Source: an uncultured Clostridia bacterium (GTDB lineage: Bacteria; Bacillota; Clostridia; Christensenellales; Aristaeellaceae). From it: DNA of 52,526 nt. Below the pieces are notes generated by a model. The model had not been told where the DNA came from. It saw nothing but the letters and a program-made list of their open reading frames with translations, and made no database searches. The position numbers and the translations under genes are program-made. This document shows positions 1 to 52,526 of this stretch, one piece after another (within the stretch, counting starts at the first letter, position 1; each line of letters starts with the position of its first letter). The DNA lies in the NCBI GenBank assembly GCA_937934775.1, contig CALGYL010000180.1, forward strand, positions 1 to 52,526. The letters are read 5' to 3'.

Positions 1-798
1 ATCCCCGTCGTAGGGCGGTAGGCGATGTAGGCGCTCATGCTCTCCGCCGTCACCAGCCCGGGGCGCTCGCCGATGAGCACACAGACCACCTCGGGTTTCA
101 GCGCATCGCCCAGACAATCCATGCTCCCCACCCGGCCGTACCGCGTGAAAAACGGGGCGCCGACTGAAATGTTATAGCTTTTCAGGCCGCCAAGGATCAC
201 GGGGACGATGTCCCGCGCGTTGGCGGCAATCGCGGTGGAGGAAAGCCCATCTGCTAAGTACAAAAGGACCTGCAGACCCGAAGGCACCGCGGCGAGGATG
301 GCGCTGAGCACATCGGGCGGGAATACGCGGCCCAGATCAGGCCGGGTCAGGAATTCATCCCGGCTTTTACACGCGGTGGTGTAGGCGGTCAGGCCCATCT
401 CGGCCAGGAACGACTCCGGCACGTCGCTGAACACGGCGTCCTGTGCGGCGGCGTGATCGGCCTGAAACCGGAGCATCGTGGCGGTACGGTACCGCGCCCC
501 GGCATGACCCACGCCCACGCGCGCGGGGGTTTTTTCCTTCAGGGCGAGGAAGGCCTCCCCATCCTTAGGCGCGGCGACCAGATACTGCCGCCTCAGGTCG
601 ATGGCGGTAATGTCCGTATCCGGCGCCGTGCTCTCCTCTCGCGCAATCGCGGGCACGGGAGAAGCGGCTGCCCCAAGAGAAGCGGGCGCGGGCCTACTCC
701 CGTCCGTCCGGAGGGCAGCGGTTACCGGCTCCCGGCCCAATTGCTCCAGCACCGCGGAAATCACCTGCTGTATCTGTCGCTCATTCATGATGGTCATC
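1..798 (-). CDS. eutC: ethanolamine ammonia-lyase light subunit; C-terminus lies beyond the window edge
   Basis: The reverse frame is open from ATG at 798 to position 1. My translation MTIMNERQIQQ...TPARVGVGHAGARYRTATMLRFQADHAAAQDAV...LIGERPGL looks like EutC. It starts 20 nt after the eutB stop. It is absent from the ORF track because it is truncated. Confidence 0.85.
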
Positions 799-817
799 GC
801 TCCTTTCCCGGCGCGGC

Positions 818-2182
818 TTACAGGAACACCGAAGCGTCGCCCGCCCGCGGGCCCAGCCGGCCATCCTGCCAGAACCCCCAGCGTTCCATCCAGCGCGCAA
901 AAGCCGGAATCGGCGACAGGTGAAACGTCTCCCGCAGGGCCGCAACGTCGTGGAAACCGGTGGACTGGTAATTGAGCATCACGTCGTCCCCGTGGGGCAC
1001 ACCCATAATGTAATTACACCCCGCCGCGCAAAGGAGCACGGCGAGATTTTCATTGTCGTTCTGGTCGGCCTGCATGTGGTTGGTGTAGCAGCAGTCGCAG
1101 CCCATGGGCAGGCCCGAGAGCTTGCCCATAAAATGATCCTCCAGCCCCGCGCGGATAAACTCCTGATTGTTGTACAGGTATTCCGGCCCGATGAACCCCA
1201 CCACGGTATTGACCAGAAAAGGCGCGTAATGGCGCGCGAAACCGTAGCAGCGCGCCTCCATCACCAACTGGTCGCTGCCGAAATTCGCGTCGCTGGAAAG
1301 CTCGCTGCCCTGGCCGGTTTCAAAATACAGGATGTTGGGGCCGTGGGCGGTGCCCTTTGTCAGGCCCAGCTGGCGCGCCTCTTCTATCAACTGCGCGCTG
1401 ATGCCGAAGGCGCGGTTGCCCTTTTCGCTGCCCGCGATGCTCTGAAAAATCAGGTCGCAGGGTGCTCCCCGGCGAATGGCTTCCATTTGCGTCGTCACGT
1501 GGGCGAGCACGCAGTTTTGCGTGGGGATTTCGTACTTCCGTTTGATTTCCTCAAACCGGTTCAAAATCGCGTACACGCTCTCGGTGCTCGCGTCCACGGG
1601 GTTCAACCCCACCACCGCGTCGCCGATGCCATAGCTCAGGCCCTCCAGCGCGGAGGCCGTAATCCCCTCCACCTGATCGGATGGGTGGTTGGGCTGCAGG
1701 CGCGCGCTGAACGTGCCCGCCTCACCGATGGTGGTCACGCACTTGGCCGTAACACGCATTTTCGCCGCGGAATAGATCAGGTCCAGATTGCCCATCAGCT
1801 TGGTGACCGCCGCGATCACCTCGCTGGACAGGCCCCGGCCGATGCGCGCGAGCTGCTCCCCGTCCGACGACAGGATCGTCTCCCGAAGCTCGCCGATGGT
1901 CTGTGATTTCAGGCTTTCATAGATCGGGCGGTTCAGGTCGTCCAGAATGATGCGGGTGACCTCGTCTTCCTCATAGGGTACGGCGGGGTGCTCGCACACG
2001 TCCGCCACGGTCAGCCCGGAGAGCACCACGCGCGCCGCCACGCGCTCCTGCGGCGTGGCCGCGGCCACGCCGGCCAGCCGGTCGCCGGATTTGGGCACAT
2101 TGGCCTTGCCCATGACTTCCCGGACGGAGCCGAAGGTATAATTTTGGCCAAACAGGCGGGTGGTAAGCTTCAAAGCAAGCAC
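818..2182 (-). CDS. eutB: ethanolamine ammonia-lyase heavy subunit
   Basis: 454-aa ORF of typical EutB length and sequence character (…LEGLSYGIGDAVVGLNPV…, …YFETGQGSELS…). It lies between eutA and eutC. Confidence 0.95.
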   Translation of the reverse strand: MLALKLTTRLFGQNYTFGSVREVMGKANVPKSGDRLAGVAAATPQERVAARVVLSGLTVADVCEHPAVPYEEDEVTRIILDDLNRPIYESLKSQTIGELRETILSSDGEQLARIGRGLSSEVIAAVTKLMGNLDLIYSAAKMRVTAKCVTTIGEAGTFSARLQPNHPSDQVEGITASALEGLSYGIGDAVVGLNPVDASTESVYAILNRFEEIKRKYEIPTQNCVLAHVTTQMEAIRRGAPCDLIFQSIAGSEKGNRAFGISAQLIEEARQLGLTKGTAHGPNILYFETGQGSELSSDANFGSDQLVMEARCYGFARHYAPFLVNTVVGFIGPEYLYNNQEFIRAGLEDHFMGKLSGLPMGCDCCYTNHMQADQNDNENLAVLLCAAGCNYIMGVPHGDDVMLNYQSTGFHDVAALRETFHLSPIPAFARWMERWGFWQDGRLGPRAGDASVFL

Positions 2183-2185
2183 TCC

Positions 2186-3586
2186 TTAATCACCAAATGC
2201 GAGCGTCTTCACCACCACGGGGAGCACGCGCCCCTCCGCGAGCGGTTCGCCGAGATCCACCGTATCCCCATGGGTCAGCGTGATCCCGTCCACGCAGATC
2301 AGGGAGGCGTCCGTCCCCCAGCGGCGCATCAGCGCCTGCCCCAGCGCCTTGGCCATATCCTGCGACATAATCAGGATGCGCGGGGTGAAATCCCCCATGC
2401 CGCGCACGATTTCCCCGGCAATGGCCTCGATCTGCCCGTATGTAGGGCTGCGCAGGCCTTCGAATCCGATGGCGAACGGCGGCTCATACAGGGAATTCTG
2501 CTTCCGGATGCGATCGCCCAGGCCGGCGACATCCTCCGGGGTCTCAAGCCGCACCTTGGCGACCGGCAAGCCCTTGAGGGGAAAGCGCACGTTGGACAGA
2601 GAGATGGTGCTCCCGGTCACGGCCACGCTGTATGCTCCGGCGCCGATCACCGTGGCGTGCAGGGTTTCCAGCGCGCGCGCCACGCGCCCCCGCGAAAAAA
2701 AACGCGAAGCGGCCAGGCACTCGCCAAGCATCCGCCCGATATCGAAAAACAGCAAGTCCTCCGCAATCGTCCGGTACACGCAATCGGCCACGCCGCCGGA
2801 AAAGGTGAAAAAATCCGGAACAACGTGCTCCGGCAGGCCATGGCCCAGGACCAGCGCATGGTACAGCGGCGTTCTCGGCCGCAGGTTCACGGCCTCCTCC
2901 AGCACCTCGGCCATCCGGCGGGCGATGCGGCTGACCAACTCCTGCGGGACGAACGCGCCCGGCGCGAGCGGGACGCCCACATCCCGGGCGACCAGTATAA
3001 GGGAGGCGGTGAAAGAATGCACCGCTCCTGCCTCCGTAAAACGCAAAAGCCGTCCGCCTATGTTCAGGCAGCCGGTTTCCAGCGGTTCTCCCCGGTCAAA
3101 CAGGCACATGTTGGTCGTTCCGCCGCCGATGTCCAGGTTGAGTACGGTTTTCCCCCGCTCCCGGGACAGGGCCGCGGCGCCCGCACCCTTGCCCGCGAGC
3201 ACCCCTTCCAGCTCCGGTCCGGCGGTTGCCACCACGAAATCCCCGGCCAGCCCAGCCAGCGCCTGGGCCACTTCCCGCGCGTTCTTCTTGCGCGCGGTCT
3301 CGCCAGTGATGATCACGGCACCGCACCCGATATCGGCAGGCCGGATTCCGGCGCGTTCATAATCTTCCTCAATCAGGCGGGCGACCGCCGCGCCGTCGAT
3401 GGTATCGGGCGTCAAAAGCGGCGTAAGCCGAATCGGCGCGCGGTAGAGCACGCGCTTGTCTGTCAGTTCCACCCGGGGTACCGCGAACGAGGGGGACAGG
3501 TTCCGCAGCGTCATGCTGCTGAAAACGCACTGCAGCGTGGAGGTGCCGATGTCAATCCCCACGCTGGTCAAACGCTCCTGCCGCAC
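2186..3586 (-). CDS. eutA: ethanolamine ammonia-lyase reactivating factor
   Basis: 466-aa ORF with an N-terminal GIDIGTST and a later LDIGGGTTN, the actin/HSP70-like ATPase motifs typical of EutA. GTG start with GGTGAGGG upstream. Directly upstream of eutB. Confidence 0.9.
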   Translation of the reverse strand: MRQERLTSVGIDIGTSTLQCVFSSMTLRNLSPSFAVPRVELTDKRVLYRAPIRLTPLLTPDTIDGAAVARLIEEDYERAGIRPADIGCGAVIITGETARKKNAREVAQALAGLAGDFVVATAGPELEGVLAGKGAGAAALSRERGKTVLNLDIGGGTTNMCLFDRGEPLETGCLNIGGRLLRFTEAGAVHSFTASLILVARDVGVPLAPGAFVPQELVSRIARRMAEVLEEAVNLRPRTPLYHALVLGHGLPEHVVPDFFTFSGGVADCVYRTIAEDLLFFDIGRMLGECLAASRFFSRGRVARALETLHATVIGAGAYSVAVTGSTISLSNVRFPLKGLPVAKVRLETPEDVAGLGDRIRKQNSLYEPPFAIGFEGLRSPTYGQIEAIAGEIVRGMGDFTPRILIMSQDMAKALGQALMRRWGTDASLICVDGITLTHGDTVDLGEPLAEGRVLPVVVKTLAFGD

Positions 3587-3625
3587 CAGCCCTCACCACA
3601 TTTCCCATTTTTGTTATTGTACACC

Positions 3626-3655
3626 CTTTTTATTTCGGCTGTCAATCGACCGTGC
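3626..3655 (-). promoter_or_regulatory. candidate sigma-A promoter for eutABC
   Basis: On the minus strand: TTGACA, 18 nt, TACAAT, about 40 nt upstream of the eutA start. Confidence 0.35.
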
Positions 3656-3698
3656 TCCCAATTTGAAATATGCGGTTAACCATTTTTTCGCACACTCC

Positions 3699-3727
3699 TT
3701 GACAAGCACATCATCCGCGGATAATAT
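3699..3727 (+). promoter_or_regulatory. candidate sigma-A promoter for the ABC importer operon
   Basis: TTGACA (3699-3704), 17 nt, TAATAT (3722-3727). The RBS TAAGGAGGGG follows at 3769-3778 and the ATG at 3788. Confidence 0.4.
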
Positions 3728-3787
3728 ACAAATAGGCTATAGTGAATCCACATTTCCCCAGAAATAATAAGGAGGGGTCTACCTACT

Positions 3788-4882
3788 ATGAAGAGACTGG
3801 TAAGCGTCGTCCTGTGCATCATCCTTCTCATGTCCGCAGCCGTTGTCGCATCCGCCGAGGATCTGGCTGCCGCCAACGCCGACAAGGCCACCAAGGCCGC
3901 CACCATGTCATACGATGATCTGCTGGCCGCCGCCAAGGAAGAGGGTCAGGTCTTCAGCGTCGGTATGCCTCCCGAATGGGCCAACTGGAAAGACCTGTGG
4001 GCCAATTTGGAATCTCTGGGCATCAAGACCACCGACACCGACATGTCCTCCGCCGAGGAGCTTGCGCGCTTCGCCCTGCAGGACAAGGCGGATGCGGACA
4101 TCGGCGATATCGGCATCGCCATGACCAGCGTGGCCATGGATCAGGACCTGCTGCTGCCCTTCAAGACCTCGAAATGGGATTCCATCCCTGACTGGGCCAA
4201 GGATGCGGACGGCAAGTGGATCGAAGCCTACACCTGCACCACCGCCTTCATCACCGATCTTGAGAACGTGGACAAAGCCCCCACGTCTTGGAAAGAACTG
4301 CTGGAGGGCAACTACAAGGTCTGCATCGGCGACGTGGAGAAGGCCTCCCAGGCCTACAACGGCGTGCTTTCCTGCGCGCTGGCCCTCGGCGGCGACGAAA
4401 CCAACCTCCAGCCCGCGCTGGACGCGTTCGCCAAGCTGGCCAAGGACGGCCGTCTGAACACCTCCAACCCCTACGTGGCCAACCTGGAGAACGGCGAAAT
4501 CGAAGTTGCCATCCTGTGGGACTTCAACGCCCTGGGCTACCGCGACCAGATCCAGAAGGATCGCTTCGCCGTGACCATTCCCTCCGACGGCGCCGTGACC
4601 TCCGGCTACGCCAGCGTCATCAACAAGTACGCCAAGAACCCCTACGCCGCGATGCTCGCCCGTGAGATCATGCTCAGCGACGCCGGCCAGAACTTCCTGG
4701 CGCTGGGTTATGTGCACCCCATCCGCACGGACGCCGTGCTCACCGATGATGCCAAGGCCAAACTGCTGGACAACGCCCAGTACGCCAACGCCTATCAGAT
4801 CAAGGACCAGAATGCCTGGAAGGCCACGCTGGAAGAACTGCCCACCGTCTGGCAGGAGCAGGTCAGCGTAAACATGAACTAA
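3788..4882 (+). CDS. ABC transporter substrate-binding protein (family-1 SBP, PotD/PotF-like)
   Basis: 364-aa ORF with an N-terminal signal peptide (MKRLVSVVLCIILLMSAAVVASA). It is the first gene of an SBP-permease-permease-ATPase set and has a strong RBS. Confidence 0.85.
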   Translation: MKRLVSVVLCIILLMSAAVVASAEDLAAANADKATKAATMSYDDLLAAAKEEGQVFSVGMPPEWANWKDLWANLESLGIKTTDTDMSSAEELARFALQDKADADIGDIGIAMTSVAMDQDLLLPFKTSKWDSIPDWAKDADGKWIEAYTCTTAFITDLENVDKAPTSWKELLEGNYKVCIGDVEKASQAYNGVLSCALALGGDETNLQPALDAFAKLAKDGRLNTSNPYVANLENGEIEVAILWDFNALGYRDQIQKDRFAVTIPSDGAVTSGYASVINKYAKNPYAAMLAREIMLSDAGQNFLALGYVHPIRTDAVLTDDAKAKLLDNAQYANAYQIKDQNAWKATLEELPTVWQEQVSVNMN

Positions 4883-4903
4883 AGCGCAAAAGAATGCGGG
4901 AGC

Positions 4904-4927
4904 GGGCCATGCCTTTGGGCATGGCCC
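4904..4927 (+). terminator. perfect 10-bp hairpin between the SBP and permease genes (attenuator or mRNA stabiliser)
   Basis: GGGCCATGCC-TTTG-GGCATGGCCC followed by the pyrimidine-rich CTCCTCCTTCTTT. The position after the SBP gene is typical of differential expression within ABC operons. Confidence 0.5.
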
Positions 4928-4963
4928 CTCCTCCTTCTTTAGCATAGCTGGGAGGTTCTCCGT

Positions 4964-5827
4964 ATGGGAAGAAAACGGAGGCTGAATGGGTTCTACCTGA
5001 CCACGATGGGTGTTTTTTTGTTGCTGGTAGCGGCGTTCATGGCGATCCCGATGGTTTCGCTGATTACCACCTCGTTTTCCGCGCCCAAGGTGGGCGGCTT
5101 TACGCTGGACAACTTCATCAAGGTATTTACCAGCAAGCTATATCAGGTCAGCTTCTTCAACAGCATGGCGCTGTCCCTCCAATCCAGTCTGTACGGCATT
5201 TTGATCGCGCTGGTCTGTTCCTACGCGATCACGCGTTTTGCCAGTGAAAAAGTGCAGAACAACATGCTTGTGGTCATCAATATGACGTCCAACTTCGCGG
5301 GCATGCCGCTCGCTTTCGCGCTGACACTGATGTTGGGCAACACGGGTATGTTCATTATATTGCTCAGCCAGATGGGCATTGACCTGGGCAAATCCTTCAG
5401 CATATACTCGGTACAAGGCCTGGTCATCGCCTACACCTACTTTCAGGTGCCGCTGGGGATCATGCTTTTGTACCCCATCTATCGCGGCGTTCGGGAGGAC
5501 TGGAAGGAAGCCGCCTCCATTTTGGGCGCGTCGACTCCGCAGTTTTGGCTGCGCATCGGCATTCCGACGATCCTGCCCAGCGTTCTTTCAACGTTCACGC
5601 TGCTGTTTGCTAACGCCATGGGCGCGTATGCGACGGCGTATTATCTGGTCAGCTCCAGTTACAATCTGGTGACCATCCGCATCTCCGCGCTGATGAGCGG
5701 TGATATCCGCACGAAGCCGGAGTTGGGCAGCGCGCTTGCGGTTACGCTGGCGCTTGTTCTGATCGTCATCATGCTGATCAACGACTGGGCCAGTCGGCTC
5801 GCAGCGCGAAGGGGGATGAAATCATGA
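4964..5827 (+). CDS. ABC transporter permease (PotB-like)
   Basis: 287-aa multi-TM ORF with character like ABC binding-protein-dependent transport inner-membrane components. Its end overlaps the start of the next permease gene (5824-5827). Confidence 0.85.
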   Translation: MGRKRRLNGFYLTTMGVFLLLVAAFMAIPMVSLITTSFSAPKVGGFTLDNFIKVFTSKLYQVSFFNSMALSLQSSLYGILIALVCSYAITRFASEKVQNNMLVVINMTSNFAGMPLAFALTLMLGNTGMFIILLSQMGIDLGKSFSIYSVQGLVIAYTYFQVPLGIMLLYPIYRGVREDWKEAASILGASTPQFWLRIGIPTILPSVLSTFTLLFANAMGAYATAYYLVSSSYNLVTIRISALMSGDIRTKPELGSALAVTLALVLIVIMLINDWASRLAARRGMKS

Positions 5828-6624
5828 ACAAAACGCCGCGCTTTTCCAAGCTGATCGTGGTGGTCATGATCGTCTACCTGTTTTTGCCCTTCGTCATTAC
5901 GGGGCTGTACTCGCTGGCGGAGAAATGGAGCAACACCATTCTGCCGGAGAGCTACACGTTCAAGTATTACATTGAAATGTTCCTTTCCGACCGTTTCTGG
6001 TCCGCCATCCTGCGCAGCGTGGGCATCAGCATCACGGGTGTGGGCGTCGCCGTACTGGTGATGACGCCGCTGGTGTACGCGGTATTCGCGTTCACCCCCA
6101 AGCTGGAAGGTCTTATGAAAACGCTGATGCTGCTGCCCTACGCCATCCCGGGCGTCATCAGCGCCTCGGCGCTGCTCAACGCCTATGGCGGCACGTCCAT
6201 CCCCCTTGTGACGGTGCTGGCGGGCGCATACTTCGTATTCATCATGCCGCTGATGTATTCCGGCATCAGCAACGCCATGCGCGCCATCGACATCGTCTCC
6301 GTATCCGAGGCGGCGCGCGTTCTGGGCGCGTCCACGCTTCAAACCTTCCTGCGCATCATCGTACCGGGCATCGCGCCGGGCATACTGGTCAGCACGCTTC
6401 TCAGCTTTTCCACGCTGTTCGGCGAGTTCGTGGTGGCCAACATGCTCATCGGCGGCAGCTTTGAAACCATCCAGATCTATCTCTACCTCGTAATGAAGCA
6501 GACCGGTCACCTCTCCAGCGCCGTCGTGGTCATCTATGTGCTCATCATGACGCTGATCTGCGGCGCGCTGATTAAGGCATCCGTGGGCAAACAACACGTA
6601 AAACGTGCAGGCAGGAGGGCCTAG
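5824..6624 (+). CDS. ABC transporter permease (PotC-like)
   Basis: 266-aa multi-TM ORF, translationally coupled to the preceding permease. Confidence 0.85.
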   Translation: MNKTPRFSKLIVVVMIVYLFLPFVITGLYSLAEKWSNTILPESYTFKYYIEMFLSDRFWSAILRSVGISITGVGVAVLVMTPLVYAVFAFTPKLEGLMKTLMLLPYAIPGVISASALLNAYGGTSIPLVTVLAGAYFVFIMPLMYSGISNAMRAIDIVSVSEAARVLGASTLQTFLRIIVPGIAPGILVSTLLSFSTLFGEFVVANMLIGGSFETIQIYLYLVMKQTGHLSSAVVVIYVLIMTLICGALIKASVGKQHVKRAGRRA

Positions 6625-6625
6625 A

Positions 6626-7633
6626 ATGAGCCAGTTCATTGAGATCAAGCATGTGGTGAAGCGCTTTGGCGCAAACACCGTGCTGCGTGATATTTCCCTC
6701 GGGGTGGACAAATCGGAGATGGTCACGCTGCTGGGGCCTTCCGGCTGCGGAAAATCAACCCTGCTGCGCGCCATCGCGGGTTTGAACGATGTGGACGAGG
6801 GACAAGTGTTCATCGACGGCCAGGATGTCACCCAGGTGGACGTCCGCAAACGCCACGTCGGCATGGTGTTTCAGAGCTATGCGCTGTTTCCCAACATGAC
6901 CGCCGTGCAGAATATTGCCTTTGGACTGACCATTGACAAGCGCCCCAAAGAAGAAATCGACGCGCGCGTACAGGAAATGATCGAACTCGTGGGCTTGGCC
7001 GGCAAGGAAAATCAACGCCCCACCCAGCTCTCCGGAGGCCAGCAGCAGCGCGTGGCGCTTGCCCGCGCGCTGGTGATGAAGCCGAAGGTTCTCCTGCTGG
7101 ACGAGCCGCTCTCCGCGCTGGATGCCCAGATCCGCCAAAACCTGCGCGTGCAGATACGGGACATTCAGCAGAAGATGCAGATGACCGCGATCTTCGTCAC
7201 CCACGATCAAGAAGAAGCCATGAGCATCTCCGACCGGGTGTTTGTCATGCACGACGGCGTCATCGCTCAGCAGGGCACGCCCGACCAGATTTATGCCAGC
7301 CCCAACAGCGAGTTCGTGGCCCACTTCATCGGGCATTACAACGTACTGAAGCCCGAGGCCGTTGCGAAAGTCTTCGGCATCGGCGCGCCCGCCTGCAAGG
7401 TGGCCGCGGTGCGGCCGGAGGCGATCTCGCTGAACGCCTCGTCCGATTCGCTCTCCTTCAAGGGCAGGATTACCCAGTCTTCCATGCTGGGCAGCATCAT
7501 CCGCTACCAGGTGGACTGCGACGGGCAGGCCATGTCTTTTGAGGTGGTCAACCAGAACGCCAAACCCCTCCGCGTCGGCGACACGGTGCCCTTCTACCTC
7601 AGCAGTAAGGATCTATTGCTGATTCAGAACTGA
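6626..7633 (+). CDS. ABC transporter ATP-binding protein (PotA-like, with C-terminal TOBE-like region)
   Basis: Walker [10 protein letters not shown], signature LSGGQQQR and Walker [10 protein letters not shown] prefer ATG 6626 (AGGAGGG RBS at 6613-6619) over the track start at 6605. Confidence 0.9.
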
Positions 7634-7760
7634 GGGACGGGGCAGACAGAGACCTAACGCGCGGCGTCTGCGCCGGTTAACCGGCCTGCAATTCGCAAAA
7701 CGGCCTTCGCCGGCTTCCCGCCCGCAGACAGAGCATCAGCAGAGTCCGTCCAGCTTTCTT

Positions 7761-7789
7761 CGCTTCCGGCGGTCTGTGCGCCGGAAGCG
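7761..7789. repeat. REP-like GC hairpin, copy 1 of 3
   Basis: CGCTTCCGGCG-GTCTGTG-CGCCGGAAGCG followed by AATTTTT. Nearly identical hairpins with similar flanks occur at 19338-19366 and 24166-24190. Confidence 0.7.
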
Positions 7790-7893
7790 AATTTTTGACC
7801 GTCAGCACGCATCCCGGCAGCGAGAACAGCATCATACATGTTGGGAATCGGCATTGATTATTGTTCCCATATGGTGACATGCGAGGTTTTTCA

Positions 7894-8331
7894 ATGTGCA
7901 ACGATCCGAATACCACCGAACTGTTCCAGCTTCTTGTAGAAGGCTCCAGTTTTGAAAAATCCGTTCGGGGACTGGGCGCCGCCATCTGCGACCCCTCTTT
8001 GACGGAACTGCTTCTGGCGCTGCAGCAGCGCAGCGGGCTGAGCATTTCGGACATCGCGAAGCGCACGCTCCTCAGCAAGTCCTATATTCACCAGTTGTTC
8101 AGCGGCGTCCGCAGCCCAAGCCGGAACGCGGTGCTCTGCGTGGCGCGCGTTTTGAAAGCCGACCTCCGCGAAACGCAGATCCTTTTAAAAGTTGCGCAGA
8201 AAGGCGATCTGTACCCCAGAATCCGGCGCGACGCGGCCATCATCTTCTCCATCGAGCGCGATTTCGACCTGGCGCAGCTATCGCGTCTCCTCAAAGATAT
8301 CGGGGAGACCCCGCTTTTACCTGAAACCTGA
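7894..8331 (+). CDS. XRE-family helix-turn-helix protein
   Basis: The ORF is open from 7861. The HTH-like segment is LSISDIAKRTLLSKSYIHQLFSGVRSPSRNAVLCVARVL. The start is uncertain (7861, 7879 or 7894); 7894 has the best-spaced weak RBS. Confidence 0.7.
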   Translation: MCNDPNTTELFQLLVEGSSFEKSVRGLGAAICDPSLTELLLALQQRSGLSISDIAKRTLLSKSYIHQLFSGVRSPSRNAVLCVARVLKADLRETQILLKVAQKGDLYPRIRRDAAIIFSIERDFDLAQLSRLLKDIGETPLLPET

Positions 8332-8387
8332 TTTCCTCACGCTTGTGGAACGAGCGCGCATCGGGCGCGCGGAAAGGACGGGGCAGC

Positions 8388-10295
8388 ATGGAAGAACTGC
8401 ATGGCCCAGGCGCGGCGGCCATCGCCGGGTGGGAAATCCCGGGGTTTCCGCCGGAGGACTTGAACATGATTTCCTGCCTGAAAGAGCGTGAAAACCGGCA
8501 GGTGTTCCTGCTCCGAAACCGGCAGGACGACGCGCTGTACGTGCTGAAGACAGCGCCCGCGGAAGACATGCCCCGGCTTTTGCAGGAGTACGCGCTGATG
8601 CAAGCCCTGCATGATGTCGCCTTCCCCCACCCCGTCGCCTGCTTTCAGCGCGGCGATCGCGCCTGCCTGTTGCGGGAGTACGTGGCCGGACGGACGCTGG
8701 CCGAACAGGTACAGTCGGAAGGCCCTTTCCCGCCGCGCCGCGCACTGGAAATCGCCAGCCGCGCGTGCGGAATCGTAGGCATTCTTCAATCCCTCACGCC
8801 GCCGGTTGTCCACCGCGACATCAAACCGCAGAATCTCATCCTGGACGAGAAAGGCGGCCTGCACCTGATCGACCTGGACACCGCCCAGGCCTCCAGGCCT
8901 GAGAAAGCCTTCGATACGATGGTGGTGGGCACCGAGCGCACCGCCGCCCCCGAGCAGTTTGGCTTCCGCCGGTGCGACGAGCGCACGGACGTGTATGCCA
9001 TCGGCATCCTGATGGTGTTCCTTCTGACCGGAGGGTATGACGAGGCGGCGCTGGACAGCGTGCGGCTGCCTCCTTCCCTGAAGCGCATCCTCCGGAAGTG
9101 TCTGGCGTTTGATCCCAGCCGCCGCCCCGCCTCGGCCAAACGCCTTGCGGCCATGCTCACCGCCTGGAAGCGGCGCTGGTCTACCCGGATCAAGAGGGCG
9201 GCAGCCATCACCGCGGCGCTTGCGGCCGTACTGATCTTCACCCAGTACGGCAGGCCGCTGGTCCGTTATGCCACGAGCGCCTATACGCGGGCCGTCGAGC
9301 CGGAATACACCTTCGCCTCGCCGCTGATTGAGAAGGCGGTACGGCTGCAGTTGGGGCGGGAAGGCGGTAAAATCACCTGGCGGGATCTTCAAAGCGTATC
9401 CGAGCTGTATCTCTGCGCCGAGACCCCTTACAAAAGCTGGGGGGATCTCGAATCCAACGGCGGCAACAAGCAGATGCTGAGCGGAACACCCCACGATGAG
9501 TACGCCCGGCTGGAAGACCTTTCGGACCTGAAAAACATGCCCAACCTGCAAAAACTCGGGCTGAACAGGCTGGGTCTCAAAGACCTCACGGCGTTCAGCG
9601 GGCTTGCGCTGACACATTTGGGCGTCGGCAGCAATTCCATTTCAGACCTCACCCCGATTCTGGACATGCAGACGCTGAGGGCGCTCGATATTTCAGACAA
9701 CCCCCTTTACGGCCTGAACGGGCTGGAGCGGCTGACCCAGCTTCGCACGCTGAACATCACCGCCCTTCCGGTGCGAAGCCTTGCGCCGCTTGCCCAGCTG
9801 CACCTGGTCGGACTCGATATGTACGATGTGTTCCAGTCGCTCGACTGCTCCGCGCTTGCGCAGATGGAGGGGCTGGAATACTTCAACACCCGCTACCTGT
9901 CCCCGGAAGGATACGCCGCGCTCTGCCATCTGACGACGCCCAAGTATGTGAACCTCCTCTATTCCGGGATCGAGCGCATCGACCCCCTTCTGGGAATGAA
10001 GCAGATTAGTCTCCTGACGCTTCGCGGCAACCCAATCAAGGACCTTAAGCCCATCGCCAGTTTTTTCAGGTTGCGGCAGTTGGACCTTTCAGAGTGCGAA
10101 CTGACCAGCATCGAGCCTCTTCGCGGCAACCGGAGCGTCGAAACGCTGAACATTGCGCACAACCCGCTGACCAGCCTTTCCGCGCTGGCAAGCATGCCCC
10201 GGCTGAAGACGGTCGGCCTGTCCGAAGACCAGCAGCCCCTTCTGGACGCGCTGCCCGGCGAGCTTCCCTTTTCCGTCGTCTACATAGGCTGGTAG
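8388..10295 (+). CDS. membrane Ser/Thr protein kinase with C-terminal leucine-rich-repeat ectodomain (paralog 1)
   Basis: Hanks-type motifs are present: VLK, HRDIKPQN, AAPEQ. One hydrophobic helix (AAAITAALAAVLIFTQY) follows, then about 330 aa of 22-residue LxxLxLxxNxIxDLxPL repeats. Start chosen as MEEL (8388) by alignment with the paralog. Confidence 0.85.
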   Translation: MEELHGPGAAAIAGWEIPGFPPEDLNMISCLKERENRQVFLLRNRQDDALYVLKTAPAEDMPRLLQEYALMQALHDVAFPHPVACFQRGDRACLLREYVAGRTLAEQVQSEGPFPPRRALEIASRACGIVGILQSLTPPVVHRDIKPQNLILDEKGGLHLIDLDTAQASRPEKAFDTMVVGTERTAAPEQFGFRRCDERTDVYAIGILMVFLLTGGYDEAALDSVRLPPSLKRILRKCLAFDPSRRPASAKRLAAMLTAWKRRWSTRIKRAAAITAALAAVLIFTQYGRPLVRYATSAYTRAVEPEYTFASPLIEKAVRLQLGREGGKITWRDLQSVSELYLCAETPYKSWGDLESNGGNKQMLSGTPHDEYARLEDLSDLKNMPNLQKLGLNRLGLKDLTAFSGLALTHLGVGSNSISDLTPILDMQTLRALDISDNPLYGLNGLERLTQLRTLNITALPVRSLAPLAQLHLVGLDMYDVFQSLDCSALAQMEGLEYFNTRYLSPEGYAALCHLTTPKYVNLLYSGIERIDPLLGMKQISLLTLRGNPIKDLKPIASFFRLRQLDLSECELTSIEPLRGNRSVETLNIAHNPLTSLSALASMPRLKTVGLSEDQQPLLDALPGELPFSVVYIGW

Positions 10296-10368
10296 GGCGC
10301 GCCGGGAGGAAGATGCGTGAACGCATCACCGCCCACTCGCGCCCCGCCGTTTCAGTGTTGGAGGGAAA

Positions 10369-12282
10369 ATGAACGAATCGGCCAACTTTTTACGCCAATA
10401 TGATCCGCTTTGCGGCGACGCGGTTATCCCCGCCTCGGTGCTTGCGTGGTATGAGGTGATCTCCTGCCTCAAATACGGCCCAAAGCGGCAGGTGTACCTG
10501 ATGGGTGACAAGGCAAGCGGCGATCGGTTCGTGCTCAAGCTGGCGCCTGCCGATCAGATGGATGTATTTCAGCGCGAGTACGGCACGCTTAGACGGCTGC
10601 ATAGCCGCGCGTTTCCCCACCCGGTCGCCTGCTTTGAATCCGACGGATACGCCTGTCTGATCCGGGAATACATTCCGGGGCGTTCACTGGCAGAGCACGT
10701 GGAGGACGACGGCCCTTTCCCAGAAGCCAAGGCGGTCGAAATCGGGCGGATGGTCTGCGAGATCGTCCTGCAACTGCACCGGGGTACGCCGCCGGTTGTC
10801 CATCGGGACATCAAGCCGCAGAACCTGATCCTTTCGCCCGACGGCGCCGTGCGCCTGGTGGATCTGGACGCTGCCGAGACTCTTTCGGCCGAGAAAACCG
10901 AAGATACCCTGGTCATGGGCACCGCCGCCACCGCCGCGCCGGAGCAGTTCGGCTACCGCCGCTGCGACGAGCGAACGGATGTGTACGCCATCGGCATTCT
11001 GATCCTGTACCTGCTGACCGGCGGGTATCATCGGGACGCGCTCAAGGGGCAGAAGCTGTCGCCTTCTCTCAAGCGCGTCATACGGCGCTTAATCGCCTTT
11101 GATCCGGACCACCGCCCAGCGTCGGCTGAAAAGCTCATGGCGCTTCTGGATGCCTGGAAACGGCGCCGGTTCACGCGAATCCGGGCGCTGGTTTGCGTCG
11201 CGATGGCGCTCGCCGGCGTCCTGATGCTGCTGGGAAGTCATGAAAACCCGGCGCAGTACGTCCCCAGCGCCGGTTCGAGCGCCTTGGGCACGCCCTATGC
11301 GTTTGCGTCGCCGCTGATTGAGCGAGCGGTCCGGCTGCAACTGGGCAGAAGCCAGGGTGTCGTCACCCGGCGGGATCTGAACAGGGTCTCCGCGCTGTAC
11401 CTTTGCGCGGAGACCCCGTACAGGAACTGGAGCGATCTGACTTCCACCGGCTCAGGCATCCAGATTCTGAACGGCGAGGTCCACGGCGAATATGCCCGGA
11501 TCGTAGATCTGTCCGACCTGAACAACATGCCCAATCTGCGCAGACTCGCGCTGAGCCGGCTGAATGCCGGGAATCTCAAGGCGCTTCAGGGGCTGAACCT
11601 GACCTATTTGAGGCTGAGCGGCAACCGGCTGACAGACCTAACGCCAATTTCCGGAATGACGAAGCTTGAGGCACTTGACATCTCCGATAACCCCATCGCC
11701 GACCTGAGCGGGCTGGAAAAACTCCCGCATCTGAGCTACCTGAACATCACCGCCGTCCCGGCGAAAAGCCTCGCCCCCCTCGCCGGAACGAGCGTCAGCG
11801 TGCTGGACATGTTCGATGTGAACGAGGCCACCGACTGCGCGGCGCTCGCCGGAATGGACAATCTGACCCGCTTTGCAGCGCGCAATCTCCCGCGGGCGGG
11901 CGTCAGCGCGCTGTCCGGGGCGACGTCAATCAAGTACGCGGTGCTGCTTTCCTCCGGCGCGGACAGCCTTAAGCCCTTCTCCGGGATGAAAAACCTGCTG
12001 GAACTGACGCTGAGCGGCAGTTCCTTAAAGAGCCTTCAGGGCGTTTCCTCCCTCGCGTTTCTCAGGATGCTGGACGTTTCGGCGTGCTCGCTGACGGACA
12101 TCGGAGAACTGCGCGGCAATAAAAGCATACAAAAACTGAACATCGCCAACAATCCGCTGACCGATCTGACCGTGCTCCGGTCCATGCCAAACCTGAAAGA
12201 AGTGGTCTTATCCAAAGACCAGAGTACGCTTGCGCAATCCCTGGGCGGTTCGATTCAGTTTCCCATCACGTACGCCGATTGA
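10369..12282 (+). CDS. membrane Ser/Thr protein kinase with C-terminal leucine-rich-repeat ectodomain (paralog 2)
   Basis: Same architecture as 8388-10295 and collinear with it by eye over the full length (HRDIKPQNLIL, TAAPEQFGYRRCDERTDVYAIGIL, FASPLIERAVRLQLGR, LRR units). GGAGGG RBS. Confidence 0.85.
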   Translation: MNESANFLRQYDPLCGDAVIPASVLAWYEVISCLKYGPKRQVYLMGDKASGDRFVLKLAPADQMDVFQREYGTLRRLHSRAFPHPVACFESDGYACLIREYIPGRSLAEHVEDDGPFPEAKAVEIGRMVCEIVLQLHRGTPPVVHRDIKPQNLILSPDGAVRLVDLDAAETLSAEKTEDTLVMGTAATAAPEQFGYRRCDERTDVYAIGILILYLLTGGYHRDALKGQKLSPSLKRVIRRLIAFDPDHRPASAEKLMALLDAWKRRRFTRIRALVCVAMALAGVLMLLGSHENPAQYVPSAGSSALGTPYAFASPLIERAVRLQLGRSQGVVTRRDLNRVSALYLCAETPYRNWSDLTSTGSGIQILNGEVHGEYARIVDLSDLNNMPNLRRLALSRLNAGNLKALQGLNLTYLRLSGNRLTDLTPISGMTKLEALDISDNPIADLSGLEKLPHLSYLNITAVPAKSLAPLAGTSVSVLDMFDVNEATDCAALAGMDNLTRFAARNLPRAGVSALSGATSIKYAVLLSSGADSLKPFSGMKNLLELTLSGSSLKSLQGVSSLAFLRMLDVSACSLTDIGELRGNKSIQKLNIANNPLTDLTVLRSMPNLKEVVLSKDQSTLAQSLGGSIQFPITYAD

Positions 12283-12294
12283 CGTGCCCGGGAC

Positions 12295-12330
12295 CTCCGG
12301 GTGAATGCACCGGAGCCCTGCTCCCTTTTT
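12295..12330 (+). terminator. possible terminator after the kinase pair
   Basis: CTCCGGgTG-AATG-CACCGGAG stem with a T5 run 11 nt downstream. The geometry is non-canonical. Confidence 0.3.
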
Positions 12331-12414
12331 CTATTTCAAGCAAAAATTTGAATCGGTCGCCTCGGCGGTGCTTTCTCACGTTTCCTCATACCAATTCCAA
12401 AGGCTGGTTAAGTA

Positions 12415-14718
12415 TCAGTCCTCCTCCAGCGCGCGGTTCATCCGCTCCAGCAGCTCGGACAGCATTTTCTGGGTCAGGCGGCCGCCCGACAGCATGTCCA
12501 GGTGCTGGGAAAAGCCCCAGAACGCCTTGGAGAGCTCCGCCTCCAGCCGCAGAGTCACCTGGTCGCGGGTCAGAAGGCCATGCGCCACGAGAAAATCAAA
12601 GTACGCCCCGGACGAGCGGCGGTCCCGGAAAATGTCCGTATAGTGGCTGTCCGCCGTCAGTTTTTGGACGGGTTCGGGCGTGGGGCGCGGCCGCACCACC
12701 GCCTCCAGCGGCAGGCACCGGGAGGAGCCGCCCGCTTCGAGCGCATAGTCCCCGCCAAAAACGCGCCAGTCGGTCAGCCGGTCGTCCCAGCAGGCAAAGT
12801 CCCGCTCCTCCAGGGCCATTGTCACGATGCGCCGCTCACCCGGCTCCAGGAACACCCTTTCGAAGGCCTTCAGTTCCCGCTCAGGCCGGAACAGCGGGCC
12901 CTTGGGCGGCCGGACGTACAACTGCACAACCTCGCCGCCTGCCCGGTCACCCACGTTGGTCAGCGTGACGCTCACGGTATAGCCGCCGTCCCGCGCCTCC
13001 GCCCGGAGGGAATCGTAACGGAAGCGCGTATAGGACAGGCCATGGCCGAAGGGAAAGAGCGGTTCGATGCGCCGGGCGTCGTACCAGCGGTAGCCGACAA
13101 AGACGCCCTCCCGGTAAACGCCGACATCCTGCTCATGCGGAAAATCCAGGTAAGCCGGACAATCCGAAAGGCGTTTGGGGATTGTGACCGCCAGCTTGCC
13201 GCCGGGATTGGCATCGCCCACAAGGAGATCCGCCATCGCCTGCCCCGCGCCCTCGCCCGCATACCACATGTCCAGTATGGCGTTCGCCCCGTCCGCCCAG
13301 GGCATCTCCACCGCGTCCCCGTTCATCACCACGACCACCGTGTTGGGCTGCACCGCGCACACCGCTTCGATCAGCCGCCGATGGCCGCTCTCCAGCGCCA
13401 TGTCCGGCCGGTCATACTCGTCGCTCTCGACGGGCAGGCGGCTGGCCACCATGAGAACCGCCGTCTCCGCGCGCTCCGCCAGGCGTACGGCCTCGCCAAG
13501 CAGCGCGTCGGTGGTGGAATAATCCGCCCGGTAGCCAGGCGCGTACGCAATGTCCGCCAGCGGCAGCGCGGCCTTGAGCGCCTCGATCGGGCTGTCAACC
13601 TGCCTGGCGTTCACCACCGCGCAGCCTGTGCCTTGGAACACGGGCTTCACCGCCGCCTCGCCCAAGACCGCCAGCTTCAGCTTCCGGTACTTTTCCAGCG
13701 GCAGCGCGCCATCGTTTTTCAGCAGCACGCCGCACGCCGCGGCGGCCTTTCGCGCCAGCAGGTGGTGCGCCTCCCAGTCCACCCGGGGCGCCTCGCCGCT
13801 TTGCGCGTACGCAAACACGGCGCGCAGAATCCGCTCGCAGCGGACATCCAGCTGCGCCTCCGTGAGTCGTCCATCCTCAAGCGCCGCTCGCACCTGCTCC
13901 AGGTACTGGCCGCTCCTGGGCATCTGCAGGTCCAGCCCGGCGGCCGCGGCCGCGGCGGAGTCCTTCACGCCGCCCCAGTCGGAGAGCACCATGCCCTGAA
14001 AGCCCCACTCGTCCCGGAGCACGTTTGTCAGCAGCCACTTGTTCTCGCAGCACGGCCACCCGTTGACGGCGGGATAGCTGCCCATGACCGCCGCGGGCTT
14101 CGCCTTTTTGATCGCGCGCTCAAAGCCCCTGAGATAGATTTCCCGGAGAGCGCGCGCCTCCACCCGCAAATCCAGCGCGGTGCGCCGGGTGTCGGAGTTG
14201 TTGCAGACGAAATGCTTGACCGTGGCGCCCACACCCTCGCCTTGGACGCCCTCCACCATGCCGGCGGCCATATCCCCGGCGAGAACGGGGTCTTCGGAAT
14301 AGTATTCAAAGTTCCGGGCCGTCAGCGGGTGGCGGCGGATGTTCATGCCCGGTCCCAGCAGAAGTCCAATGCCCAGCGCCTTGCACTCCCGCGCCACGGC
14401 AGCCCCCACCGCCCGCGCCAGCGCCGGGTCCCAACTTGAGGCCAGCGCGGCTCCGCTGGGAAAGCAGGTGGCGGGGTAGGTGTTGGCCAGCGCCTCTTCG
14501 GAATCAAAGCCCGATCCGGCGAAGGCATCGTAGAGGCTGCCGCCTTCGGCCGCTTGATCGCTCCCCCGTTGGAAGCGCACGCCGTTGGTGCCGTCGCTCA
14601 TCGTCAGGCTGGGGATGCCGAGCGCCGGGTTATCCTGCGTCTGCCAACTGTTCTTTCCGGTGCAAAGCCGGATCTTCTGTTCGACCGTCATCTTCCGGAT
14701 GATCCCTGCAATGTCCAT
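12415..14718 (-). CDS. bglX: glycoside hydrolase family 3 beta-glucosidase
   Basis: 767-aa ORF with N-terminal EQKIRLCTGKNSWQT…LTMSDGTNGVR and a SDWGG-type motif (VLSDWGGV), both typical of GH3. Confidence 0.9.
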   Translation of the reverse strand: MDIAGIIRKMTVEQKIRLCTGKNSWQTQDNPALGIPSLTMSDGTNGVRFQRGSDQAAEGGSLYDAFAGSGFDSEEALANTYPATCFPSGAALASSWDPALARAVGAAVARECKALGIGLLLGPGMNIRRHPLTARNFEYYSEDPVLAGDMAAGMVEGVQGEGVGATVKHFVCNNSDTRRTALDLRVEARALREIYLRGFERAIKKAKPAAVMGSYPAVNGWPCCENKWLLTNVLRDEWGFQGMVLSDWGGVKDSAAAAAAGLDLQMPRSGQYLEQVRAALEDGRLTEAQLDVRCERILRAVFAYAQSGEAPRVDWEAHHLLARKAAAACGVLLKNDGALPLEKYRKLKLAVLGEAAVKPVFQGTGCAVVNARQVDSPIEALKAALPLADIAYAPGYRADYSTTDALLGEAVRLAERAETAVLMVASRLPVESDEYDRPDMALESGHRRLIEAVCAVQPNTVVVVMNGDAVEMPWADGANAILDMWYAGEGAGQAMADLLVGDANPGGKLAVTIPKRLSDCPAYLDFPHEQDVGVYREGVFVGYRWYDARRIEPLFPFGHGLSYTRFRYDSLRAEARDGGYTVSVTLTNVGDRAGGEVVQLYVRPPKGPLFRPERELKAFERVFLEPGERRIVTMALEERDFACWDDRLTDWRVFGGDYALEAGGSSRCLPLEAVVRPRPTPEPVQKLTADSHYTDIFRDRRSSGAYFDFLVAHGLLTRDQVTLRLEAELSKAFWGFSQHLDMLSGGRLTQKMLSELLERMNRALEED

Positions 14719-14916
14719 TGGATCTGCTCCTTATGTGTGCCGCCGCGCGTATCGGGCCGTCGTTGGCGGGGCGTTGTCGCGTTTCTCAAACCCTGCCCCC
14801 GCTGGGGCAAAGCGCGGCGGGAATATTCGTATTCGGGCTTCGCCGGATGGGAAGAAATGTATAAGAAACGGACGACCGCCGGGGATGAACCGGCGGCCGT
14901 GTCCGAGCTGGAAAAA

Positions 14917-16176
14917 TCAGGCCGACTTGTTCTCGTCCCAGGCCGCCTGCAATTCCTTCAGGAACTCATCCTGATCGATCATGCCGGCGCCGTACTTCTG
15001 GATGGCGGTGCCGAACGCCTCGGCGGCCGCAAAGGTGTAGCGGGAGTTGTAGATGCCCAGCGTCTTGCCGGCGGACAGGTACTCGTAGAGCGACTGCCCC
15101 AGCTGTCCGATGGCCTTGCTGTCCACCGGGACGCTCTTGAAGGCGGGGATGTTGACCATACCGGTGGTCAGGTAGTGTTGACCCTCCGCGTCGGTCACCA
15201 GCCACTTCAGGAAATCCTTGGCGGCGTCCTTGGCCGGAGAGTTCTTGTTCACCGCCCAGTAGTTGGTGACACCCGCGTACAGTACGTCGTTCTTGGCGGC
15301 ATCGGCCGTGATGGGATAGGGCATCAGACCGCAGTTGAGGCTCGGATTGGCGGCGTCCAGCGTCGGCTGATTCCATGTGCCGCCGCCCGCGATCGCGGAA
15401 GTGCCGCTGCCAAAGGCGGAAACCTGCGCGGAGAAGTCGGTGTTCAGCGGACTTTCGCACCCGGCGTAGTCCACCTTGATCATGTCGGCCAGGCCGATGA
15501 ACGCCTTGTTGCCCACGATCGTCTCGGTGCCGTTGTTCAGACCGTCGATGAACGCCGACGGATCATCCTGCTGCGCCAGCGCAGAGCTGAAGAAGAACAT
15601 ACCCGCCTGATACCAGGAGCCATAGGTCTCCACGAACGGGTAGGCGATTCCGGCTGCCTTGAGCTTGTCGGAGGCGGCAGACAATTCTTCCGTCGTGATC
15701 GGAATCTTGTCAATGCCGGCCTTGGCGAACAGGTCCTTGTTGTACATCAGGCCATAGCCCTCGATGCCAACCGGGAAGCCATAGACCTTACCCTCGTAGG
15801 TGATGTTGGGCTTGGCCACATCCACCATGTCGGAGACCCAGGGCTGATCGCTCAAATCCTCCAGGTTCTCCATCCACAACATCATCTGCTCGGTGCCGGT
15901 GATCACAAAGATGTCGGGCTCATCGCCGCCGGCGAAGCGGGTTTTCAGCGTGGTGGCATAATCGTCGCTGCCGGTGGTGTCGATGACCAGTTCCACGCCC
16001 TCATGGCTGGCGTTGTAGGCCGCGGCCATCTGGTTCAGCGCGTCCACGATCTCGATCTTGTTGTTGTACAGGACGACTTTTTGTTTCTCGGTCGTGCTGG
16101 CCATGGAAACACTGCTTGCCGACAGCAGGACCATCGTCATCACAAAGACGACCAGGCTCGCGATTGTCCTTTTCAC
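14917..16176 (-). CDS. sugar ABC transporter substrate-binding protein
   Basis: The ORF is open from 16287, but GTG at 16176 is preceded by GGGAGGGGA and gives a signal peptide, VKRTIASLVVFVMTMVLLSASSVSMA. The body resembles a family-1 SBP. Confidence 0.85.
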   Translation of the reverse strand: MKRTIASLVVFVMTMVLLSASSVSMASTTEKQKVVLYNNKIEIVDALNQMAAAYNASHEGVELVIDTTGSDDYATTLKTRFAGGDEPDIFVITGTEQMMLWMENLEDLSDQPWVSDMVDVAKPNITYEGKVYGFPVGIEGYGLMYNKDLFAKAGIDKIPITTEELSAASDKLKAAGIAYPFVETYGSWYQAGMFFFSSALAQQDDPSAFIDGLNNGTETIVGNKAFIGLADMIKVDYAGCESPLNTDFSAQVSAFGSGTSAIAGGGTWNQPTLDAANPSLNCGLMPYPITADAAKNDVLYAGVTNYWAVNKNSPAKDAAKDFLKWLVTDAEGQHYLTTGMVNIPAFKSVPVDSKAIGQLGQSLYEYLSAGKTLGIYNSRYTFAAAEAFGTAIQKYGAGMIDQDEFLKELQAAWDENKSA

Positions 16177-16259
16177 GTGGAATCCCCTCCCGATTGTCTG
16201 TTGATCTCCCCTATTTGCGAACGGCCGCGGCGCGCTTCGCGGCCTGTTGGCACCGGTTA

Positions 16260-16417
16260 TACCAATGGAAAACATTATCACGTCCAAAGCGGCGAAGATT
16301 TTTCGATGCAGGACAAGGAGCCAAAGCGAGGCATAGCAGCGCTATGTTGAGCGGAAGGCGACACCGCTCTGCGCGAAAAAGACCGCCGCAACGACGCGTT
16401 AATGTTTGGAATTGGTA
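16260..16417 (+). mobile_element. MITE-like palindromic element, copy A (158 bp)
   Basis: Terminal inverted repeats TACCAATGGAAAACATTATCACGTC / GACGCGTTAATGTTTGGAATTGGTA. It is flanked by TTA (16257-16259) and TTA (16418-16420). The core TTTTCGATGCAGGACAAGGAGCC…CTGCGCGAAAAAGACC is shared with copies at 39543, 42043 and 19552. Confidence 0.8.
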
Positions 16418-17251
16418 TTAGCCCTTGACGGCGCCGCTCATGACGCCCGCCACCACATGCCGCTGCAGCAGTAAAAACACGGCCACAATGGGCAAAAGAC
16501 TGATCAGGAGCCCGGGCAGCGCGATGTTCCACTTGGTGGAGTACTGCCCAAACATCTGGTTGATGGCCAGCTGAATCGTCCGAAGCTTTGACGTATTCAA
16601 AAAGATCAGGGCGATTTGAAATTCGTTCCAGACCCAGAACACGTCCGAGATGATCACGGTGATGATCGTCGGCTTCATCACCGGCATGATGATCGAAAAG
16701 AACGTCCTCAGGGCGCCGCAGCCGTCGATCGTGGCCGCCTCGTCCATGTCCAGCGGGATCGCCTTGACGCCGCCGCGCATGATCAGGTAAGCCAGCGGAA
16801 AGCCGATGCCAACATAGCTCAGTATACCCGCCGCATGGGTGCCGATCAGGCCCATTTTCCGGATCACCACCACCATCGGCAGCATGATCGTGGCGAAGGG
16901 CACGAGCGCCGTGCCGGTGATGAGCTTTTCCAGCGCGGTGAACGCGCCATAGTGGTGCCGCGTGATCCAGTAGCTGCTCATCGCGGTCAAGAGCACCAAC
17001 AGCCCCACCGAGACGACGGTGATCACGCCGGTGTTGAAAAAGGCGCTCGGGAAGTTCAGCGCTTCCCATGCGCTGATATAGTTCTCCCAATGCAGGCTTA
17101 CCGGCATCGCCAGCGGATCCAGAAGGATCTGGTCCAGGGGCTTGAAGGAGTTGATTAGCGCGATGGCGAACGGCGCAAGGAACAATACGATCAACAGCGC
17201 CATAATGAGATAGATTAGCGCCTTCACAGCCAGGCTCATTCTTCCCGGCAT
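16418..17251 (-). CDS. carbohydrate ABC transporter permease (MalG-type)
   Basis: 277-aa multi-TM ORF ending in …GAVKG, the same C-terminal motif as the permease at 44014-44871. Confidence 0.9.
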   Translation of the reverse strand: MPGRMSLAVKALIYLIMALLIVLFLAPFAIALINSFKPLDQILLDPLAMPVSLHWENYISAWEALNFPSAFFNTGVITVVSVGLLVLLTAMSSYWITRHHYGAFTALEKLITGTALVPFATIMLPMVVVIRKMGLIGTHAAGILSYVGIGFPLAYLIMRGGVKAIPLDMDEAATIDGCGALRTFFSIIMPVMKPTIITVIISDVFWVWNEFQIALIFLNTSKLRTIQLAINQMFGQYSTKWNIALPGLLISLLPIVAVFLLLQRHVVAGVMSGAVKG

Positions 17252-17254
17252 CGT

Positions 17255-18121
17255 TCAGCCCTCCCTGCGGCTCGTGACGAAGCTCTGAGCCGATGTGATG
17301 GCGAACAGGATCACGAAGAACACCAGCGCTTCCGCGGTGGCGTAGCCGTAGCGGTTGTTGGAAAACGCGTCCTGATAGATCAACTGGGAGATTGAGGTGG
17401 TGGTGCCGAACGGACCGCCGCTGGTCAGGGAGACGTTGAGATCGAACATTTTGAAGGTCAGGGAGACCGTCCAGAACAGACATGTAGAAATGTAGGGCAT
17501 ACAATGGGGCAGTTTGATCTTAAAAAACGAGCGCCAGTAGCCCGCTCCGTCGATGGCGGCGGCCTCCATCAGATCCTGCGGGACGCCCGAGAGCGCCGCG
17601 ATCATCACGATCATCACAAAGCCGACGCTCTGCCAGCAGGTGACGATCACAAGCCCCCAGAAGGCGGTTGCCTCCGTGCCAAGCCACTGCTGCTGCAGAA
17701 AGGGTATGCCCAGCGCCGAACCGATCGCCGGAAAGCCCTGAATAAATACGAACTGCCAGATAAAACCCACCACGATGCCGCCCATCGTGTTGGGCAGGTA
17801 GTAGCCCGCCCGGAAGACGTTGCTGCCCCTGAGCCCGCGGGTGAGCATCTCCGCGATCAAGGTGCCCATTACGTTCACCAACACCACCGCCACCAGCGAG
17901 ATGCGGGCGGTGAACCACAGGGCGCCGTAGAATCTGCCCTTGGCAAGTAGATCGGTAAAATTGGAAAACCCCACGAAAGCCATTTGGGAGGACACGCCGT
18001 TCCACTTGGTCAGCGACAGGTAGAAGCCAATGGCGAACGGAATCACGACCATGATCAGAAGGACCAGAATCGTAGGCAGGAGAAACATCGCGCTGTCCAG
18101 CAGAAACCTGCGTCTATTCAC
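17255..18121 (-). CDS. carbohydrate ABC transporter permease (MalF-type)
   Basis: 288-aa multi-TM ORF immediately upstream of the MalG-type permease. Confidence 0.9.
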   Translation of the reverse strand: MNRRRFLLDSAMFLLPTILVLLIMVVIPFAIGFYLSLTKWNGVSSQMAFVGFSNFTDLLAKGRFYGALWFTARISLVAVVLVNVMGTLIAEMLTRGLRGSNVFRAGYYLPNTMGGIVVGFIWQFVFIQGFPAIGSALGIPFLQQQWLGTEATAFWGLVIVTCWQSVGFVMIVMIAALSGVPQDLMEAAAIDGAGYWRSFFKIKLPHCMPYISTCLFWTVSLTFKMFDLNVSLTSGGPFGTTTSISQLIYQDAFSNNRYGYATAEALVFFVILFAITSAQSFVTSRREG

Positions 18122-18219
18122 CCCGCTCTCCCCCCTCCGCTGTCCCCATTATACGATAACCCCGACCGGAGGTCTTTACAGAAACGAGGTACATTATATC
18201 AAAAAAGTGTCATTTGGAC

Positions 18220-18247
18220 TTGACAGGGATGTCAAACGTCATATAAT
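18220..18247 (+). promoter_or_regulatory. near-consensus sigma-A promoter of the AraC-family regulator gene
   Basis: TTGACA (18220-18225), 16 nt, TATAAT (18242-18247). GAGGGG (18255-18260) and ATG 18267 follow. Confidence 0.55.
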
Positions 18248-18266
18248 GGCCCATGAGGGGATGCGC

Positions 18267-19256
18267 ATGCCGAATTTCCATGAAATCATCCAGGTACCCG
18301 ATAACGCCCTCGCATGGGTGTATCTGTTCTCAGAGAACAACATTACCGAGGTCAGCCAGCACTGGCATGACAGCTTTGAATTGACGCTAATCGTCAAGGG
18401 CGCCGCCCCATACGCCATCAACGGCCGCCACATCCTGGCGGAGGCGGGGGACCTGCTGTTCATCAATGCGGGCGATATGCATAGCTGCAGCATCGAACCC
18501 GGCAATTGTGAGGCGGTCAACATCATGTTCCCCCGGCGTTTCCTCGCTCAGTTCGGCAAATCTGACGATATGATTCTGTTCCAACTGGATAAAAAGTGCA
18601 CAGCGTACCCAGAGCTTGTGCGCAGTTGTGAGAATTTGTACCACATTTTTGCCATTCGAAGGGAAGATCCTTACGCACAGCTGCACATCAACAGCATTGT
18701 TTACGATATCGCCTATCTGCTTTTTTCAAAATTCCGCTGGAACGAGTTCTCGCCCCAGTCGATCGAATCCATCAAGTACCGCCGCCGCTGCCGGGAGATC
18801 ATCGAATACCTGGACGATCACTACCAGGAAGACATCGCGCTGCGTAACATGGCCGACGCACTGGGGCTTTCCCGGGAGCATCTGGCCCGCATCTTCCGGG
18901 AATACATGGGCACGAGCTTCAAAAAATACGTCACCCGGCTCCGCATGTATCATGCCTACACGCTGCTGACCGGGAGCGATCTGCCGGTGATCGAGATCGC
19001 CATGCGCTGCGGCTTCTCAGACTGCCGCGCCTTCATCTCCAGCTTCCGGAGCATTTATGGCACGACGCCCGGAAAGTACCGGCGCACATTCTATCAGAAC
19101 GTTCAGAGCGATTTCAAGGAAGCCGTGCGCAGCGACGCGTTCTCCCGGCTGAAGGATAATAGCCTGCACAGCGTGGGCAGTCTTCCCGCGGGTGACCTGT
19201 GCGGCGCGTTCAAAGACCTACTGATACCGGCGGAAGTAGAAAAGCCTGTCCGCTGA
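18267..19256 (+). CDS. AraC-family transcriptional regulator (cupin sensor domain plus C-terminal HTH)
   Basis: C-terminal AraC HTH (…LSREHLARIFREYMGTSFKKYVTRLRMYHAYTLL…FSDCRAFISSFRSIYGTTPGKYR). The track ORF starts at 18030, inside the divergent permease gene. The promoter position supports ATG 18267 (alternative 18246). Confidence 0.85.
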   Translation: MPNFHEIIQVPDNALAWVYLFSENNITEVSQHWHDSFELTLIVKGAAPYAINGRHILAEAGDLLFINAGDMHSCSIEPGNCEAVNIMFPRRFLAQFGKSDDMILFQLDKKCTAYPELVRSCENLYHIFAIRREDPYAQLHINSIVYDIAYLLFSKFRWNEFSPQSIESIKYRRRCREIIEYLDDHYQEDIALRNMADALGLSREHLARIFREYMGTSFKKYVTRLRMYHAYTLLTGSDLPVIEIAMRCGFSDCRAFISSFRSIYGTTPGKYRRTFYQNVQSDFKEAVRSDAFSRLKDNSLHSVGSLPAGDLCGAFKDLLIPAEVEKPVR

Positions 19257-19275
19257 TTGCCGCAGAGAAAGGAAA

Positions 19276-19303
19276 ACCTGAAGGCGCGTCAGCGCCTTCA
19301 GGT
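19276..19303 (+). terminator. 12-bp perfect hairpin after the AraC gene
   Basis: ACCTGAAGGCGC-GTCA-GCGCCTTCAGGT, 20 nt after the stop, with no U-tract. The GAAGGCGCGTCAG core recurs at 19512-19530, so it may be a repeat unit rather than a dedicated terminator. Confidence 0.4.
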
Positions 19304-19337
19304 ACAGACGATCAACAAAGCCTCGTACTGTTTCATT

Positions 19338-19366
19338 CGCTTCCGGCGGCCTGCGCGCCGGAAGCG
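19338..19366. repeat. REP-like GC hairpin, copy 2 of 3
   Basis: CGCTTCCGGCG-GCCTGCG-CGCCGGAAGCG with the shared left flank …CTCGTaCTGtTTCATT…. Confidence 0.7.
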
Positions 19367-19551
19367 TGTCTCTACCGGAAGTAGCGCATACTGATGGTGG
19401 AAACAAACCAATAATTCAGTGCACCGCCCAAAAATCCGGCAAGATTTCAGGCGCACGCAGATGCTTCCTTTCGCATCAAAAATCTGCAGGACTTTTTGAT
19501 GCTCAGGGCCCGAAGGCGCGTCAGTGCCTTTGGGCATGTACTCGTTCCTCA

Positions 19552-19721
19552 TACCAGGAAAAACAATCCCTGTTCCAAAGAACCGAGGGTTTTTTGATGC
19601 GGAGCAAGGCGCCGGAGCGCGGCGATCCCGCAGGATGCTCCTCTGGCGCAAAACTCGAAGAGCGGCATCGTCCTGCGCGATAAGACCTGGCGCAGCGGCG
19701 CGCGAATGCCTCAAACTCGAA
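19552..19721 (+). mobile_element. MITE-like element, degenerate copy D (170 bp)
   Basis: Left end TACCAGGAAAAACAAT. The core GGGTTTTTTGATGCGGAGCAAGGCGCCGGAGCGCGGCGATCC…CTGCGCGATAAGACC aligns with copy C. It is flanked by TCA (19549-19551) and TCA (19722-19724). The right terminus is decayed. Confidence 0.55.
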
Positions 19722-20381
19722 TCAGCGTCCGTTTCGATTGATTACCTTGAGAATATCCTTATGTTCTCCGGCTACGATGATGTGCTCATGCGCCGTAAAT
19801 AGATGTTCGGCGCTGGTCATCGGCAGGATGTGCTTATTGTCAACGCGTATGCCGATGACGTTTATCCGATGCTCCGTGCGGACTTTCAGGTCGCGCAGGT
19901 TCTTCCCGACCCAGTCTGAAGGCGGCACAACCTCCATGATGGCATATTCGGGAGACAATTCAATATAGTCGAAGGCGCCGTGCGCGGAGAATCGGGCCGC
20001 GGTACGCCAGGCCATGTCTCGCTCCGGAGAGACCACATCGTCCGCGCCGATCTTTTTGAGCAGCCCCGCATGGATTTCCCGGTCCGCTTTCGCGACCACA
20101 TGCTTGGCGCCCTGCTCCTTAAGGAGCGAGGTAATCTCCATCGACGATTGGAAATTGTCGCTGATGCACACGAAGCACACGTCAAAATTCCGGACCCCCA
20201 ACTCGCACAGCACATCTTTGTCCATGCAATCGCCGATCTGCACCCTCGTGACAAACGGCTCCAGGCTATGCAATGCATCCTCATCCATGTCCACCAACAT
20301 GACTTCGTTGCCCAACTCGGTCAGCCTGGCCGCCAGATTTTTCCCAAAGATCCCTGCGCCAATGACCAGCATAGATCTCAT
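19722..20381 (-). CDS. trkA: TrkA/KtrA-family potassium uptake protein (RCK/NAD-binding)
   Basis: 219-aa ORF with an N-terminal Rossmann motif (VIGAGIFG). Confidence 0.9.
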   Translation of the reverse strand: MRSMLVIGAGIFGKNLAARLTELGNEVMLVDMDEDALHSLEPFVTRVQIGDCMDKDVLCELGVRNFDVCFVCISDNFQSSMEITSLLKEQGAKHVVAKADREIHAGLLKKIGADDVVSPERDMAWRTAARFSAHGAFDYIELSPEYAIMEVVPPSDWVGKNLRDLKVRTEHRINVIGIRVDNKHILPMTSAEHLFTAHEHIIVAGEHKDILKVINRNGR

Positions 20382-20405
20382 GATTCGTTTCTTCCCTTCC
20401 AGGTG

Positions 20406-21737
20406 TTACCCGACGATTATTTTACCCACCGGATTCTTCAGCTTCGATCCAAGGCTGGCTCTCGCAACCGCCAGAAATACGGTAAGGCTTCCAACGCGCC
20501 CCGCGTACATCAGCGCAATCAGCACGGATTTCGAAAGCGGCGGCAGACCGGCTGTGATTCCGGTGGTAAGTCCGACGGTACCGATGGCCGACAGGCATTC
20601 GAACGCTGCAGCCGTGAGCGTAACGCCCTCCGCGCAGAGTATCAGTACGCCGCCGATTGTCAGTAAAAGATAGATCGCCACGCCGGTATAGGCGCGCCGC
20701 AGCGTTTCGGCATCGATGCGGTGACGCCACATGGAAACGTCTTCCTGATTGCGAAAAGAGGCGAATACCGTCGCCGTGATGACCGCCAGCGTCGTCACCT
20801 TGACGCCGCCGCCCGTGCTGCCCGGCGCCGCGCCAATGAACATCAGAAGCATCGTCACGAATTTTCCGCCGTCCGATAGGGCGGCGATGTCCACCGTATT
20901 AAAGCCGGCGGTCCGGGGTGTCACCGACTGAAAAAACGCATTGAGCGCCTGATTCCCGGCGCTCATCCCCGAAAGCACCCCGTTTCGCTCGAAAAACCAG
21001 AGTATCAGCATTCCGCCCAGTATGAGCACCAGCGTTGAACACAGCACCGCGCGGGTATGCATTTTCAGCTTTCCGAAACGGAACCTGCCGTCCACAAGGT
21101 CGCTCCACACCATAAACCCGATACCGCCGATGATGATCAAAAAGGCGATGGTCAGGACCACCAAAGGGTCTCCTGAGAAGTCGACCAGAGAGGAGAGCGG
21201 CTGCCGAATGCCCATCAGATCAAACCCGGCGTTGCAGAAGGCGGATACCGAATGAAACACGCTGAACCAGATGCCCCGTTTGATGCCAAAGAGCGGAACA
21301 AACCGGATCGCCAGCAGCGCCACGCCCGAACCTTCAATGATCGCGGTTCCAATCAACGTGCGCCGGACGAGGCGCACGACGCCGCCGACCTGCGTCGAAC
21401 TGATCGCCTCCGCCAGCAGCGAACGCTCACGCAGACCGATACGCCGTCCCACCGCGAGCGAAAAAAGGATCGCGACGGTCATAAAGCCAAGCCCACCGAT
21501 CTGGATCAGCAGAAGGATTACCCCCTGCCCAAAAAACGTAAACTGCGACCATGTGTCTGCGACGACCAAGCCTGTCACGCAAGTGGCTGAAGTGGCGGTA
21601 AACAACGCGTCTAGAAAGGAAATCCCCTGTCCTCCCCGGCTGGCGATGGGCAGCCAAAGGAGAATGCCACCAAATAGGATCATCAGCGCAAATCCAACCG
21701 CGAGGATCCGCGTCGCGCTCCAGTGCTTTTCAAGCAT
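20406..21737 (-). CDS. trkH: TrkH/KtrB-family potassium transporter
   Basis: 443-aa polytopic membrane ORF with repeated selectivity-filter-like segments (CNAGF, TAGFN, GSTGGGVK, GTVGL) typical of Trk/Ktr channels. Immediately upstream of trkA. Confidence 0.9.
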   Translation of the reverse strand: MLEKHWSATRILAVGFALMILFGGILLWLPIASRGGQGISFLDALFTATSATCVTGLVVADTWSQFTFFGQGVILLLIQIGGLGFMTVAILFSLAVGRRIGLRERSLLAEAISSTQVGGVVRLVRRTLIGTAIIEGSGVALLAIRFVPLFGIKRGIWFSVFHSVSAFCNAGFDLMGIRQPLSSLVDFSGDPLVVLTIAFLIIIGGIGFMVWSDLVDGRFRFGKLKMHTRAVLCSTLVLILGGMLILWFFERNGVLSGMSAGNQALNAFFQSVTPRTAGFNTVDIAALSDGGKFVTMLLMFIGAAPGSTGGGVKVTTLAVITATVFASFRNQEDVSMWRHRIDAETLRRAYTGVAIYLLLTIGGVLILCAEGVTLTAAAFECLSAIGTVGLTTGITAGLPPLSKSVLIALMYAGRVGSLTVFLAVARASLGSKLKNPVGKIIVG

Positions 21738-22196
21738 CCGTCGTCATCTCCATAACCCTCAAGCACCAGATGCCCGTCGACATCGATACCCTTAACAGGA
21801 TTTTTACCTTTCGGCGCATGAGTATGGCCCGCGCATTCACGGCGCATCAAAAACCACTCTGCGCGTCTCATCCCAAACCATAAAACAGTCTTCCGGGCAA
21901 GTTCACTGTCTCTGCGTTTGCACATTGTCCGGGGCCGCTTGCCTCGGCTGCCGAACCGCAGCCCAATTTCTGACGCCCACCGATGCAAAACCACAAGTTT
22001 CGAATGAATTTGAATTGTTGCATTATGCATTTTAGCATATCGGCCCGAATCGGCAAGGCATTGTTGTGGATTCACCGGTGTTATATTTTCATGAAGCGCG
22101 ACTTTTGCCTGATTATAGCCATTTTTTAGCAAAAAGGCTGCTACAACCAATGCTTATCCCTCTCCGAACCAGCGAATTATTTCGAATTAATGTACA

Positions 22197-22225
22197 TTGA
22201 CAATCGCTTCAACAAGTTGTATAAT
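22197..22225 (+). promoter_or_regulatory. consensus sigma-A promoter upstream of oadG/oadB-like genes
   Basis: TTGACA (22197-22202), 17 nt, TATAAT (22220-22225). A leader of about 135 nt follows before the ATG at 22365. Confidence 0.55.
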
Positions 22226-22364
22226 GCACACGTTTTTTATGATATCGGTCGGCGGGAGACAACCAAATCCTTTAGGCTCTCTGTCTTATATTTGGATTCA
22301 CCGTACCCTTGCGGGTGTGATACTTTTCGTCTATACAAGATGATTTAAGGAGAGGGAGAGGACA

Positions 22365-22496
22365 ATGGGATTCGGAGAAGGTGTCCTGGTGGCTCTGTTT
22401 GTGATGTCTCTGGTATTTGTACTTCTGGCGGTGATTTACGCACTGGTCAAACTGGTTTCGACGGTCATTCAACGCTACTTCAGCAAGGCTGCCTAG
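22365..22496 (+). CDS. small membrane protein, OadG-like gamma subunit of a Na+-translocating decarboxylase
   Basis: 43-codon ORF below the track cutoff: MGFGEGVLVALFVMSLVFVLLAVIYALVKLVSTVIQRYFSKAA. The RBS AAGGAGAGGGAGAGG is upstream. A single TM helix directly ahead of the beta subunit matches the usual OadG/MmdD arrangement. Confidence 0.6.
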   Translation: MGFGEGVLVALFVMSLVFVLLAVIYALVKLVSTVIQRYFSKAA

Positions 22497-22536
22497 GCAA
22501 AAACGTGCGGCGCGCGCCGCGGAAAGGACAGAAGTC

Positions 22537-23682
22537 ATGTTTGCACACGCGCTTCAAAAAATTCTGACGGATTCGGGATTCGCAGCGCTAACCTGGCAGC
22601 ATCTGCTCATGATCACGATTTCCTGCGTGCTGATCTACCTCGCGATCGGGAAGAAATTCGAACCCCTGCTGCTGCTGCCAATCTCATTTGGCATGCTGCT
22701 GGCGAATCTGCCGCTTGCAAACCTCATGGGAGCACCTAGCGGGGAAGAAGCAGGCGGGCTGCTCTACTACCTGTACCAGGGCGTGAAACTGGGCATCTAC
22801 CCATCGCTGATCTTCCTGGGGATCGGCGCGATGACCGACTTTGGGCCGCTGCTGGCACGGCCTTCGAGCCTTTTCATGGGCGCGGGCGCGCAGTTCGGCA
22901 TCGTGGTGGCGTTCCTGATCGCGCTGCTCCTCGGCTTCAATCCGAAGGAAGCCTCCTCCATCGGCATCATTGGCGGCGCGGACGGCCCGACCGCCATCTA
23001 CCTGACCACGCGGCTTGCGCCGCACCTCCTGCCCGCGATCGCGATCGCGGCCTACTCCTACATGGCGCTGATCCCGCTGATTCAGCCGCCGCTGATGCGC
23101 CTTCTGACCACGCAAAAAGAGCGCGAGATCAAGATGGAGCAAATGCGCGATGTCTCCAAACTCGAGAAAATCTGCTTCCCGATCGTGGTGACGGTGTTCT
23201 GCACGCTGCTTCTGCCCGCGGTCGCGCCACTGATCGGCATGCTGATGCTGGGCAACCTCTTCCGGGAATCGGGTGTGGCGGAACGGCTCTCCTCCACCGC
23301 GCAGAACGCGCTGATCAACATCGTGACCATCTTCCTGGGCGTCACCGTCGGCGCGACCGCGAAGGCCGAGACCTTCCTGGACATTCATACCCTTGCGATC
23401 ATTTTCTTAGGCCTCGTGGCATTTATGTTCAGCACGGTGGGCGGGCTTCTTCTGGGCAAGCTGATGTGCTGGCTGTCCGGCGGCAAGGTAAACCCCCTGA
23501 TTGGCTCGGCAGGCGTTTCCGCGGTGCCGATGGCCGCCCGCGTGTCGCAGATCGAGGGCCAGAAGGCGAACCCCGGCAACTACCTTCTAATGTACGCGAT
23601 GGGACCCAACGTGGCGGGCGTAATCGGCTCCGCCATCGCGGCGGGCGTGCTGCTGTCGCTGTTCCAAAACTGGGTGGGCTGA
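22537..23682 (+). CDS. oadB: Na+-translocating decarboxylase beta subunit (OadB/MmdB/GcdB family)
   Basis: 381-aa polytopic ORF with sequence character typical of OadB-family proteins (…FEPLLLLPISFGMLLANLP…, …GIIGGADGPTAIY…). Confidence 0.85.
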   Translation: MFAHALQKILTDSGFAALTWQHLLMITISCVLIYLAIGKKFEPLLLLPISFGMLLANLPLANLMGAPSGEEAGGLLYYLYQGVKLGIYPSLIFLGIGAMTDFGPLLARPSSLFMGAGAQFGIVVAFLIALLLGFNPKEASSIGIIGGADGPTAIYLTTRLAPHLLPAIAIAAYSYMALIPLIQPPLMRLLTTQKEREIKMEQMRDVSKLEKICFPIVVTVFCTLLLPAVAPLIGMLMLGNLFRESGVAERLSSTAQNALINIVTIFLGVTVGATAKAETFLDIHTLAIIFLGLVAFMFSTVGGLLLGKLMCWLSGGKVNPLIGSAGVSAVPMAARVSQIEGQKANPGNYLLMYAMGPNVAGVIGSAIAAGVLLSLFQNWVG

Positions 23683-24165
23683 CAAAGGCGGTTTTCGATA
23701 CGGCAGGGACTTTCCAGTCCCTGTTCCGAAGCCTTCCCCCCGGCAGGCCGCCGGTTATCACCGCGGCCTGAATAGACGCATTGGAACCGCGGTCACACTT
23801 CATGGGGCGATGGAATCTCGCATCTCCGGCATCATCTCCGCCCCTTGTGCCACCGCCGCCGCGCCGTCCGAAGTGATTATTTCCCTTACGGATCATCCGG
23901 AAGCCTTGGCAAATGCGCATACCGCAAGCATAATGCTCCCAGATCGGCAAGAAGCCAGTTTTCGGAACGCTGAAGCGTTTGCCCGTCCGGCATGTGCCCC
24001 AACGCGAATGTATGTTTATAAGGGGCTGTCGCGCGAATGAAAAACCGAACAAGAAACCGACCTTCTGTGCGCTCACAAAGGTCGGTTTCCTGTACAAACT
24101 GACTCTAAAAATCATTAGCGCGACAGCCGCCGGACCATCGGCAAAACCTCGTTCTGCTTCATTCC

Positions 24166-24190
24166 CTTCCGGCGACCCGTGCGCCGGAAG
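24166..24190. repeat. REP-like GC hairpin, copy 3 of 3
   Basis: CTTCCGGCG-ACCCGTG-CGCCGGAAG with the same left flank (…CTCGTTCTGCTTCATT…) as copy 2. Confidence 0.65.
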
Positions 24191-24240
24191 CGTGTTTCAC
24201 CAGCAGCAACACACACTGGTGGTAGAAACAGCATTAGGGT

Positions 24241-24393
24241 AATACCGCACAAATGAGGTGGTGTGATGGGGCGCGGATTTTTTGTCAAATGCAAGAGCAA
24301 ATGTTGAAGGTTTACTGGCGGTAAATCAAGATGTTTGCAAGCGGCAGATGGTGGAAAATCAGCCGTCAGCGCGCCGCCGAATTGTGCGGTATT
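24241..24393. repeat. nested palindromic element bounded by a 12-bp perfect inverted repeat
   Basis: AATACCGCACAA (24241-24252) and TTGTGCGGTATT (24382-24393). The interior GGATTTTTTGTCAAATGCAAGAGC loosely resembles the MITE core. It interrupts a repeat unit that is uninterrupted at 19380-19530. Confidence 0.5.
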
Positions 24394-24537
24394 GCCTTAG
24401 CATTCGGTGTGTCCCCAGAAACCCCGCAGAATTTCAGGCGCGTGCAGAACTACCCCCTCGCATCAAAATGCCAAATGGGGTTTTCAATACCCAGGGGACG
24501 GCGTAAGCCGCCCCCTGGGCGAATGGGCGGCGCGCTG

Positions 24538-25155
24538 CTAGATGGTGTATTCGATGGCGCTCGCGTCCCTTCGGGTTTCGGGGTTGAAGATCAGCACGCA
24601 TTCTCGCTTCTCCACCGGCCCCAGGTTGTAATGGCCCGTGTCCTCGCTGTTGAAGACATCCCAGTGGATTTTTCGGTTTGCGCGGTCCGGCTGATCCGGG
24701 ACGTTGACGATTCCGGCATTCTTGAAATCGTGGGGCCAGAAATAAGGATCGAAAGCCTCGATGGTCTCGCCTTTTGCGCCTGTCAAAAGGATGTAATGCC
24801 CGCAGTCCAGCATCACCCGCAAAACCGCCGCGCCGCCCTGCTGCAGCGCGGCGACAATCCGGCTGTTCTGCCCCATGAAGACCTCCTCCGGCGCGAGCAC
24901 TTCGCAGCGGACGGGCCATTTTTTCATCCGCCCATACTGGTTGAGCCAGTTGGCCAAAAACGTCATCGCGATGGCGCTGGTGCCTTCCTTGCACGCCTCG
25001 CCGTCGCAGTTATAGCAGTCCATAGAGTACAGGTTGATGAATTTAATGATCTCCGGATGAATGTCCTTCCGGTCATACAGGAAGCTCACGGCGTTTCTCA
25101 GCGCGGTCGGCCCGCAGTCGAACTCCGTCGCCTGATAGCTCAGCGGATTGCGCAT
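24538..25155 (-). CDS. C39-like (papain-fold) cysteine peptidase domain protein
   Basis: 205-aa ORF. The N-terminal QATEFDCGPTAL resembles the Q…CG catalytic-Cys motif of peptidase C39-like domains, and a later CGHYILL is a candidate catalytic His. No signal peptide and no ABC-exporter fusion. Confidence 0.6.
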   Translation of the reverse strand: MRNPLSYQATEFDCGPTALRNAVSFLYDRKDIHPEIIKFINLYSMDCYNCDGEACKEGTSAIAMTFLANWLNQYGRMKKWPVRCEVLAPEEVFMGQNSRIVAALQQGGAAVLRVMLDCGHYILLTGAKGETIEAFDPYFWPHDFKNAGIVNVPDQPDRANRKIHWDVFNSEDTGHYNLGPVEKRECVLIFNPETRRDASAIEYTI

Positions 25156-25268
25156 GACTTAACACTTCTTTTCCCATTGGTATTATGGTAATTATCCGGC
25201 ATTATACGGGATCGCTCCTCGCTCGTCAAGACCGTTCCGCATACGGAATTATTAAATTCCTTCCGCAG

Positions 25269-25297
25269 TTGACATGGGACGGAACGCGGCGTATAAT
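25269..25297 (+). promoter_or_regulatory. consensus sigma-A promoter of the metC-like/cysK-like pair
   Basis: TTGACA (25269-25274), 17 nt, TATAAT (25292-25297). Confidence 0.55.
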
Positions 25298-25343
25298 TAT
25301 ATCATAGTATTCAGATATGAAAAAAGATATTGGAGCGATGCAC

Positions 25344-26498
25344 ATGAGCGAATGGACTTTGGAATCCAAACTCATCCACGCGGGGCTGGACGGCGATCCG
25401 GCGACCGGTGCGGTCAACGTGCCGATCTACCAGACCTCCACATACCGTCAGACGGAGTTGGGCGGACACCCGGCCTGGGAGTACTCCCGTACCGGCAACC
25501 CTACCCGCGCGGCGCTGGAAAAGCTGATTTCAGACCTCGAAGGCGGCGACCGGGGCTTCGCATTCGCCGGCATGGCGGCCATCGGCGCGGTGCTCATGCT
25601 TCTGAACGCGGGCGACCGCGTACTGGTGCCGGGGAACGTCTACGGCGGCACATACCGGATTTTGGACAAAGTGTTCAGCCGTTTCGGGCTGACCTATTCT
25701 CTGGTGGACGCGTCCGACCCTGCGAAACTGGAGAAGGAAATCCCCGGCGATGCGAAGATGCTGTTGGTGGAGAGCCCCGCGAACCCGCTGATGACGGTGG
25801 CGGACCTCCGCGCGCTGGCCGGGGTTTCCAAGCGCAAGGGGCTTCTCATGGCGGTAGACAATACATTCCTGACGCCTTACTACCAGCGACCCATCGAGCT
25901 TGGCGCGGACATCGTGCTCCACAGCGCCACCAAGTATCTGGGCGGGCACTCGGATCTCATCGCGGGTCTCGCGGTGGTCAAAGACCCGGCGCTCGCGGAA
26001 AAACTGGCCTTCATCCAGAACGCCACCGGCGGCATCCTGCAGCCGTTTGATTCGTTCCTTCTGATCCGCGGCATGAAAACGCTGGGCGTGCGCATGGAGC
26101 GGCACACGGAAAACGCGCTGTACACCGCGGAAATGCTTTCCAGGCACCCGGCGATAAAAAAGGTGTACCACCCGGGCCTTCCGACGGACCCCGGGTATGA
26201 AATCCAGAAGCGGCAGGCGTCCGGCACGGGCGGCGTCTTCTCCTTCGAACTGAAGGAGGGGTACGACGTGGGGAAGGTTCTCGCGTCGGTCAGGCTGATC
26301 GCGCTGGCGGAGAGCCTGGGCGGCGTGGAATCCCTTGTGTGCCACCCGGCGACGATGACCCACGCGTCCATCCCGGAGGAAATCCGGCGGCATCTCGGCA
26401 TCACCGACAGGCTGATTCGGCTCTCCGCGGGCATCGAGCATAAAGAGGACATCGCGCGGGACCTTCTGGCCGCGCTGGAAGCGGGAAAGGAGCATTGA
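25344..26498 (+). CDS. Cys/Met-metabolism PLP-dependent enzyme (cystathionine beta-lyase / gamma-synthase family)
   Basis: Family signatures …VNVPIYQTSTY… and …SATKYLGGHSD… (PLP lysine). The track start is 25317; ATG 25344 has better spacing from GGAG. Confidence 0.85.
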   Translation: MSEWTLESKLIHAGLDGDPATGAVNVPIYQTSTYRQTELGGHPAWEYSRTGNPTRAALEKLISDLEGGDRGFAFAGMAAIGAVLMLLNAGDRVLVPGNVYGGTYRILDKVFSRFGLTYSLVDASDPAKLEKEIPGDAKMLLVESPANPLMTVADLRALAGVSKRKGLLMAVDNTFLTPYYQRPIELGADIVLHSATKYLGGHSDLIAGLAVVKDPALAEKLAFIQNATGGILQPFDSFLLIRGMKTLGVRMERHTENALYTAEMLSRHPAIKKVYHPGLPTDPGYEIQKRQASGTGGVFSFELKEGYDVGKVLASVRLIALAESLGGVESLVCHPATMTHASIPEEIRRHLGITDRLIRLSAGIEHKEDIARDLLAALEAGKEH

Positions 26499-26500
26499 GC

Positions 26501-27442
26501 ATGCGGTATTATGACGGCGTCAAGGCACTGATCGGCAACACCCCTCTGGTGAAGCTAAACCACGTCGGCGCGCCGGAGGGCGCGAACCTGTTCGCGAAGC
26601 TGGAACTGTGGAACCCCGGCGGCAGCGTCAAGGACCGGATCGGCCTGAAGATGCTCGAAGCCGCGGAAAACAGCGGGCAGCTGAAACCCGGCGGCGCGAT
26701 CATCGAAGCCACCGCCGGGAATACCGGCCTGGGCATCGCGATCGCGGCGCTCAACCGGGGATACCGGGTTGTCTTCATTGTACCCACCAAGTTCTCCGTC
26801 GAAAAGCAGACGCTGCTCCGCGCGCTGGGCGCGGAAGTCGTAAACACCCCGCGGGAGGGCGGCATGCTGGGCGCGGCGGAGGAGGCGGAGCGGCTGAGGC
26901 GGCTGATTCCCGGCGCGGTTTCCATGAAGCAGTTTGAAAACCCAGCAAACCCGCTCGCCCACTACGAGGGCACCGGCCCGGAGATTTGGGATGCGCTGGA
27001 TGGACAGGTAGATTACCTCGTGGCGGGCGCAGGCAGCGGCGGCACGTTCACCGGCGCGGTGCGCTATCTCAAAGAGCGAAATCCCGGCGTTCAGGGCGTG
27101 CTCGCCGACCCGGACGGCTCCACGATGGGCGGCGGCAAAACGCATTGCTACGAGATGGAAGGCATTGGCAACGACTTCATCCCTGTTACGATGGACATGA
27201 CGCTGGTGGATCGGGTGATCAAGGTGACCGACGAGCAGGCGTTCTCCGGCGCGCGGCGGCTCGCGTCGCGGGAGGGCATCTTTGCGGGTTCGTCTTCGGG
27301 CGCGGCGCTGTCGGCCGCGCTGGAACTGGCCCGGTCCGGCGCAAAGGGCAACATCGCGCTGATCCTCCCCGACCGCGGCGACCGTTACTTCTCCAAGGGA
27401 TTGTATTTGGCGCCGGACACGGCTGGACGGGAAGAATTGTAA
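26501..27442 (+). CDS. cysK: cysteine synthase / O-acetylserine sulfhydrylase family PLP enzyme
   Basis: …IGNTPLVKLN…NPGGSVKDRI… and …GAGSGGTFTG… are typical of the CysK/CBS fold-type II family. RBS GGGAAAGGAG. The metC-like stop overlaps the upstream TTG. Confidence 0.85.
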   Translation: MRYYDGVKALIGNTPLVKLNHVGAPEGANLFAKLELWNPGGSVKDRIGLKMLEAAENSGQLKPGGAIIEATAGNTGLGIAIAALNRGYRVVFIVPTKFSVEKQTLLRALGAEVVNTPREGGMLGAAEEAERLRRLIPGAVSMKQFENPANPLAHYEGTGPEIWDALDGQVDYLVAGAGSGGTFTGAVRYLKERNPGVQGVLADPDGSTMGGGKTHCYEMEGIGNDFIPVTMDMTLVDRVIKVTDEQAFSGARRLASREGIFAGSSSGAALSAALELARSGAKGNIALILPDRGDRYFSKGLYLAPDTAGREEL

Positions 27443-27458
27443 ATTTCCCGAACGCCGC

Positions 27459-27488
27459 TTGACATGAGGCTTGACCCGATGCTATACT
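27459..27488 (+). promoter_or_regulatory. candidate sigma-A promoter of the nitrogenase-like operon
   Basis: TTGACA (27459-27464), 18 nt, TATACT (27483-27488), 17 nt after the cysK stop. Confidence 0.45.
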
Positions 27489-27551
27489 CTTCTCAACGAA
27501 AATCCATTATAACATATAGGAATTATCAAGATTGATTTGGGGGCGATAACC

Positions 27552-27644
27552 ATGACCACGAGGAAGATGGCCCGCATGTGCCCGATGTGCGTCATGTGCA
27601 TGACGCGTTCGTTGCGCATCGCTCGGCCATGCCTGTCAACTTAG
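27552..27644 (+). CDS. candidate regulatory leader peptide, Met/Cys-rich (30 codons)
   Basis: GGGGG RBS 8 nt upstream of the ATG. It encodes MTTRKMARMCPMCVMCMTRSLRIARPCLST: 6 Met and 4 Cys codons, with 4 Met and 3 Cys codons packed into codons 9-17. An intrinsic terminator follows, ahead of the structural genes. Confidence 0.5.
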   Translation: MTTRKMARMCPMCVMCMTRSLRIARPCLST

Positions 27645-27680
27645 GCTTATCCTGAAGCCTTCGACAAGAGCAAACCACGG

Positions 27681-27705
27681 GCGGAGCGCTGCGCTCCGCT
27701 TTTTT
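27681..27705 (+). terminator. intrinsic terminator (attenuator) in the operon leader
   Basis: GCGGAGCG-CTG-CGCTCCGC followed directly by TTTTTT. It lies between the leader ORF and the nifH-like start at 27810. Confidence 0.7.
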
Positions 27706-27809
27706 GCACACTTTTGACCCGAAATCCACCCGGCAAAGCATCCGTTCGCTTTATACCACTGCAGCAGTAAAGCGTCGGTCCAAAATCCACACGATGGGGG
27801 TAATGACTG

Positions 27810-28685
27810 TTGGCCAGGAAACTCAGGCAGATCGCGATCTACGGAAAAGGCGGAATCGGAAAATCCACCACCACCTCCAACCTCTCGGCGGCGCTCTCGG
27901 AAATGGGCTACAGGGTAATGCAGTTCGGCTGCGACCCGAAGGCCGACTCTACCAACACGCTCCGGGGCGGCAGCTACATCCCGACGATCCTTGACCTTCT
28001 TCGGGAGAACAGCACGGTGGACGCGCACGATGCCATCTTCAAAGGCTTTGGCGGCATCTGGTGCGTGGAGGCGGGCGGCCCGGCGCCGGGCGTGGGCTGC
28101 GCGGGGCGCGGCATCACCACGGCGGTGACCCTTCTCAAACAGCAGCGCATTTTTGAGGAGCTGGAACTGGACTACGTGATCTACGACGTATTGGGCGACG
28201 TGGTGTGCGGCGGCTTCGCGGTACCCATCCGCGAGGGCATCGCGGAGCACGTATTCACCGTCACCTCCTCCGATTTCATGGCGGTCTATGCGGCCAACAA
28301 TCTGTTCAAGGGCATCCAGAAGTACTCCAATTCAGGCGGCGCGCTGCTGGGCGGGGTGATCGCCAATTCCATCAACCAGCCCTATCAAAAAGAGATTGTT
28401 GACGACTTCGTTCGGCGCACGAACACCCAGGTGATGCAGTACGTGCCCAGGTCTCTCACCGTCACCCAGTCAGAGCTGAAGGGACGGACCACCATCGAGG
28501 CCGCGCCGGACAGCCCGCAGGCCGAAATCTACCGGGAGCTGGCCCGAAGAGTAGACGCCCATGTGCAGTCGGGCGTGCCCTCTCCCCTCTCCACGCAGGA
28601 ACTGCGCGAGTGGGCGGACCGCTGGGCGGATGTACTCATCGGCATGGAGTCGGGCGAGGTACGGTCCCCCGCCGCCGGAATCTAG
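27810..28685 (+). CDS. nitrogenase iron protein-like ATPase (NifH/BchL/MarH family)
   Basis: P-loop [10 protein letters not shown]. Both [4Fe-4S] ligand contexts are present (GVGCAGRG and DVVCGGFA). TTG start with GGGGG 9 nt upstream. Confidence 0.9.
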
Positions 28686-28707
28686 AACCATCAAGGGAGG
28701 GTTTGCC

Positions 28708-30189
28708 ATGTCGAAAGTCAATCTCGCCGCTCCGGAGGTACAGATTCGGGAGATCCGGCTCGGCTCCATCACCGGATTCGAGGGCACCGCGGGGGAACTC
28801 GTCGGCTGCGCCCGGGCCGGGACGCTCAAAGACAGCGCCCGCTCCTTCAGCCAGTGCATGGGCTGCAGCTCCGGCAACGCCTTCTGCCAGCTTTCAATGA
28901 TCACCGACGCCGCCGTGGTCAACCACGCGCCGGTGGGCTGCGCGGGCGACTTCTTCGGGTTCAACTTCGTCTACCGGGTCGGCCAGATGGAGCGGGGACT
29001 GCCGAGCGTCACCGGGCGCTACTTCAATACCAACATCGAGGAGCAGGACACCATCTTCGACGCGACGGAAAAACTGAGCAAAGTGGTGCGCGAGGTCTAC
29101 GAGCGGGTGCACCCCAACGCCATTTTCATCACCACCTCCTGCGCTTCGGGCATCATCGGCGACGACGTGGAGGGTACGGCGAATGAGCTGACCGAAGAAC
29201 TGGGCATCCCGGTGGTCGCCTGCTTCTGCGAGGGCTTTAAATCCAAAATCTGGACCACCGGTTTTGATTCGGCCTATCACGCCATCGTCCGGAAGATCGT
29301 AAAGCCGCCCCGGCAAAAGACCAATAAGGTCAACATCATCAACTTCTGGGGCAGCCACATTTTTGAGGATCTTCTGCGGCCCCTGGGCTACGAACCGGAC
29401 TATATTGTGCCGTTTTCGACGGTTGAGCAGCTCTCCCACATCTCCGAGGCCGCGGCCACCATCCAGATCTGCCCGACGCTGGGCACGTACCTCGGCGCGG
29501 CGCTGGAGCAGGTATATTCTGTGCCGGAGATCAAGGCGCCGCCCGCCTACGGCGTTCAGGGCACGGACAATTGGCTGCGGGAACTTGGCAGGGTTCTGAA
29601 CCGCGAGGCGGAGATCGAGAAGCTGATCGAATCCGAGCACGCGCGGGTGCTGCCGCAGGTTGCTTTGTACCGGGAGAAGCTCTCCGGAAAGACCGCCTAT
29701 CTCACCGCGGGCGCGGCTCACGGCCACGCGCTGATCGCGCTGCTCCGCGAACTGGGGCTTACCGTACAGGGCGCGGCCATCTTCCACCACGACCCGATCT
29801 ACGACAACGGCGATCCGACCTCCGACGCGCTGGCCCATGATGTCCGAACCTACGGCGACGTCAAGCGATACAACGTGTGCAACAAGCAGGCGTACGAGCT
29901 GGTGAACATCTTAAACCGGGTGCGCCCGGACCTGATGGTCGCCCGCCACGGCGGGATGACATTATGGGGCGCGAAGCTGGGCATCCCGACGCTGCTCATC
30001 GGCGACGAACAGTTCGGCTTCGGCTATCAGGGCGTTCTGAACTACGCCGAGCGCATTCTGGAGGCGCTGGACAACCGCGAATTCGTGGAAAACCTCGCCC
30101 GCCACAGCCAGATGCCCTACACCGCCTGGTGGCTTTCGCAGAACCCCTATCATTTTCTGGGAGGAAACGCCCATGTCATGTCTCATTGA
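28708..30189 (+). CDS. nitrogenase component-1 alpha-like subunit (NifD/NifE-like)
   Basis: 494 aa from ATG 28708 (RBS AAGGGAGGG). NifD-like motifs: HAPVGC, TSCASGIIGDD, CEGF, QICPTLG. The track ORF starts earlier, at 28561, inside the nifH-like gene. Confidence 0.85.
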   Translation: MSKVNLAAPEVQIREIRLGSITGFEGTAGELVGCARAGTLKDSARSFSQCMGCSSGNAFCQLSMITDAAVVNHAPVGCAGDFFGFNFVYRVGQMERGLPSVTGRYFNTNIEEQDTIFDATEKLSKVVREVYERVHPNAIFITTSCASGIIGDDVEGTANELTEELGIPVVACFCEGFKSKIWTTGFDSAYHAIVRKIVKPPRQKTNKVNIINFWGSHIFEDLLRPLGYEPDYIVPFSTVEQLSHISEAAATIQICPTLGTYLGAALEQVYSVPEIKAPPAYGVQGTDNWLRELGRVLNREAEIEKLIESEHARVLPQVALYREKLSGKTAYLTAGAAHGHALIALLRELGLTVQGAAIFHHDPIYDNGDPTSDALAHDVRTYGDVKRYNVCNKQAYELVNILNRVRPDLMVARHGGMTLWGAKLGIPTLLIGDEQFGFGYQGVLNYAERILEALDNREFVENLARHSQMPYTAWWLSQNPYHFLGGNAHVMSH

Positions 30190-31489
30190 GCAGCCCCGGT
30201 ACACCTGCGCGCTGGGGGCACAGCAGACGGTGGTCGCCATTCGCCGCGCCTGCCCCATCGTACACGCGGGGCCGGGCTGCAGCGGAAAGATCAGCGCGCT
30301 GATCGGCCAGGGGGAGGGTTACGCCGGCGGCAACACCATCCCCTGCACCAATTCCTCCGAGAAGGAGATCGTCTATGGCGGCGAGGACAAACTGCGCACC
30401 GTGATCGAAGGCGCGTTTCAGGTGATCGACGCGGACCTGTTCGTGGTCCTGACCGGCTGCACTTCCGACATCGTGGGCGACGACGTCGCCAGCGTCACGG
30501 GCGAGTTTCAGACGGAAGATCGCCCCATCGTCTACTGCGAGACCGGCGGCTTTAAAAGCAGCAATTACGTCAGCCACGATCAGGTCGTGAACGCCATTAT
30601 TGACCAATACGTGGACAAATACTCAGAAAACCGGGCGGTGAACCCGAAGCTGGTCAATGTGTTCGCGACGCTGCCCTATCAGGACCCTTATTGGGAGGGC
30701 AACCTGGAGGAGCTGAAGCGCATTCTGACCGGACTGGGCCTGATGGTCAACATCCTCTTCGGGCAGCGCTCGAGGGGCGTATCTGAATGGCTCACCATCC
30801 CGAACGCGGCGCTGAACATCGTGGTCAGCGCATGGAGCGGCCTAGGCATCGCAAAGCATCTGGAACAGAAATACCAACAGCCCACCCTGCACTTCCCCTC
30901 CCTCCCCGTCGGCGGCGTGGAAACCACCCGCTTTCTACGGGCGGTGGCGGAAAAACTGAGCCTTCCCAAAGATCAGACGGAGGGCTTCATCAAAGACGAG
31001 GAGTGCAGGTTCTACACCCATCTCGAACGCATGGCCGACTTCATGCTGGAATTCCGCTACGGCCTGCCGCGAAGGTTTATCACCCTTCTGGACGCCACCT
31101 ACGCCGTGGGCGTGGGCAGATACCTGGTGAACGAGCTGGGCATCCTGCCTGGACGGCAATTCGTGGTGGACAACACGCCGGAGGAATTCCGGCCCGCCAT
31201 CCGGGATCAGTTCGCGAACATCTCCCCCAACCGCTCCGCCGCCGTGGACTTTGAAAACGACGCGGGCGCCATCCACAAGGCGGTCCGCGCGGACGACAAC
31301 CGTCAGCGCGCGCTGATTCTCGGAAGCTCGTGGGAGCGGGACCTGGCGAAGGACATTCATGCCGACCTTCTGATCTTAAGCCCCCCCGTGGCGCACCGGC
31401 TGGTGCTCTCCTGCGGTTACGCCGGGTATAACGGCGGTCTCCGGCTGATTGAGGACATTTATGATCGCGTTTTGGATACGTACCGCTGA
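30173..31489 (+). CDS. nitrogenase component-1 beta-like subunit (NifK/NifN-like)
   Basis: 438 aa. NifK-like Cys contexts: YTCALGA, HAGPGCSG, LTGCTSDIVGDD. It overlaps the alpha-like gene by 17 nt (translational coupling). GGGAGGA RBS. Confidence 0.85.
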   Translation: MSCLIEQPRYTCALGAQQTVVAIRRACPIVHAGPGCSGKISALIGQGEGYAGGNTIPCTNSSEKEIVYGGEDKLRTVIEGAFQVIDADLFVVLTGCTSDIVGDDVASVTGEFQTEDRPIVYCETGGFKSSNYVSHDQVVNAIIDQYVDKYSENRAVNPKLVNVFATLPYQDPYWEGNLEELKRILTGLGLMVNILFGQRSRGVSEWLTIPNAALNIVVSAWSGLGIAKHLEQKYQQPTLHFPSLPVGGVETTRFLRAVAEKLSLPKDQTEGFIKDEECRFYTHLERMADFMLEFRYGLPRRFITLLDATYAVGVGRYLVNELGILPGRQFVVDNTPEEFRPAIRDQFANISPNRSAAVDFENDAGAIHKAVRADDNRQRALILGSSWERDLAKDIHADLLILSPPVAHRLVLSCGYAGYNGGLRLIEDIYDRVLDTYR

Positions 31490-31503
31490 GAGGATGATTG
31501 CGC

Positions 31504-32292
31504 ATGGAACCGTTCGTCGCCATCGAAGGCCTGAAAAAGACCTTTCACACTCGGACCGGTGATGTGGAGGTCCTGAAGGGCGTCGATCTGTCGATTGAAA
31601 AGGGCGACATCTTCGGCGTCATCGGCTTCAGCGGCGCGGGAAAATCCACGATGATCCGGCTGATCAACCGGCTGGAATCGCCCGACGAGGGCCGGGTGAT
31701 GATCGACGGCACCGATGTGACCGGTCTCGACAAGGAAGAGCTGGTGCGCTACCGCCAGCGGATCGGCATGATCTTCCAGCAGTTCAACCTCTTCGATTCC
31801 CGCACGGTGTTTGGGAACGTGGCGTATCCGCTGGAGGTCGCGGGCATCGCCAAACGCCACATCCGCCCCAGGGTGGAGGAAATCCTGGAACTGGTGGGCC
31901 TGACCGACAAGCTGGACTGCTACCCCGGCCAGCTCTCCGGCGGACAGAAGCAGCGGGTGGGCATCGCAAGGGCGCTCGCGAACAAGCCGGAGGTGCTCTT
32001 AAGCGACGAGGCCACCAGCGCCCTGGACCCGAAGACCACGCTGTCCATTCTGGACCTTTTAAAGGACATCAACCGGCAGTTCGGCCTTACGATCCTCCTC
32101 ATTACCCACGAACTGGAGGTCATCCGCTACGCCTGCAACAACATGGCGGTGCTGGAGGATGGCAAAATCGTCGAATCCGGCCGCACACGGGAGGTCTTTG
32201 AGAATCCGGCGAGCCAGACCTCGAAACTCTTCATGAAAATCCATACGGAGTTTTCCAAAGACGTATGGCTGAAAGGAGGTGATGGGATCTGA
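31504..32292 (+). CDS. metN: methionine-type ABC transporter ATP-binding protein
   Basis: Walker A GFSGAGKST, signature LSGGQKQR, Walker B LLSDEATSALD. MetN-like N-terminus. ATG 31504 follows GAGAGGA. Confidence 0.85.
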   Translation: MEPFVAIEGLKKTFHTRTGDVEVLKGVDLSIEKGDIFGVIGFSGAGKSTMIRLINRLESPDEGRVMIDGTDVTGLDKEELVRYRQRIGMIFQQFNLFDSRTVFGNVAYPLEVAGIAKRHIRPRVEEILELVGLTDKLDCYPGQLSGGQKQRVGIARALANKPEVLLSDEATSALDPKTTLSILDLLKDINRQFGLTILLITHELEVIRYACNNMAVLEDGKIVESGRTREVFENPASQTSKLFMKIHTEFSKDVWLKGGDGI

Positions 32293-32387
32293 ATACCTAT
32301 AAACACACGCTGTGGGAAGTCCTGAAAAGCGCTTTCGGCCATGACGTATGGAAGATCGTCTGGCCCGCCGTCGGGCAAACGCTGTAC

Positions 32388-32999
32388 ATGACGCTACTGA
32401 CCACATTGTTTACGCTGGTGTTCGGTCTGATGCTGGGCATTCTGCTGTTCGCAACCGACCGGGAGGGCGTCAGGCCCCTGCCCGTATTCAACCGGGTGCT
32501 GGGTTCCGTCATCAACGTGCTGCGCTCGCTGCCGTCGATGATCCTGATCATCCTGACGCTTCCGCTTTCCAGGCTCGTCATCGGGCACGCCTACGGTCCG
32601 GAGGCCTGCATCCTGGCGCTGGTCGCCAGCTGCGTGCCAATGTACGCGAGGCTGGTGGAAGGTTCTCTCCGGGAAGTTGAGAAAGGCAAGACCGAAGCCG
32701 CCCGCGCCATGGGTTCAAGCAATTCCTCGATCATCCTGAAGGTGCTGATCCCGGAAGCCCTGCCCTCTCTGATCCGCTCGTTTACGGTGGCCGTGATCGT
32801 GGTGATCTCCACGACGACCCTCGCCGGTTCTTTTGGCGCGGGCGGCCTGGGCGACGTGGCGGTCCGGTTCGGTTACTCCCGGTTCAAGACCGACATCCTG
32901 ATCGCGGCGGTCGTGGTACTCGTAGTCATGGTGCAGGGCATCCAGTTCCTGGGCGACCGGGCCAGCAAGTCCATCGCCCGCAAACGGTTCATCGTCTAG
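32388..32999 (+). CDS. metI: methionine-type ABC transporter permease
   Basis: Polytopic MetI-like ORF. 32388 is the first ATG, but the frame is open from 32283 and the conserved N-terminal helix appears to start upstream (see the CTG-start finding). Confidence 0.85.
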   Translation: MTLLTTLFTLVFGLMLGILLFATDREGVRPLPVFNRVLGSVINVLRSLPSMILIILTLPLSRLVIGHAYGPEACILALVASCVPMYARLVEGSLREVEKGKTEAARAMGSSNSSIILKVLIPEALPSLIRSFTVAVIVVISTTTLAGSFGAGGLGDVAVRFGYSRFKTDILIAAVVVLVVMVQGIQFLGDRASKSIARKRFIV

Positions 33000-33040
33000 A
33001 CTCAAATCAATCGAATAATGAATTGAGAAGGAGAATTTCC

Positions 33041-33874
33041 ATGAAGAAAATTCTTGCCATCGTGCTCGTTTTGTCTCTTTTTGTCAGCGTGACCGCTCTT
33101 TCGGAGGCGACGGCAACGCCCGCGCCCGAAGCGACGCCCCTTGCGACCTTCAACCCCCGCGTGACGCTGAAAGTGCTGGCCGACGTGGTCCCCCACTCCG
33201 AGCTTCTGGAGTTCGTCAAGCCCAAGCTGGCCGAACAGAGCATTGACCTGGAAATCACCATCGCTCAGAACGACCACGGCAACGACGACACCGCCTCCGG
33301 CGAGTTCGACGTCAACTTCTTCCAGCATGTACCCTACCTGAATTCTGTCGTGGCGGAGAAGGGTCTCGATTTGGCCCCGGCCGGCGCGATCCATGTGGAG
33401 CCGATCGGCTTCTACTCCCAGAAGTACAAGACGAAAGAAGAGATTCCGGACGGCGCGGTCGTCGGCGTGCCGAACGACACCACCAACGAGTACCGCGCGC
33501 TGAAAATCCTGGAGCAAAACGGCTTCATCAAGCTGCGGAGCGACCTCGCGACCTATGAAGCGACCATTCAGGACATCACCGAATACGTGAAGCCCATCAA
33601 GATTGAGGAGATCGACGCCGCGCAGCTGGTCCGCCTGCTGCCGGACCTTGACGGCGCGATCATCAACACCAACCGCGTGCTGGAGGCGGGCATCGACGCC
33701 AACTCCGCGCTGTTCCGCGAAGGCGCGGATTCGCCCTACGCGAACGTTCTGGTCACCACCAAGGAGCGTGTGAACGATCCGGCCATCGTGGCGCTGTACC
33801 ACGCGCTGACCACCGAAGAGGTGCGCCAGTTCATTCTTGAAAAGTACCAGGGCGCGGTCATCCCGGCGTTCTAA
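33041..33874 (+). CDS. metQ: MetQ/NlpA-family substrate-binding protein
   Basis: 277 aa from ATG 33041 (RBS GAAGGAGA). Signal peptide MKKILAIVLVLSLFVSVTALSEA. NlpA-family character (…FFQHVPYLN…, …VGVPNDTTNEYRAL…). Confidence 0.85.
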   Translation: MKKILAIVLVLSLFVSVTALSEATATPAPEATPLATFNPRVTLKVLADVVPHSELLEFVKPKLAEQSIDLEITIAQNDHGNDDTASGEFDVNFFQHVPYLNSVVAEKGLDLAPAGAIHVEPIGFYSQKYKTKEEIPDGAVVGVPNDTTNEYRALKILEQNGFIKLRSDLATYEATIQDITEYVKPIKIEEIDAAQLVRLLPDLDGAIINTNRVLEAGIDANSALFREGADSPYANVLVTTKERVNDPAIVALYHALTTEEVRQFILEKYQGAVIPAF

Positions 33875-33884
33875 GAAAAACAAA

Positions 33885-33929
33885 GGCGGGGGGGGCCGGA
33901 GGAGCGGGTTGCTCCCCTGGCCCCCCGCC
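33885..33929 (+). other. very GC-rich nested hairpin inside the operon (between metQ and the nifX-like gene)
   Basis: GGCGGGGGGGGCC…GGCCCCCCGCC outer arms enclose GGAGGAGC-GGGTT-GCTCCCCT. No U-tract. Confidence 0.5.
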
Positions 33930-33958
33930 GCAATGATCGATTGAATGGAGGTGGCTGT

Positions 33959-34300
33959 ATGCCCCACCGCATCGCGCTGGCCAGCATATCCGGAAAGTTC
34001 GTCGATACCCACTTCGGCCACGCCGAGCGCTTCGCGATTGTGGACCTGTTCTCCGATCGGTATGAGCTGGTGGAACTGCGCAAGGTACGGCGCGCCTGCG
34101 GCCCGAGCGGCCACGACGAACGCGCGTTTGACGCGATCCTGGACACCCTTACCGACTGTGAAGCGCTCCTGGTCGAGCGCATCGGCTACGGCGCGGCCCA
34201 GTACGTGGCCGCCAAGGGCATCCGCGTGTTCGAAGCGCCCTACCCCATCGACGACGTACTGAACAAGCTGATGGCGGATCGGATCCTAGATAAACCCTGA
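33959..34300 (+). CDS. NifX/NifB-C-terminal-like (dinitrogenase iron-molybdenum cofactor biosynthesis domain) protein
   Basis: 113 aa from ATG 33959 (RBS GGAGGTG): MPHRIALASISGKFVDTHFGHAERFAIVDL…. The HFGHA…F.I.D pattern is typical of the NifX/NafY/NifB-C domain. Confidence 0.7.
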   Translation: MPHRIALASISGKFVDTHFGHAERFAIVDLFSDRYELVELRKVRRACGPSGHDERAFDAILDTLTDCEALLVERIGYGAAQYVAAKGIRVFEAPYPIDDVLNKLMADRILDKP

Positions 34301-34314
34301 AGGGAGGCGCACAC

Positions 34315-35226
34315 ATGGCTGAAGTCATCCTTACTGAAGTCCGCGCCCGCGCGGGCGCGAAGCTCGCCGCCTGCAAACGCCACCCCTGCCTCAGCGGCGA
34401 GGCGCATCTGAAATACGGGCGCATCCACCTGCCGGTCAGTCCCGCCTGCAACATTGGCTGCCGGTTTTGCGGACGGGGCATCCACTCAGAAAACGTACCC
34501 GGCGCGGCGGGGCGGATTCTGACGCCGGAAGAGGCGGCGGACGTCCTCGGCCGCGCGCTCGAATTGTGCCCGGAGATCAGTGTCGCCGGCGTTGCGGGGC
34601 CGGGCGACGCGCTGGCAACCGATCACGCCATCGAGACCTTCCGAATCATCAAGGACAGATACCCGCACATCATCAAATGCCTGAGCACCAACGGCCTGAA
34701 GCTGGCAGAAAAAATCCCCCAACTCAAGGAGATCGGCCTTGATTCCCTGACAGTAACCATCAATTCGCTGGTTCCGGAGATCCTTGAAAAGATCAACGCC
34801 TTCACCGTGACCGACGGCCGGGTTCTCACCGGCATCGAATCCGCCCGCGCGCTGATCGCCGCGCAAAAACGGGGGCTGGAGGCCGCCGGGCGGGAGCTGG
34901 ACGCGGTCATCAAGATCAATACCGTGCTTGTTCCGGGCGTCAACGACCTGGAAATCGCGTCCATCGCGGAGAAAACCGCCGCGCTTGGCGCGTCGATCAT
35001 GAACATCATTCCCCTGATTCCGCAGCATGGCATGGCGGACAAAAAGGAACCCTCCTGTCAGGAACTGAACGCGGCGCGGGAAGCCGCCGCGCCGTTTCTG
35101 GATGTGTTCCGGCACTGTAAGCGCTGCCGCGCGGACGCCGCGGGGGTCATGGGCAAAAATCAGGACATCTCAAAACAACTGTACGGCGACGAAGCGCCCG
35201 CGGGCGATTCGTTCTCGCACGGATGA
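34315..35226 (+). CDS. nifB: NifB-like radical SAM protein (core domain only)
   Basis: HPCLSGEAHLKYGRIHLPVSPACNIGCRFCGR closely mirrors the NifB N-terminal HPC…H….R.H..V.P.CN..C.YC motif with a CX3CX2C radical-SAM cluster site. 303 aa. Confidence 0.8.
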   Translation: MAEVILTEVRARAGAKLAACKRHPCLSGEAHLKYGRIHLPVSPACNIGCRFCGRGIHSENVPGAAGRILTPEEAADVLGRALELCPEISVAGVAGPGDALATDHAIETFRIIKDRYPHIIKCLSTNGLKLAEKIPQLKEIGLDSLTVTINSLVPEILEKINAFTVTDGRVLTGIESARALIAAQKRGLEAAGRELDAVIKINTVLVPGVNDLEIASIAEKTAALGASIMNIIPLIPQHGMADKKEPSCQELNAAREAAAPFLDVFRHCKRCRADAAGVMGKNQDISKQLYGDEAPAGDSFSHG

Positions 35227-35339
35227 AACGCCAGATAAAACACTTCGCTTTGTTCACAGCGTCCGCCGGAAAAGCCGACGGGGCGCGAACAAGCGAAGCG
35301 GTTCAAAGAAACAGCCGATGGATCTGAAAGGAGATTTCA

Positions 35340-35549
35340 ATGAGCGATTGGACAGAGACCGGATTCTCCACCCGAAGCGTACCCGCCGGAAAGGGCGTGG
35401 ACGAGGGCGGCAGCGCGACCCGCAGGCCCATCATCACGGCCAACGGTTACCGTCTGCCCTACGTCCCGTCCGCGCTGAACTGGAGCGACGCCGACGCGCT
35501 GCTCTATACCCGCAATGCCGGCGCGAACCAACTGTACTTGTGCTGCTGA
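35340..35549 (+). CDS. hypothetical small protein (69 aa) ending in Cys-Cys
   Basis: Strong RBS AAAGGAGA 7 nt before the ATG. G/C-rich third positions like neighbouring genes. I recognise no family. MSDWTETGFSTRSV…LPYVPSALNWSDADALLYTRNAGANQLYLCC. Confidence 0.5.
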   Translation: MSDWTETGFSTRSVPAGKGVDEGGSATRRPIITANGYRLPYVPSALNWSDADALLYTRNAGANQLYLCC

Positions 35550-35694
35550 ATGCCGGCCATGCGCTGGAAGAAGAGGTTGGCTTCCACCCTGGAGACAGAG
35601 AGATACCCGATCGTCAACAATGAGAAGGTCGGCCTGCTTGATCCACCTTATACGGGCTTGGGAGCGAAATGATACCTTCCTTTTCTCCCGACCG

Positions 35695-37146
35695 CTATTC
35701 TCTATGCCTGTTTTGCATCCGTACTCTATCCCTGGGCTTCAGGTACCCGAGCCTTTCCGTTTCCAAGTCGGACCGGTTAATCAGCGTCGTGTTGAAATCA
35801 TGCCAGTGGAACGGAGCCCAGGGCGACATGTAGGGGGTCCCAAAGCTGTTGAGCGAAACCAACTCGATGGCGATGGCTGTCAAAAAAACGGTAAAGCCGA
35901 AAAAACCCAGCGCCCCGGTGAACATGATCAGCGCGAACTTCAAGATTCGGAACGGGTTGATCAGCGTATAGTCCGGAATCGCGAAGGAGGCCAGGAGCGA
36001 TACGGCCGCGATGGTCAGAAGCACCGGGCTGAAAAACCCCGCCGCGATGGCGGACTGGCCGATCACGATGGCGCCCACGATGCCGATGGCCGGACCGATC
36101 TGTTTGGGCACCCGGACGAGCGCCTCCCGGAGCAATTCCACGATGAATTCCAGGATCAGCGCACCCACCATCGCGCTGAAGGGCACGTTGGCGCGCAACT
36201 GCGCCAGCGAAATGGCATAATCGCTGGGCAGGACTTCGGTGTGGAAAGAGGTGATGGCGACGAAGATGCTGGACGCGGTCAGCGCGGTCGCGATGGACAT
36301 ATACCGGAGCAGCCGGTTGAACATCCCGAAGTACTTGTTGTCGTACCGGTCGTCGCAAGAATAAAAGAATTCGCTGAAAACCTTGGGCGCGTACAGCGCG
36401 ATGCCGCTGCCGTCTGCCAGCACCATAACCTTGCCTTCCAGGAGTGTCGAGTACGCCATGTCCGATCGCTCGATCAGGCCCATCTGAGGAAAGAGTATCT
36501 TGTTGTCATTGAGCAGGAAGGCCTGCAGTTCGCCAGATTCGCCGATGCCATCCACGCGAATATCCCCGATGCGTTTGAGCACCTCGTTCACGGCAGTGTC
36601 GTTTGCGATGTCCTGAATATAGAGCACCGCCACGCGGGTCCGGGTCCTCACGCCCACCTCCATGTACCGGATGCGCAGGTTTGGGTCCTTGACCCGGTAC
36701 CGGACCAGCGACAGGTTTGCGTCCAGGTTCTCGGTAAAGCAGTCTTGCCCGCCGCGGACGGTGTAGGTCAACTGCGGCGTAGGCACCGACCGTTTTTCCA
36801 CCTTCTTCTGATTGATGACGAGGTAGCTCTCGTCGGTTGAAAACATAAGTACCGCCATGCCGGATAGGATGAACTCCTGAATCCTGGCCCAATCCGTCTC
36901 CACCTTGGCCGAGTCGGCGTAGAGAATGCCGTCCAGCGCCTCCTGCGCGGTCAGCCGCGCCCGGCCGGAGGCGCACGCCAGGACCAATGGCTTGACAACG
37001 TTTTCCGAGAGCGCCAGCCTGTCGGTGAGCTGCTGGATGTACATCAGCTCCGCCCTGCCGCCCCGGTAGGGAACGGAGCGCCTAGTGATGTCCAGATCGC
37101 CCGTCTGGATGGAATCGATCCATCGTTCAAATTCTCCGTGCCTCAT
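35695..37146 (-). CDS. gerA: spore germination protein, GerA/GerKA family (A subunit)
   Basis: The ORF is open from 37179; ATG 37146 follows GAAGGAGAGGA. GerAA-family character, with a C-terminal membrane domain. Confidence 0.85.
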   Translation of the reverse strand: MRHGEFERWIDSIQTGDLDITRRSVPYRGGRAELMYIQQLTDRLALSENVVKPLVLACASGRARLTAQEALDGILYADSAKVETDWARIQEFILSGMAVLMFSTDESYLVINQKKVEKRSVPTPQLTYTVRGGQDCFTENLDANLSLVRYRVKDPNLRIRYMEVGVRTRTRVAVLYIQDIANDTAVNEVLKRIGDIRVDGIGESGELQAFLLNDNKILFPQMGLIERSDMAYSTLLEGKVMVLADGSGIALYAPKVFSEFFYSCDDRYDNKYFGMFNRLLRYMSIATALTASSIFVAITSFHTEVLPSDYAISLAQLRANVPFSAMVGALILEFIVELLREALVRVPKQIGPAIGIVGAIVIGQSAIAAGFFSPVLLTIAAVSLLASFAIPDYTLINPFRILKFALIMFTGALGFFGFTVFLTAIAIELVSLNSFGTPYMSPWAPFHWHDFNTTLINRSDLETERLGYLKPRDRVRMQNRHRE

Positions 37147-37159
37147 GGCATCCTCTCCT

Positions 37160-38293
37160 TCACTGAAGATGATCCACACTGTAGTCCATCATGTAGGTCG
37201 ATTTCAGGTTCACCTTTACCTCCGGCGTGATGGCCGCCCGGGTGAAGGCCTCGTTCCAATCCATCGAATCCGCGATCACCGGATAAGCAACGCGGAACGC
37301 ATCGTCCAATTGCAGGTAATCCGTATGGAACGTCGTCTGAGCCTGATAGATCGCGTCCCGCACGTCCTGATCGATCCTCTGCGTCAGCATGTCTGTCATC
37401 GCCTTGTTGTCCGCGTCATTGAAACCGTACGGAAGCTTCTTGTCGCCGTACTCCAGCGTGGCGTCGAAATTCAGCGAAATTTTGAAGGCGGGCGCGCCGT
37501 TTTCGTAAAATGCCTGGATCGTCCGCTTGGTCAAGTCGGCCTCCACCGTGTATTGAACGCCGTTGAACGGAATGATGTACATGGATTTTGCGTTGTCCGT
37601 CTTCAGAATGTTCAAGCCCTTGCACGCCTCGATGGGAATAAAGCCGATCACCCTGGTATCGTTGACCACGGAATACCCCGTCAACGCAATCTCCTGCTCC
37701 TGCAGGCCGACGCAGGGGATCAGGATGCCGGTGTACGAGTCGCTCAGGTTTTCGAGCAGCCGCGACGTGGTCCGGGAAAATCCTTCTCCGGACGATTCTA
37801 AAGTCGTCAGTGTGTTTTCCGCCGAATAGCCGAGGGACAGGTTTTGATCTTTCATTGCTTTAAAAAGGTCGTCCAGATCGTCCCGGGTGACGAGGGTAAT
37901 CACCTTTTTGCGATAGGTCTCGTCCGCCCGGAGCCTGTACAGGTATTCCAGCAGGTGCTCCCTGGCGAAATTCTCGGTGACCAGCAGCGTTCGCACTCCG
38001 CTGATGTACAGCGGCATATCCAGCTGCCGGTTCAGATTTTGCCGGGCTTCGGCCAGCGTCCTTCCATGACCTTTCAGCAAAAAGTACTTCGGGGACGTGC
38101 CACCGCCGCTGCCGGTACCGCTCTGGCCCGCTTGAATGTTGGCGAACTCCACGTAGAACCAAAATTCCCCGTCCCGGCTGTCCACGGCAATCGTGGTGGC
38201 GATCAGCTTTTTATTGATATCCTTCGAGTCTCCCATGGCGGCGAACGCGGCCGTGAGCAGCACCAGCAGAATCAGCAGCGCGAGCTTGACCAC
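37160..38293 (-). CDS. gerC: germinant receptor C subunit (Ger(x)C family)
   Basis: 377-aa ORF with an N-terminal hydrophobic signal. …KLIATTIAVDSRDGEFWFYVEFAN… matches the Ger(x)C N-domain pattern. GTG start. Confidence 0.8.
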   Translation of the reverse strand: MVKLALLILLVLLTAAFAAMGDSKDINKKLIATTIAVDSRDGEFWFYVEFANIQAGQSGTGSGGGTSPKYFLLKGHGRTLAEARQNLNRQLDMPLYISGVRTLLVTENFAREHLLEYLYRLRADETYRKKVITLVTRDDLDDLFKAMKDQNLSLGYSAENTLTTLESSGEGFSRTTSRLLENLSDSYTGILIPCVGLQEQEIALTGYSVVNDTRVIGFIPIEACKGLNILKTDNAKSMYIIPFNGVQYTVEADLTKRTIQAFYENGAPAFKISLNFDATLEYGDKKLPYGFNDADNKAMTDMLTQRIDQDVRDAIYQAQTTFHTDYLQLDDAFRVAYPVIADSMDWNEAFTRAAITPEVKVNLKSTYMMDYSVDHLQ

Positions 38294-38313
38294 GCGGCTT
38301 ATGCCTTGATTCT

Positions 38314-39399
38314 TCAGGGCGCATCACCCCGCTTTCCCTTGACCATAGCCAGAATGAGCAGCGTTCCCGGAAGAAGGATGCTGGAGACCAGCACCAGGTA
38401 GGGTGCGCAGGCATCCAATACTTCGGAGATGTTCTTGATGCCCAGCGCGAACATGCACAGCGTGTAGAGCACAACGCTGCAGACGAGCGTAATGATATGG
38501 CGTCCAACCTTGGAGAACAGCTTGCAGGCAAATTCCAGTATGGCCAGGAACACCATGATCATGCCGGCAAACAGGCTCGTAAGGCCCACGGTAAGGTAGA
38601 AGATGTCAGGCCGCTCGATGATGGGAATGTTGACGACCTTGATCGCCTCGATGAACGCGTCGCTGTAGAAGGCCGTGTTGTTGATGCCCAGAATGGATAT
38701 GGTGCTGTCCACAATCAGCACATACAAAAGCCCGATGAACACAAGCGTCAAAAAGGCCACCCGCGCGGCTCTCTTGTTGCATTTGGCAAATGGCACGATC
38801 AAGAGCACCTCGATGCCGCCGTAGGGGAATAAAAGCTTGGGGATTGCGGCCGGTAAATCCTTGAATTTATCCGGGTTGATCAGCGGCCGGATGTTGTAGA
38901 TCATGCCCTGGGGCAGCATGATGGCGCAAATCGATATCGTGGTCAACAGAAAGGCGAACCCATACAGCTCAAAGAGCCGGGCTACGTTGGTGATGCCCTT
39001 GAAGGATACGAAGGCGAACAGCGCCACACTGACGGCCAGCATGACAGCCTGCGGCGTCTTGGGCAGAAAGTTCGAGGACAGGAAGTTGACCAACCGGAGC
39101 TTCAAATAGACGCCAACCACTATAAAGTAAAGGATGTAGTAAACAGCGATCAGGCGGGAGGCCAGTTTGCCGGCAATCTCCTGGCTGTAGTCGAACATCA
39201 CCTTGCCCCGAAAACGGTTGTTCAGCGACGCGATCGCCGCGGCGGCAAGCCCGAATACCAGCGCTACCGCCAACACCAACATCCAACCGTTCCGCCCCGC
39301 AGATTGCGCCACGATCTTGGGTAAATCGACGGAGGTGTAGGAGGTGAGGATCAGGATGAGAATGAAGAACATCTGCCGGTTTGTGATGCTGTTCGCCAA
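38314..39399 (-). CDS. gerB: germinant receptor B subunit (spore germination amino-acid-permease-like)
   Basis: 361-aa polytopic ORF with the N-terminal …ITNRQMFFILILIL… typical of GerAB/GerKB. TTG start. Confidence 0.85.
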   Translation of the reverse strand: MANSITNRQMFFILILILTSYTSVDLPKIVAQSAGRNGWMLVLAVALVFGLAAAAIASLNNRFRGKVMFDYSQEIAGKLASRLIAVYYILYFIVVGVYLKLRLVNFLSSNFLPKTPQAVMLAVSVALFAFVSFKGITNVARLFELYGFAFLLTTISICAIMLPQGMIYNIRPLINPDKFKDLPAAIPKLLFPYGGIEVLLIVPFAKCNKRAARVAFLTLVFIGLLYVLIVDSTISILGINNTAFYSDAFIEAIKVVNIPIIERPDIFYLTVGLTSLFAGMIMVFLAILEFACKLFSKVGRHIITLVCSVVLYTLCMFALGIKNISEVLDACAPYLVLVSSILLPGTLLILAMVKGKRGDAP

Positions 39400-39420
39400 T
39401 CTCTCTGTTCACTCCCAACT

Positions 39421-39450
39421 CTTTTTTGGGTATTATCGCCACCTTTTCTA
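39421..39450 (-). promoter_or_regulatory. possible forespore (sigma-G/F-type) promoter of the ger operon
   Basis: On the minus strand: TGAATA, 17 nt, GATAATA, about 20 nt upstream of the gerB start. It resembles the B. subtilis sigma-G consensus (GAATA / CATnnTA). The match is weak. Confidence 0.3.
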
Positions 39451-39542
39451 GCATTATTCAGGAATCTCCGGGTGAAGCTTTCGGCGAAGATGGGATCGCC
39501 GCAGTGTTCTCATACAAATGTAACATGAATCATACCAATGAA

Positions 39543-39690
39543 GCGTATTATTTACCCCAAAGGGACGAGGAATTTTCGATGCAGAACAAGGAGCCGGAGC
39601 GAGGAATAGCAGCGCTATTTTGAGCGGAAGGCGACATGGTTCTGCGCGAAAATAACCGGCGTTACGAGTGATTCATGTTTGGAATTCGTA
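39543..39690 (+). mobile_element. MITE-like palindromic element, copy B (148 bp)
   Basis: Ends TACCAATGAAGCG… / …GGAATTCGTA. Flanked by TCA (39540-39542) and TCA (39691-39693). The core TTTTCGATGCAGAACAAGGAGCCGGAGCGAGGAATAGCAGCGCTATTTTGAGCGGAAGGCGACA is nearly identical to copy A. Confidence 0.8.
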
Positions 39691-39769
39691 TCAATGCCGC
39701 GAGCCCAGGCAGGCGGCGCTACGCGGAGTTGTCCGTTCCTTTGCGTCGTTCCTTTGCGGCTGTTTTATC

Positions 39770-41866
39770 TCAATCAGCCTTCACCATACTAAGCCCGATT
39801 TTACCACGCGCCTTGTCGATGGTCACAACCCACACGGTCACCGTGTCGCCGACCGAAACGACGTCGCTTGGGTGACGGATAAAGCGATTCGCCATTTTCG
39901 AGATGTGGACCAATCCGTCCTGCTTCACCCCGATGTCCACGAACGCGCCAAAGTCCACAACGTTACGGACGGTTCCTGTCAGTTCCATTCCGATCGTCAA
40001 ATCGTCAAGTGATTTCACGGCGCGGCTGAAAATTACGGGCGGCGCGTCGTCACGCGGGTCGCGTCCGGGCTTTTTGATTTCCGCGATAATGTCTCGAAGC
40101 GTTGGCAACCCTGCGCCAAGCTCTTTCGCCAGCGCGGAAACGTCCTCTATTTCGCCGCGTTTCATGACTTCCCGCGCAAGTTCGTAGCTTTCGGGATGAA
40201 CGCCTGTGTTGTCGAGCAGCTCCCTGCCGCCTCGAATGCGCAGGAAACCCGCACATTGCTTGAACGCCTTGTCGCCGAGCTTCGGCACTTTCTTGAGCTG
40301 CCTGCGGTCGGTAAACGCGCCGTTTGCCTCACGGTAGGCGACGACATTCTTCGCGACCGCCGCGCCAATGCCCGCGACATAGCCGAGCAAACTCGCGCTT
40401 GCGGTGTTCAGGTCGACGCCGACGCGGTTCACGACGTTCTCAACCGCCCCGGTCAGCGCGGTATCAAGCGCGGTTTGGTTGAGGTCGTGCTGATATTGCC
40501 CCACGCCCATGGATTTCGGCGGGATTTTCACAAGCTCCGCAAGCGGGTCCTGAAGCCTCCGCCCAAGGGACATCGCGCCGCGCGTCGTCACGTCAAGGTC
40601 GGGGTATTCCTCGCTGGCAAGTTTGGACGCGGAGTATACCGAGGCGCCCGCCTCGCCCACGATCGTATATTGAATTTCTCGCCCTGATTTTTGAATAAAA
40701 CCCGCGATGACTTCTTCCGTTTCCCGGCTCGCCGTTCCATTGCCAAGAACGATTACGTTGATATCGTACTTCCTGCAATAGTTTTCAAGCGCGCGCTCCG
40801 TCCCCGCGATGTCGGTCTTTGGCGGCGTGGGGTAGATTGTCGTAAAGTCAAGGAGTTTCCCGAACTCGTCCAAAACCGCGACTTTGCAGCCCGTTCGGTA
40901 TCCTGGATCGATTGCGATAATCCTCGCGTCCTTGACGGGGCGGACAGAGAGCAAATTTTCCGTGTTCCTGGCGAATACCTTAATCGCCTCCGTTTGCGCC
41001 CGTTCCGTGAGGTCGCGGCGCGTCTCGCGCTCCAATGCCGGCGCGATAAGCCGCTTGTAGCTGTCGGCCAGCGTAATTTTCAGCAGGTCCGTAAATATAC
41101 TCTGTCCCGTGATCACACGGCGCTCAAGTATGGTGGCGGCCTGCTCCGCGGGTGTGTCAACCTTGATTTTCAGCTTTTCCTCGCTCTCGCCGCGATTGAT
41201 GGCCAAAATCCGGTGATTCGGGATTTTTGCAAGCGGCTCGTTGAAGCAGTAATATGCTTCGTAAACGGTCTTTTCGTCCTTGTCGGCAGCTTCGCTGACG
41301 ATCACGCCGCGGGAACGCGTGAAATTCCGAAGTTCGGCGGTAATCTCCGCGTCATCGGCAACTTGCTCTGCGATAATATCACACGCGCCTTGTAACGCGG
41401 TTTCGGCAGACGGAAAGCCGCCGTCCGCACAGATGTACTGCTCCGCGAGTTTCAGCGGTTCACCACTTTGGAGCTTCTGCTTCAGGATGAGCACTGCCAG
41501 CGGTCCCAAACCCGCATCTTTCGCCTTGCTTGCGCGGGTAGCGCGCTTCTTTCTGAACGGCTTATATAAATCCTCGACGCGTTGCAGCGCTTCGGCTTTC
41601 TCAATTTCCGATTGCAATTCCGGCGTGAGCTTTCCCTGCTCGTCAATCAGGCGGATTGCTTCCGCTTTCCGCGCTTCAAGGTTTTTAAGGTATGTCAGCC
41701 GCTCGTCAAGATCGCGAAGTGTCACATCGTCAATGCCGCCCGTCGCCTCTTTGCGGTAGCGGGCGATGAACGGTATCGTGTTGCCGTCCTCAATCAGCCC
41801 AACCGTTGCCGCGACCTGCGCCGCGGACAGCTTGAACTCAGATGCAAGTACTTGTTGTATATTCAA
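39770..41866 (-). CDS. tex: Tex-like transcription accessory protein (YqgF/HhH/S1 domains)
   Basis: …FIARYRKEATGG…, and a C-terminal S1 domain …GTVRNVVDFGAFVDIG…GLVHISKMA…. The ORF is open from 41935, but TTG 41866 is preceded by AGGTGGTGGA and gives the usual (M)NIQQVLASEF start. Confidence 0.9.
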   Translation of the reverse strand: MNIQQVLASEFKLSAAQVAATVGLIEDGNTIPFIARYRKEATGGIDDVTLRDLDERLTYLKNLEARKAEAIRLIDEQGKLTPELQSEIEKAEALQRVEDLYKPFRKKRATRASKAKDAGLGPLAVLILKQKLQSGEPLKLAEQYICADGGFPSAETALQGACDIIAEQVADDAEITAELRNFTRSRGVIVSEAADKDEKTVYEAYYCFNEPLAKIPNHRILAINRGESEEKLKIKVDTPAEQAATILERRVITGQSIFTDLLKITLADSYKRLIAPALERETRRDLTERAQTEAIKVFARNTENLLSVRPVKDARIIAIDPGYRTGCKVAVLDEFGKLLDFTTIYPTPPKTDIAGTERALENYCRKYDINVIVLGNGTASRETEEVIAGFIQKSGREIQYTIVGEAGASVYSASKLASEEYPDLDVTTRGAMSLGRRLQDPLAELVKIPPKSMGVGQYQHDLNQTALDTALTGAVENVVNRVGVDLNTASASLLGYVAGIGAAVAKNVVAYREANGAFTDRRQLKKVPKLGDKAFKQCAGFLRIRGGRELLDNTGVHPESYELAREVMKRGEIEDVSALAKELGAGLPTLRDIIAEIKKPGRDPRDDAPPVIFSRAVKSLDDLTIGMELTGTVRNVVDFGAFVDIGVKQDGLVHISKMANRFIRHPSDVVSVGDTVTVWVVTIDKARGKIGLSMVKAD

Positions 41867-41880
41867 AATCTTTCCACCAC

Positions 41881-42039
41881 CTATTTGTTGCTTTCGGACG
41901 GCAATATGGAAGGCAAGCCGCTGATGGCAAGCCACGCTTTCAGTTCTTCGCGGGTCAGGCGATTCAACTTGATGCCACGAAGTTCATACGCTGTGTCTCT
42001 GACGTCAAGATACGTTTCGCCTTTTGGCAGGCCGTGCAT
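41881..42039 (-). CDS. possible small ORF (52 aa) or 3' remnant of a gene split by MITE copy C
   Basis: MHGLPKGETYLDVRDTAYELRGIKLNRLTREELKAWLAISGLPSILPSESNK. It looks protein-like but has no SD, and its ATG is 3 nt from the MITE end. The in-frame upstream stop is the MITE target-site duplication. Confidence 0.25.
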   Translation of the reverse strand: MHGLPKGETYLDVRDTAYELRGIKLNRLTREELKAWLAISGLPSILPSESNK

Positions 42040-42042
42040 TTA

Positions 42043-42229
42043 TACCAATGCGAAATAGTAACGCATCCAAAGCGCCGAGGGATTTTTGATGCAGCGCAAG
42101 GAGCTGGAGCGAGGCGACCCTTCGGGATACGCCTTCGGCGTGAAATGCAGCGCTACGCTCGAGCGGAAAGCGACACAGCGATGCGCGAAAAGACCCGGCA
42201 CAACGATGCGTTAATGTTTCAAGTTGGTA
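42043..42229 (+). mobile_element. MITE-like palindromic element, copy C (187 bp)
   Basis: TIRs TACCAATGCGAAATAGTAACGCATC / GATGCGTTAATGTTTCAAGTTGGTA. Flanked by TTA (42040-42042) and TTA (42230-42232). Same core as A and B, plus an internal insertion of about 30 nt. Confidence 0.8.
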
Positions 42230-42635
42230 TTACAATAACAGACAAGCGTCACTTCCATACGCGCATTCTCCGATGATTTTACCAGTACCCGCTTCCCCGT
42301 TCCGAAGTCGAGTTCGCCGTCTGCGCCTCGTCAATCCCCCGTGACCAACTTGAGGATGATATTAAAACACATCCCAACGGCGAAAGCGCTCACCAACGGG
42401 GTCAGGCACAGGAAAGAGGAAGTCCGTAACCACCCCAAGCAAAGTATAGCACTTCCTGGGCAAGAGATGCAAATCAAAATGTCTTCCTGGGATACTCGCA
42501 ATCCGCCAGACATTTGCCTTTGCTGTACAGGGCCACGCCAGCGCGGGGTTCACGTACGACCGGTACCTCCACTTTTTCGAAGGAGAGATCGGTGACACGA
42601 TAAGGCAGGCCTTTGGGCCGTGAGCAAAACCGAGA

Positions 42636-42683
42636 AAAAGATGGACGGCCTTGCCTGGTTGGCAGGGCTGCCCATCTTTTTTC
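42636..42683. terminator. bidirectional intrinsic terminator ending the sugar-ABC/URO-D-like operon
   Basis: AAAAGATGG…(imperfect GC-rich extension)…CCATCTTTT, with T-runs on both strands. On the minus strand it lies about 90 nt after the stop at 42772. Confidence 0.6.
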
Positions 42684-42771
42684 TTGCGAGCAATTGGTGC
42701 TGGTATTCAGGTATGCCGATATCCATGAATTGAAATCCGATCTCCCTCCAGTCGCGGATAGGGCGAGGCGC

Positions 42772-44001
42772 TCAGAAATTGCGCACCGTTTCCATGACGA
42801 CCTGCTCCCAGCGCGAAAGGTTATTCGGGTTATAACAGACGGTGCTAATGTCTTTGAGTGTGATGTCCACGGGCGTCGCGTTCTCACGGCACCGTGAAAG
42901 CGTCTCGAGAATGTCCTTGCGCAGAGCGCCCTCGTCGAGCGCCGGGACGGCGACCGAGGCCGGATTGGGTTTTCTGGACAGCACGAAATCCTTCCCGATC
43001 CGCTCGGCGGCTTTGCGTACGTCCGCCCAGGGCGTGATGGAGATCTTGCGCAGATTGGGCAGCTTTTTGACGATATCGATCTTGTTGTGCAGCGGTTCAC
43101 AGCACCCATAGTAGACCAGACCAAAGCCATCAAAGAATTCCTTGGCATACTCGATTTCGAACTCGTCATGCATGGCGGGTGACACCGACGCAAATACCTG
43201 CGCGGTCCCGCGCCCCCATAGATTTTTGCGCTTCACGCGCCCACCCTCAATCCTGCCCGGCAGTTCGTCCACAAGGCCTGGCGTGCAGTGCAGGATGCCG
43301 ATGTCCGCGTCCAGCAGGTTCATCGCCTCCAACCGGTCCATAAGGTCCAACCGGATGTCCAGGAACTTATGCATAAACGCGTGCAACAGCTCCGGGTCGT
43401 CCATCAGATCCACGTAGATCGGCTCTACACCGCGCCACATCGCCAGGTTGTCCCACGGCATGTAGAAACCGGCATGGGTTACCCCCGTCACGCGAACCGG
43501 CAATATGTCCCCGAAGATGCCGTCAAGAAGTGTGCGCCGCCGCTCTGTCAGATCGTCGTCCACGATGATTTCCGGCGGGTGCAGCTTCATCAGGGATTCT
43601 TCATCGGGCAGCTGATCGATGTAGTGGTGCGAAACGATGTTGTTTTCGCCGTCGGATGCCAGAATATCCTCGTGAATGCTGACGCCGATGTCGCCGATGG
43701 TGATGGCCCGGTTCAGCCGATAGAAGGGCTCCACGATCATGTCGCCCCGGCAGTGGTTCCACCGGTACAGCGTGCGGCGCATCTCCCGCTCCACCGAACG
43801 CAAGAATTCGTCCTGACACTTCAGGTCCAGCTCGCCGTCCTGATTGAGCTGGTTCCAGGGCAGTTCGTCCAATAGAACCACCGGACGGATCATACGCAGG
43901 CTGTTGACCGCCCGGTGCAGCTCCATATTCCGGGCTTGTATGTCCAGATGCGCCAGCTCCGCCACCTGTCCGGCCAGCGCCCGAAGGATTTCTCGATCCA
44001 T
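42772..44001 (-). CDS. hypothetical protein, possibly uroporphyrinogen-decarboxylase-like (URO-D/MtaA TIM-barrel fold)
   Basis: 409-aa ORF, last gene of the sugar ABC operon. The fold assignment rests only on general resemblance (…LVYYGCCEPLHNKIDIVKKLPNLRKISITPWADV…). Confidence 0.6.
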   Translation of the reverse strand: MDREILRALAGQVAELAHLDIQARNMELHRAVNSLRMIRPVVLLDELPWNQLNQDGELDLKCQDEFLRSVEREMRRTLYRWNHCRGDMIVEPFYRLNRAITIGDIGVSIHEDILASDGENNIVSHHYIDQLPDEESLMKLHPPEIIVDDDLTERRRTLLDGIFGDILPVRVTGVTHAGFYMPWDNLAMWRGVEPIYVDLMDDPELLHAFMHKFLDIRLDLMDRLEAMNLLDADIGILHCTPGLVDELPGRIEGGRVKRKNLWGRGTAQVFASVSPAMHDEFEIEYAKEFFDGFGLVYYGCCEPLHNKIDIVKKLPNLRKISITPWADVRKAAERIGKDFVLSRKPNPASVAVPALDEGALRKDILETLSRCRENATPVDITLKDISTVCYNPNNLSRWEQVVMETVRNF

Positions 44002-44013
44002 ATCGGTTCCCCC

Positions 44014-44871
44014 CTATCCCTTCACCGCGCCTGCGATCATACTCGTCATAATTTGCTCCTGAAGCAGAACATACAGTAAAACGCTTGGCGCCACGTACAT
44101 CACCAGCGCCGCGAACATAGCCGGGTAGTTGAATGAAAAACTGGACGTGAAGTATTTGAGCATCAGCGGGAGCGTCCGGTTCTGCTCTGTCGAGGTCAAG
44201 AGCAGCGCATACAGAAGCTCATTCCAGCAGTTGATGAACGTCAGCACCGCGCAGCTCATCAGCGCGGGCTGCGCCAGCGGCAGCATGATCTGCCAGAACG
44301 TGCGGAAAAACCCCGAGCCCTCGATGCAGGCGGCCTCCTCCATCTCTTTGGGGATGTCCTGGAAGAAGCTGCGCATCAAAAACAGGCAAAGCGCCATGCC
44401 AAACGCGGTGTATACTAGGATCAGCCCGCCCTTGGTGTCATACAAGCCCAGTTGGTTGATCACGCGGTAGATGGGCTGGATCATCGCTTCGGTCGGCACC
44501 AGAAGGGACGAGATCAGAAGCGCGAAGATCGCTTTTTTAAACCGGAACTCATACCGGGCCAGCACGTACCCCGCCATGGAATAGATAAGGAGGCACAGTG
44601 CCGTCGCGCTCAGGGACACAATCAGCGAGGTTGCGTACCGAAGGTGGATCTTCGACACTGCCACGGCCTGCTGGTATCCGTACCAGCTGGGCGTCTTGGG
44701 CCAGCTGAACGCGGAATTCAGGATTTCAATGTTTGTCTTGAACGAGGAGAGCAGCAGCCACACGAGCGGGAAGACGCAGATCAGGATCACAAAGCCCATG
44801 ATCAGGTAGGAGAAAACGTAGGTACCCACGCCGTAGCGCCGCATAACGGGTCTTTTTTCCGCGTGCGTCAT
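44014..44871 (-). CDS. carbohydrate ABC transporter permease (MalG-type)
   Basis: Polytopic ORF ending in …AGAVKG. ATG 44871 follows GGAGG with a 6-nt spacer (the track start 44889 overlaps the upstream gene). Confidence 0.9.
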   Translation of the reverse strand: MTHAEKRPVMRRYGVGTYVFSYLIMGFVILICVFPLVWLLLSSFKTNIEILNSAFSWPKTPSWYGYQQAVAVSKIHLRYATSLIVSLSATALCLLIYSMAGYVLARYEFRFKKAIFALLISSLLVPTEAMIQPIYRVINQLGLYDTKGGLILVYTAFGMALCLFLMRSFFQDIPKEMEEAACIEGSGFFRTFWQIMLPLAQPALMSCAVLTFINCWNELLYALLLTSTEQNRTLPLMLKYFTSSFSFNYPAMFAALVMYVAPSVLLYVLLQEQIMTSMIAGAVKG

Positions 44872-44881
44872 GGTCCGCCTC

Positions 44882-45754
44882 CTATTCATACGTGCTGGCG
44901 CCCATGCGGAACAGCCGGTTGCAGATCTGCATTACCGCGATGCCCATGACGATCAGGATCGAGCCGATGGCGTTGGCGTATCCGTAGCTCATGGTGTTGG
45001 TGATGGCGTTGACCATCATCACCGACAGCGTCATGGTGGCGTTGCCGGGGCCGCCGTTGGTGGTCAGGTAGACGATGTCGAACTTCCGGAAGACCGCCGT
45101 GATCGCGATGACCATGCCGGTGCCGATGATCTTCCTTAAAAGCGGCAGGCATATGTGCCAATCGATCTGCCAGGTGTTCGCACCGTCGATACGCGCCGAC
45201 TCATAGATCTCGTCCGGGATCGCCATCAATTCGGATAGCGTGATCAGTGTGATGACCGCCGCGTACAATAGCCAGATCATCGTCAGCGCACCGAAGGCGG
45301 TGGACTGGCTGAACAGCCAGTTCTGGTGCGCGTCGATGCCGATCAGGCGAAGCAGCGAATTCAAAATGCCTTCGTCCGGCTTGTAGACGAACACAAACAT
45401 CAGCGCCATCGCCGACGGCGCGATCACGTTGGGGATCATGAACACCGCGCGGGTCAGTCGCCAGCCCCGTAGCCTTTTGTTGAGGATCAGCGCGACCAGC
45501 ACGCCGAACGGCACATGGACGACCATCGCGCAGAGCGCCCAGGTCAGCGTATTCTTCAGCGCCTGCTGGAACGCGGGGTTTGAAAACAGCTTCCGGTAGT
45601 TGCCCAGCCCCAGAAACACCGGCTGGGTGAATCCGTCCCACTTGGTAAACCCGAGTACGAACACCGAGATCAGCGGGAACAGGTAGATGAGCGCGTAGAG
45701 CAGCAGCGCCGGCGCCAGAAACAACGCAATCCATTTCCCGTACTGCCTGGACAA
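44882..45754 (-). CDS. carbohydrate ABC transporter permease (MalF-type)
   Basis: Polytopic ORF. TTG 45754 follows AAGGGGGG with a 7-nt spacer. The track start 45847 would add a non-membrane Pro/Gly-rich extension. Confidence 0.85.
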   Translation of the reverse strand: MSRQYGKWIALFLAPALLLYALIYLFPLISVFVLGFTKWDGFTQPVFLGLGNYRKLFSNPAFQQALKNTLTWALCAMVVHVPFGVLVALILNKRLRGWRLTRAVFMIPNVIAPSAMALMFVFVYKPDEGILNSLLRLIGIDAHQNWLFSQSTAFGALTMIWLLYAAVITLITLSELMAIPDEIYESARIDGANTWQIDWHICLPLLRKIIGTGMVIAITAVFRKFDIVYLTTNGGPGNATMTLSVMMVNAITNTMSYGYANAIGSILIVMGIAVMQICNRLFRMGASTYE

Positions 45755-45867
45755 GGGCGCACCCCCCTTCTTATGATCCTGCGACAATATGCGCGCTTTC
45801 GTTTGCCCCCCGGGCGGATTGCGTCCGACCGGGGGGCAGGCATTCAACGGATCAGGTGTGCGCCGGA

Positions 45868-47169
45868 TCAGCCGGCCGCCTCAGCGGCGTAACGCTGCGC
45901 GCCTTCAGTGAGCTTGTCGACGAACTGCTGCGGGGTGATGATGTCCTGCGCGAGATTGGGCAGTTCCTGCTCAACGACCTCGGTCTGCACCACGGAATCC
46001 CACCGGGCCTGATAGCGCGGCACGGTCCGCTCGGTCTTCTGCACGGCGTCGGCGTACTCCTTCATGACGGGGGACAGCTTTTCAAACATCTCATCGGGCA
46101 GCTTGACCAGGTGCGACATGTCGCCGGTGACCATCGTGAACTGGTTGATCACTTCAGGCCGCGCCAGGAACTTGATGAACTCGATCGCGCCCTTTTGCTG
46201 CTCCTCGGAAACGTCCACGGCTACGCCGTAACCGTACTGCTCGCCAAGATCGGTGAGCATGGTGTTGCCGGGGAACGGCGCATAGCCGACTTTTTCCGCA
46301 AAGCCTTCGGGGGCGTACTGCGTGTCGTAGAGCGATTCGCTCATCCAGGGGCCGTTGGCAATCATTGCGGTCTTGCCCGCGCAGAAGTTGTTGGCAGCCA
46401 GCGAATAGGTGCCGCCGATGGCATCGCTGGTGGTGTAGTTGAACAGCTTGCGGATGAACTCCGCCATGTCCAGCATCGCGGGGTTGTTAAAGTCCGTGGG
46501 GAAGTTCTGGCTCAGAAATGCCGCGCCCTCTTCGCTGTGCTGGGAGGCGTAGGCGGTGGCCAGCAGCATCGTGCACCAGCCGGTCTCGGTGGTGTGCAGC
46601 GAGAGGGGGGCTACGCCGGTGGCCTTGATCTTCTCACATGCATCCCAGAACGCATCCCATGTCTCCGGGAACTTGTCGACGCCGGCCGCCTTGAACAGCT
46701 CCTTGTTGTAGTACACGCCGACATAGGATGTCGCCGTGGCCGGGGAGGAGTACATCTTGCCATCCCGCGTGTTGTAGGTAACGCTGGTCTCGAAGGCGGT
46801 CTTCTGCCATTCCGGGTCGGCGTCGAAGCTCGGCTTCAGGTCAATCAGCCGGTTATTGGTCATGAGGAGCTCCGCAAACGCCGGCTCCGCGCCCATATCG
46901 GTCACGATGGCGGGCAGGTTGTTGGCTGCGTTGAGCATTTTCAGCTTCGTGCGCACGTCGACCGCGACGCCTGGGATCTCCTCCATGGACAGCGTGTACT
47001 TGCCGTTGGTCCAAGCTTCGAACTGCGTTGCCAGATCCCGCCACAATTCGATGTTCGAGTCGTTGCCGCCCGCGCTTTTGAGCATCGTCACCTGAACCGG
47101 CTCCGCCAGCGCCGAGGTCTGAATCAGCGCCATTGCCAACACAAGAACCCACAACAACACCTTGCGCAC
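45868..47169 (-). CDS. sugar ABC transporter substrate-binding protein
   Basis: GTG 47169 follows GGGGAGGG and gives the signal peptide VRKVLLWVLVLAMALIQTSALA. Family-1 SBP character. Confidence 0.85.
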   Translation of the reverse strand: MRKVLLWVLVLAMALIQTSALAEPVQVTMLKSAGGNDSNIELWRDLATQFEAWTNGKYTLSMEEIPGVAVDVRTKLKMLNAANNLPAIVTDMGAEPAFAELLMTNNRLIDLKPSFDADPEWQKTAFETSVTYNTRDGKMYSSPATATSYVGVYYNKELFKAAGVDKFPETWDAFWDACEKIKATGVAPLSLHTTETGWCTMLLATAYASQHSEEGAAFLSQNFPTDFNNPAMLDMAEFIRKLFNYTTSDAIGGTYSLAANNFCAGKTAMIANGPWMSESLYDTQYAPEGFAEKVGYAPFPGNTMLTDLGEQYGYGVAVDVSEEQQKGAIEFIKFLARPEVINQFTMVTGDMSHLVKLPDEMFEKLSPVMKEYADAVQKTERTVPRYQARWDSVVQTEVVEQELPNLAQDIITPQQFVDKLTEGAQRYAAEAAG

Positions 47170-47307
47170 GTTGAAACCCTCCCCATGCCTATCCGTGCAG
47201 CTCGCGCGATCCTCCGCGCCGCCGCACGTCTGTAAATTCATTATAAAAGATGCGCGGCGGGTGTGTCATTTCAAAAAGGCGTGAACTTCTTTCAAAAACG
47301 AAACCGA

Positions 47308-49107
47308 TTATTCGGGCAGAACGCCCATTAGTGTGATCACGACGCTGACGCCGCCCAGTTCGGAGGGGAGAAACGCCATCCGGAACCTGTTTTCCCCGTA
47401 ATGGATGCGCAGCCGCCTGTACACGTTTTTCAAGCCGACGCCGCCGCCCCCGGCCGACGGTTCCGAGCGCATATCCCAAAGCCTCCGCTCCACATCCGAT
47501 ACCTGTTCCGGCGTCATGCCAACGCCGTTGTCCGCCACGCTCAGGCGCAGGTCGCGCCCCTCCGCGTGCGCGCTCACCCGGATCAGACCGCCCTCCTCGG
47601 TATAGTTCATCCCATGGTTGATGGCGTTTTCGACCAGCGGCTGGAGGAGGAACTTGAGGATCTGAACGTCCAGGATCGGCTCGTCCGACAGGATTTCGTA
47701 CTCGAACAGAGCGCCGGTTCGAAGCTGCATGATCTTCAGATAATTGCCCACATGCTGTAGCTCGCTCCGGAGCGGGATCTGCTCCCGCCCGCCGGAGAGC
47801 GTGATGCGCAGAAGGCTGGACAGCTCCGTGATCAACGTAGCGATGCGCGCGTCGCCCGAGCGGCGCGCCAGTGTGTTGATGCTGTCCAGTGTATTGTACA
47901 GAAAATGCGGGTTGATCTGGTAGATCAGCGCGTTGATTTCGGCGCGGTTCAGCTCCTGCTGATCGCGTCTGGTCTGTTCCAGCAATTTTTTCATGCCGTC
48001 GGTCATCACGTTGAAGGTACTCGCAAGCTCGCCGATCTCATCGGCGCGCCGGATGTTCAGCTTCTCGTCCAGTTCGCCCTTGCGCACGCGGCGCATGGCG
48101 CGGGCGATCTGCATGATGGGACGGGAATAGTAGAACGAGAACAGCAGCGCCAGTATCAGCGCGATTGCGGAGCTTATGAGCGCTACGGTGATGAGGAGCT
48201 GGTTCAGCTCGTTGCGCGTTTCACGGATCTCTTTCTCGGGCAGGCAGGAAATCAGCGTAAGTCCAGTGCCGCCCAGCGCCGCAAAAATATGCAGGCTGCG
48301 GCCCAGGCCCAGATCGCCATAAAAACTGTCTTCCGCCGCGCGGCTGTGCGCGATCAGATCCGACGCGCCAAGCGGCGAACCCGCTGCCTTCTCCCCCGCG
48401 CTGTCCAAAACCACGGTCCCGCTCCCGTCAAGGAGCAGATAGCGGGTTCCCTTACGCATCAGGGGATCGTCAACCAGTGCGGCCAATTGCCTTGGCATGG
48501 TCTGCACCACAAGGAAACCCGGCGACACGTTGAGATCCAGATGGCGCACGCGCCGCCCGGCGAACAGGGACTGTTGATCCCGGCTGATGCGAAAGGGGCT
48601 GAAAAGGTTGCTGTCCTCCAAGCCCCAGGACAGGCCCGCGTAGGATTCGTTCATTTTCTGGAAGATGGCGCTGCCGGGGAGTTGATTGATCAGCGTGGAT
48701 TCGTACCCGGTGGTGATGGACGAACTGAACAGTTCGTTCCGATTGCTTAGATAGGCGATGGAGATGCCTTCCGTGTAGGATTTTGAAGAGATGACGGCGT
48801 TGACGGAGCGTCTGCTCGCCTTGCCGACCAGAGAATCCTGAATGGCCTGGGCATATACGATGTCCATGACCACCTGATCGATGTGATCGAAGAATTGATT
48901 GAACCGCTGGACGACTTGCGCCATCGAGTAGCGCTGGCTGCGGAGCGTCTCCTGATAGTCGTGCACTTGAAAGGCGTTGTTCATCGCGATGAGAATCGCG
49001 CCGGTGGGGAGGATTAAAACCGCCAGGAACATCGCCGCCATCCGGAGGAAAATGCCGCCGCGCACGCCCGCGGCCAGGCCTTTGTACGTGCGCCGCAGGG
49101 CGATCAT
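47308..49107 (-). CDS. yesM: sensor histidine kinase, YesM/LytS-type (two TM helices, HAMP, His_kinase, HATPase)
   Basis: …QINPHFLYNTLDSINTLA… (His_kinase PF06580-type H box), followed by an ATPase domain …DNGVGM…GGGVGLKNV…. Confidence 0.85.
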   Translation of the reverse strand: MIALRRTYKGLAAGVRGGIFLRMAAMFLAVLILPTGAILIAMNNAFQVHDYQETLRSQRYSMAQVVQRFNQFFDHIDQVVMDIVYAQAIQDSLVGKASRRSVNAVISSKSYTEGISIAYLSNRNELFSSSITTGYESTLINQLPGSAIFQKMNESYAGLSWGLEDSNLFSPFRISRDQQSLFAGRRVRHLDLNVSPGFLVVQTMPRQLAALVDDPLMRKGTRYLLLDGSGTVVLDSAGEKAAGSPLGASDLIAHSRAAEDSFYGDLGLGRSLHIFAALGGTGLTLISCLPEKEIRETRNELNQLLITVALISSAIALILALLFSFYYSRPIMQIARAMRRVRKGELDEKLNIRRADEIGELASTFNVMTDGMKKLLEQTRRDQQELNRAEINALIYQINPHFLYNTLDSINTLARRSGDARIATLITELSSLLRITLSGGREQIPLRSELQHVGNYLKIMQLRTGALFEYEILSDEPILDVQILKFLLQPLVENAINHGMNYTEEGGLIRVSAHAEGRDLRLSVADNGVGMTPEQVSDVERRLWDMRSEPSAGGGGVGLKNVYRRLRIHYGENRFRMAFLPSELGGVSVVITLMGVLPE

Positions 49108-50672
49108 GGCGCGTCTCCCTTCAGGGAACGCCTGGACCGGTAATCCCCTGGCGTAACGCCCACCTGCTTTTTGAAAAGCACCTGGAAATAGGGCTGGTTG
49201 TCAAACCCGACGCGCTGGGCGACATCGCAGACGCGGACCTCGTTCATCGAAAGGAGCTGCCGCGCCATCTCGATGCGGCATTCATTGAGATAATTGGAAT
49301 AGGACTTGCCGGTCGCACGCTTGAACACGCGCCCGAGATACGGGGCGCTCATGTGCAGGTTCGCGGCCGTCATGCGCAGGTTGAGCGCAGGATCGCTCAG
49401 GTTGAGAAGCGTAAAGCCTTTTGCTTCCTCAACCAGGCCCATGAGGTATCCGCCCAAAAACCCGGTATCCGGGCAATTCAGGGTGTCGACCAGCGCCTCG
49501 AGCGCGCGCTTGAGTTCCTCCTCCCATTTTCCGGCGGGAAGCCCCAGGATCATTTCCAATCGATTCAGCCAGGATGGGAATTCGCTCAGTGGAATGCCGT
49601 CGATCTCGACCATGCGCTGCAAGGCGCGCTGAAACGCGCTGCGTATCGTCACGGATGCGTAGCCGGGATACTGGGCGAGATACGCGCTCAGCGCGTCCAC
49701 CCAGTCGGAAATCTGCTGAACGGTCCCATTGGGGATGAGCCGCATCATAACAAGCTCAAGGTCGTAGGGATAACTGAATCGCTCTCTCCTGAACACCGCG
49801 TCGTGGCGAGTGATCAGTCCGTAGATCCCGGCAATCGAGGCCATCTGCAACCGTTTCTCCGCGGAACGGAAGGACTGGTCCAGCGCGGTCAGCGCGGACA
49901 CCTCGTCGCCCAGCGCCGCCACCGCTCTGACGCTCAGCGTATCATCGATTCGCTTCAGGCATGCTTCAATGCACTCGACCGGCACGCCGCTTTCAGAAAC
50001 ATCCTGCACCGCGCAGACCCGTCCGTCGTCAAACAGCGCCAGGTAGACAAGGTTCGGCCCCAGCGCTTCGCTCAGCATTTTTTCGATCGGCACGCCCATC
50101 AGCGCGGTGTCGTCGCCGCTCACCAGGAGAGTCTGCCACCCTCCCGGGCGCGACAGATCACCCAGGTTCAGGTAGCACAGCTCTTCCTTCTGGGCCGCCC
50201 CCAGCAACAAACGCTTTCTAGTCAGCCGGGTCAATTCTTCGCTCTGTTCCGAAAGGTACTGCTCCGCCTGCTTCAATCGGCGGCGAATGGACCGGCGCTT
50301 GTCCAACCGCTCCTTCATCTGCGCCAGACAGCGCGCCATTTTTTCCGGCTCAATCGGCTTGAGAAGGTATTCGGAAACGCCAAGTTCCAGCGCGCGCTGC
50401 GCGTGATCGAACACGTCGTATGCCGACATGATCGCAATCTCCACGTCCTGATCGATGCGGCGGATTGCCCGGATGAAATCCAGACCATCCATAAACCGCA
50501 TGCGGATGTCCGTAATGATCGCATCCGGCTGATAATCCAGATACTGCTCGATTCCCTCGAACCCATGGTGCGCCGCGCAGACCACTTTAAATCCTCCGGC
50601 GGCCCAATCCACCGTGTGCAAAAGTCCGTCCAGCAGGATCGGTTCGTCGTCAAGCAGCATCAACGAGTACAA
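49104..50672 (-). CDS. yesN: response regulator with AraC-type HTH output (YesN-like)
   Basis: N-terminal receiver domain (LLDDEP…ITDIRM…) and C-terminal AraC HTH (…APYLGRVFKRATGKSYSNYLNECRIEMARQLL…). TTG start after GGTGA. It overlaps the kinase gene by 4 nt. Confidence 0.85.
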   Translation of the reverse strand: MYSLMLLDDEPILLDGLLHTVDWAAGGFKVVCAAHHGFEGIEQYLDYQPDAIITDIRMRFMDGLDFIRAIRRIDQDVEIAIMSAYDVFDHAQRALELGVSEYLLKPIEPEKMARCLAQMKERLDKRRSIRRRLKQAEQYLSEQSEELTRLTRKRLLLGAAQKEELCYLNLGDLSRPGGWQTLLVSGDDTALMGVPIEKMLSEALGPNLVYLALFDDGRVCAVQDVSESGVPVECIEACLKRIDDTLSVRAVAALGDEVSALTALDQSFRSAEKRLQMASIAGIYGLITRHDAVFRRERFSYPYDLELVMMRLIPNGTVQQISDWVDALSAYLAQYPGYASVTIRSAFQRALQRMVEIDGIPLSEFPSWLNRLEMILGLPAGKWEEELKRALEALVDTLNCPDTGFLGGYLMGLVEEAKGFTLLNLSDPALNLRMTAANLHMSAPYLGRVFKRATGKSYSNYLNECRIEMARQLLSMNEVRVCDVAQRVGFDNQPYFQVLFKKQVGVTPGDYRSRRSLKGDAP

Positions 50673-50750
50673 ACCAGATCACCTCTACCCGAGATTTGTT
50701 CGGCAAAAAGCAGTACTTCACCCACACCTTTGTGAATGCAATGTAAATTT

Positions 50751-50779
50751 ATTCTATATGCCGCATAGATTCCTGTCAA
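50751..50779 (-). promoter_or_regulatory. candidate sigma-A promoter of yesN-yesM
   Basis: On the minus strand: TTGACA, 17 nt, TAGAAT, about 80 nt upstream of the yesN start. Confidence 0.4.
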
Positions 50780-51034
50780 TAGCGAAGCTTACCATTCCGG
50801 CAGAAATGGGTCTTGACAGAAGATGCGGGCAGCTTCGCCTCTCGACAAAACTATCCGCATCTTTGAGAACCGATCCGCGCAAATATGGTTACGCTGGAGT
50901 TCTTCATCGTCATGGACTTTGAGATCTAGCCGTAGGAATGATACGAAAGCATTCTTCACGTTCCTGATGTTGAAAGCGGTCCCTATGACCTAAACTTTTG
51001 TGGGCGGAAAGGGCGTCTTGATTTCCCCTCCCGC

Positions 51035-52237
51035 TCACTCCGCCGATTTGAAGTTGTAGACGGGCTTCAGAATCATGACAATTTCAGCCGTGGGGCCGAT
51101 GTTTCGGACGATTTCATCCATGTCCTTGTAGGCCATCGGCGCCTCGTCCAGCGTAGCTTTGGAGACAGTGGTGGAGTAAACGCCCTGCATCGTCTCCTTG
51201 AACTGCTGGACGGAGAGCGTGCGGTTGGCCTCGGACCGGCTCAGAAGCCTTCCCGCGCCGTGGGGCGCGGACTGGTTCCAGTCATCGTTGCCTTTTCCCA
51301 CGCACAGGAGAGACCCGTCCCGCATGTTGATGGGAACGAGGAGCTTTTCTCCTTTTCGCGCGGACACCGCGCCCTTCCGGAGGATCATCGATTCGGTGTC
51401 GATGTAGTTGTGGATGGTGGTAAAGCTCTCCGCTTCCGTCAGCATCGCCTCCCGCAGGATCACCTCCACCATCGCCTTGCGGTTGAGGGCGGCGAAGCGC
51501 TGGGTCAAGCGCATGTCGTGGATATAGTCATCAAAAAGTTTGCCGGAGACATAGGCCAGGTCCCTGGGGACGGGGCAGTCGGCGGACTCCTTGAGGGAGC
51601 GGATGCGCGACTGAATCTCCTTGGATTTGCCCTCCCGCTTCAGTTCTGCGATGGCCTCTTTCAACTGCGCCTCAGACGCGCCGCACAGCGCCCGGAGGCC
51701 CTCCTCTTGATACCACTCTGCCACTTCGGTACCCAGATGGCGGCTGCCGGAATGCACAATAAGGTACAGATTGCCCTCCTCGTCCCGATCCACTTCAATG
51801 AAGTGGTTTCCACCGCCCAGCGTACCGATGGAGTGCCGGGCGCGGACCAACTGCGCCTTACCCGCGCAGCGAAGCTCTTCAAGGTTGATCTCAGTTCCGA
51901 ACGGGTGCTCTTCGCGCCGGATCTCCCGCCCGCAGGGGATGTACCGGTGGATGGCCCGGTCGAGGGCGGCGAAATCAATCTCTTGCTCTTTCAAGCGTAC
52001 CGTCTCCATGCCGCAGCCGATGTCCACGCCCACCATGTTGGGCACGACTTTATCCTTCAGCGTCATCGTGGTGCCGATGGTGCAACCCTTGCCCGCGTGC
52101 ACATCCGGCATGACGCGAATTTTGAGGCCGGAAAAGTGCGCCTGGTCGCACATCGCCCGAATCTGGGCCTCCGCCGTCTCCTCCAGCCGGTCGGTGTAGG
52201 CGACCGCGGTGTTGAAAGCCCCTTTGATCTCGATCAT
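51035..52237 (-). CDS. rtcB: RNA 3'-phosphate ligase RtcB
   Basis: 400-aa ORF with …MPDVHAGKGCTIG…, …VGVDIGCGM…, …GGGNHFIE…, …HSGSRHLG… and …APHGAGR…, the conserved RtcB metal and His-GMP motifs. Confidence 0.95.
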   Translation of the reverse strand: MIEIKGAFNTAVAYTDRLEETAEAQIRAMCDQAHFSGLKIRVMPDVHAGKGCTIGTTMTLKDKVVPNMVGVDIGCGMETVRLKEQEIDFAALDRAIHRYIPCGREIRREEHPFGTEINLEELRCAGKAQLVRARHSIGTLGGGNHFIEVDRDEEGNLYLIVHSGSRHLGTEVAEWYQEEGLRALCGASEAQLKEAIAELKREGKSKEIQSRIRSLKESADCPVPRDLAYVSGKLFDDYIHDMRLTQRFAALNRKAMVEVILREAMLTEAESFTTIHNYIDTESMILRKGAVSARKGEKLLVPINMRDGSLLCVGKGNDDWNQSAPHGAGRLLSRSEANRTLSVQQFKETMQGVYSTTVSKATLDEAPMAYKDMDEIVRNIGPTAEIVMILKPVYNFKSAE

Positions 52238-52297
52238 GCCAAATCTCCTTTCGAATCTACGATGTCCAGAAGCAGTCCGTTCAATTTATTACTACCT

Positions 52298-52526
52298 TCA
52301 CGCGCCCTTCAGCAGCTGCGCCAACTGCTTCAAAAGGTCGCCGCCCCCGCCCACGGTGATGGAGTCCACGTTGCCCATGATGCGCTCCAGGTACTCCATC
52401 TCCTTCAGCCGCATCAAGGTGCCGTTCTCCTCCATCAGCCGGGCGGTGTTCAGTAAGCTCCTCGTGGAGGCGACCTCCTCGCGCCGGGTGATGCCGCTCT
52501 GCTCGTCCCCCTGCGCCGAAAGCGAG
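52298..52526 (-). CDS. C-terminal part of an SPFH/band-7 (stomatin/prohibitin-like) domain protein; N-terminus beyond the window
   Basis: The reverse frame is open from the window edge to TGA (52298-52300). My translation …TRREEVASTRSLLNTARLMEENGTLMRLKEMEYLERIMGNVDSITV… resembles the C-terminal helix region of SPFH proteins. Confidence 0.55.
   Translation of the reverse strand, partial: SLSAQGDEQSGITRREEVASTRSLLNTARLMEENGTLMRLKEMEYLERIMGNVDSITVGGGGDLLKQLAQLLKGA

Follow-up and report, generated by a model that had tools for sequence, protein, structure and literature searches.

Two predicted LRR receptor-like Ser/Thr kinases encoded beside a conserved XRE-type partner in gut Clostridia

We analysed a DNA stretch of 52,526 nucleotides from an uncultured Clostridia bacterium (assembly GCA_937934775.1, contig CALGYL010000180.1, positions 1 to 52,526), hereafter called the window, in which an XRE-type helix-turn-helix (HTH) gene and two collinear paralogous kinase genes (kinase A and kinase B) occupy positions 7894-12282 of the + strand. 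This module is widespread, occurring in hundreds of gut Clostridia, and is uncharacterised. Each kinase consists of a predicted cytoplasmic Hanks-type Ser/Thr kinase domain, one transmembrane (TM) helix, and an extracellular leucine-rich repeat (LRR) domain. With a probability of about 0.6, we regard the locus as a self-contained module in which the receptor kinases and their cognate XRE regulator would carry out phospho-signalling in four steps, including a presumed phosphotransfer.

An open reading frame check recovered the three genes, all on the + strand. The HTH gene lies in a maximal frame of 7861-8331, for which the start at ATG 7894 was favoured by a GAGG 7 nt before it and by the 145-aa length of the orthologues. 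For kinase A (maximal frame 8343-10295), ATG 8388 is the probable start, since the orthologue P0003 begins at the same position. The HTH gene had been described as lying in the same orientation 57 nt upstream of the kinases; the orientation and the proximity held, but the gap between the HTH stop and the kinase A ATG was 56 nt (8332-8387). As listed in Table 1, terminator-like hairpins flank the module on both sides. The upstream ABC ATPase gene ends at 7633, and the gene downstream of kinase B is a convergent GH3 glycosidase (12415-14718, - strand). The sole terminator candidate between the genes of the module, a weak 5-bp hairpin (8301-8313), falls within the 3' end of the HTH gene. The module had no predicted sigma-70-like promoter, and no conserved operator or promoter was definable, the upstream regions of the closest orthologous loci failing to align; the palindrome TGTTCCCATATGGTGACA was likewise not conserved at the orthologous locus L088. 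A search of the window against Rfam gave no match, and no dedicated phosphatase gene was found within the module.

Table 1 Positions of the features of the module and its boundaries in the window.
Feature	Position	Strand	Basis
Intrinsic terminator of the upstream ABC-transporter operon, 5' module boundary	7759..7791	+	13-bp stem with 9 G-C pairs, then TTTTT
18-bp imperfect palindrome TGTTCCCATATGGTGACA just 5' of the HTH RBS; speculative candidate operator	7862..7879	.	Inverted-repeat search
HTH gene, 145-aa XRE-type protein	7894..8331	+	Pfam HTH_31/HTH_3, GAGG RBS, 145-aa orthologues
Kinase A gene, encoding 635 aa with kinase domain, TM helix, and LRR ectodomain	8388..10295	+	Pfam, family HMMs
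Kinase A catalytic domain, about aa 25-259	8460..9164	+	Pfam Pkinase match, alignment to kinase B
Kinase A TM helix, aa 268-286, IKRAAAITAALAAVLIFTQ, WKRRWSTR directly before	9189..9245	+	Hydropathy 1.44
Kinase A eleven 22-residue LRRs, aa 386-627	9543..10268	+	Ungapped register, LRR_4, LRR_8
Kinase B gene, encoding 637 aa with kinase domain, TM helix, and LRR ectodomain	10369..12282	+	Pfam, GGAGG RBS
Kinase B catalytic domain, about aa 28-262	10450..11154	+	121-sequence family alignment, PDB matches
Kinase B TM helix, aa 271-289, IRALVCVAMALAGVLMLLG	11179..11235	+	Hydropathy 2.33, K/R asymmetry
Kinase B juxtamembrane linker and conserved N-terminal ectodomain cap	11236..11532	+	Motif F.SPLIE.AVR..L......I...DL..V..L
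Kinase B eleven 22-residue internalin-type LRRs, aa 389-630	11533..12258	+	Ungapped register, Internalin A match
Weak terminator-like hairpin, 3' module boundary	12312..12324	+	5-bp stem, then T-rich tail

The original prediction had assigned the kinase-TM-LRR architecture to both large genes, and Pfam, sequence matches in the PDB, and the positive-inside rule bore this out. The N-terminal domains scored as protein kinases against Pfam Pkinase (PF00069; cut-off 31.7 bits), with 80.7 bits (1.5e-22) for kinase A and 93.5 bits (1.9e-26) for kinase B, and kinase A matched the family HMMs kinN and lrrC with 356.8 and 392.9 bits, respectively. Among PDB sequences, the best matches to the kinase domain were S. 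aureus PknB (4eqm, 5.4e-19), StkP (7.6e-18), and M. tuberculosis PknB (3.6e-16). In kinase B, the catalytic residues K57, E70, H145-R146-D147, K149, N152, and A190-P191-E192 were in place. Over the 121 family members aligned, K57, E70, HRD, N152, D165, APE, and the activation-loop Thr residues were conserved, with CRD in place of HRD in some members (e.g. P0036 and P0053). By profile and catalytic residues, both N-terminal domains are Hanks-type Ser/Thr kinases with presumptive kinase activity. The Gly-rich loop (GxGxxG) is replaced in kinase B by S32-C33-L34-K35, and this SCLK motif is conserved in the alignment; the Pfam Pkinase match starts at profile position 13-14, past the loop. D165-L166-D167 stands where DFG is expected. 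A degenerate Gly-rich loop and a change of DFG to DLD or DLG were seen family-wide. Because the Gly-rich loop is unrecognisable and DFG reads DLD or DLG, catalytic competence is uncertain.

Six K/R fall within the 20 residues preceding the TM helix of kinase B (Kyte-Doolittle 2.33), and none come after it. The helix of kinase A is Ala-rich and weakly hydrophobic (1.44) and occupies the place of the TM helix seen throughout the family, which follows a cluster of R/K residues in about 118 of 120 homologues. By the positive-inside rule, a single-pass N-in/C-out topology, with the kinase cytoplasmic and the LRR domain extracellular, was thus confirmed as the predicted one. The coordinates given earlier for the helix were exact for kinase B, whereas that of kinase A had been placed at 9198-9250, off the position in Table 1.

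The ectodomains showed the expected tandem 22-residue pattern LxxLxLxxNxIxDLxxLxxLxx, with eleven repeats in an ungapped register in each kinase. They matched Pfam LRR_4 (3.8e-18 for kinase A and 8.9e-23 for kinase B) and LRR_8 (1.2e-9 and 3e-12, respectively), all above the cut-offs, and Internalin A was the best PDB sequence match (2.3e-31). The internalin-type repeats had been foreseen, and the example LEALDISDNPIADLSGLEKLPH was located at aa 433-454 of kinase B. The ectodomain segment with the highest conservation across the family was the N-terminal cap. The full-length AlphaFold2 model of kinase B, obtained with single-sequence input, was poor (pLDDT 42). Kinases A and B are collinear, their kinase domains being 57% and their ectodomains 52% identical; the tandem duplication proposed earlier is, by these identities, real but old, and the orthologous pair was kept only in the closest relatives (loci L001, L008, L009, and L088). 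No diversifying change was detected on the concave LRR face, at which the paralogues were 52% identical, compared with 35% at convex positions. As the concave face had no special conservation family-wide, the concave and convex entropies being similar, nothing indicates the ligand.

The HTH protein begins with a tail that includes Thr7; the XRE HTH domain (about aa 36-100) follows, and two helices that carry LYPRIRRDAAIIF extend it at the C-terminus. It matched Pfam HTH_31 (35.9 bits, 9.6e-9; cut-off 27) and HTH_3 (25.4 bits, 1.5e-5; cut-off 23). The AlphaFold2 model (pLDDT 83.5) had an XRE core and a low-confidence N-terminal tail containing Thr7. Foldseek aligned the core with the HTH domains of DdrO, CapH, SinR, C.AhdI, and HipB (rmsd 1.3-2.1 A over about 65 residues). 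The modelled core is the five-helix lambda-repressor-like domain of the XRE family, and DNA binding is predicted. Foldseek found no full-length structural analogue (TMq <= 0.43), only the generic XRE core. A resemblance of the C-terminal extension to designed PPR repeats in a PDB profile search was rejected as a compositional, helical-hairpin artefact. The family comprised 812 clusters (316 representative clusters at E<=1e-30) sharing the motifs LYPRIRRDAAIIF and SKSYxYQxFSGxRxPxR, and the N-terminal Thr (Thr7) was invariant in 59 of 59 sequences, where it could serve as a structural helix N-cap. On these sequence features, the HTH protein represents a distinct, unannotated family rather than a generic neighbour.

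We examined the linkage of the two families in 80 species-representative GTDB loci collected through the HTH protein alone. A family kinase adjoined the HTH gene in 77 of these 80 genomes, which belonged to Oscillospiraceae, Lachnospiraceae, and other Clostridia. The HTH protein had been suggested as the cognate partner, and at the level of gene linkage this role as a conserved partner of the kinase family is strongly supported. The linked loci mostly had the same-strand order of HTH followed by kinase (59 loci, many with a 4-nt stop/start overlap), and the others were kinase-first (5), divergent (11), or convergent (2). An LRR ectodomain was present on 60 of the 77 linked kinases; the remainder had an unannotated ectodomain or a Zn-ribbon, or were soluble. 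Proteins sharing the architecture of kinase B formed 797 clusters (about 800 at 90% identity), a family size similar to that of the 812 HTH clusters, and the pairwise identities of the HTH, kinase, and LRR parts co-varied (r about 0.86). The flanking genes of related loci were not conserved, and no conserved third gene was found, the neighbours being antisense shadow ORFs, generic ABC genes, or subgroup-specific genes. Since the flanking genes vary while the HTH, kinase, and LRR identities co-vary, the module behaves as a unit. Among the related loci examined, 10 had genes for large secreted surface proteins adjoining the module. Cultured carriers include Blautia schinkii DSM 10518, Eisenbergiella tayi DSM 26961, Pseudoflavonifractor capillosus, and Fusicatenibacter faecihominis.

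Among the closest known systems are the PASTA kinases (M. tuberculosis PknB, B. subtilis PrkC, S. pneumoniae StkP, and S. aureus Stk1/PknB), Gram-positive proteins that also combine a cytoplasmic N-terminal Hanks kinase, one TM helix, and C-terminal extracellular repeats. Here, however, the ectodomain is an internalin-type LRR solenoid instead of PASTA repeats; Pfam found no PASTA repeat in kinase A or B, and the NCBIfam model NF033483 (PknB_PASTA_kin) matched the kinase part only, with 86-98 bits against a cut-off of 450. The family studied here further differs in its degenerate Gly-rich loop and in its dedicated HTH gene, whereas PASTA kinases have a PP2C phosphatase as their partner, within a cell-division cluster. 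Class 1 internalins of Listeria (InlA, InlB, and InlH) have 22-residue LRRs in common with the ectodomains and gave partial NCBIfam matches of 60-75 bits, against cut-offs of 1050-1600. Unlike internalins, the proteins described here have no signal peptide, inter-repeat Ig-like domain, or LPXTG or GW anchor; their N-terminus is the kinase domain, to which the LRR domain is tethered through the TM helix. The plant LRR receptor-like kinases (e.g. FLS2 and BRI1) likewise join an LRR sensor outside the cell to a cytoplasmic Ser/Thr kinase through one TM helix and also have tandem paralogues, but their order is signal peptide, LRR, TM helix, and kinase, while that found here is kinase, TM helix, and LRR. 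Furthermore, the plant repeats have 24 residues, in contrast to the 22-residue bacterial/internalin type, and the best kinase matches here were bacterial and PknB-like. The likeness, judged from these comparisons, is therefore a convergent architecture, one of logic and not of membership. Membership in two other groups was rejected: the kinases matched Pkinase and not the HipA families of Pfam, which separates them from HipBA, and for Roco/LRRK-like proteins no Roc or COR match was obtained, the PDB matches to Chlorobium Roco covering only the LRR region.

Kinases encoded beside a regulator that they phosphorylate, forming a one-step pathway, are represented by PknH-EmbR and PknK-VirS in M. 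tuberculosis and AfsK-AfsR in Streptomyces; PknS of Xanthomonas reportedly also adjoins the transcription regulator that it phosphorylates, EcfK (PMC13147305). The module resembles these pairs in having a transmembrane Hanks kinase encoded beside a regulator, with the phosphorylation presumed here. It differs in that the partner is a small XRE-type HTH protein, not a SARP/FHA, AraC, or ECF sigma protein, and in that the sensor is an LRR domain. A distant version was found in Listeria, where the kinase matched the kinN HMM with 202.6 bits and the HTH protein matched the HTH family HMM with 121.9 bits; the latter carries the N-terminal Thr, YGYQIFSGVRRPSRD, and RRDAIIIF. From its length, annotation, and neighbours, this kinase is very probably Lmo0618. 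It has 380 aa with a multi-TM C-terminal region and no LRR, in contrast to the LRR kinases, and its HTH gene is divergent. Lmo0618 is the only relative with any phenotype: an lmo0618 deletion mutant showed 5-10 fold less replication in Caco-2 cells (PMC3091722).

We propose that the LRR solenoid would lie on the outside of the membrane, in the wall zone of the monoderm Clostridium, with the catalytic domain in the cytoplasm. Binding of a ligand to the LRR ectodomain would shift the kinase to another oligomeric or activation state, and the conserved activation-segment Thr residues of D-T-x3-G-T-x2-T-A-x-P-E would be autophosphorylated. The kinase would then phosphorylate its cognate HTH protein, with Thr7, which is invariant and lies in the flexible N-terminal tail, as the best candidate acceptor, and the DNA binding of the HTH protein, and consequently transcription, would be altered; this direction of regulation is one that we infer. 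Functionally, the module would act as a one-step transmembrane pair, the Ser/Thr equivalent of a two-component system.

By itself, the linkage would fit just as well with an HTH protein that is a mere transcriptional regulator of the operon. It might be an (auto)regulator only and not a phospho-target, with genuine receptor kinases acting on other substrates in the manner of the pleiotropic PASTA kinases. We hold this to be improbable, though it is the strongest of the competitors. It accords with the position of the HTH gene upstream in the same operon, as for many autoregulators, with the palindrome preceding its start codon, and with the generally multi-substrate nature of Hanks kinases; phosphotransfer to the HTH protein is, moreover, only an inference. 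However, the pairing outlasts divergent, convergent, and reversed gene orders and holds even with a soluble kinase domain of about 235 aa; the HTH and kinase family sizes match, and the kinase-independent hallmarks of the HTH protein (invariant Thr7 and LYPRIRRDAAIIF) are hard to explain for a simple repressor.

The departures in the catalytic domain bear on another explanation, in which impaired, pseudokinase-like domains would bind or sequester the HTH protein at the membrane under ligand control, as anti-sigma factors do, without phosphorylation. The family-wide degenerate Gly-rich loop, DLD/DLG for DFG, and the CRD members would fit such domains, and membrane pseudokinases are known in bacteria (PMC12599244), but conservation of 60-90% or more is seen at the beta3 Lys, the alphaC Glu, the catalytic Asp, the Asn, the metal-binding Asp, and APE, a pattern expected only under selection for catalysis, and we consider impairment quite unlikely. 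Least likely of all, with only a slight chance in our estimation, is a toxin-antitoxin-like or phage-defence pair of an XRE antitoxin/regulator and a kinase toxin, as in HipB-HipA or kinase-based defence. As in hipBA, the XRE gene does stand upstream and the genes overlap; the genomic context is variable, two unverified faecal virome scaffolds carry HTH homologues, and the PADLOC kinase models PD-T4-6 and mad6 matched the kinase domain at 1e-27 to 1e-35. Yet these PADLOC and NCBIfam matches concern the generic kinase domain only and fall far under the cut-offs (75 bits for MAD6 against 460), the fold is of the Hanks and not the HipA type, and known toxins of this kind do not combine a TM helix with a large LRR sensor outside the cell. 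Verified phages and mobilisable plasmids had no match to the module, and no recurring defence genes were found nearby.

The phospho-signalling reading can be extended, more tentatively and at less than even odds, to a widespread Ser/Thr counterpart of two-component systems in gut Clostridia and some Bacilli, in which a swappable, mostly LRR, sensor kinase would switch a dedicated XRE regulator by phosphorylation of its invariant N-terminal Thr. In the locus described here, two LRR kinases would converge on one regulator, either as a receptor/co-receptor heteromer or as two inputs, and they could sense peptide, envelope, or host ligands and control large secreted surface proteins.

A literature search found no characterised kinase-TM-LRR protein and no characterised HTH partner. 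The original prediction that no characterised bacterial LRR-ectodomain Ser/Thr kinase was known met no counterexample in that search, and the architecture, which might have belonged to a common and already characterised family, proved common (about 800 clusters) yet uncharacterised. A preprint presenting an atlas of bSTKs mentions neither LRR nor HTH. The sole mention found was a 2005 catalogue entry on one LRR-containing kinase in P. aeruginosa (PMC1262709).

In contrast to the usual Hanks kinases, the family described here is genetically tied to a single small transcription factor and has a sensor of the LRR fold. Bacterial Hanks kinases are known mainly for pleiotropic action, and the signals defined for them and the outputs dedicated to them are few. 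The LRR sensor is a protein- or peptide-binding fold, and the module thus offers a simple and testable input-output pathway in abundant gut commensals (Lachnospiraceae and Oscillospiraceae). If the proposed reading is true, the module would represent a new class of surface-sensing system in gut bacteria and a striking convergence with the LRR receptor kinases of plants.

Three successive ORFs occupy positions 7861-12282 of the + strand and encode an XRE-type HTH protein followed by two paralogues, kinase A and kinase B (table). The start of the HTH gene is most likely ATG 7894, because GAGG lies 7 nt 5' of it, the closest three HTH orthologues are each 145 aa, and the ribosome-binding site (RBS) and start line up with those of the orthologous locus L088. 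The palindrome immediately 5' of this RBS is a possible operator, and was not kept at L088. On its 3' side the module is followed by a GH3 glycosidase gene in convergent orientation and by a sugar ABC system. We rejected the ORF antisense to kinase A as a gene, since the grouping of its counterparts across 53 related loci results solely from their overlap with a conserved kinase gene on the opposite strand in G+C-rich DNA.

Table. Features of the module and its surroundings.
Feature	Position (nt)	Strand	Remark
EutB gene	818-2182	-	Ethanolamine ammonia-lyase large subunit (8e-202); left end of window, unrelated to module
Strong terminator	7759-7791		13-bp stem; sets module apart from upstream ABC-transporter operon
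HTH gene, maximal ORF	7861-8331	+	Likely start ATG 7894
Imperfect palindrome	7862-7879		18 bp, TGTTCCCATATGGTGACA; putative operator
Weak hairpin	8301-8313		5 bp, within HTH gene 3' end; sole intergenic-terminator candidate in module
Antisense ORF	8337-9617	-	426 aa; not a gene
Kinase A	8388-10295	+	635 aa; start ATG 8388 agrees with orthologue P0003; maximal ORF from TTG 8343
Kinase B	10369-12282	+	637 aa; GGAGG ahead of start
Weak terminator-like hairpin	12312-12324		3' of kinase B

The original prediction that both N-terminal domains are protein kinases was borne out by Pfam (Pkinase, 80.7 bits for kinase A and 93.5 bits for kinase B; cut-off 31.7). Against NCBIfam, the kinase part gave partial, far sub-threshold matches to PknB-type models and the LRR part did so to internalin models; no curated family in the Pfam and NCBIfam scans spanned these proteins. 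The kinase domain matched PDB sequences of S. aureus PknB (4eqm), StkP, and M. tuberculosis PknB. In a 121-sequence family alignment (kinase B numbering), the conserved residues were the β3 Lys (K57), the αC Glu (E70), HRDxKxxN (H145-N152), the metal-binding Asp (D165, where D-L-D/G replaces DFG), APE (A190-E192), and the activation-segment threonines (D-T180, G-T185, and T188). The Gly-rich loop was unrecognisable in this alignment, with a conserved S-C-L-K in its position.

Kinase B has a single clear hydrophobic helix at aa 271-289 (Kyte-Doolittle 2.33); the 20 residues ahead of it include six K/R, and none follow it. The helix of kinase A is Ala-rich and weaker (1.44), and lies at the same position with the same WKRRW..R motif ahead; in ~118/120 homologues, too, a helix comes after a stretch rich in R/K. 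Because ATP is required by the kinase domain, and the proteins carry a single TM helix but no N-terminal signal peptide, the LRR domain is strongly predicted to be extracellular, a topology in agreement with the cytoplasmic kinase, single helix, and outer LRR domain proposed originally. For kinase B, AlphaFold2 modelling from the single sequence yielded a structure of too low quality for interpretation (pLDDT 42).

The ectodomain matched LRR_4 (3.8e-18 for kinase A, 8.9e-23 for kinase B) and LRR_8 in both proteins, and its top PDB sequence match was Internalin A (2.3e-31). Eleven repeats in an ungapped 22-residue register were observed at aa 386-627 of kinase A and aa 389-630 of kinase B, and the repeat motif first cited as an example lies at aa 433-454 of the latter. 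They are preceded by a cap motif, F.SPLIE.AVR..L......I...DL..V..L, the top-conserved ectodomain segment across the family. The two kinases are collinear, sharing 57% of kinase-domain and 52% of ectodomain residues, as expected from the tandem duplication initially proposed. The duplication is old: the pair is kept as orthologous pairs in the nearest relatives (L001, L008, L009, and L088), and remoter relatives have one kinase only. Concave-face hypervariability between kinase A and kinase B was not found, the identity being 52% at concave and 35% at convex LRR positions. Family-wide variability was 2.82 bits for concave, 2.69 for convex, and 1.84 for scaffold positions, the concave and convex values being similar. 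These comparisons give no sign of an arms race or of a single universal ligand.

The HTH protein matched HTH_31 and HTH_3 above gathering and belongs to a distinct family of ~141-152 aa members, mostly labelled hypothetical. This family comprised 812 clusters in a word-indexed database, and an exhaustive search of 50%-identity representatives gave 316 at E ≤ 1e-30 and 2014 at E ≤ 1e-10. Its hallmarks are SKSYxYQxFSGxRxPxR, which is the recognition-helix region, LYPRIRRDAAIIF, and a Thr at position 7, found in 59/59 aligned sequences although the rest of the N-terminus varies. An AlphaFold2 model from the family alignment (pLDDT 83.5) showed nine helices, the first 30 residues being of low confidence. 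Its middle superposed on the XRE HTH domains of DdrO, CapH, SinR, C.AhdI, HipB, and ClgR at 1.3-2.1 Å, and structure comparison of the model returned no full-length analogue for the C-terminal two-helix extension. Some members (P0243-P0257) have 270-324 aa with two matched stretches each, and appear to be tandem-fused double copies.

A scan that used only the HTH motif and covered a single genome from each GTDB species yielded 158 relatives, and linkage was counted on the best 80 of these loci, with kinases called by family-built HMMs. Almost all of the 80 were from Clostridia (Oscillospiraceae, Lachnospiraceae, and related groups); among those in culture are Blautia schinkii DSM 10518, Eisenbergiella tayi DSM 26961, Pseudoflavonifractor capillosus An827, Fusicatenibacter faecihominis, and Lutispora saccharofermentans. 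The suspected HTH-kinase linkage held in 77/80, where a family kinase adjoins the HTH gene. The HTH gene lies 5' of the kinase on one strand in 59 of the 77, many with 4-nt overlaps; the order is kinase then HTH in 5, divergent in 11, and convergent in 2. An LRR ectodomain was found on 60 of these kinases, the other 17 having a TM helix with an unannotated ectodomain or a Zn-ribbon, or being soluble kinase domains of ~235 aa; HTH and kinase domain thus form the invariant core, and the sensor is exchangeable. Flanking genes were not conserved among the related loci compared. Pairwise identities of HTH, kinase, and LRR co-vary (r ~0.86), which fits their being inherited together and is no proof of physical interaction.

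Several loci showed further arrangements. The convergent pairs are L062 3083-5449 and L087 4887-7213 (gene ends overlapping by 4 nt); L062 is binned as Muribaculaceae (Bacteroidota), suggesting bin contamination or horizontal transfer. At L031, L035, L039, and L041 (~2360-5430), a soluble ~235-aa kinase is divergent from the HTH gene and a second HTH-family gene is present, with a ~435-aa Zn-ribbon and beta-helix protein between. One Clostridial genome (L005 6001-13899) carries an extended Ser/Thr signalling cluster of LRR kinase, HTH, 845-aa second kinase, FHA protein, PP2C, trypsin-FHA protein, and second PP2C. At 8/80 loci a gene beside the module encodes a secreted protein of giant size (>1400 aa) that is rich in Glu/Thr/Ser and has a signal peptide; this gene is upstream and divergent at L021, L026, L033, L050, L078, and L083 and downstream at L055 and L058; the two scanned (L026, L033) had zero Pfam matches. 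In two close relatives, a giant Big_2 surface protein adjoins the module (L001 9261-13908, L088 1-5186). These giant neighbours may be regulated targets.

Listeria matches of the HTH protein by tblastn against phage and plasmid collections were in fact chromosome fragments. In Listeria monocytogenes (NZ_LR134399.1, L090 3752-5456), a distant HTH/kinase pair is divergent. One member, a 'hypothetical protein' of 151 aa that scores 121.9 bits with the HTH HMM, retains the N-terminal Thr, YGYQIFSGVRRPSRD, and RRDAIIIF. The other, a 380-aa Ser/Thr kinase scoring 202.6 bits with the kinase HMM, lacks LRR and is multi-TM at its C-terminus. Its length, annotation, and neighbours make it very probable that this kinase is Lmo0618, a putative kinase of 380 aa (PMC4379056), deletion of which lowered intracellular replication in Caco-2 cells 5-10 fold (PMC3091722). 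HTH-family genes also occur on two 'UNVERIFIED Bacteriophage sp.' human-faeces scaffolds of putative viral origin (MT837913.1, L092 2241-3550; MT838682.1, L093), one with a short kinase divergent from the HTH-family gene.

The reading with most support is a one-step pathway across the membrane from kinase to HTH protein: a ligand would be bound in the wall zone by the LRR solenoid, the kinase would become activated and phosphorylate its partner HTH protein, T7 being the prime candidate for the site, and transcription would be altered. Kinases with an adjoining dedicated regulator include PknH-EmbR, PknK-VirS, and AfsK-AfsR. PknS-EcfK is another such precedent (PMC13147305). That the HTH protein is the operon's own regulator and nothing more seems unlikely. 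Pseudokinase-style sequestration is less likely still; the conserved residues suggest that the kinases are probably active, though atypical. A TA-like or defence module is the least plausible reading, since PADLOC matches were generic kinase-domain matches and no verified mobile-element association of the module was found in the phage and plasmid collections.

Kinases A and B are Hanks-type kinases with a receptor topology like that of PknB, but lack what defines PASTA kinases. Similarity to plant LRR-RLKs is confined to the logic, the orientation being reversed and the repeats of the 22-residue bacterial type, and their LRRs are similar to those of internalins, whereas internalin hallmarks are missing. 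Consistent with the expectation that no bacterial LRR-ectodomain Ser/Thr kinase has been characterised, the open-access PMC/bioRxiv literature gave only one LRR-containing kinase, of P. aeruginosa, in a 2005 catalogue (PMC1262709), an absence that is not conclusive; neither the bSTK atlas preprint nor a pseudokinase review made mention of LRR sensors or of an HTH partner. Taken together, the predicted LRR-sensor receptor Ser/Thr kinase is genetically locked to a new XRE-type regulator family, and this uncharacterised HTH and LRR-kinase module is widespread in gut Clostridia.

Follow-up and report, generated by a model that had tools for sequence, protein, structure and literature searches.

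Four related repeats lie on the same strand of the window, the whole 52,526-nucleotide stretch of DNA analysed here, and raise the question of whether they are mobile insertions or structured RNA genes and of which enzyme would have moved them. Copies A, D, B and C are recovered by nhmmer with E-values of 3e-54 to 1e-43, far above chance, and the same search finds no fifth copy in the window, in agreement with the original prediction of four copies in one orientation. Copy A (16260–16417, + strand, 158 bp, the short form) is located within a − strand operon, with an ABC permease gene (16418–17251) on one side and a solute-binding protein gene (start 16176) on the other. Its left TTA duplication occupies positions 16257–16259 of the + strand, while the right TTA, at 16418–16420, gives the 277-aa permease, encoded on the − strand, its TAA stop codon. 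Copy D (19552–19721, + strand, 170 bp) lies between a convergent AraC-type gene (18267–19256, + strand) and trkA (19722–20381, − strand), flanked by TCA at 19549–19551 on the + strand and at 19722–19724, the latter serving trkA (219 aa), on the − strand, as its TGA stop codon. As had been proposed, D is decayed, its centre being replaced and its right end reading CTCGAA. Copy B had been assigned a start at 39543 but begins 10 bp earlier, at 39533, with TACCAATGAAGCG. The TCA/TCA flanks claimed for B (39530–39532 and 39691–39693) fit the corrected start only; B (39533–39690, + strand) is thus 158 bp long and the sizes in the window range from 158 to 187 bp, replacing the earlier lower bound of 148 bp. 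B is positioned 79 bp downstream of tex (39770–41935, − strand) and upstream of a spore-germination permease gene (38314–39399, − strand). Copy C (42043–42229, + strand, 187 bp, the long form), bracketed by TTA at 42040–42042 and 42230–42232, lies 108 bp upstream of the tex start and contains a 28-nt insert with two C(UUCG)G hairpins. The flanking trinucleotides described for the four copies (TTA/TTA for A and C, TCA/TCA for D and B) and the terminal inverted repeats quoted for copy A are exact. Folding also reproduces the single long hairpin predicted for each copy on either strand, with copy A reaching −66.9 kcal/mol on the + strand (z −7.7) and −62.0 kcal/mol on the − strand (z −5.7).

Of the family to which these copies belong, 66 non-redundant full members were gathered from metagenomes and roughly seven related Bacillota/Oscillospiraceae MAGs, a search with the core pattern giving 32 loci in the approximately seven MAGs and about 45 metagenome loci. 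Elements measure 158 bp, or 186 to ~260 bp when optional hairpin modules are present, and display the termini TAC(C/T)AAT...ATT(G/A)GTA. The repeats are a non-autonomous foldback transposon (MITE), short, non-coding and multi-copy, with terminal inverted repeats. The family had been put forward as undescribed, and nothing resembling it was found in the sources searched: Rfam 15 gave no match anywhere in the window at gathering thresholds, nor any for copy C at E ≤ 10, a plasmid collection queried with copy A returned nothing similar, the core 17-mer does not occur in full-text papers, and literature searches on IS630 with TNA and on MITEs with stop codons yielded no description of the family. 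The host is best explained as an uncultured high-GC, Oscillospiraceae-like Clostridia lineage of digesters and wastewater in which the element is abundant. The element contains no conserved ORF. A 14-codon ATG...TGA frame in the core (MQxKEPERGxAALx) was considered as coding and rejected, its variable codons changing in a stem-compensating rather than a synonymous manner and the frame being shifted and broken in the long form.

Identical trinucleotides flank 44 of the 66 copies and 43 of these 44 conform to TNA, the composition being TTA 19, TCA 17, TGA 5, TAA 2 and TTG 1. Closely related copies bear differing trinucleotides, and where both flanks are TNA the central base is the same in 43 of 51 pairs, against ~37% expected. 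A paralogous empty site is provided by a copy (L019:4049–4234) that interrupts a repeat termed family-2, five intact copies of which are exactly 3 nt shorter at this point. The identical flanks and the empty site demonstrate insertion at TNA with a 3-bp duplication; they confirm the flanking trinucleotides as true target duplications and support the mobile, MITE-like character claimed for the family. The element is present or absent at both orthologous and paralogous sites. In a syntenic operon without copy A (L150) the permease ends at the same codon with a single TAA followed by G+C-rich sequence, not TAATATAA, although this permease is the only close relative (74% at the amino acid level) and the spacer is too diverged for base-by-base alignment. 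Two relatives (L043 and L044) lack copies B and C, homology to the window ending at ...GGCATTGA|T at the B site, and in the tex relatives devoid of B and C one flank is non-syntenic. Copy C has an orthologous copy in L045, whereas neither L043 nor a contig of run X20 with 93% identity carries it. Every contig with an identical permease, TrkA or Ger protein either has A and D or breaks off within B, apart from a single variant contig (L042) that retains just 17 nt of the right end of D. No joint skipping A or D was found in Logan contigs of four DNA runs, the tex ORF of the window is not on record, and none of the loci compared offers a clean orthologous empty site with both flanks alignable at the nucleotide level.

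In 29 of the 66 copies (44%) the duplicated triplet serves as the stop codon, TAA or TGA, of an ORF with 100 codons or more. The expectation is 8.6% when all TAA/TGA triplets are considered (P 2e-14) and 12.9% when non-disruptive TNA sites are considered (P 5e-10). In 15 of 23 stop-codon cases the gene beyond the element runs in the same direction, and the + strand of the element is antisense to the neighbouring gene in 25 of the 29 stop-codon copies; those away from stop codons are unoriented (12 towards and 10 away from the neighbouring gene). Neighbour orientation was taken from GC3-based calls because crude ORF-based calls proved too noisy. Insertion into a TAA or TGA stop codon would leave the gene intact, the target being restored by the duplication, and in a gene-dense genome of 60% GC copies would survive at stop codons and in 3′ spacers. 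Target regeneration and survival at these positions together would explain the 44% exact stop-codon placement, mostly between co-directional genes, and selection is presumably the source of the excess. Copies at stop codons would be co-transcribed as a long intercistronic hairpin lacking a U-tail; promoter and terminator scans revealed nothing convincing, and no U-tail follows the full hairpin. The stop-codon association had been overlooked in the earlier description of the repeats.

Within the element, a purine-rich non-palindromic core is conserved above the inverted-repeat arms and is nearly invariant across species, while the arms covary and optional hairpin modules occur. Pairing is retained in 95.0% of cells against 84.3% in shuffles, with changes on both sides in 22 of 40 pairs, and the observed pairing and covariation values were reached by 0 of 500 shuffles. 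The central hairpin CGTAGC-AGC-GCTACG varies in its GTAG part to CATAGC, AATAGC and GCAGC through covariation. G.U cells outnumber A.C cells on the + strand by 145 to 32, although by columns the figures are 22 with any G.U and 17 with any A.C; the excess is thus suggestive of a functional strand by cells but not by columns. That the non-palindromic core is better kept than the inverted repeats, and that the inserts are modular, likewise escaped the earlier description. The core must have a role, whether in propagation or in the form of a structured RNA or a single-stranded DNA.

Mobilisation in trans by an IS630/Tc1-mariner DDE transposase, with duplication of TNA and survival of the copies at stop codons and in 3′ spacers, is probably how the element has spread (rough probability 0.6), a reading suggested by 8–13 common terminal nucleotides and by T-N-A flanks. 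A group of 35 distinct IS630-family elements, mostly from Oscillospiraceae, shares the MITE termini TACTAATT.CCAA…GTA. All 35 display TAC...GTA ends with T-N-A on both flanks, a feature not imposed by the search; the T and A are invariant, and 18 of the 35 have the same central base on both flanks, against ~10.5 expected. The candidate partner is an IS of ~1.1 kb with short inverted repeats, a transposase in two overlapping frames and, at both ends, TA directly outside a C. The IS at L101:251–1362, which has HTH and DDE_3 domains, matches NF033545, the IS630 family transposase, with 132 bits and PF13358 at 1e-21. For the IS ends the consensus is TACTAATTTC(C/T)AAT, also given as TACTAATTTCCAAT, and the MITE right end, as its reverse complement, is TACTAATTCCAAAC. 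The best single pair of ends is alike at 19 of 24 positions and the right ends reach a mean best identity of 14.1/20 against 11.7 for shuffles, the likeness being confined to the ~13 terminal nucleotides; no IS was found whose entire inverted repeat matches the MITE arms. Only 4 of the 35 ISs lie on stop codons. The claim that the window encodes no transposase holds for the IS630-type enzyme, the sole type tested, for which tblastn revealed no gene either in the window or across ~1 Mb of loci that carry the MITE. Similarly, a profile of the ends alone detected no solo or long-spaced ends in ~1 Mb of related loci. Plasmid-borne IS630 relatives, at most 42% identical, were left out as a control.

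The identity of the enzyme is the point at which the original prediction differs most, as it had deduced an IS5-family (IS1031-like) or PIF/Harbinger-type partner from the TNA duplication. Duplications of 3 bp at TNA or TWA are typical of both these groups and not of IS630, and a 3-bp TNA duplication is precisely what the repeats display. However, IS1031-group ends would be expected to start with GAG rather than the TAC observed here, profile searches and de novo inverted-repeat scans detected neither an isolated end nor an IS5/Harbinger-type IS in ~1 Mb of related DNA, and the only ISs found to share these termini, T-N-A flanks included (35 of 35), belong to the IS630 family, leaving such a partner unlikely. 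Every characterised IS630/Tc1-mariner element duplicates TA and not 3 bp (PMC2170065), so that the preferred IS630 model needs a group with a 3-bp stagger. A canonical IS630 mechanism would avoid this by taking C(C/T)AAT...ATT(G/A)G as the true element, with a TA duplication and with the T-N-A flanks belonging to an 8-bp target preference (TNATATNA), and the 35 ISs, with invariant T and A and a centre matching in just 18, do resemble a target preference. It is contradicted by the MITE centres, which match directly far more often than if they were independent, and by the length of the paralogous empty site, which requires removal of TAC...GTA plus 3 nt, the TA model leaving 5 extra nt. It also conflicts with the G+C-rich sequence that follows the TAA of the L150 orthologue, and with the rarity at 60% GC of an all-A/T octamer with matched centre, which sits poorly with 29 of 66 copies on stop codons. 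The canonical mechanism is accordingly still less probable than an IS5-type partner. Taken with the MITE data, the order T-N-A, TAC...GTA, T-N-A in all 35 ISs favours duplication of 3 bp over a 2-bp TA duplication, although the preferred model must then attribute the modest central match among the ISs to recombination between copies or to chimeric short-read contigs.

The hairpin itself, the gene-end position and the orientation bias would also be accounted for by a REP/REPIN-like element moved by a RAYT or an IS200/IS605-type single-strand (HUH) transposase, the more so as the entire element is a hairpin, its central stem holds GTAG/CTAC, polarity is strong and the four window copies lie on one strand. 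HUH transposition generates no target duplication, however, in contrast with the variable-centre 3-bp duplication of the present element, whose ends match a DDE IS family; moreover, the covariation of the GTAG stem leaves no fixed recognition motif and the orientation bias disappears away from stop codons, so that this explanation has the slightest chance of those considered. Barely more probable is a multi-copy structured RNA gene or cis-regulatory RNA selected at gene ends and not mobile. Its appeal lies in the strong covariation, the nearly invariant core, the + strand G.U excess, and the C(UUCG)G loops and optional hairpin modules, which recall the expansion segments of structured RNAs. 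Against it stand the variable-centre target duplications, the paralogous empty site, the presence and absence of copies among relatives, the IS-like termini and the lack of an Rfam match even at E ≤ 10, while the G.U excess derives from few columns and the + strand is antisense to its neighbour in most stop-codon copies. The original prediction had set conserved structure with covariation against mobility; strong covariation is indeed present but does not refute mobility, as both properties hold at once.

Conservation of the core above the transposase-binding ends, across species from digester and termite-gut-type metagenomes, would, on this reading, suggest a functional RNA or DNA module not yet described. 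A bolder extension of the IS630 reading, offered tentatively as one possibility, is that the IS630-like ends form a chassis and the core a payload, namely a conserved modular structured RNA or single-stranded DNA that acts on neighbouring genes or is needed for transposition, the partner being the first IS630/Tc1-mariner group shown to duplicate TNA instead of TA. Such a module would combine internal loops rich in purines with a covarying apical hairpin and with optional hairpins, UUCG-capped or otherwise, and transposition would place it precisely at stop codons and intercistronic junctions, with its polarity fixed. Any effect on the neighbours might be exerted through mRNA processing or stability, translational coupling or antisense control.

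Among known systems, the closest comparison is with RUP, the repeat unit of pneumococcus, a MITE for which IS630-Spn1 is the presumed mobilising IS and a short non-coding Firmicute hairpin element with IS630-like terminal inverted repeats and tens of copies per genome. The window element shares with RUP and IS630-derived MITEs the short non-coding hairpin, the Firmicute host, the IS630-like ends, the tens of copies per genome and the presumed mobilisation in trans. In contrast to RUP and every characterised IS630/Tc1-mariner element, which duplicate TA (PMC2170065), it duplicates 3 bp (TNA), and it further differs in its non-palindromic purine-rich core that outconserves the ends, its optional hairpin modules, its 44% stop-codon association and its pyrimidine/purine polarity at the target centre. 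The candidate partner resembles IS630/Tc1-mariner ISs such as ISY100 and IS630 in its HTH and DDE_3 domains, NF033545 match, length, overlapping frames, short inverted repeats and TA bordering the terminal C, and departs from them in the T-N-A flanks outside TAC...GTA. Tourist-type MITEs of PIF/Harbinger and the IS1031 group of the IS5 family have the 3-bp TNA/TWA duplication and foldback architecture in common with the window element, whose TAC termini nevertheless match the IS630 group. Correia/NEMIS, ERIC, REP/BIME and Bacillus cereus bcr1 are also hairpin repeats of intergenic regions; they are often transcribed along with a gene, at its 3′ end or between cistrons, and can affect mRNA processing or stability. 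Small bacterial mobile repeats, including such effects, have been reviewed (PMC2229807). The window element is unrelated to these four in sequence, generates another duplication and duplicates the stop codon itself.

If the proposed mechanism is true, a stop-codon-regenerating duplication lets a transposon settle within tightly packed operons, and tens of intercistronic junctions per genome, sharing one 158-nt hairpin, constitute a natural experiment on operon expression. The core would then represent an undescribed functional RNA or DNA module, and the partner a Tc1/mariner-IS630 group with a 3-bp TNA stagger. A separate feature, also missed earlier, is the polarity of the central base: a pyrimidine occupies the centre of the duplication, read on the + strand of the element, in 36 of the 43 perfect TNA duplications. 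Such a built-in polarity, together with an IS630 group of TNA stagger, would bear on how these transposases read and bend their targets. The MITE family should be masked or modelled when uncultured digester Clostridia are annotated. A second and a third repeat family adjoin it, and all of them fragment the assemblies of these organisms.

Alignment and profile search, together with reading of the sequence, place four copies of the repeat in the window, all on the + strand, in the one orientation originally claimed: A (16260–16417) and B (39533–39690), both of the 158-bp short form, D (19552–19721), which is decayed, and C (42043–42229), which is of the long form and carries 28 inserted nt. A profile built from these copies recovers them with E-values of 3e-54 to 1e-43, and a search of the whole window reveals no fifth copy, no other match being better than E 0.25. 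The positions first proposed for A, D and C are right, but B had been started at 39543, 10 bp too far to the right; its TCA/TCA flanks are compatible only with a start at 39533. The terminal inverted repeats quoted for copy A are exact, and folding confirms that every copy forms a single long hairpin on both strands (for copy A, −66.9 kcal/mol, z −7.7 on the + strand and −62.0, z −5.7 on the − strand).

The reading of the repeat as a mobile MITE that duplicates 3 bp has a probability of about 0.9, and both the TNA duplication and the mobility put forward in the original prediction are borne out by the flanks and by sites without the element. Among the 66 non-redundant full-length copies assembled for the flank and stop-codon counts, the flanking 3-mers are identical in 44 (TTA 19, TCA 17, TGA 5, TAA 2 and TTG 1). 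T-N-A is present on both sides in 51 copies, with the same centre in 43 of these against about 37% expected from base frequencies. Within one subfamily the trinucleotides differ (TCA at loci L010 and L025, TTA at L006 and L024), thus the trinucleotide is derived from the target and lies outside the element. The cleanest site is a paralogous one, where the copy at L019:4049–4234 sits within a second interspersed repeat, family 2. In the alignment, five unbroken family-2 copies are exactly 3 nt shorter across the junction than the joined L019 flanks, and the length is restored by taking out TAC...GTA plus one TCA. Under a 2-bp TA duplication, 5 surplus bases would remain at this site.

Orthologous comparisons are consistent with a 3-bp duplication although they are less clean. 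Locus L150 (74% at the amino-acid level) has a permease-permease-binding protein-GH3 operon of the same layout but no copy A, and there one TAA alone closes the permease, at the same codon. Loci L043 and L044 are without B and C, and their homology to the window ends at ...GGCATTGA, before a T, which is the right edge of B. In an X20 sequencing-run contig, 93% identical to the window, 69 other bases stand in place of 41885–42377, including C. At L042:803–1013 (against window 19291–19724), where trkA is identical, only 17 nt of the right end of D are left, TGCGAGTTTGAGGCATT, a stub that shows decay of D by internal deletion. The right edge of B (window 39687–39693 against L043:4900–4910 and L044) is also a synteny breakpoint, both loci having sequence in common with the window up to ...GGCATTGAT and different genes thereafter, which suggests a rearrangement at or through copy B. 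The stretch of about 540 bp between C and the upstream 409-aa gene (42233–42771) holds no long ORF and is partly conserved in L045 (window 42318–42483, 73% identity).

In 29 of the 66 copies, A (permease) and D (trkA) among them, an ORF of 100 codons or more has the duplicated trinucleotide as its TAA/TGA stop, against 8.6% expected from all TAA/TGA triplets in the loci (P 2e-14) or 12.9% from stops among non-disruptive TNA sites (P 5e-10). The gene runs into the right end in 25 of these 29 copies and into the left end in 4. With genes called by GC3, the next gene past the element points the same way in 15 of 23 stop-codon cases, and several left flanks consist of a stop codon followed by GGAGG; thus many copies are intercistronic. 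The excess at stop codons is read as survival and not as targeting, since only 4 of 35 related insertion sequences (ISs) sit on stop codons of this kind. Because the stop codon is restored by the duplication, insertion there would be tolerated, and a hairpin of 158 bp without a U-tail could persist where a 1.1-kb IS could not.

On the + strand of the element the duplication centre is a pyrimidine in 36 of the 43 perfect TNA duplications. This bias is alike for stop-codon copies (19:3) and for the others (17:4), and among copies away from stops 12 point towards the neighbouring gene and 10 away from it, with no preferred orientation; thus the polarity seems to be tied to the target base pair. 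Stop codons being TRA, such polarity would give both the bias of genes running into the right end and the orientation shared by all four copies in the window, which lie beside − strand genes. Symmetric ISs display no centre bias (10:8). The MITE ends differ at positions 8–12 (GGAGA left, TCCAA right), an asymmetry that may cause the polarity.

The arms, at about positions 14–45, are wholly different between subfamilies with their complementarity kept, and what hardly varies is the termini plus a core of roughly 70 nt, GATGCAG..CAAGGAGCCGGAGCGAGGCG-[hairpin]-TTGAGCGGA(A/G)(G/A)GCGACA...CTGCGCGAAAAG. The core is conserved even in divergent subfamilies of other metagenomes; at L075:2093–2300, L079:~930–1100, L084, L101:1390–1540 and L113/L139/L144/L108 the TACCA termini and core are kept with entirely different arms. 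Purines predominate on either side of the fold, so that the core is non-palindromic and the element has a defined strand. The apical hairpin covaries (CGTAGC/GCTACG, CATAGC/GCTATG, AATAGC/GCTATT and GCGCAGC/GCTGCGC). Several arm subfamilies also have optional modules, of which there are two: 28 inserted nt forming two C(UUCG)G hairpins, and a longer insert of roughly 70 nt with two further covarying hairpins. The latter (L031:7442–7701, L027:1009–1269, L023:6561–6791, L110:2656–2884, L015:4795–5021 and L011:849–1056) is positioned after ...GGCGACACAG, its hairpins being GATTCAAA..TTTGAATC and TTGGTTTCCC..GGGAAACCAA, and accompanies the UUCG module in L031 and L027. In 47 short copies, 95.0% of cells are paired versus 84.3% in shuffles, both sides change in 22 of 40 pairs, and the covariation score is 0.343 versus 0.150, a value reached by 0 of 500 shuffles; slid controls pair at only 25–47%. 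Complementary arm changes are expected if both ends must suit one transposase, an explanation that leaves the apical hairpin and the modules unaccounted for. On the + strand G.U outnumbers A.C by 145:32 when cells are counted and is barely higher by columns (22:17). Rfam contains nothing resembling the MITE, which is a new family, distinctive beyond an ordinary MITE in its stop-codon residence, target-centre polarity, conservation of the core above the ends and modular hairpins.

The IS5/Harbinger partner originally proposed is not supported, as matching termini and T-N-A flanks are found in an IS630 group. A de novo scan of the collected loci for TNA-TAC...GTA-TNA at long spacing yields L101:251–1362, a 1.1-kb IS flanked by TAA/TAA, with two overlapping ORFs carrying HTH and DDE_3 domains and a 132-bit match to NCBIfam NF033545 'IS630 family transposase'. 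The divergent-subfamily core of the same locus lies 60 bp from this IS. With the DDE half of the IS as query, 80 loci are recovered, most of them in Oscillospiraceae, Ruminococcus and Faecousia MAGs; two OH_* MAGs and two isolates are among the sources. All 35 distinct ISs with both ends placeable display TAC...GTA ends and T-N-A on both flanks, the flanks not having been demanded by the search. The group is widespread in Oscillospiraceae/Ruminococcus MAGs, about 1.1 kb long with the transposase in two overlapping frames (for example L190:901–2029, L211:895–2023 and L248:912–2034, among L174–L253).

The IS end consensus TACTAATTTC(C/T)AAT(A/T)AAAA and the reverse complement of the MITE right end, TACTAATTCCAAACATTAATGC, have the first 8 nt the same and agree at 12 of 13 with a 1-nt shift, the best single pair reaching 19 of 24; the motif TCCAAA is also nearly invariant in the MITE left arm, at positions 24–29. 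The relatives of the MITE are thus probably IS630-type and not IS5/Harbinger, and we lean towards an IS630-family enzyme as the one that moves it. The target duplicated by characterised IS630/Tc1-mariner elements is TA (PMC2170065), which would make an IS630 group with a 3-bp duplication unusual. The ends and T-N-A flanks of the 35 ISs hint that this group itself makes a 3-bp, not a TA, duplication. The centres of their flanks agree in only 18 of 35 cases versus about 10.5 expected, and the mismatches are assumed to reflect recombination between 1.1-kb copies or chimeric short-read contigs. Neither the window nor about 1 Mb of MITE-bearing loci contains an IS630-type gene, and a partner within the host lineage is therefore unproven.

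In a one-genome-per-species collection the core pattern finds 32 loci, from five 'Bacillota bacterium OH_*' MAGs, one Oscillospiraceae MAG and one probably mis-binned contig; the genomes yielding the family matches exclude the window's own. The core 18-mer finds 76 metagenome loci, about 45 with the element, roughly 30 of them from metagenome Ga0268263, which contains a relative of the window about 84–87% identical over the overlap. Contigs of the window's genome are found in wastewater, bioreactor-sludge and sediment runs; the window has 60% GC, and its closest tex genes show 93% protein identity (OH_CDB_134 and OH_CDB_90). With 4 copies in the 52.5-kb window and 5–8 loci in each of several MAGs under strict exact patterns, the family thus numbers tens of copies per genome or more.

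About 40 bp separate copy D from a copy of family 2 (19291–19510), a repeat of about 220 bp containing several hairpins; partial copies of family 2 lie at 24138–24231 plus 24402–24493 and at 7729–7816, and these family-2 copies are all on the − strand. Rfam at gathering thresholds gives no match to family 2, which has 46 matches in roughly 1 Mb of related loci, often beside or under the MITE, and Logan contig depth goes up over it. The family-2 copy at 24138–24493 is split by a third, small element (about 154 bp; 24241–24394, − strand), whose 12-nt inverted ends are AATACCGCACAA...TTGTGCGGTATT.

Follow-up and report, generated by a model that had tools for sequence, protein, structure and literature searches.

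A Group IV-A nitrogenase-like operon with a MetNIQ-type importer and a Met/Cys-codon leader in an uncultured Clostridia bacterium, with a candidate role in sulfur starvation

Gene content of the locus

Here we analyse a 52,526-nt stretch of DNA from an uncultured Clostridia bacterium (hereafter the window), in which eight co-directional genes encode, in order, NifH-, NifD-, NifK-, MetN-, MetI-, MetQ-, NifX- and NifB-like proteins, preceded by a promoter, then a Met/Cys-codon leader ORF and then a terminator (Table 1). Open reading frames together with Pfam and NCBIfam matches recover every element of a preliminary description of this DNA at the positions it gave, including the 17-nt overlap of D and K, the leader with its terminator, and the location of the operon 3' of a Cys/Met PLP enzyme and a CysK-like gene; the gene boundaries are furthermore reproduced by independent gene calls in two other assemblies with an identical D protein. 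As that description also had it, nifE/N, nifV, PII and obvious molybdate-transport genes are absent among the window's genes, with the caveat for molybdate of an SBP_bac_6/TOBE ABC system at 3788-7633. A GerA/GerAC/GerAB operon lies at 35695-39399 and supports a spore-forming host.

Table 1. Features of the nitrogenase-like operon and its upstream region (all on the + strand)
Feature	Position	Evidence or detail
Sigma-70-type promoter of the PLP/CysK-like pair	25269..25297	TTGACA-17-TATAAT; consensus, 12/12 matches
Cys/Met-metabolism PLP enzyme	25317..26498	PF01053 (Cys_Met_Meta_PP), E=2e-141
CysK/MccA-like PLP sulfhydrylase (cysteine synthase / OAS-dependent cystathionine beta-synthase type)	26495..27442	PF00291 (PALP), E=6e-70
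Promoter-like site of the nitrogenase-like operon	27459..27488	TTGACA-18-TATACT, extended -10 TG; sigma-70-like, 11/12 matches
Conserved box, candidate operator	27500..27526	...AACATATAGGAATTA; between -10 element and leader Shine-Dalgarno sequence
Leader ORF, 30 codons	27552..27644	MTTRKMARMCPMCVMCMTRSLRIARPCLST; Met/Cys run at codons 9-17
Intrinsic terminator of the putative attenuator	27679..27705	10-bp GC-rich stem, 3-nt loop, T6
NifH-like ATP-dependent reductase (NfaH/MarH type)	27810..28685	Fer4_NifH, E=5e-100
Alpha-type catalytic subunit D (Group IV-A NflD/NfaD clade), 493 aa	28708..30189	Oxidored_nitro, E=8e-76
Beta-type subunit K (NflK/NfaK), 438 aa	30173..31489	Oxidored_nitro, E=2e-55
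MetN-type ABC ATPase, ~262-264 aa	31498/31504..32292	ABC_tran; TIGR02314
MetI-type ABC permease	32388..32999	BPD_transp_1; NF008049, 156 bits, under 212 cutoff
MetQ/NlpA-family substrate-binding lipoprotein	33023/33041..33874	NlpA/MetQ
NifX/NafY-like small cofactor-binding protein	33959..34300	Nitro_FeMo-Co PF02579, E=3e-21
Minimal NifB-type radical-SAM enzyme (NfaB/MarB-like), no fused NifX domain	34315..35226	TIGR01290

The NifH-like protein carries the P-loop GKGGIGKS and the cluster ligands Cys97 and Cys133, and among solved structures it matches R. rubrum MarH best (9fmg_D, E=2.8e-151; NifH 1cp2, 2.7e-88). All six P-cluster cysteines are conserved in the catalytic pair (Cys53/78/145 of D, Cys12/36/96 of K), as are the [Fe8S9C]-cluster ligands of D (Cys255, Arg413-His414); the closest solved structures are MarD for D (E=4.5e-142) and MarK for K (9d9u_C, E=2.9e-129). 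The NifB-like protein has the radical-SAM motif CNIGCRFC, matches the radical-SAM part of TIGR01290 (~238-239 bits, positions 9-281 of 441) and aligns over residues 17-295 of its 303 with the minimal archaeal NifB structures 7jma, 7bi7 and 6y1x (E ~1e-69).

Between these two groups of genes, the MetN-type ATPase covers profile positions 2-243 of 343 in TIGR02314 (325 bits, under the 500 cutoff) and ends without the NIL/C2 regulatory domain found at the C-terminus of canonical MetN. The same holds for nearly all cluster-linked copies, 36 of 37 being shorter than 290 aa and 33 of those 263-264 aa long. The best solved structure for the MetQ-like protein is 4k3f_A (E=7e-57). Because NIL/C2 is missing from all but one linked MetN, and because the window's MetN-, MetI- and MetQ-like proteins all score under the MetNIQ equivalog cutoffs, this importer appears to belong to a specialised subfamily.

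Upstream, the PLP enzyme is closest to MccB-type cystathionine gamma-lyase/homocysteine desulfhydrase and to MetC/MetB (NF005810, 524 bits, under the 594 NCBIfam cutoff), and its neighbor scores 343 bits against TIGR01137 and 332 bits against TIGR01136, both under cutoff. In a survey of 80 orthologous loci around D/K, homologs of the former (57-61% identity) occur in the same clusters in 21, and CysK-like genes are linked in 24.

Leader, promoter region and sulfur context

The operon promoter is conserved in the closest relative among the related loci. Downstream of it, the box AACATATAGGAATTA occurs nine times across 1.235 Mb of related loci, seven times in the promoter region of one of these sulfur and Group IV-A genes, making it a candidate for a CymR-like operator. 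The leader ORF follows a GGGGG Shine-Dalgarno sequence; Met or Cys accounts for 9 of its 29 non-start codons and for seven of the nine codons in the run from 9 to 17, and the indels that separate it from its counterpart in the closest relative keep the frame. Cys/Met leader ORFs followed by terminators are present in six further related loci, that relative included. Of ~60,000 small ORFs across the window and related loci (1.29 Mb), nearly all that are comparably Cys/Met-rich hold the same kind of position, so that chance is an unlikely explanation for the leader.

No Rfam family matches the leader element. Its anatomy is nonetheless that of ribosome-mediated attenuators (trp/his/leu; the Cys-codon leaders of Actinobacteria and of Rhodobacterales cysS), with promoter, Shine-Dalgarno sequence, short ORF, regulatory-codon run and intrinsic terminator, together with an alternative fold predicted in the window when a ribosome stalls on the regulatory codons. 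Under constraint folding, the window's terminator is gone from the minimum-energy fold only with a ribosome on codons 7-15, a result that depends on the assumed footprint; the antiterminator prediction is not reproduced for most other leaders. We infer from this anatomy that the leader attenuates the operon. Unlike the known attenuators, it mixes Met and Cys codons, sits in Bacillota and controls a nitrogenase-like operon. The usual control in Bacillota is by S-box and T-box elements.

SAM riboswitches stand directly 5' of the D or H operon in seven of the 80 loci, and in three of these seven the transporter has a SAM riboswitch of its own. The sulfur context that had been proposed from the window alone is likewise recurrent: MetN-type genes are linked in 36 of the 80 loci, MetI in 34 and MetQ in 32, and 33 have OAH/OAS-sulfhydrylase genes, which lie immediately next to D-K in H. 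fasciatum and H. mobile. No PII gene was found in the 80 loci or the window. Group IV NFL genes, including those of IV-A, have previously been associated with sulfur and methionine genes (PMC13474568, PMC10418091).

Placement in Group IV-A and known precedents

Against the NifD profile, D scores 125 bits where the cutoff is 654, and it lies far under every NifD, VnfD and AnfD cutoff in NCBIfam. In R. rubrum MarD numbering (residue list from PMC12552129), it keeps Cys270, Arg428-His429, Cys73, Gln74, Trp195, Phe199 and His375, whereas the Nif equivalents Val70, Gln191 and His195 are missing and the Arg-His loop is Mar-type. The active site is Mar-type and not Nif-type, and the earlier view that this is not a canonical nitrogenase stands.

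The label "Mar-like" given at the same time does not hold as a family assignment. The window does resemble R. rubrum Mar (MarBHDK, Group IV-C; PDB 9FMG, 9D9U) in its H2 reductase and D2K2 core, in its NifB-type maturase without a NifX domain, in the P-cluster cysteines and hallmark residues listed above, and in its setting among sulfur genes, which in R. rubrum include metNIQ homologs. However, D shares only 44-47% identity with the Mar clade, whereas true Firmicute Mar orthologs reach 75-81% identity to R. rubrum MarD; by neighbor joining the two form separate clades (bootstrap 98/100 for the window's clade, 100/100 for Mar), and a true Mar ortholog and a window-type D occur together in Heliobacterium mobile and Heliophilum fasciatum, both types also being found in Pelosinus propionicus. 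Furthermore, His194 is invariant in the Mar clade (10/10), while Ile, Val or Gly takes its place throughout the window's clade (81/81; Ile181 in the window). The window also differs from Mar in having its importer inside the operon, and in lying behind a putative Met/Cys leader attenuator where relatives have SAM riboswitches.

D falls in one clade with NflD1 of H. fasciatum and H. mobile (76-77% identity) and with Paenibacillus homologs (76%). The heliobacterial "NflDK1", to which the D homologs WP_155475363 and WP_161260453 correspond, have been grouped with NfaDK of Endomicrobium proavitum (PMC9147875), in a clade named Group IV-A "Nfa" for which N2 fixation is proposed (PMC9147875, PMC13474568). 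The window shares with Nfa (NfaBHDK of E. proavitum, NflDK1 of H. fasciatum, NfaDK of Paenibacillus) the gene set B, H, D, K plus X, the protein lengths and the cysteine layout; on sequence, it is a further member of this known, poorly understood branch and neither a true nitrogenase nor a Mar. It departs from Nfa as published, with N2 fixation as its role, in its methionine-type importer and sulfur-amino-acid control.

Several features first thought new are common in databases or already reported. Besides its frequency in our survey, linkage of a methionine transporter to Mar/NFL genes is known from publications on R. rubrum, R. palustris and Clostridia; a NifB homolog without NifX domain alongside a separate NifX gene has been described, and so have hosts among the Firmicutes, endospore-forming heliobacteria among them. 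In the R. rubrum "thiol cluster" and in NflDK3 (RPA2363-64) of R. palustris, Mar-related D/K likewise adjoin a putative methionine transporter and an O-acetylhomoserine sulfhydrylase and are induced by sulfur limitation, a likeness of gene context and regulation; unlike the window, both are proteobacterial and have no H or B of their own adjoining. Nor is Mar the sole nitrogenase-like precedent in sulfur metabolism, isethionate reductase being a second (PMC11423573). IsrBHDK of Rhodobacter capsulatus (Group IV-F) resembles our reading of the window as a nitrogenase-like enzyme that serves anaerobic sulfur assimilation and whose genes lie in a cluster with those of an ABC importer (ssu/tau genes) for its own non-volatile substrate; it belongs to a different clade, IsrDK is without the P-cluster and L-cluster ligands, and IsrB is not a full NifB.

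Proposed function and alternatives

We consider it probable that the locus is a sulfur-starvation operon, comprising a Group IV-A nitrogenase-like reductase (H2 + D2K2), a NifB/NifX maturation pair and a dedicated MetNIQ-type importer. When charged Met- or Cys-tRNA is scarce, a ribosome would stall in the Met/Cys run of the leader, the terminator would not form and transcription would read into the operon; at the promoter, a regulator may further repress the operon through the operator-like box. NifB and NifX would build an [Fe8S9C] L-type cluster and deliver it to D, and the H protein would pass electrons, driven by ATP, through the P-cluster to that cluster. The enzyme may then reductively cleave a C-S bond of an organosulfur compound other than the volatile Mar substrates, probably an amino-acid-like thioether imported by the MetNIQ-type system. 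The freed thiol (methanethiol, sulfide or homocysteine) would enter cysteine and methionine via the CysK/MccA-like and MccB/MetC-like PLP enzymes here, and via the adjacent O-acetylhomoserine sulfhydrylase in other genomes. Since the SAM riboswitches and Met codons imply induction at low methionine, methionine itself fits poorly as the substrate. That the reductase genes share their operon with a methionine-type importer, and that a Met/Cys-sensing leader precedes them, suggests that this Group IV-A branch serves to scavenge sulfur and not to fix nitrogen, and the window's regulatory evidence is useful for a sulfur role of the clade. Counting against a sulfur role are 15N2 uptake and ammonium-repressed nfaH in E. 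proavitum, and diazotrophy of H. fasciatum without a canonical nitrogenase (PMC13474568).

It is possible, at lesser probability, that the reductase does act in sulfur metabolism and that the MetNIQ-type genes are simply co-regulated methionine uptake; the operon would then be a piece of a sulfur-starvation regulon, and no substrate would be channelled from importer to enzyme. The S-box regulon commonly includes methionine transporters, and here the linkage is frequent but not universal and the transporter is in places under its own riboswitch. On the other hand, in the window, in many Bacillota MAGs and in Ruminiclostridium, only short spacers without a predicted terminator separate the transporter from K on one side and X/B on the other, and the signs of a specialised subfamily count against this reading. 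A working alternative nitrogenase, fixing mainly N2 without NifEN as proposed for E. proavitum and H. fasciatum, is a fairly unlikely reading, even though a 2026 Chem Rev review that names the group Nfa summarises 15N2 and acetylene-reduction data (PMC13474568), the NflDK1 grouping links the window to E. proavitum, NifB and NifX are present, and the H protein exceeds the NCBIfam nifH cutoff (398.6 vs 394.35). Besides the Mar-type active site, the low NifD-type scores, the importer, the leader and orthologous SAM riboswitches, and the lack of nifEN and nifV in the window and of PII there and in the survey, E. proavitum NfaD goes by its Cys pattern with a sister sub-clade (with Acetivibrio thermocellus) and not with that of the window, and the review itself questions N2 fixation as the primary Nfa function (PMC13474568).

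That the locus encodes a MarBHDK ortholog with volatile sulfides, for example dimethyl sulfide or methylthioethanol, as its substrates, as first proposed, we regard as quite unlikely. The best PDB matches, the Arg428-His429 hallmark, most S2B-site residues and the sulfur context favor it; the separate clade, the low identity, the co-occurrence of both types and the replacement of His194 beside the S2B site do not, a dedicated ABC importer would be needless for diffusible volatile substrates, and R. palustris Mar homologs that are closer to Mar already vary in substrate range or show no activity. Finally, it is very improbable that D/K serve, like NifEN, to scaffold or mature a metallocluster and not as a catalytic reductase. 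NifB and NifX do adjoin, and the best NCBIfam match of D is NifE; yet that score of 157 bits is far under the cutoff of 505, no separate target enzyme adjoins in the window, and D/K have their own dedicated H and are much closer to the catalytic MarDK.

Operon content and cofactor design

In the operon at 27459-35226, a regulatory leader precedes eight genes of one orientation, which are separated by short spacers (D and K overlap by 17 nt) with no internal plus-strand terminator predicted. Its gene boundaries match those called on two further public assemblies in which D is identical, and every particular of the preliminary description of this gene string (ORFs, Pfam and NCBIfam assignments, leader and terminator) was confirmed. 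Upstream lie a Cys/Met-metabolism PLP enzyme, nearest to MccB-type cystathionine gamma-lyase/homocysteine desulfhydrase, and a CysK/MccA-like sulfhydrylase. The genes of the 52.5-kb window include none for nifEN, nifV or nifI/PII. Among the best 80 of 245 related loci, the closest named relative is L001, from an unclassified Bacillota MAG (92%).

Features of the window, with strand and the domain databases that matched them
Feature	Position	Strand	Database
eutB and eutA	818-3586	-	
ABC system adjoining eutB/eutA	3788-7633	+	
Two neighbouring Ser/Thr-kinase-LRR paralogs	8343-12282		
205-aa ORF, divergent from the PLP/CysK-like operon	24538-25155	-	
Consensus promoter of the upstream PLP/CysK-like pair, perfect TTGACA-17-TATAAT	25269-25297	+	
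Sigma-70-like promoter, TTGACA-18 nt-TATACT with TG	27459-27488	+	
Conserved box between the -10 element and the leader ORF	27500-27526		
Leader ORF, 30 codons, MTTRKMARMCPMCVMCMTRSLRIARPCLST, behind a GGGGG Shine-Dalgarno	27552-27644	+	
Intrinsic terminator	27679-27705	+	
NifH-family ATPase (H)	27810-28685	+	Pfam, NCBIfam
Oxidored_nitro D	28708-30189	+	Pfam, NCBIfam
Oxidored_nitro K	30173-31489	+	Pfam, NCBIfam
MetN-type ABC ATPase	31504-32292	+	Pfam, NCBIfam
MetI-type ABC component	32388-32999	+	Pfam, NCBIfam
MetQ-type ABC component	33041-33874	+	Pfam, NCBIfam
NifX/NafY-type small protein (X)	33959-34300	+	Pfam, NCBIfam
NifB-type radical-SAM protein (B)	34315-35226	+	Pfam, NCBIfam

The perfect promoter of the PLP enzyme ends only ~20 nt before the annotated ATG (region 25269-25320), so that its transcript would be near-leaderless or its start would be an in-frame ATG a few codons downstream (MKKDIGAMHMSEW). 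The divergent 205-aa ORF has a coding-like GC3 of 0.80 and no match in Pfam or NCBIfam. Besides eutA/eutB, the window holds sugar and other ABC systems, TrkAH, an OAD beta subunit, Tex, RtcB, a GerA/GerAC/GerAB germination operon and the two kinase-LRR proteins, each with a Ser/Thr protein-kinase domain and leucine-rich repeats and the pair preceded by a small HTH protein. The ABC system beside eutB/eutA consists of an SBP_bac_6 protein, two permeases and an ATPase with a TOBE domain; given a weak SBP_bac_11 match, a molybdate- or sulfate-type binding protein is still conceivable there.

Compared against all solved structures, the three core proteins are closest to the methylthio-alkane reductase of Rhodospirillum rubrum: D to MarD (9fmg_A, E=4.5e-142, against 1e-36 for the best true nitrogenase chain), K to MarK (9d9u_C, E=2.9e-129 against 1e-12) and H to MarH (9fmg_D, E=2.8e-151 against 3e-88). 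Using the active-site residues listed in the MAR structure paper (PMC12552129), we find all P-cluster ligands kept, in D (Cys53/78/145, corresponding to MarD Cys66/91/158) as in K (Cys12/36/96, corresponding to MarK Cys32/56/121). The [Fe8S9C] ligands Cys270 and His429 are likewise kept together with the "Mar hallmark" Arg428 (window D Cys255 and Arg413-His414), as are Cys73, Gln74, Trp195, Phe199 and His375 in MarD numbering. Where nitrogenase has Val70, Gln191, His195 and the His442 loop, window D has Cys-Gln, Trp, Phe and a Mar-type Arg-His loop. Minimal archaeal NifB structures align with the radical-SAM protein along almost its whole length (E ~1e-69); taken together, Mar-type ligands and a minimal NifB make an L-cluster-type enzyme with its own maturation pair a well-supported prediction.

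D and K score far under every curated Nif/Vnf/Anf cutoff in NCBIfam (D: 125 bits against 654 for NifD, 66 against 823 for VnfD and 59 against 874 for AnfD; K: 67 against 427 for NifK). These scores and the replaced active-site residues rule out membership of Groups I-III, and a canonical nitrogenase reading of the operon is excluded; the earlier view that the enzyme is not a classical nitrogenase stands, with an active site of Mar type.

Relation to Mar and placement in Group IV-A

The preliminary description had also called the system "Mar-like". Orthology to Mar was plausible from the structure matches and was dropped once closer Firmicute Mar orthologs appeared in the same genomes. A search with R. 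rubrum MarD recovers Firmicute proteins 75-81% identical to it, in Heliobacterium mobile (WP_155475353), Heliophilum fasciatum, Heliomicrobium gestii, Pelosinus propionicus, Clostridium and Thermoanaerobacterium, whereas window D shares only 44-47% identity with this Mar clade. Besides their Mar ortholog, H. mobile, H. fasciatum and P. propionicus carry another D, which shares 76-80% identity with window D. In a neighbour-joining tree of 126 sequences with 100 bootstraps, the D proteins grouping with window D (the window clade) and the Mar clade are separate, at 98/100 and 100/100 respectively. The node uniting the two has only 45/100 support, and the deep branching order of these trees, built on Kimura-corrected distances, is unreliable.

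The two branches also differ next to the S2B site, where window D keeps Trp195 and His375 but not His194. This residue is His in 10/10 Mar-clade sequences; among 81 window-clade sequences the equivalent is Ile in 73, Val in seven and Gly in one, the window having Ile181 of D (29248-29250). We consider this position a candidate specificity determinant between the window branch and Mar, and a single position of this kind (His in Mar, Ile/Val in the window branch) could guide substrate searches.

By tree position, window D and K are assigned to the Group IV-A NFL ("Nfa") clade. The Heliophilum genome paper lists accessions for the NflDK1 proteins of H. mobile and H. gestii and places NflDK1 with the NfaDK of Endomicrobium proavitum and Paenibacillus riograndensis, that is, in Group IV-A (PMC9147875). 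Both D proteins, WP_155475363 (P0103, H. mobile) and WP_161260453 (P0241, H. gestii), fall in the window clade, and the same 98/100 clade contains the H. fasciatum locus L046 and many Paenibacillus species. The window-type D/K pair of H. fasciatum adjoins that genome's only H, B and X genes, which identifies it as NflDK1, the proposed candidate nitrogenase of this organism (PMC9147875). In a 2026 Chem Rev review, Group IV-A goes under the name "Nfa, nitrogen fixation alternative"; the review notes that no Group IV-A enzyme has ever been purified and that N2 fixation is perhaps not the primary function, and it counts the function of Group IV nitrogenase-like enzymes among the main open problems of the field (PMC13474568).

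Within Group IV-A, the window clade pairs with a sister sub-clade that includes Acetivibrio thermocellus, Syntrophobotulus and others, the two jointly supported at 100/100 in the neighbour-joining tree. The A. thermocellus-type genes have already been called "group IV-A" and associated with methionine/sulfur genes in a 2023 preprint (PMC10418091). The Cys positions published for E. proavitum NfaD, 50/53/60/78/81/146/257 (PMC13474568), fit those of the sister representative P0257 (49/52/59/77/80/145/256), the comparison being with the published numbering only. In 81/81 sequences, the window sub-clade departs from the E. proavitum numbering: residue 81 is Asp/Glu, and the spacings are 67 and 110. 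No Endomicrobium was among the matches listed in a search seeded with the sister-clade representative, nor was E. proavitum NfaD among the best 80 of 245 relatives kept from the genome scan. One Coriobacteriales MAG (L072) carries both sub-clades back to back.

Conserved neighbourhoods and regulation

Our scan took one genome per species and found relatives in 245 species, of which the best 80 loci were analysed. Nearly all are from Bacillota (Ruminiclostridium, Clostridium, Sporomusa, Pelosinus, Paenibacillus, heliobacteria and Lachnospiraceae), with a few from Coriobacteriales. Contigs labelled Patescibacteria (L039), Methanosarcina sp. (L041) and Methanosarcinales (L054) also carry D proteins, with 75-78% identity to the Bacillota clade; these contigs are probably mis-binned and do not represent real hosts.

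Counting genes on the same strand within 6 kb of the window-type D in these best 80 of 245, K is a neighbour in 79 loci, a NifX-like protein in 49, a MetN-type ATPase in 36, H and MetI in 34 each, MetQ in 32, a NifB-like protein in 30, a CysK-like enzyme in 24 and an MccB-like PLP enzyme in 21. One recurrent order is B-X-H-D-K-MetN-MetI-MetQ-X-PLP-CysK; the window holds the same parts in another order. Furthermore, 33/80 loci have an O-acetylhomoserine/O-acetylserine sulfhydrylase gene. In H. fasciatum and H. mobile this gene lies right against D-K: it ends 19 nt before the D start in the former (L046, 6699-7982) and within ~40 nt of it in the latter (L053, 6672-7964). These heliobacteria are the ones whose "NflDK1" is the proposed N2-fixing enzyme. 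No PII homolog was found in the 80 loci with a GlnB query sequence. Near the window-type pair, many loci have a second or even third D/K pair of more distant relationship (27-55% identity), frequently beside CysK-like genes (L005, L009, L011, L017, L018, L023, L026, L028, L029, L052, L066, L067 and L072).

Canonical MetN is 343 aa long, and its C-terminal NIL/C2 domain serves trans-inhibition by methionine. The window MetN-type protein (~264 aa) covers only positions 2-243 of the 343-position model, and all importer parts score under the MetNIQ cutoffs (MetN 325 against 500 bits, MetI 156 against 212, MetQ 132 against 374). Among cluster-linked MetN proteins, 36/37 are shorter than 290 aa and 33/37 are 263-264 aa, the NIL/C2 domain missing from all but one. 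With its NIL-less MetN and sub-cutoff scores, the importer looks like a distinct, specialised subfamily of the MetNIQ family.

Two kinds of putative sulfur amino-acid control precede these operons. In seven loci (L025, L036, L037, L040, L044, L052 and L063), the window-type D or H operon is immediately preceded by a SAM (S-box) riboswitch, called with Rfam and a covariance model built from Rfam's own matches; in L063, a Peptostreptococcaceae locus, a tandem glycine riboswitch (14760-14948, minus strand) stands beside an S-box-controlled MetNIQ-type operon. The window itself gave nothing at Rfam gathering thresholds and only a spurious match at E<=1 on 27400-27850, and a riboswitch or T-box in its leader was dropped for want of a credible Rfam match. 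Its leader runs from promoter through Shine-Dalgarno, Met/Cys-codon ORF and intrinsic terminator to the first structural gene, an anatomy that marks it as a putative Met/Cys leader-peptide attenuator. Similar leaders, with a Shine-Dalgarno and a terminator 20-60 nt past the stop codon, occur in L001, L035, L038, L042, L045 and L071, where the gene that follows the leader is H, B, MetN or that of the OAH sulfhydrylase. Between the window and L001, the promoter, box, Shine-Dalgarno, Cys/Met run and terminator are conserved, and ORF indels are multiples of three. Constraint folding with a ribosome footprint of -15 to +12 nt removed the terminator from the minimum-energy fold only with the ribosome on codons 7-15, the Met/Cys run; this codon pattern shifts with another footprint, and most other leaders showed no effect. 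An alternative antiterminator fold in the window leader is plausible on this modelling. With S-boxes in some orthologs and Met/Cys leaders in others, two unrelated sulfur amino-acid sensors would control orthologous operons, which we consider the strongest argument for a role of the clade in sulfur metabolism.

The conserved box upstream of the leader ORF (...AACATATAGGAATTA; core CATATRGGAWT) may add a third layer. Of its nine occurrences in 1.235 Mb of related loci, seven fall in the promoter region of a Group IV-A or sulfur gene; outside the window it is found in L001 (~193), L035 (~4431, minus), L042 (~1602, minus), L045 (~4413, minus), L027 (~8870) and L050 (~7615). The box resembles the B. 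subtilis CymR operator and is a candidate CymR-like operator.

A sulfur-starvation model and its alternatives

The model that we find supported by these sequence features is that of a sulfur-starvation operon. Scarce Met or Cys would relieve leader attenuation; NifB and NifX would supply an L-type cluster; H would drive electrons through the P-cluster, allowing D/K to cleave a C-S bond reductively; and the adjacent PLP enzymes would assimilate the released thiol. The substrate is probably an amino-acid-like thioether other than the volatile Mar sulfides, because the operon has a dedicated importer, His194 is replaced and the enzyme coexists with true Mar. Induction at low methionine/SAM argues against methionine itself, and for MetQ the solved structures give only generic MetQ/NlpA matches. 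Alternatively, the importer may merely be co-regulated with the enzyme.

Diazotrophy has been published for E. proavitum and H. fasciatum (PMC13474568), and the sulfur-starvation model leaves it unexplained; the published N2 activity could be a side activity or could reflect a difference between the IV-A sub-clades. A further reading, which we hold tentatively and as slightly short of probable, is that the Bacillota Group IV-A "Nfa" enzymes are sulfur-starvation-induced C-S bond reductases. They would use an L-type iron-sulfur-carbide cluster on a non-volatile, amino-acid-like substrate taken up by a NIL-less MetNIQ-type importer, under lineage-dependent control by Met/Cys attenuation, a CymR-like operator or SAM riboswitches, with reported N2 reduction a side activity or a property of the sister sub-clade. 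The window and its 80 relatives make a consistent, testable case for placing Bacillota IV-A in the sulfur-starvation response, given the importer in the operon, the adjacent Cys/Met assimilation enzymes, the SAM riboswitches or Met/Cys leaders and the lack of nitrogen-regulation genes. Orthologs in culturable Paenibacillus, Ruminiclostridium, Clostridium, Sporomusa and Pelosinus make this hypothesis directly testable.

The three features put forward earlier as new proved to have precedents. The transporter is linked in 36/80 loci, and comparable linkages have been reported in R. rubrum, R. palustris and Clostridia; a NifB lacking the NifX domain, accompanied by a separate NifX gene, is already known, as are Firmicute hosts, endospore-forming ones included. 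Nor is Mar the sole sulfur precedent, isethionate reductase being a second (PMC11423573). In the literature searched, we found neither a Met/Cys leader attenuator on such an operon nor a clade-specific replacement of His194. No systematic S-box control of the IV-A branch was found either, a full-text search for "SAM riboswitch" with "nitrogenase-like" giving nothing relevant. What the window contributes, as a further member of a known clade, is its regulatory evidence.

On the NCBIfam nifH model TIGR01287, H reaches 398.6 bits and narrowly passes the cutoff of 394.35, so that annotation pipelines would call it a nitrogenase iron protein; nifH-based surveys could miscount such loci as diazotrophs.

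Follow-up and report, generated by a model that had tools for sequence, protein, structure and literature searches.

A probable methionine- and cysteine-sensing leader-peptide attenuator before a methylthio-alkane-reductase-like operon of an uncultured Clostridia bacterium

The operon considered here, marH-marD-marK-metN-metI, lies in a window of 52,526 nucleotides (the whole stretch of DNA analysed) from an uncultured Clostridia bacterium, downstream of an mccB-mccA pair that is closed by the mccA-like gene. Between the two sets of genes, a promoter, 5′ UTR, Shine–Dalgarno (SD) sequence, short leader ORF, terminator and first operon gene follow one another in complete order. The features are listed below, together with the helices predicted for the leader RNA.

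26495–27442, plus strand: mccA-like (CysK/cystathionine-beta-synthase-like) gene (NCBIfam TIGR01137, TIGR01136, TIGR01139)
27459–27488, plus strand: sigma-70-type promoter, TTGACA–18 nt–TG–TATACT, with 11 of 12 consensus positions and the TG extension
27500–27526, no strand assigned: dyad box AAATCCATTATAACATATAGGAATTAT, conserved, 3′ of the −10 element and 5′ of the SD, a putative operator of a CymR/Rrf2-type sulfur repressor
27539–27543, plus strand: SD sequence GGGGG, with an 8-nt spacer to the leader ATG
27552–27644, plus strand: leader ORF, 30 codons followed by TAG (27642–27644), ATG at 27552, encoding MTTRKMARMCPMCVMCMTRSLRIARPCLST
27576–27602, plus strand: Met/Cys codon cluster, codons 9–17 (M C P M C V M C M), seven of the nine being ATG or TGC
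27576–27619, plus strand: predicted protector (1:2) hairpin, 27576–27581:27614–27619, 27583–27585:27609–27611 and 27588–27595:27600–27607 (RNAfold)
27614–27628, plus strand: segment 2, GCGCATCGCTCGGCC, 5′ strand of the predicted antiterminator, containing CGCTCGGC (RNAfold with a ribosome)
27680–27705, plus strand: intrinsic terminator with a 9-bp G+C-rich stem (27680–27688:27692–27700), CTG loop and T6 (RNAfold, −17.9 kcal/mol)
27810–28685, plus strand: nifH-like (marH-like) gene, TTG start at 27810 (NCBIfam)

Transcription is predicted to start near 27495, leaving a 5′ UTR of about 57 nt before the leader ORF. The terminator, the first one 3′ of mccA, is made up of GCGGAGCG (27681–27688), CTG, CGCTCCGC (27692–27699) and TTTTTT (27700–27705). 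A preliminary description of this DNA had placed a ribosome-binding site, a 30-codon ORF and a terminator here, and each was recovered at its position, as was the count of seven Met or Cys codons among codons 9–17; that account captured the features of the leader but overlooked the conserved operator-like box at 27500–27526. Minus-strand ORFs in the region are short, or run antisense to nifH in G+C-rich DNA, and the idea that the leader ORF is a piece of an antisense gene was dropped for this reason.

The defining property of the leader ORF is its codon content. Over the six frames of the 52.5-kb window there is just one run of nine residues with at least seven Met or Cys, and the same density was reached in none of 200 dinucleotide-preserving shuffles of the window, which makes chance an improbable origin of the cluster. 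The hexamer ATGTGC is present three times in the window leader, at 9-nt intervals. Across 12 leaders of this type, Met and Cys account for 19–48% of residues, and the SD lies 6–9 nt before the start codon in all 12; counted from this SD-proximal start, ATG/TGY triplets fall into frames 0, 1 and 2 in the ratio 93:29:8, those in frame 1 being mostly TGT within ATGTGC. The close relatives L001, L161, L162 and L163 retain the promoter, SD, start, frame, ATG-TGC repeats and terminator, and GGGGGCGAT, the SD region, is identical across the five clade members. In the five-sequence alignment of the window with these relatives (A2), the stop codon occupies the same column throughout, and the ATG and TGC codons are constant while the spacer codons vary. 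Gaps inside the ORF are all 3 or 6 nt, that is, multiples of three, whereas gaps outside it mostly are not (2, 1, 3, 4 and 1 nt). Variable sites are distributed evenly over the codon positions (11/11/12), with the third position no more variable than the others, as is expected where only particular codons matter. At the protein level, the window peptide had a single database relative in a full HMMER scan, P0241, which retains MC.MCVMCMT and has the tail SLRIARP.LST in common with it; querying with ten aligned leader peptides gave five candidates, none of which scored. Gene callers annotated almost none of the Met/Cys leader ORFs. The preliminary description had proposed conservation of the ORF and of its Met/Cys cluster as a check on its reading, and the comparison came out in its favour, with frame, stop column and codons all kept.

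Beyond this clade, a Met/Cys-rich short ORF followed by a terminator is also present in at least seven lineages at a greater distance, the ORF being unrelated in sequence to that of the window. Such leaders precede marH-like genes (L041, L044, L178–180), metY-like genes (L041, L044, L083), metNIQ-marH (L084), a marB-like gene (L037) and luxS (L171), and in the window, L041, L044, L083 and L084 the module is located 3′ of mccA. A terminator of −15 to −31 kcal/mol was found in every instance. The leader peptides range from 17 to 45 aa and resemble one another between lineages in composition only, the order and spacing of their Met/Cys triplets being entirely different from one lineage to the next. 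In the metY-type leaders, only CCAUUCGGGC and the terminator are conserved 3′ of the codon cluster, each complementary to the other; column-consistent covariation of a metY-type antiterminator was considered and rejected, the pairing register in L083 being shifted by one nucleotide. Three mccA homologues of about 74% identity (P0155, P0194, P0166) belong to loci in which the next gene after mccBA is an Rrf2 gene or a luxS on the opposite strand; no leader was found 3′ of mccA at these loci, one of which yielded the luxS leader L171. The contigs that encode the closest NifD-like proteins, P0002 and P0003, end before any leader position.

Equilibrium folding of the window leader produces a set of 1:2, 2:3 and 3:4 helices, a trp-like switch in silico. 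The RNAfold minimum free energy structure contains the protector hairpin in two states, in ribosome-free RNA and with the stop codon occupied by a ribosome, and the hairpin is predicted to form when the Met/Cys codons are free of the ribosome. In the window, the terminator is predicted to form with a probability of 0.92 in ribosome-free RNA and of 0.97 when a ribosome occupies the stop. When the modelled ribosome sits on Met codon 6, 15 or 17, segment 2 pairs with 27680–27694 through CGCTC:GAGCG and GCC:GGC, extended by GCGCA:TGCGC, and with the ribosome on several of the cluster codons the terminator probability is 0.02–0.5. The modelled window leader forms the pairing that the preliminary description had proposed; relatives do so only in part. 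The switch is partly reproduced in L162, L161 and L041b; in L001, L163, L041a, L044a, L044b and L179 the terminator forms at equilibrium whatever the position of the ribosome. Terminator probabilities computed with a single ribosome or with two in a queue are inconsistent across homologues, and in truncated transcripts the sequestration of the terminator 5′ arm varies only slightly with ribosome position. In the sister leaders, protection of the antiterminator strand falls to the SD/start region instead of the Met/Cys codons. The preliminary description had also singled out CGCTCGGC for matching the terminator 3′ arm in seven of eight positions; the segment does lie at 27620–27627, but its match does not rise above chance, as the most stable duplex that the ORF region forms with the terminator 5′ arm has −20.6 kcal/mol against −18.5 ± 2.3 kcal/mol in shuffles (p = 0.18). 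Complementarity exceeded that of dinucleotide shuffles in none of ten leaders (p = 0.17–0.49; Fisher combined 0.20), and no compensatory base changes were seen in the leaders, whose sequences are too few and too similar.

Several indications point to sulfur metabolism for the genes downstream. The NifD-like protein matches the methylthio-alkane reductase MarD structures 9fmg and 9d9u with 477 bits and is a close MarD homologue, in support of a role of the operon in sulfur amino acid metabolism. Methylthio-alkane reductase (MAR), an enzyme with complex Fe-S clusters, feeds methionine synthesis (PMC13474568). In L062, a SAM-I riboswitch (Rfam, 95.7 bits) controls the orthologous operon, the sole SAM-I among 12 related loci; together with the MarD match, it upholds the sulfur amino acid role that had been suggested from the leader. 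Members of the SAM-I riboswitch family turn genes off at high SAM. In the window itself, an Rfam search of the whole stretch at gathering score detected no SAM riboswitch (SAM-I/S-box, SAM-II to SAM-VI, SAM/SAH) and no T-box, and with permissive filters 27380–27900 gave only a spurious 18.9-bit match of the sRNA P31 to the terminator; the SAM-I of L062 was recovered by the same kind of search. The ideas of a T-box leader and of a SAM riboswitch variant were rejected, and neither RF00162 nor another SAM riboswitch family matches the leader. The preliminary description had named a non-conserved ORF and a scoring SAM, T-box or other riboswitch model among the findings that would speak against it; all such findings within reach of computation were looked for, and none was encountered.

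Between promoter and ORF, the dyad box adds what may be a further layer. Its core, ACAYATRGGAWT, is significantly over-represented (one occurrence in the window against 0 expected), and the core pattern matches 9 of 160 loci. The box recurs at the equivalent leader position in L001, L041, L044, L083, L049 and L123, and in L028 it is found immediately 5′ of a gene that has no leader ORF. It is a candidate CymR site by comparison with the CymR consensus attributed to Even et al. (2006): like CymR operators in the cysteine regulon of Bacillus and Staphylococcus, it is an AT-rich dyad ending in ATAGGAATTA just 3′ of the −10 element, at sulfur promoters. Rrf2 genes lie 3′ of mccBA in related Clostridia, and the 52.5-kb window contains no Rrf2 gene. 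The box may be the operator of a CymR/Rrf2-type repressor and so suggests a second control layer.

The leader is probably a ribosome-mediated attenuator sensing Met and Cys. That it is governed at two levels, by a CymR/Rrf2-kind repressor and by Met/Cys leader-peptide attenuation of marHDK-metNI, is the account we favour, with moderate confidence. At the first level, the repressor would act on the box at 27500–27526, just 3′ of the promoter. At the second, transcripts from about 27495 would encode the 30-codon peptide, whose codons 9–17 are nearly all Met or Cys. With charged Met- and Cys-tRNA plentiful, or with the leader untranslated, the codon region would pair with 27614–27619, the terminator at 27680–27705 would form and transcription would end before marH. 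With charged tRNA-Met or tRNA-Cys scarce, the ribosome would stall on the cluster and the protector hairpin would melt; the freed 27614–27628 would then pair with 27680–27694, block the terminator and let the polymerase read into the operon, whose product would supply methanethiol for methionine synthesis. Observed directly are the sequence features, their conservation, the recurrence of the module ahead of Met/Cys-pathway genes and the lack of any known riboswitch; translation of the ORF, read-through under scarcity, the antiterminator as outlined here and the repressor are inferred. By our own reasoning, Met starvation would also limit initiator tRNA, which would complicate sensing via Met codons.

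Other readings of the same module have to be weighed against Met/Cys attenuation. Translation with plentiful Met and Cys might suppress the terminator, or the ORF might report general translation capacity. The distance between stop codon and terminator stem is only 13–17 nt in L171, L044b and L041b, and the ORF of L083 extends into the terminator loop; in these four leaders, a terminating ribosome could hinder the terminator, which amounts to the opposite regulatory sign. A terminator a few base pairs 3′ of a translated gene is reported to be repressed (PMC4824070). The equilibrium antiterminator is, moreover, missing in most relatives. However, the corresponding gap in the window and its clade, 29–35 nt, exceeds the ribosome footprint, and the extreme Met/Cys-specific codon enrichment argues for amino-acid specificity. 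It would also be physiologically senseless to induce methanethiol, Met-synthesis and Met-uptake genes at Met/Cys abundance, and the SAM-I of the orthologous operon belongs to a family that is off at high SAM; we consider a logic of this kind unlikely. Rather improbable is the proposal that the AUG, UGC and UGU triplets bind a sulfur-responsive TRAP-like RNA-binding protein, or form a novel riboswitch, with the ORF as a by-product. It would accommodate the short spacings at which the triplets recur (such as the three ATGTGC at 9-nt intervals), blocks conserved at the RNA level (such as CCAUUCGGGC, for which L041b and L083 use different reading frames) and the control of the same operon in other lineages by a non-coding hairpin element. 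It fits poorly with the strong SD that every instance has 6–9 nt from an in-frame start, with the in-frame stop before or at the terminator, with the placement of 93 of 130 triplets in frame 0 (those of frame 1 being mostly the TGT of ATGTGC) and with the fact that every ORF indel is a multiple of three. Triplet spacing and order, furthermore, differ completely between lineages, and there is no Rfam family match.

In another reading, the product of the ORF is itself functional, a micropeptide rich in Met and Cys that might, for instance, assist the nitrogenase-like enzyme by binding metal or clusters; the hairpin would then do no more than end the transcript of the ORF or that of mccBA. Cys-rich small proteins exist, MAR has complex Fe-S clusters (PMC13474568), and the tail SLRIARP.LST is common to the window peptide and P0241. 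Against this stand peptide sequences and lengths (17–45 aa) that are unrelated across lineages save in composition, third codon positions that are no more variable than the others, like ORFs before metY, luxS and metNIQ, genes with no link to cluster assembly, and gene callers that found almost none of them; we hold a functional micropeptide to be quite improbable. Finally, the ORF might be incidental, the repressor box alone regulating the operon and the hairpin being only the terminator of mccB-mccA. The box is conserved, also directly before genes without a leader ORF (L028), and the hairpin is the first terminator 3′ of mccA. Yet a strong promoter sits between mccA and the terminator, and its transcripts would be pointless without read-through; the idea of a terminator serving mccBA only was rejected. 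Given also that no shuffle attained the Met/Cys density, and that independent recurrence in at least eight lineages with frame conservation cannot be incidental, we regard this last reading as very improbable.

Leader-peptide attenuation is a textbook mechanism, yet rare in Firmicutes; riboswitches and T-boxes are the rule in Bacillota. Like the Proteobacterial trp, his, leu, thr, ilv and pheA attenuators, the window presents an SD-led leader ORF, a run of end-product codons and a terminator, and its predicted 1:2, 2:3 and 3:4 helices would likewise be chosen by ribosome position. Unlike them, its host is of a Bacillota lineage, its cluster is a mixture of Met and Cys, its sister leaders protect through the SD/start region instead of the regulatory codons, and its antiterminator is without statistical or covariation support. 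A literature search found no Met-codon or mixed Met+Cys leader attenuator. Short Cys-codon-rich ORFs before sulfur or Cys genes, read as sensors of Cys-tRNA supply, do have precedents. Actinobacterial cys/cbs leaders have upstream Cys-codon ORFs, the mycobacterial ones without a conserved terminator hairpin (PMC1262725); mycobacterial polycysteine sORFs are leaderless (bioRxiv 10.1101/834739); and uORFC-8-2, located 5′ of cysS in Rhodobacterales, also has an intrinsic terminator at its end (PMC8632094). All these are Cys-only, with two to several Cys codons, whereas in the window Met codons outnumber Cys; the window ORF has an SD, a 57-nt 5′ UTR and a strong terminator, and the targets of the present leaders are MAR, metY, metNIQ and luxS genes in Bacillota. 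With a 5′ UTR of that length and an SD before its ORF, the window is not a member of the leaderless polycysteine class. In bacilli, a histidine leader peptide with a terminator precedes hisS paralogues and hisZ and replaces the T-box of their relatives (PMC2965389), a precedent for the swap of sensing systems at one gene, albeit for another amino acid, at other genes and with no sequence relation. The S-box (SAM-I) of the orthologous L062 operon occupies the same regulatory position, acts via a terminator and reads the same metabolic pool; the window leader, by comparison, would sense charged tRNA through translation and not SAM.

More broadly, uncultured Bacillota may possess modular, fast-evolving attenuators that read the charging of Met- and Cys-tRNA, a first Met-codon class, situated 3′ of mccA and gating MAR, metY, metNIQ or luxS, atop a CymR-type operator and in place of the SAM-I riboswitch or hairpin element that other Firmicutes have at this operon; we advance this generalization tentatively, holding it just short of an even prospect. 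If true, ribosome-mediated sensing can substitute for an S-box riboswitch at the same operon. A 2026 review names MAR regulatory proteins only for R. rubrum, SalR and MarS (PMC13474568, section 8.5), and the leader would be a first way into the regulation of methylthio-alkane reductase operons outside Rhodospirillum. It would also raise the question of how Met sensing through elongation works while initiation also needs Met, and it would independently tie the widespread nitrogenase-like operons of anaerobic Bacillota to sulfur amino acid supply.

Reading of positions 27200-28000 bears out all the coordinates of the preliminary description, which had proposed that a leader ORF rich in Met and Cys codons, together with an intrinsic terminator, forms a ribosome-mediated attenuator in front of the nifH-like (marH-like) operon. 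The leader and its upstream neighbours are arranged as follows.

25317-26498: cystathionine gamma-lyase-like gene (mccB of a mccB-mccA pair), upstream of the leader
26495-27442: CysK/CBS-like gene (mccA of the pair), upstream of the leader
27459-27488: promoter TTGACA-18-TATACT with TG extension, near-consensus (11/12 matches)
27500-27526: dyad box AAATCCATTATAACATATAGGAATTAT, between the -10 element and the SD
27539-27543: SD GGGGG, 8 nt 5′ of the ATG at 27552
27552 (ATG) to 27642-27644 (TAG): leader ORF, product MTTRKMARMCPMCVMCMTRSLRIARPCLST
27576-27602: codons 9-17 of the leader ORF, M C P M C V M C M
27681-27705: terminator GCGGAGCG-CTG-CGCTCCGC-TTTTTT, folding energy -17.9 kcal/mol
27810: start of the nifH-like gene, a TTG codon

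Across all six frames of the window, only one stretch contains at least 7 Met/Cys per 9 residues, and none of 200 dinucleotide-preserving shuffles of the window produced such a stretch; the Met/Cys-rich leader ORF is real, and chance is ruled out.

Following the leader are nifH-, nifD- and nifK-like genes, then metN and metI, with a NifB-like radical-SAM gene further downstream. Full-length matches at 477 bits link the NifD-like protein (P0001, 493 aa) to PDB chains 9fmg_A and 9d9u_A, and 9FMG is cited in a structure paper on methylthio-alkane reductase, MAR (bioRxiv 10.1101/2024.10.19.619033); this similarity places the operon among the MAR (group IV-C nitrogen-fixation-like) systems. The methanethiol that MAR systems release goes into methionine synthesis (PMC13474568). 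Bacillota genomes and MAGs commonly contain homologues at 72-92% identity. Three long ORFs adjoin the operon: 24331-25191 (+) and 33002-34114 (-), the latter a 370-aa candidate between metI and the NifB-like gene, match no NCBIfam or Pfam family, and 35515-36840 (+) matches none in Pfam. At one further locus (L175:7863-12791) the NifD- and NifK-like genes lie directly 3′ of mccB and mccA, both the nifH-like gene and the leader are absent between mccA and the NifD-like gene, and a metNIQ-like transporter lies upstream and divergent: the same gene set, wired differently.

Loci were collected around homologues (80 genome and 80 metagenome), with more contigs added through the mccA-like protein. 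Four leaders are clearly homologous to that of the window, with peptides MTTRMMGRFGMNEMCTMCTMCMTRAGARLLGSP (L001), MTTKMMGRLGMTKMCTMCKMCMTRAGARSLGSP (L161), MTTRTMGRLGMEMCTMCMMNRAGARSMSS (L162) and MTTRTMGRLGLEMCTMCMMTRAGARRMPS (L163). The five-way alignment retains the ORF and its Met/Cys cluster (start, ATG-TGC repeats and stop column), as well as the promoter, the box, GGGGGCGAT and GGGCGGAGCGC. Between the ATG-TGC pairs, codons vary at every position; variable sites fall evenly by codon position (11/11/12). Gaps within the ORF are all 3 or 6 nt, those outside it 2, 1, 3, 4 and 1 nt. A translated leader would be expected to show this pattern if function depended on the frame and on certain codons, not on the sequence of the peptide. 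When 1.84 billion proteins were scanned in full with HMMER, a single relative emerged (P0241, MTRTMAGMCLMCVMCMTHSLRIARPRLST), and a word-indexed protein search with ten leader peptides found none; such ORFs are essentially never annotated by gene callers. On the L161 contig (5519-8957), gene calls give a 401-aa product for the nifH-like gene and break the nifD-like gene into several pieces, which suggests frameshifts or assembly errors; the leader is intact. Upstream of the L001 leader promoter, positions 1-100 hold two copies of an imperfect direct repeat, GCGCTGAAAAC(G/A)CGCGCCGGGGC, at the place corresponding to the mccA end in the window.

When every locus was scanned for short ORFs carrying 6 or more Met/Cys per 10 residues, further modules emerged, each with an SD and a strong terminator, whose peptide sequences are unrelated.

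L041, before marH-like: MPRKMVITAGCRCSCMAALCRPALSC
L044, before marH-like: MNCCANCNWMMGMCRMMTRCIP
L178-180, before marH-like: MVGFYMPGKTMHMCRCTMCFRRHAP
L044, before metY (O-acetylhomoserine-sulfhydrylase-like), directly after mccA: MTASRSANMCPMMMCRMMMCMCGGVPNPIRAVL
L041, before metY-like, directly after mccA: MKPRNTCCSAMACTQMCCSMCVCFRASIRADL
L083, before metY-like, directly after mccA: ORF 312-178, minus strand
L084, before metNIQ-marH, after mccA: MMCCCMYKMGMSKLNNMH
L037, before NifB/marB-like: ORF 3566-3703
L171, before luxS: ORF 4241-4089 (-), MKKTMMYRMQMYMCMMGMYTLCVHTPRCGLVG from the SD-proximal ATG

Over 12 leaders, Met and Cys make up 19-48% of residues, and ATG/TGY triplets are distributed 93:29:8 over frames 0, 1 and 2 from the SD-proximal start. 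All target genes belong to Met/Cys/SAM-cycle metabolism. That such modules recur in lineages whose leaders share no sequence homology argues most strongly that codon content itself is the functional feature. The L171 ORF, on a Clostridia contig, is Met-dominated and is annotated at source as a 50-aa hypothetical gene; mccBA adjoins luxS there on the opposite strand.

An S-box or T-box identity for the window leader is rejected. No Rfam family reaches its gathering score anywhere in the window, and permissive filters over 27380-27900 return only a spurious 18.9-bit Pseudomonas sRNA match on the terminator. In a Peptostreptococcaceae MAG (L062), the same search detects a SAM-I riboswitch at 95.7 bits ahead of the orthologous nifH-like gene; the operon is thus S-box-controlled in another lineage, and the window leader is neither S-box nor T-box. 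That 14-kb locus holds three SAM-I riboswitches (397-502, 4668-4772 and 13149-13254, +), one of them preceding a small ORF and the marH-like gene, and a tandem glycine riboswitch on the opposite strand (12760-12948, -). A separate non-coding element, CUGA-[CYRG]-AAAA-[CYRG]-AGG, is conserved in Clostridium, Ethanoligenens and related genomes (L023:5914-5932, L042:5897-5915, L049:5645-5663, L057:1166-1184, L064:4526-4544, L067:5900-5918, L068:5895-5913, L069:926-944, L101:638-656, L123:2878-2896; also L124 and L125). It lies ~70-110 nt 5′ of the next mar gene in most loci (not L049 or L101) and is joined directly to an intrinsic terminator in most loci read, though not evidently in L057. Its 4-bp stem covaries (CUGG/CCAG, CUAG/CUAG, CCAG/CUGG, CUGG/CCGG) and it matches no Rfam family; in sulfur salvage it is a candidate for a novel riboswitch or for an attenuator that binds a protein.

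How the leader might switch was modelled with RNAfold and a 29-nt ribosome mask. With the ribosome absent or positioned on the stop codon, the cluster pairs with itself and with GCGCAT in predicted protector helices (27576-27581:27614-27619, 27583-27585:27609-27611 and 27588-27595:27600-27607), and the terminator (27680-27688:27692-27700) has a probability of 0.92-0.97. An A site on codon 6, 15 or 17 masks the protector hairpin, whereupon GCGCA/CGCTC/GCC (27614-27628) pairs with GGC/GAGCG/TGCGC (27680-27694), and with the ribosome stalled at several cluster codons the terminator probability drops to 0.02-0.5. As modelled, the window leader is a trp-like 1:2 / 2:3 / 3:4 design. In the model the antiterminator proposed earlier forms in its original register, extended, but its complementarity is no better than that of shuffles: the best duplex between ORF region and terminator 5′ arm was stronger than in dinucleotide shuffles in 0 of 10 leaders (combined p = 0.20). 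RNAalifold on the five close relatives found no compensatory changes. The equilibrium switch is reproduced in L162 only and partly in L161 and L041b (suffixes mark separate leaders within a locus), and fails in six other leaders even with a second queued ribosome. In sister leaders the SD/start region sequesters segment 2 (GGGCG..UCGGCGUG : CGCGCCGG..CGCCC). In metY-type leaders, CCAUUCGGGC and the terminator are the only conserved blocks 3′ of the codon cluster and can pair, as in L041b (UUCGGGCG:CGCCUGAA); in L083 the register is off by one nucleotide and CCAUUCGGGC lies in another reading frame. In transcripts ending before the terminator 3′ arm, other pairings engage most of the 5′ arm in all leaders (0.55-0.89), which is compatible with an antiterminator that would act kinetically.

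A rival model, with translation acting on the terminator but with another sign or specificity, deserves some weight, since the terminator loop contains the end of the ORF in L083 and the stop lies 13-17 nt from the stem in L171, L044b and L041b, and since methionine limitation hits initiation too. A ribosome terminating so near the stem might hinder the terminator (compare PMC4824070). Leader-peptide attenuation, as first proposed, is supported by the comparative evidence, with an antiterminator that is putative in its details.

Cys-codon leader ORFs are known in Actinobacteria (PMC1262725; bioRxiv 10.1101/834739) and in Rhodobacterales, where uORFC-8-2 lies 5′ of cysS (PMC8632094). A His leader peptide has been described in bacilli by authors who remarked that demonstrated cases of leader peptides had been confined to Proteobacteria and Actinobacteria (PMC2965389), and antibiotic-induced ribosome-mediated attenuation functions in B. 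subtilis (PMC4191407). A literature search for methionine-codon leader peptides returned none relevant. In the 2026 review of nitrogen-fixation-like enzymes, the R. rubrum MAR is the only system given named regulatory proteins (SalR and MarS), and neither riboswitches nor leaders are mentioned (PMC13474568). Set against these described leaders, and with no Met-codon leader found, the element shares its mechanism class with classical attenuators, but its Met+Cys specificity, phylum and target operons are new.

The window contains the box core, ACAYATRGGAWT, a single time (0 expected), and the pattern of this core matches in 9 of 160 loci. On reading, the box occupies the same leader position in L001 (192-203), L041 (1592-1603, -), L044 (2404-2415, -) and L083 (340-351, -); it also occurs in Clostridium arbusti (L049:5614-5625) and L123-125 (L123:2852-2863), ahead of a different downstream element, and directly before a gene in L028 (8869-8880). 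The consensus, AACATATAGGAAT(T/G)A, is an AT-rich dyad just 3′ of the -10 of sulfur-metabolism promoters in distant Bacillota, present irrespective of which regulatory element comes next. The box has dyad character (ATCC...GGAAT) and presumably resembles the B. subtilis CymR operator consensus, reportedly given by Even et al. in 2006 as TAAWNCN2ANTWNAN3ATMGGAATTW. Our lead is that the box is probably a CymR/Rrf2-type operator. Related Clostridia carry an Rrf2-family gene 3′ of mccBA (L165, L168); none was found in the window. With moderate confidence, we read the leader as a leader-peptide attenuator that senses Met and Cys and is probably superimposed on control by a CymR-like operator. A putative repressor at the box (27500-27526) and the attenuator would together place the MAR operon under two-level control.
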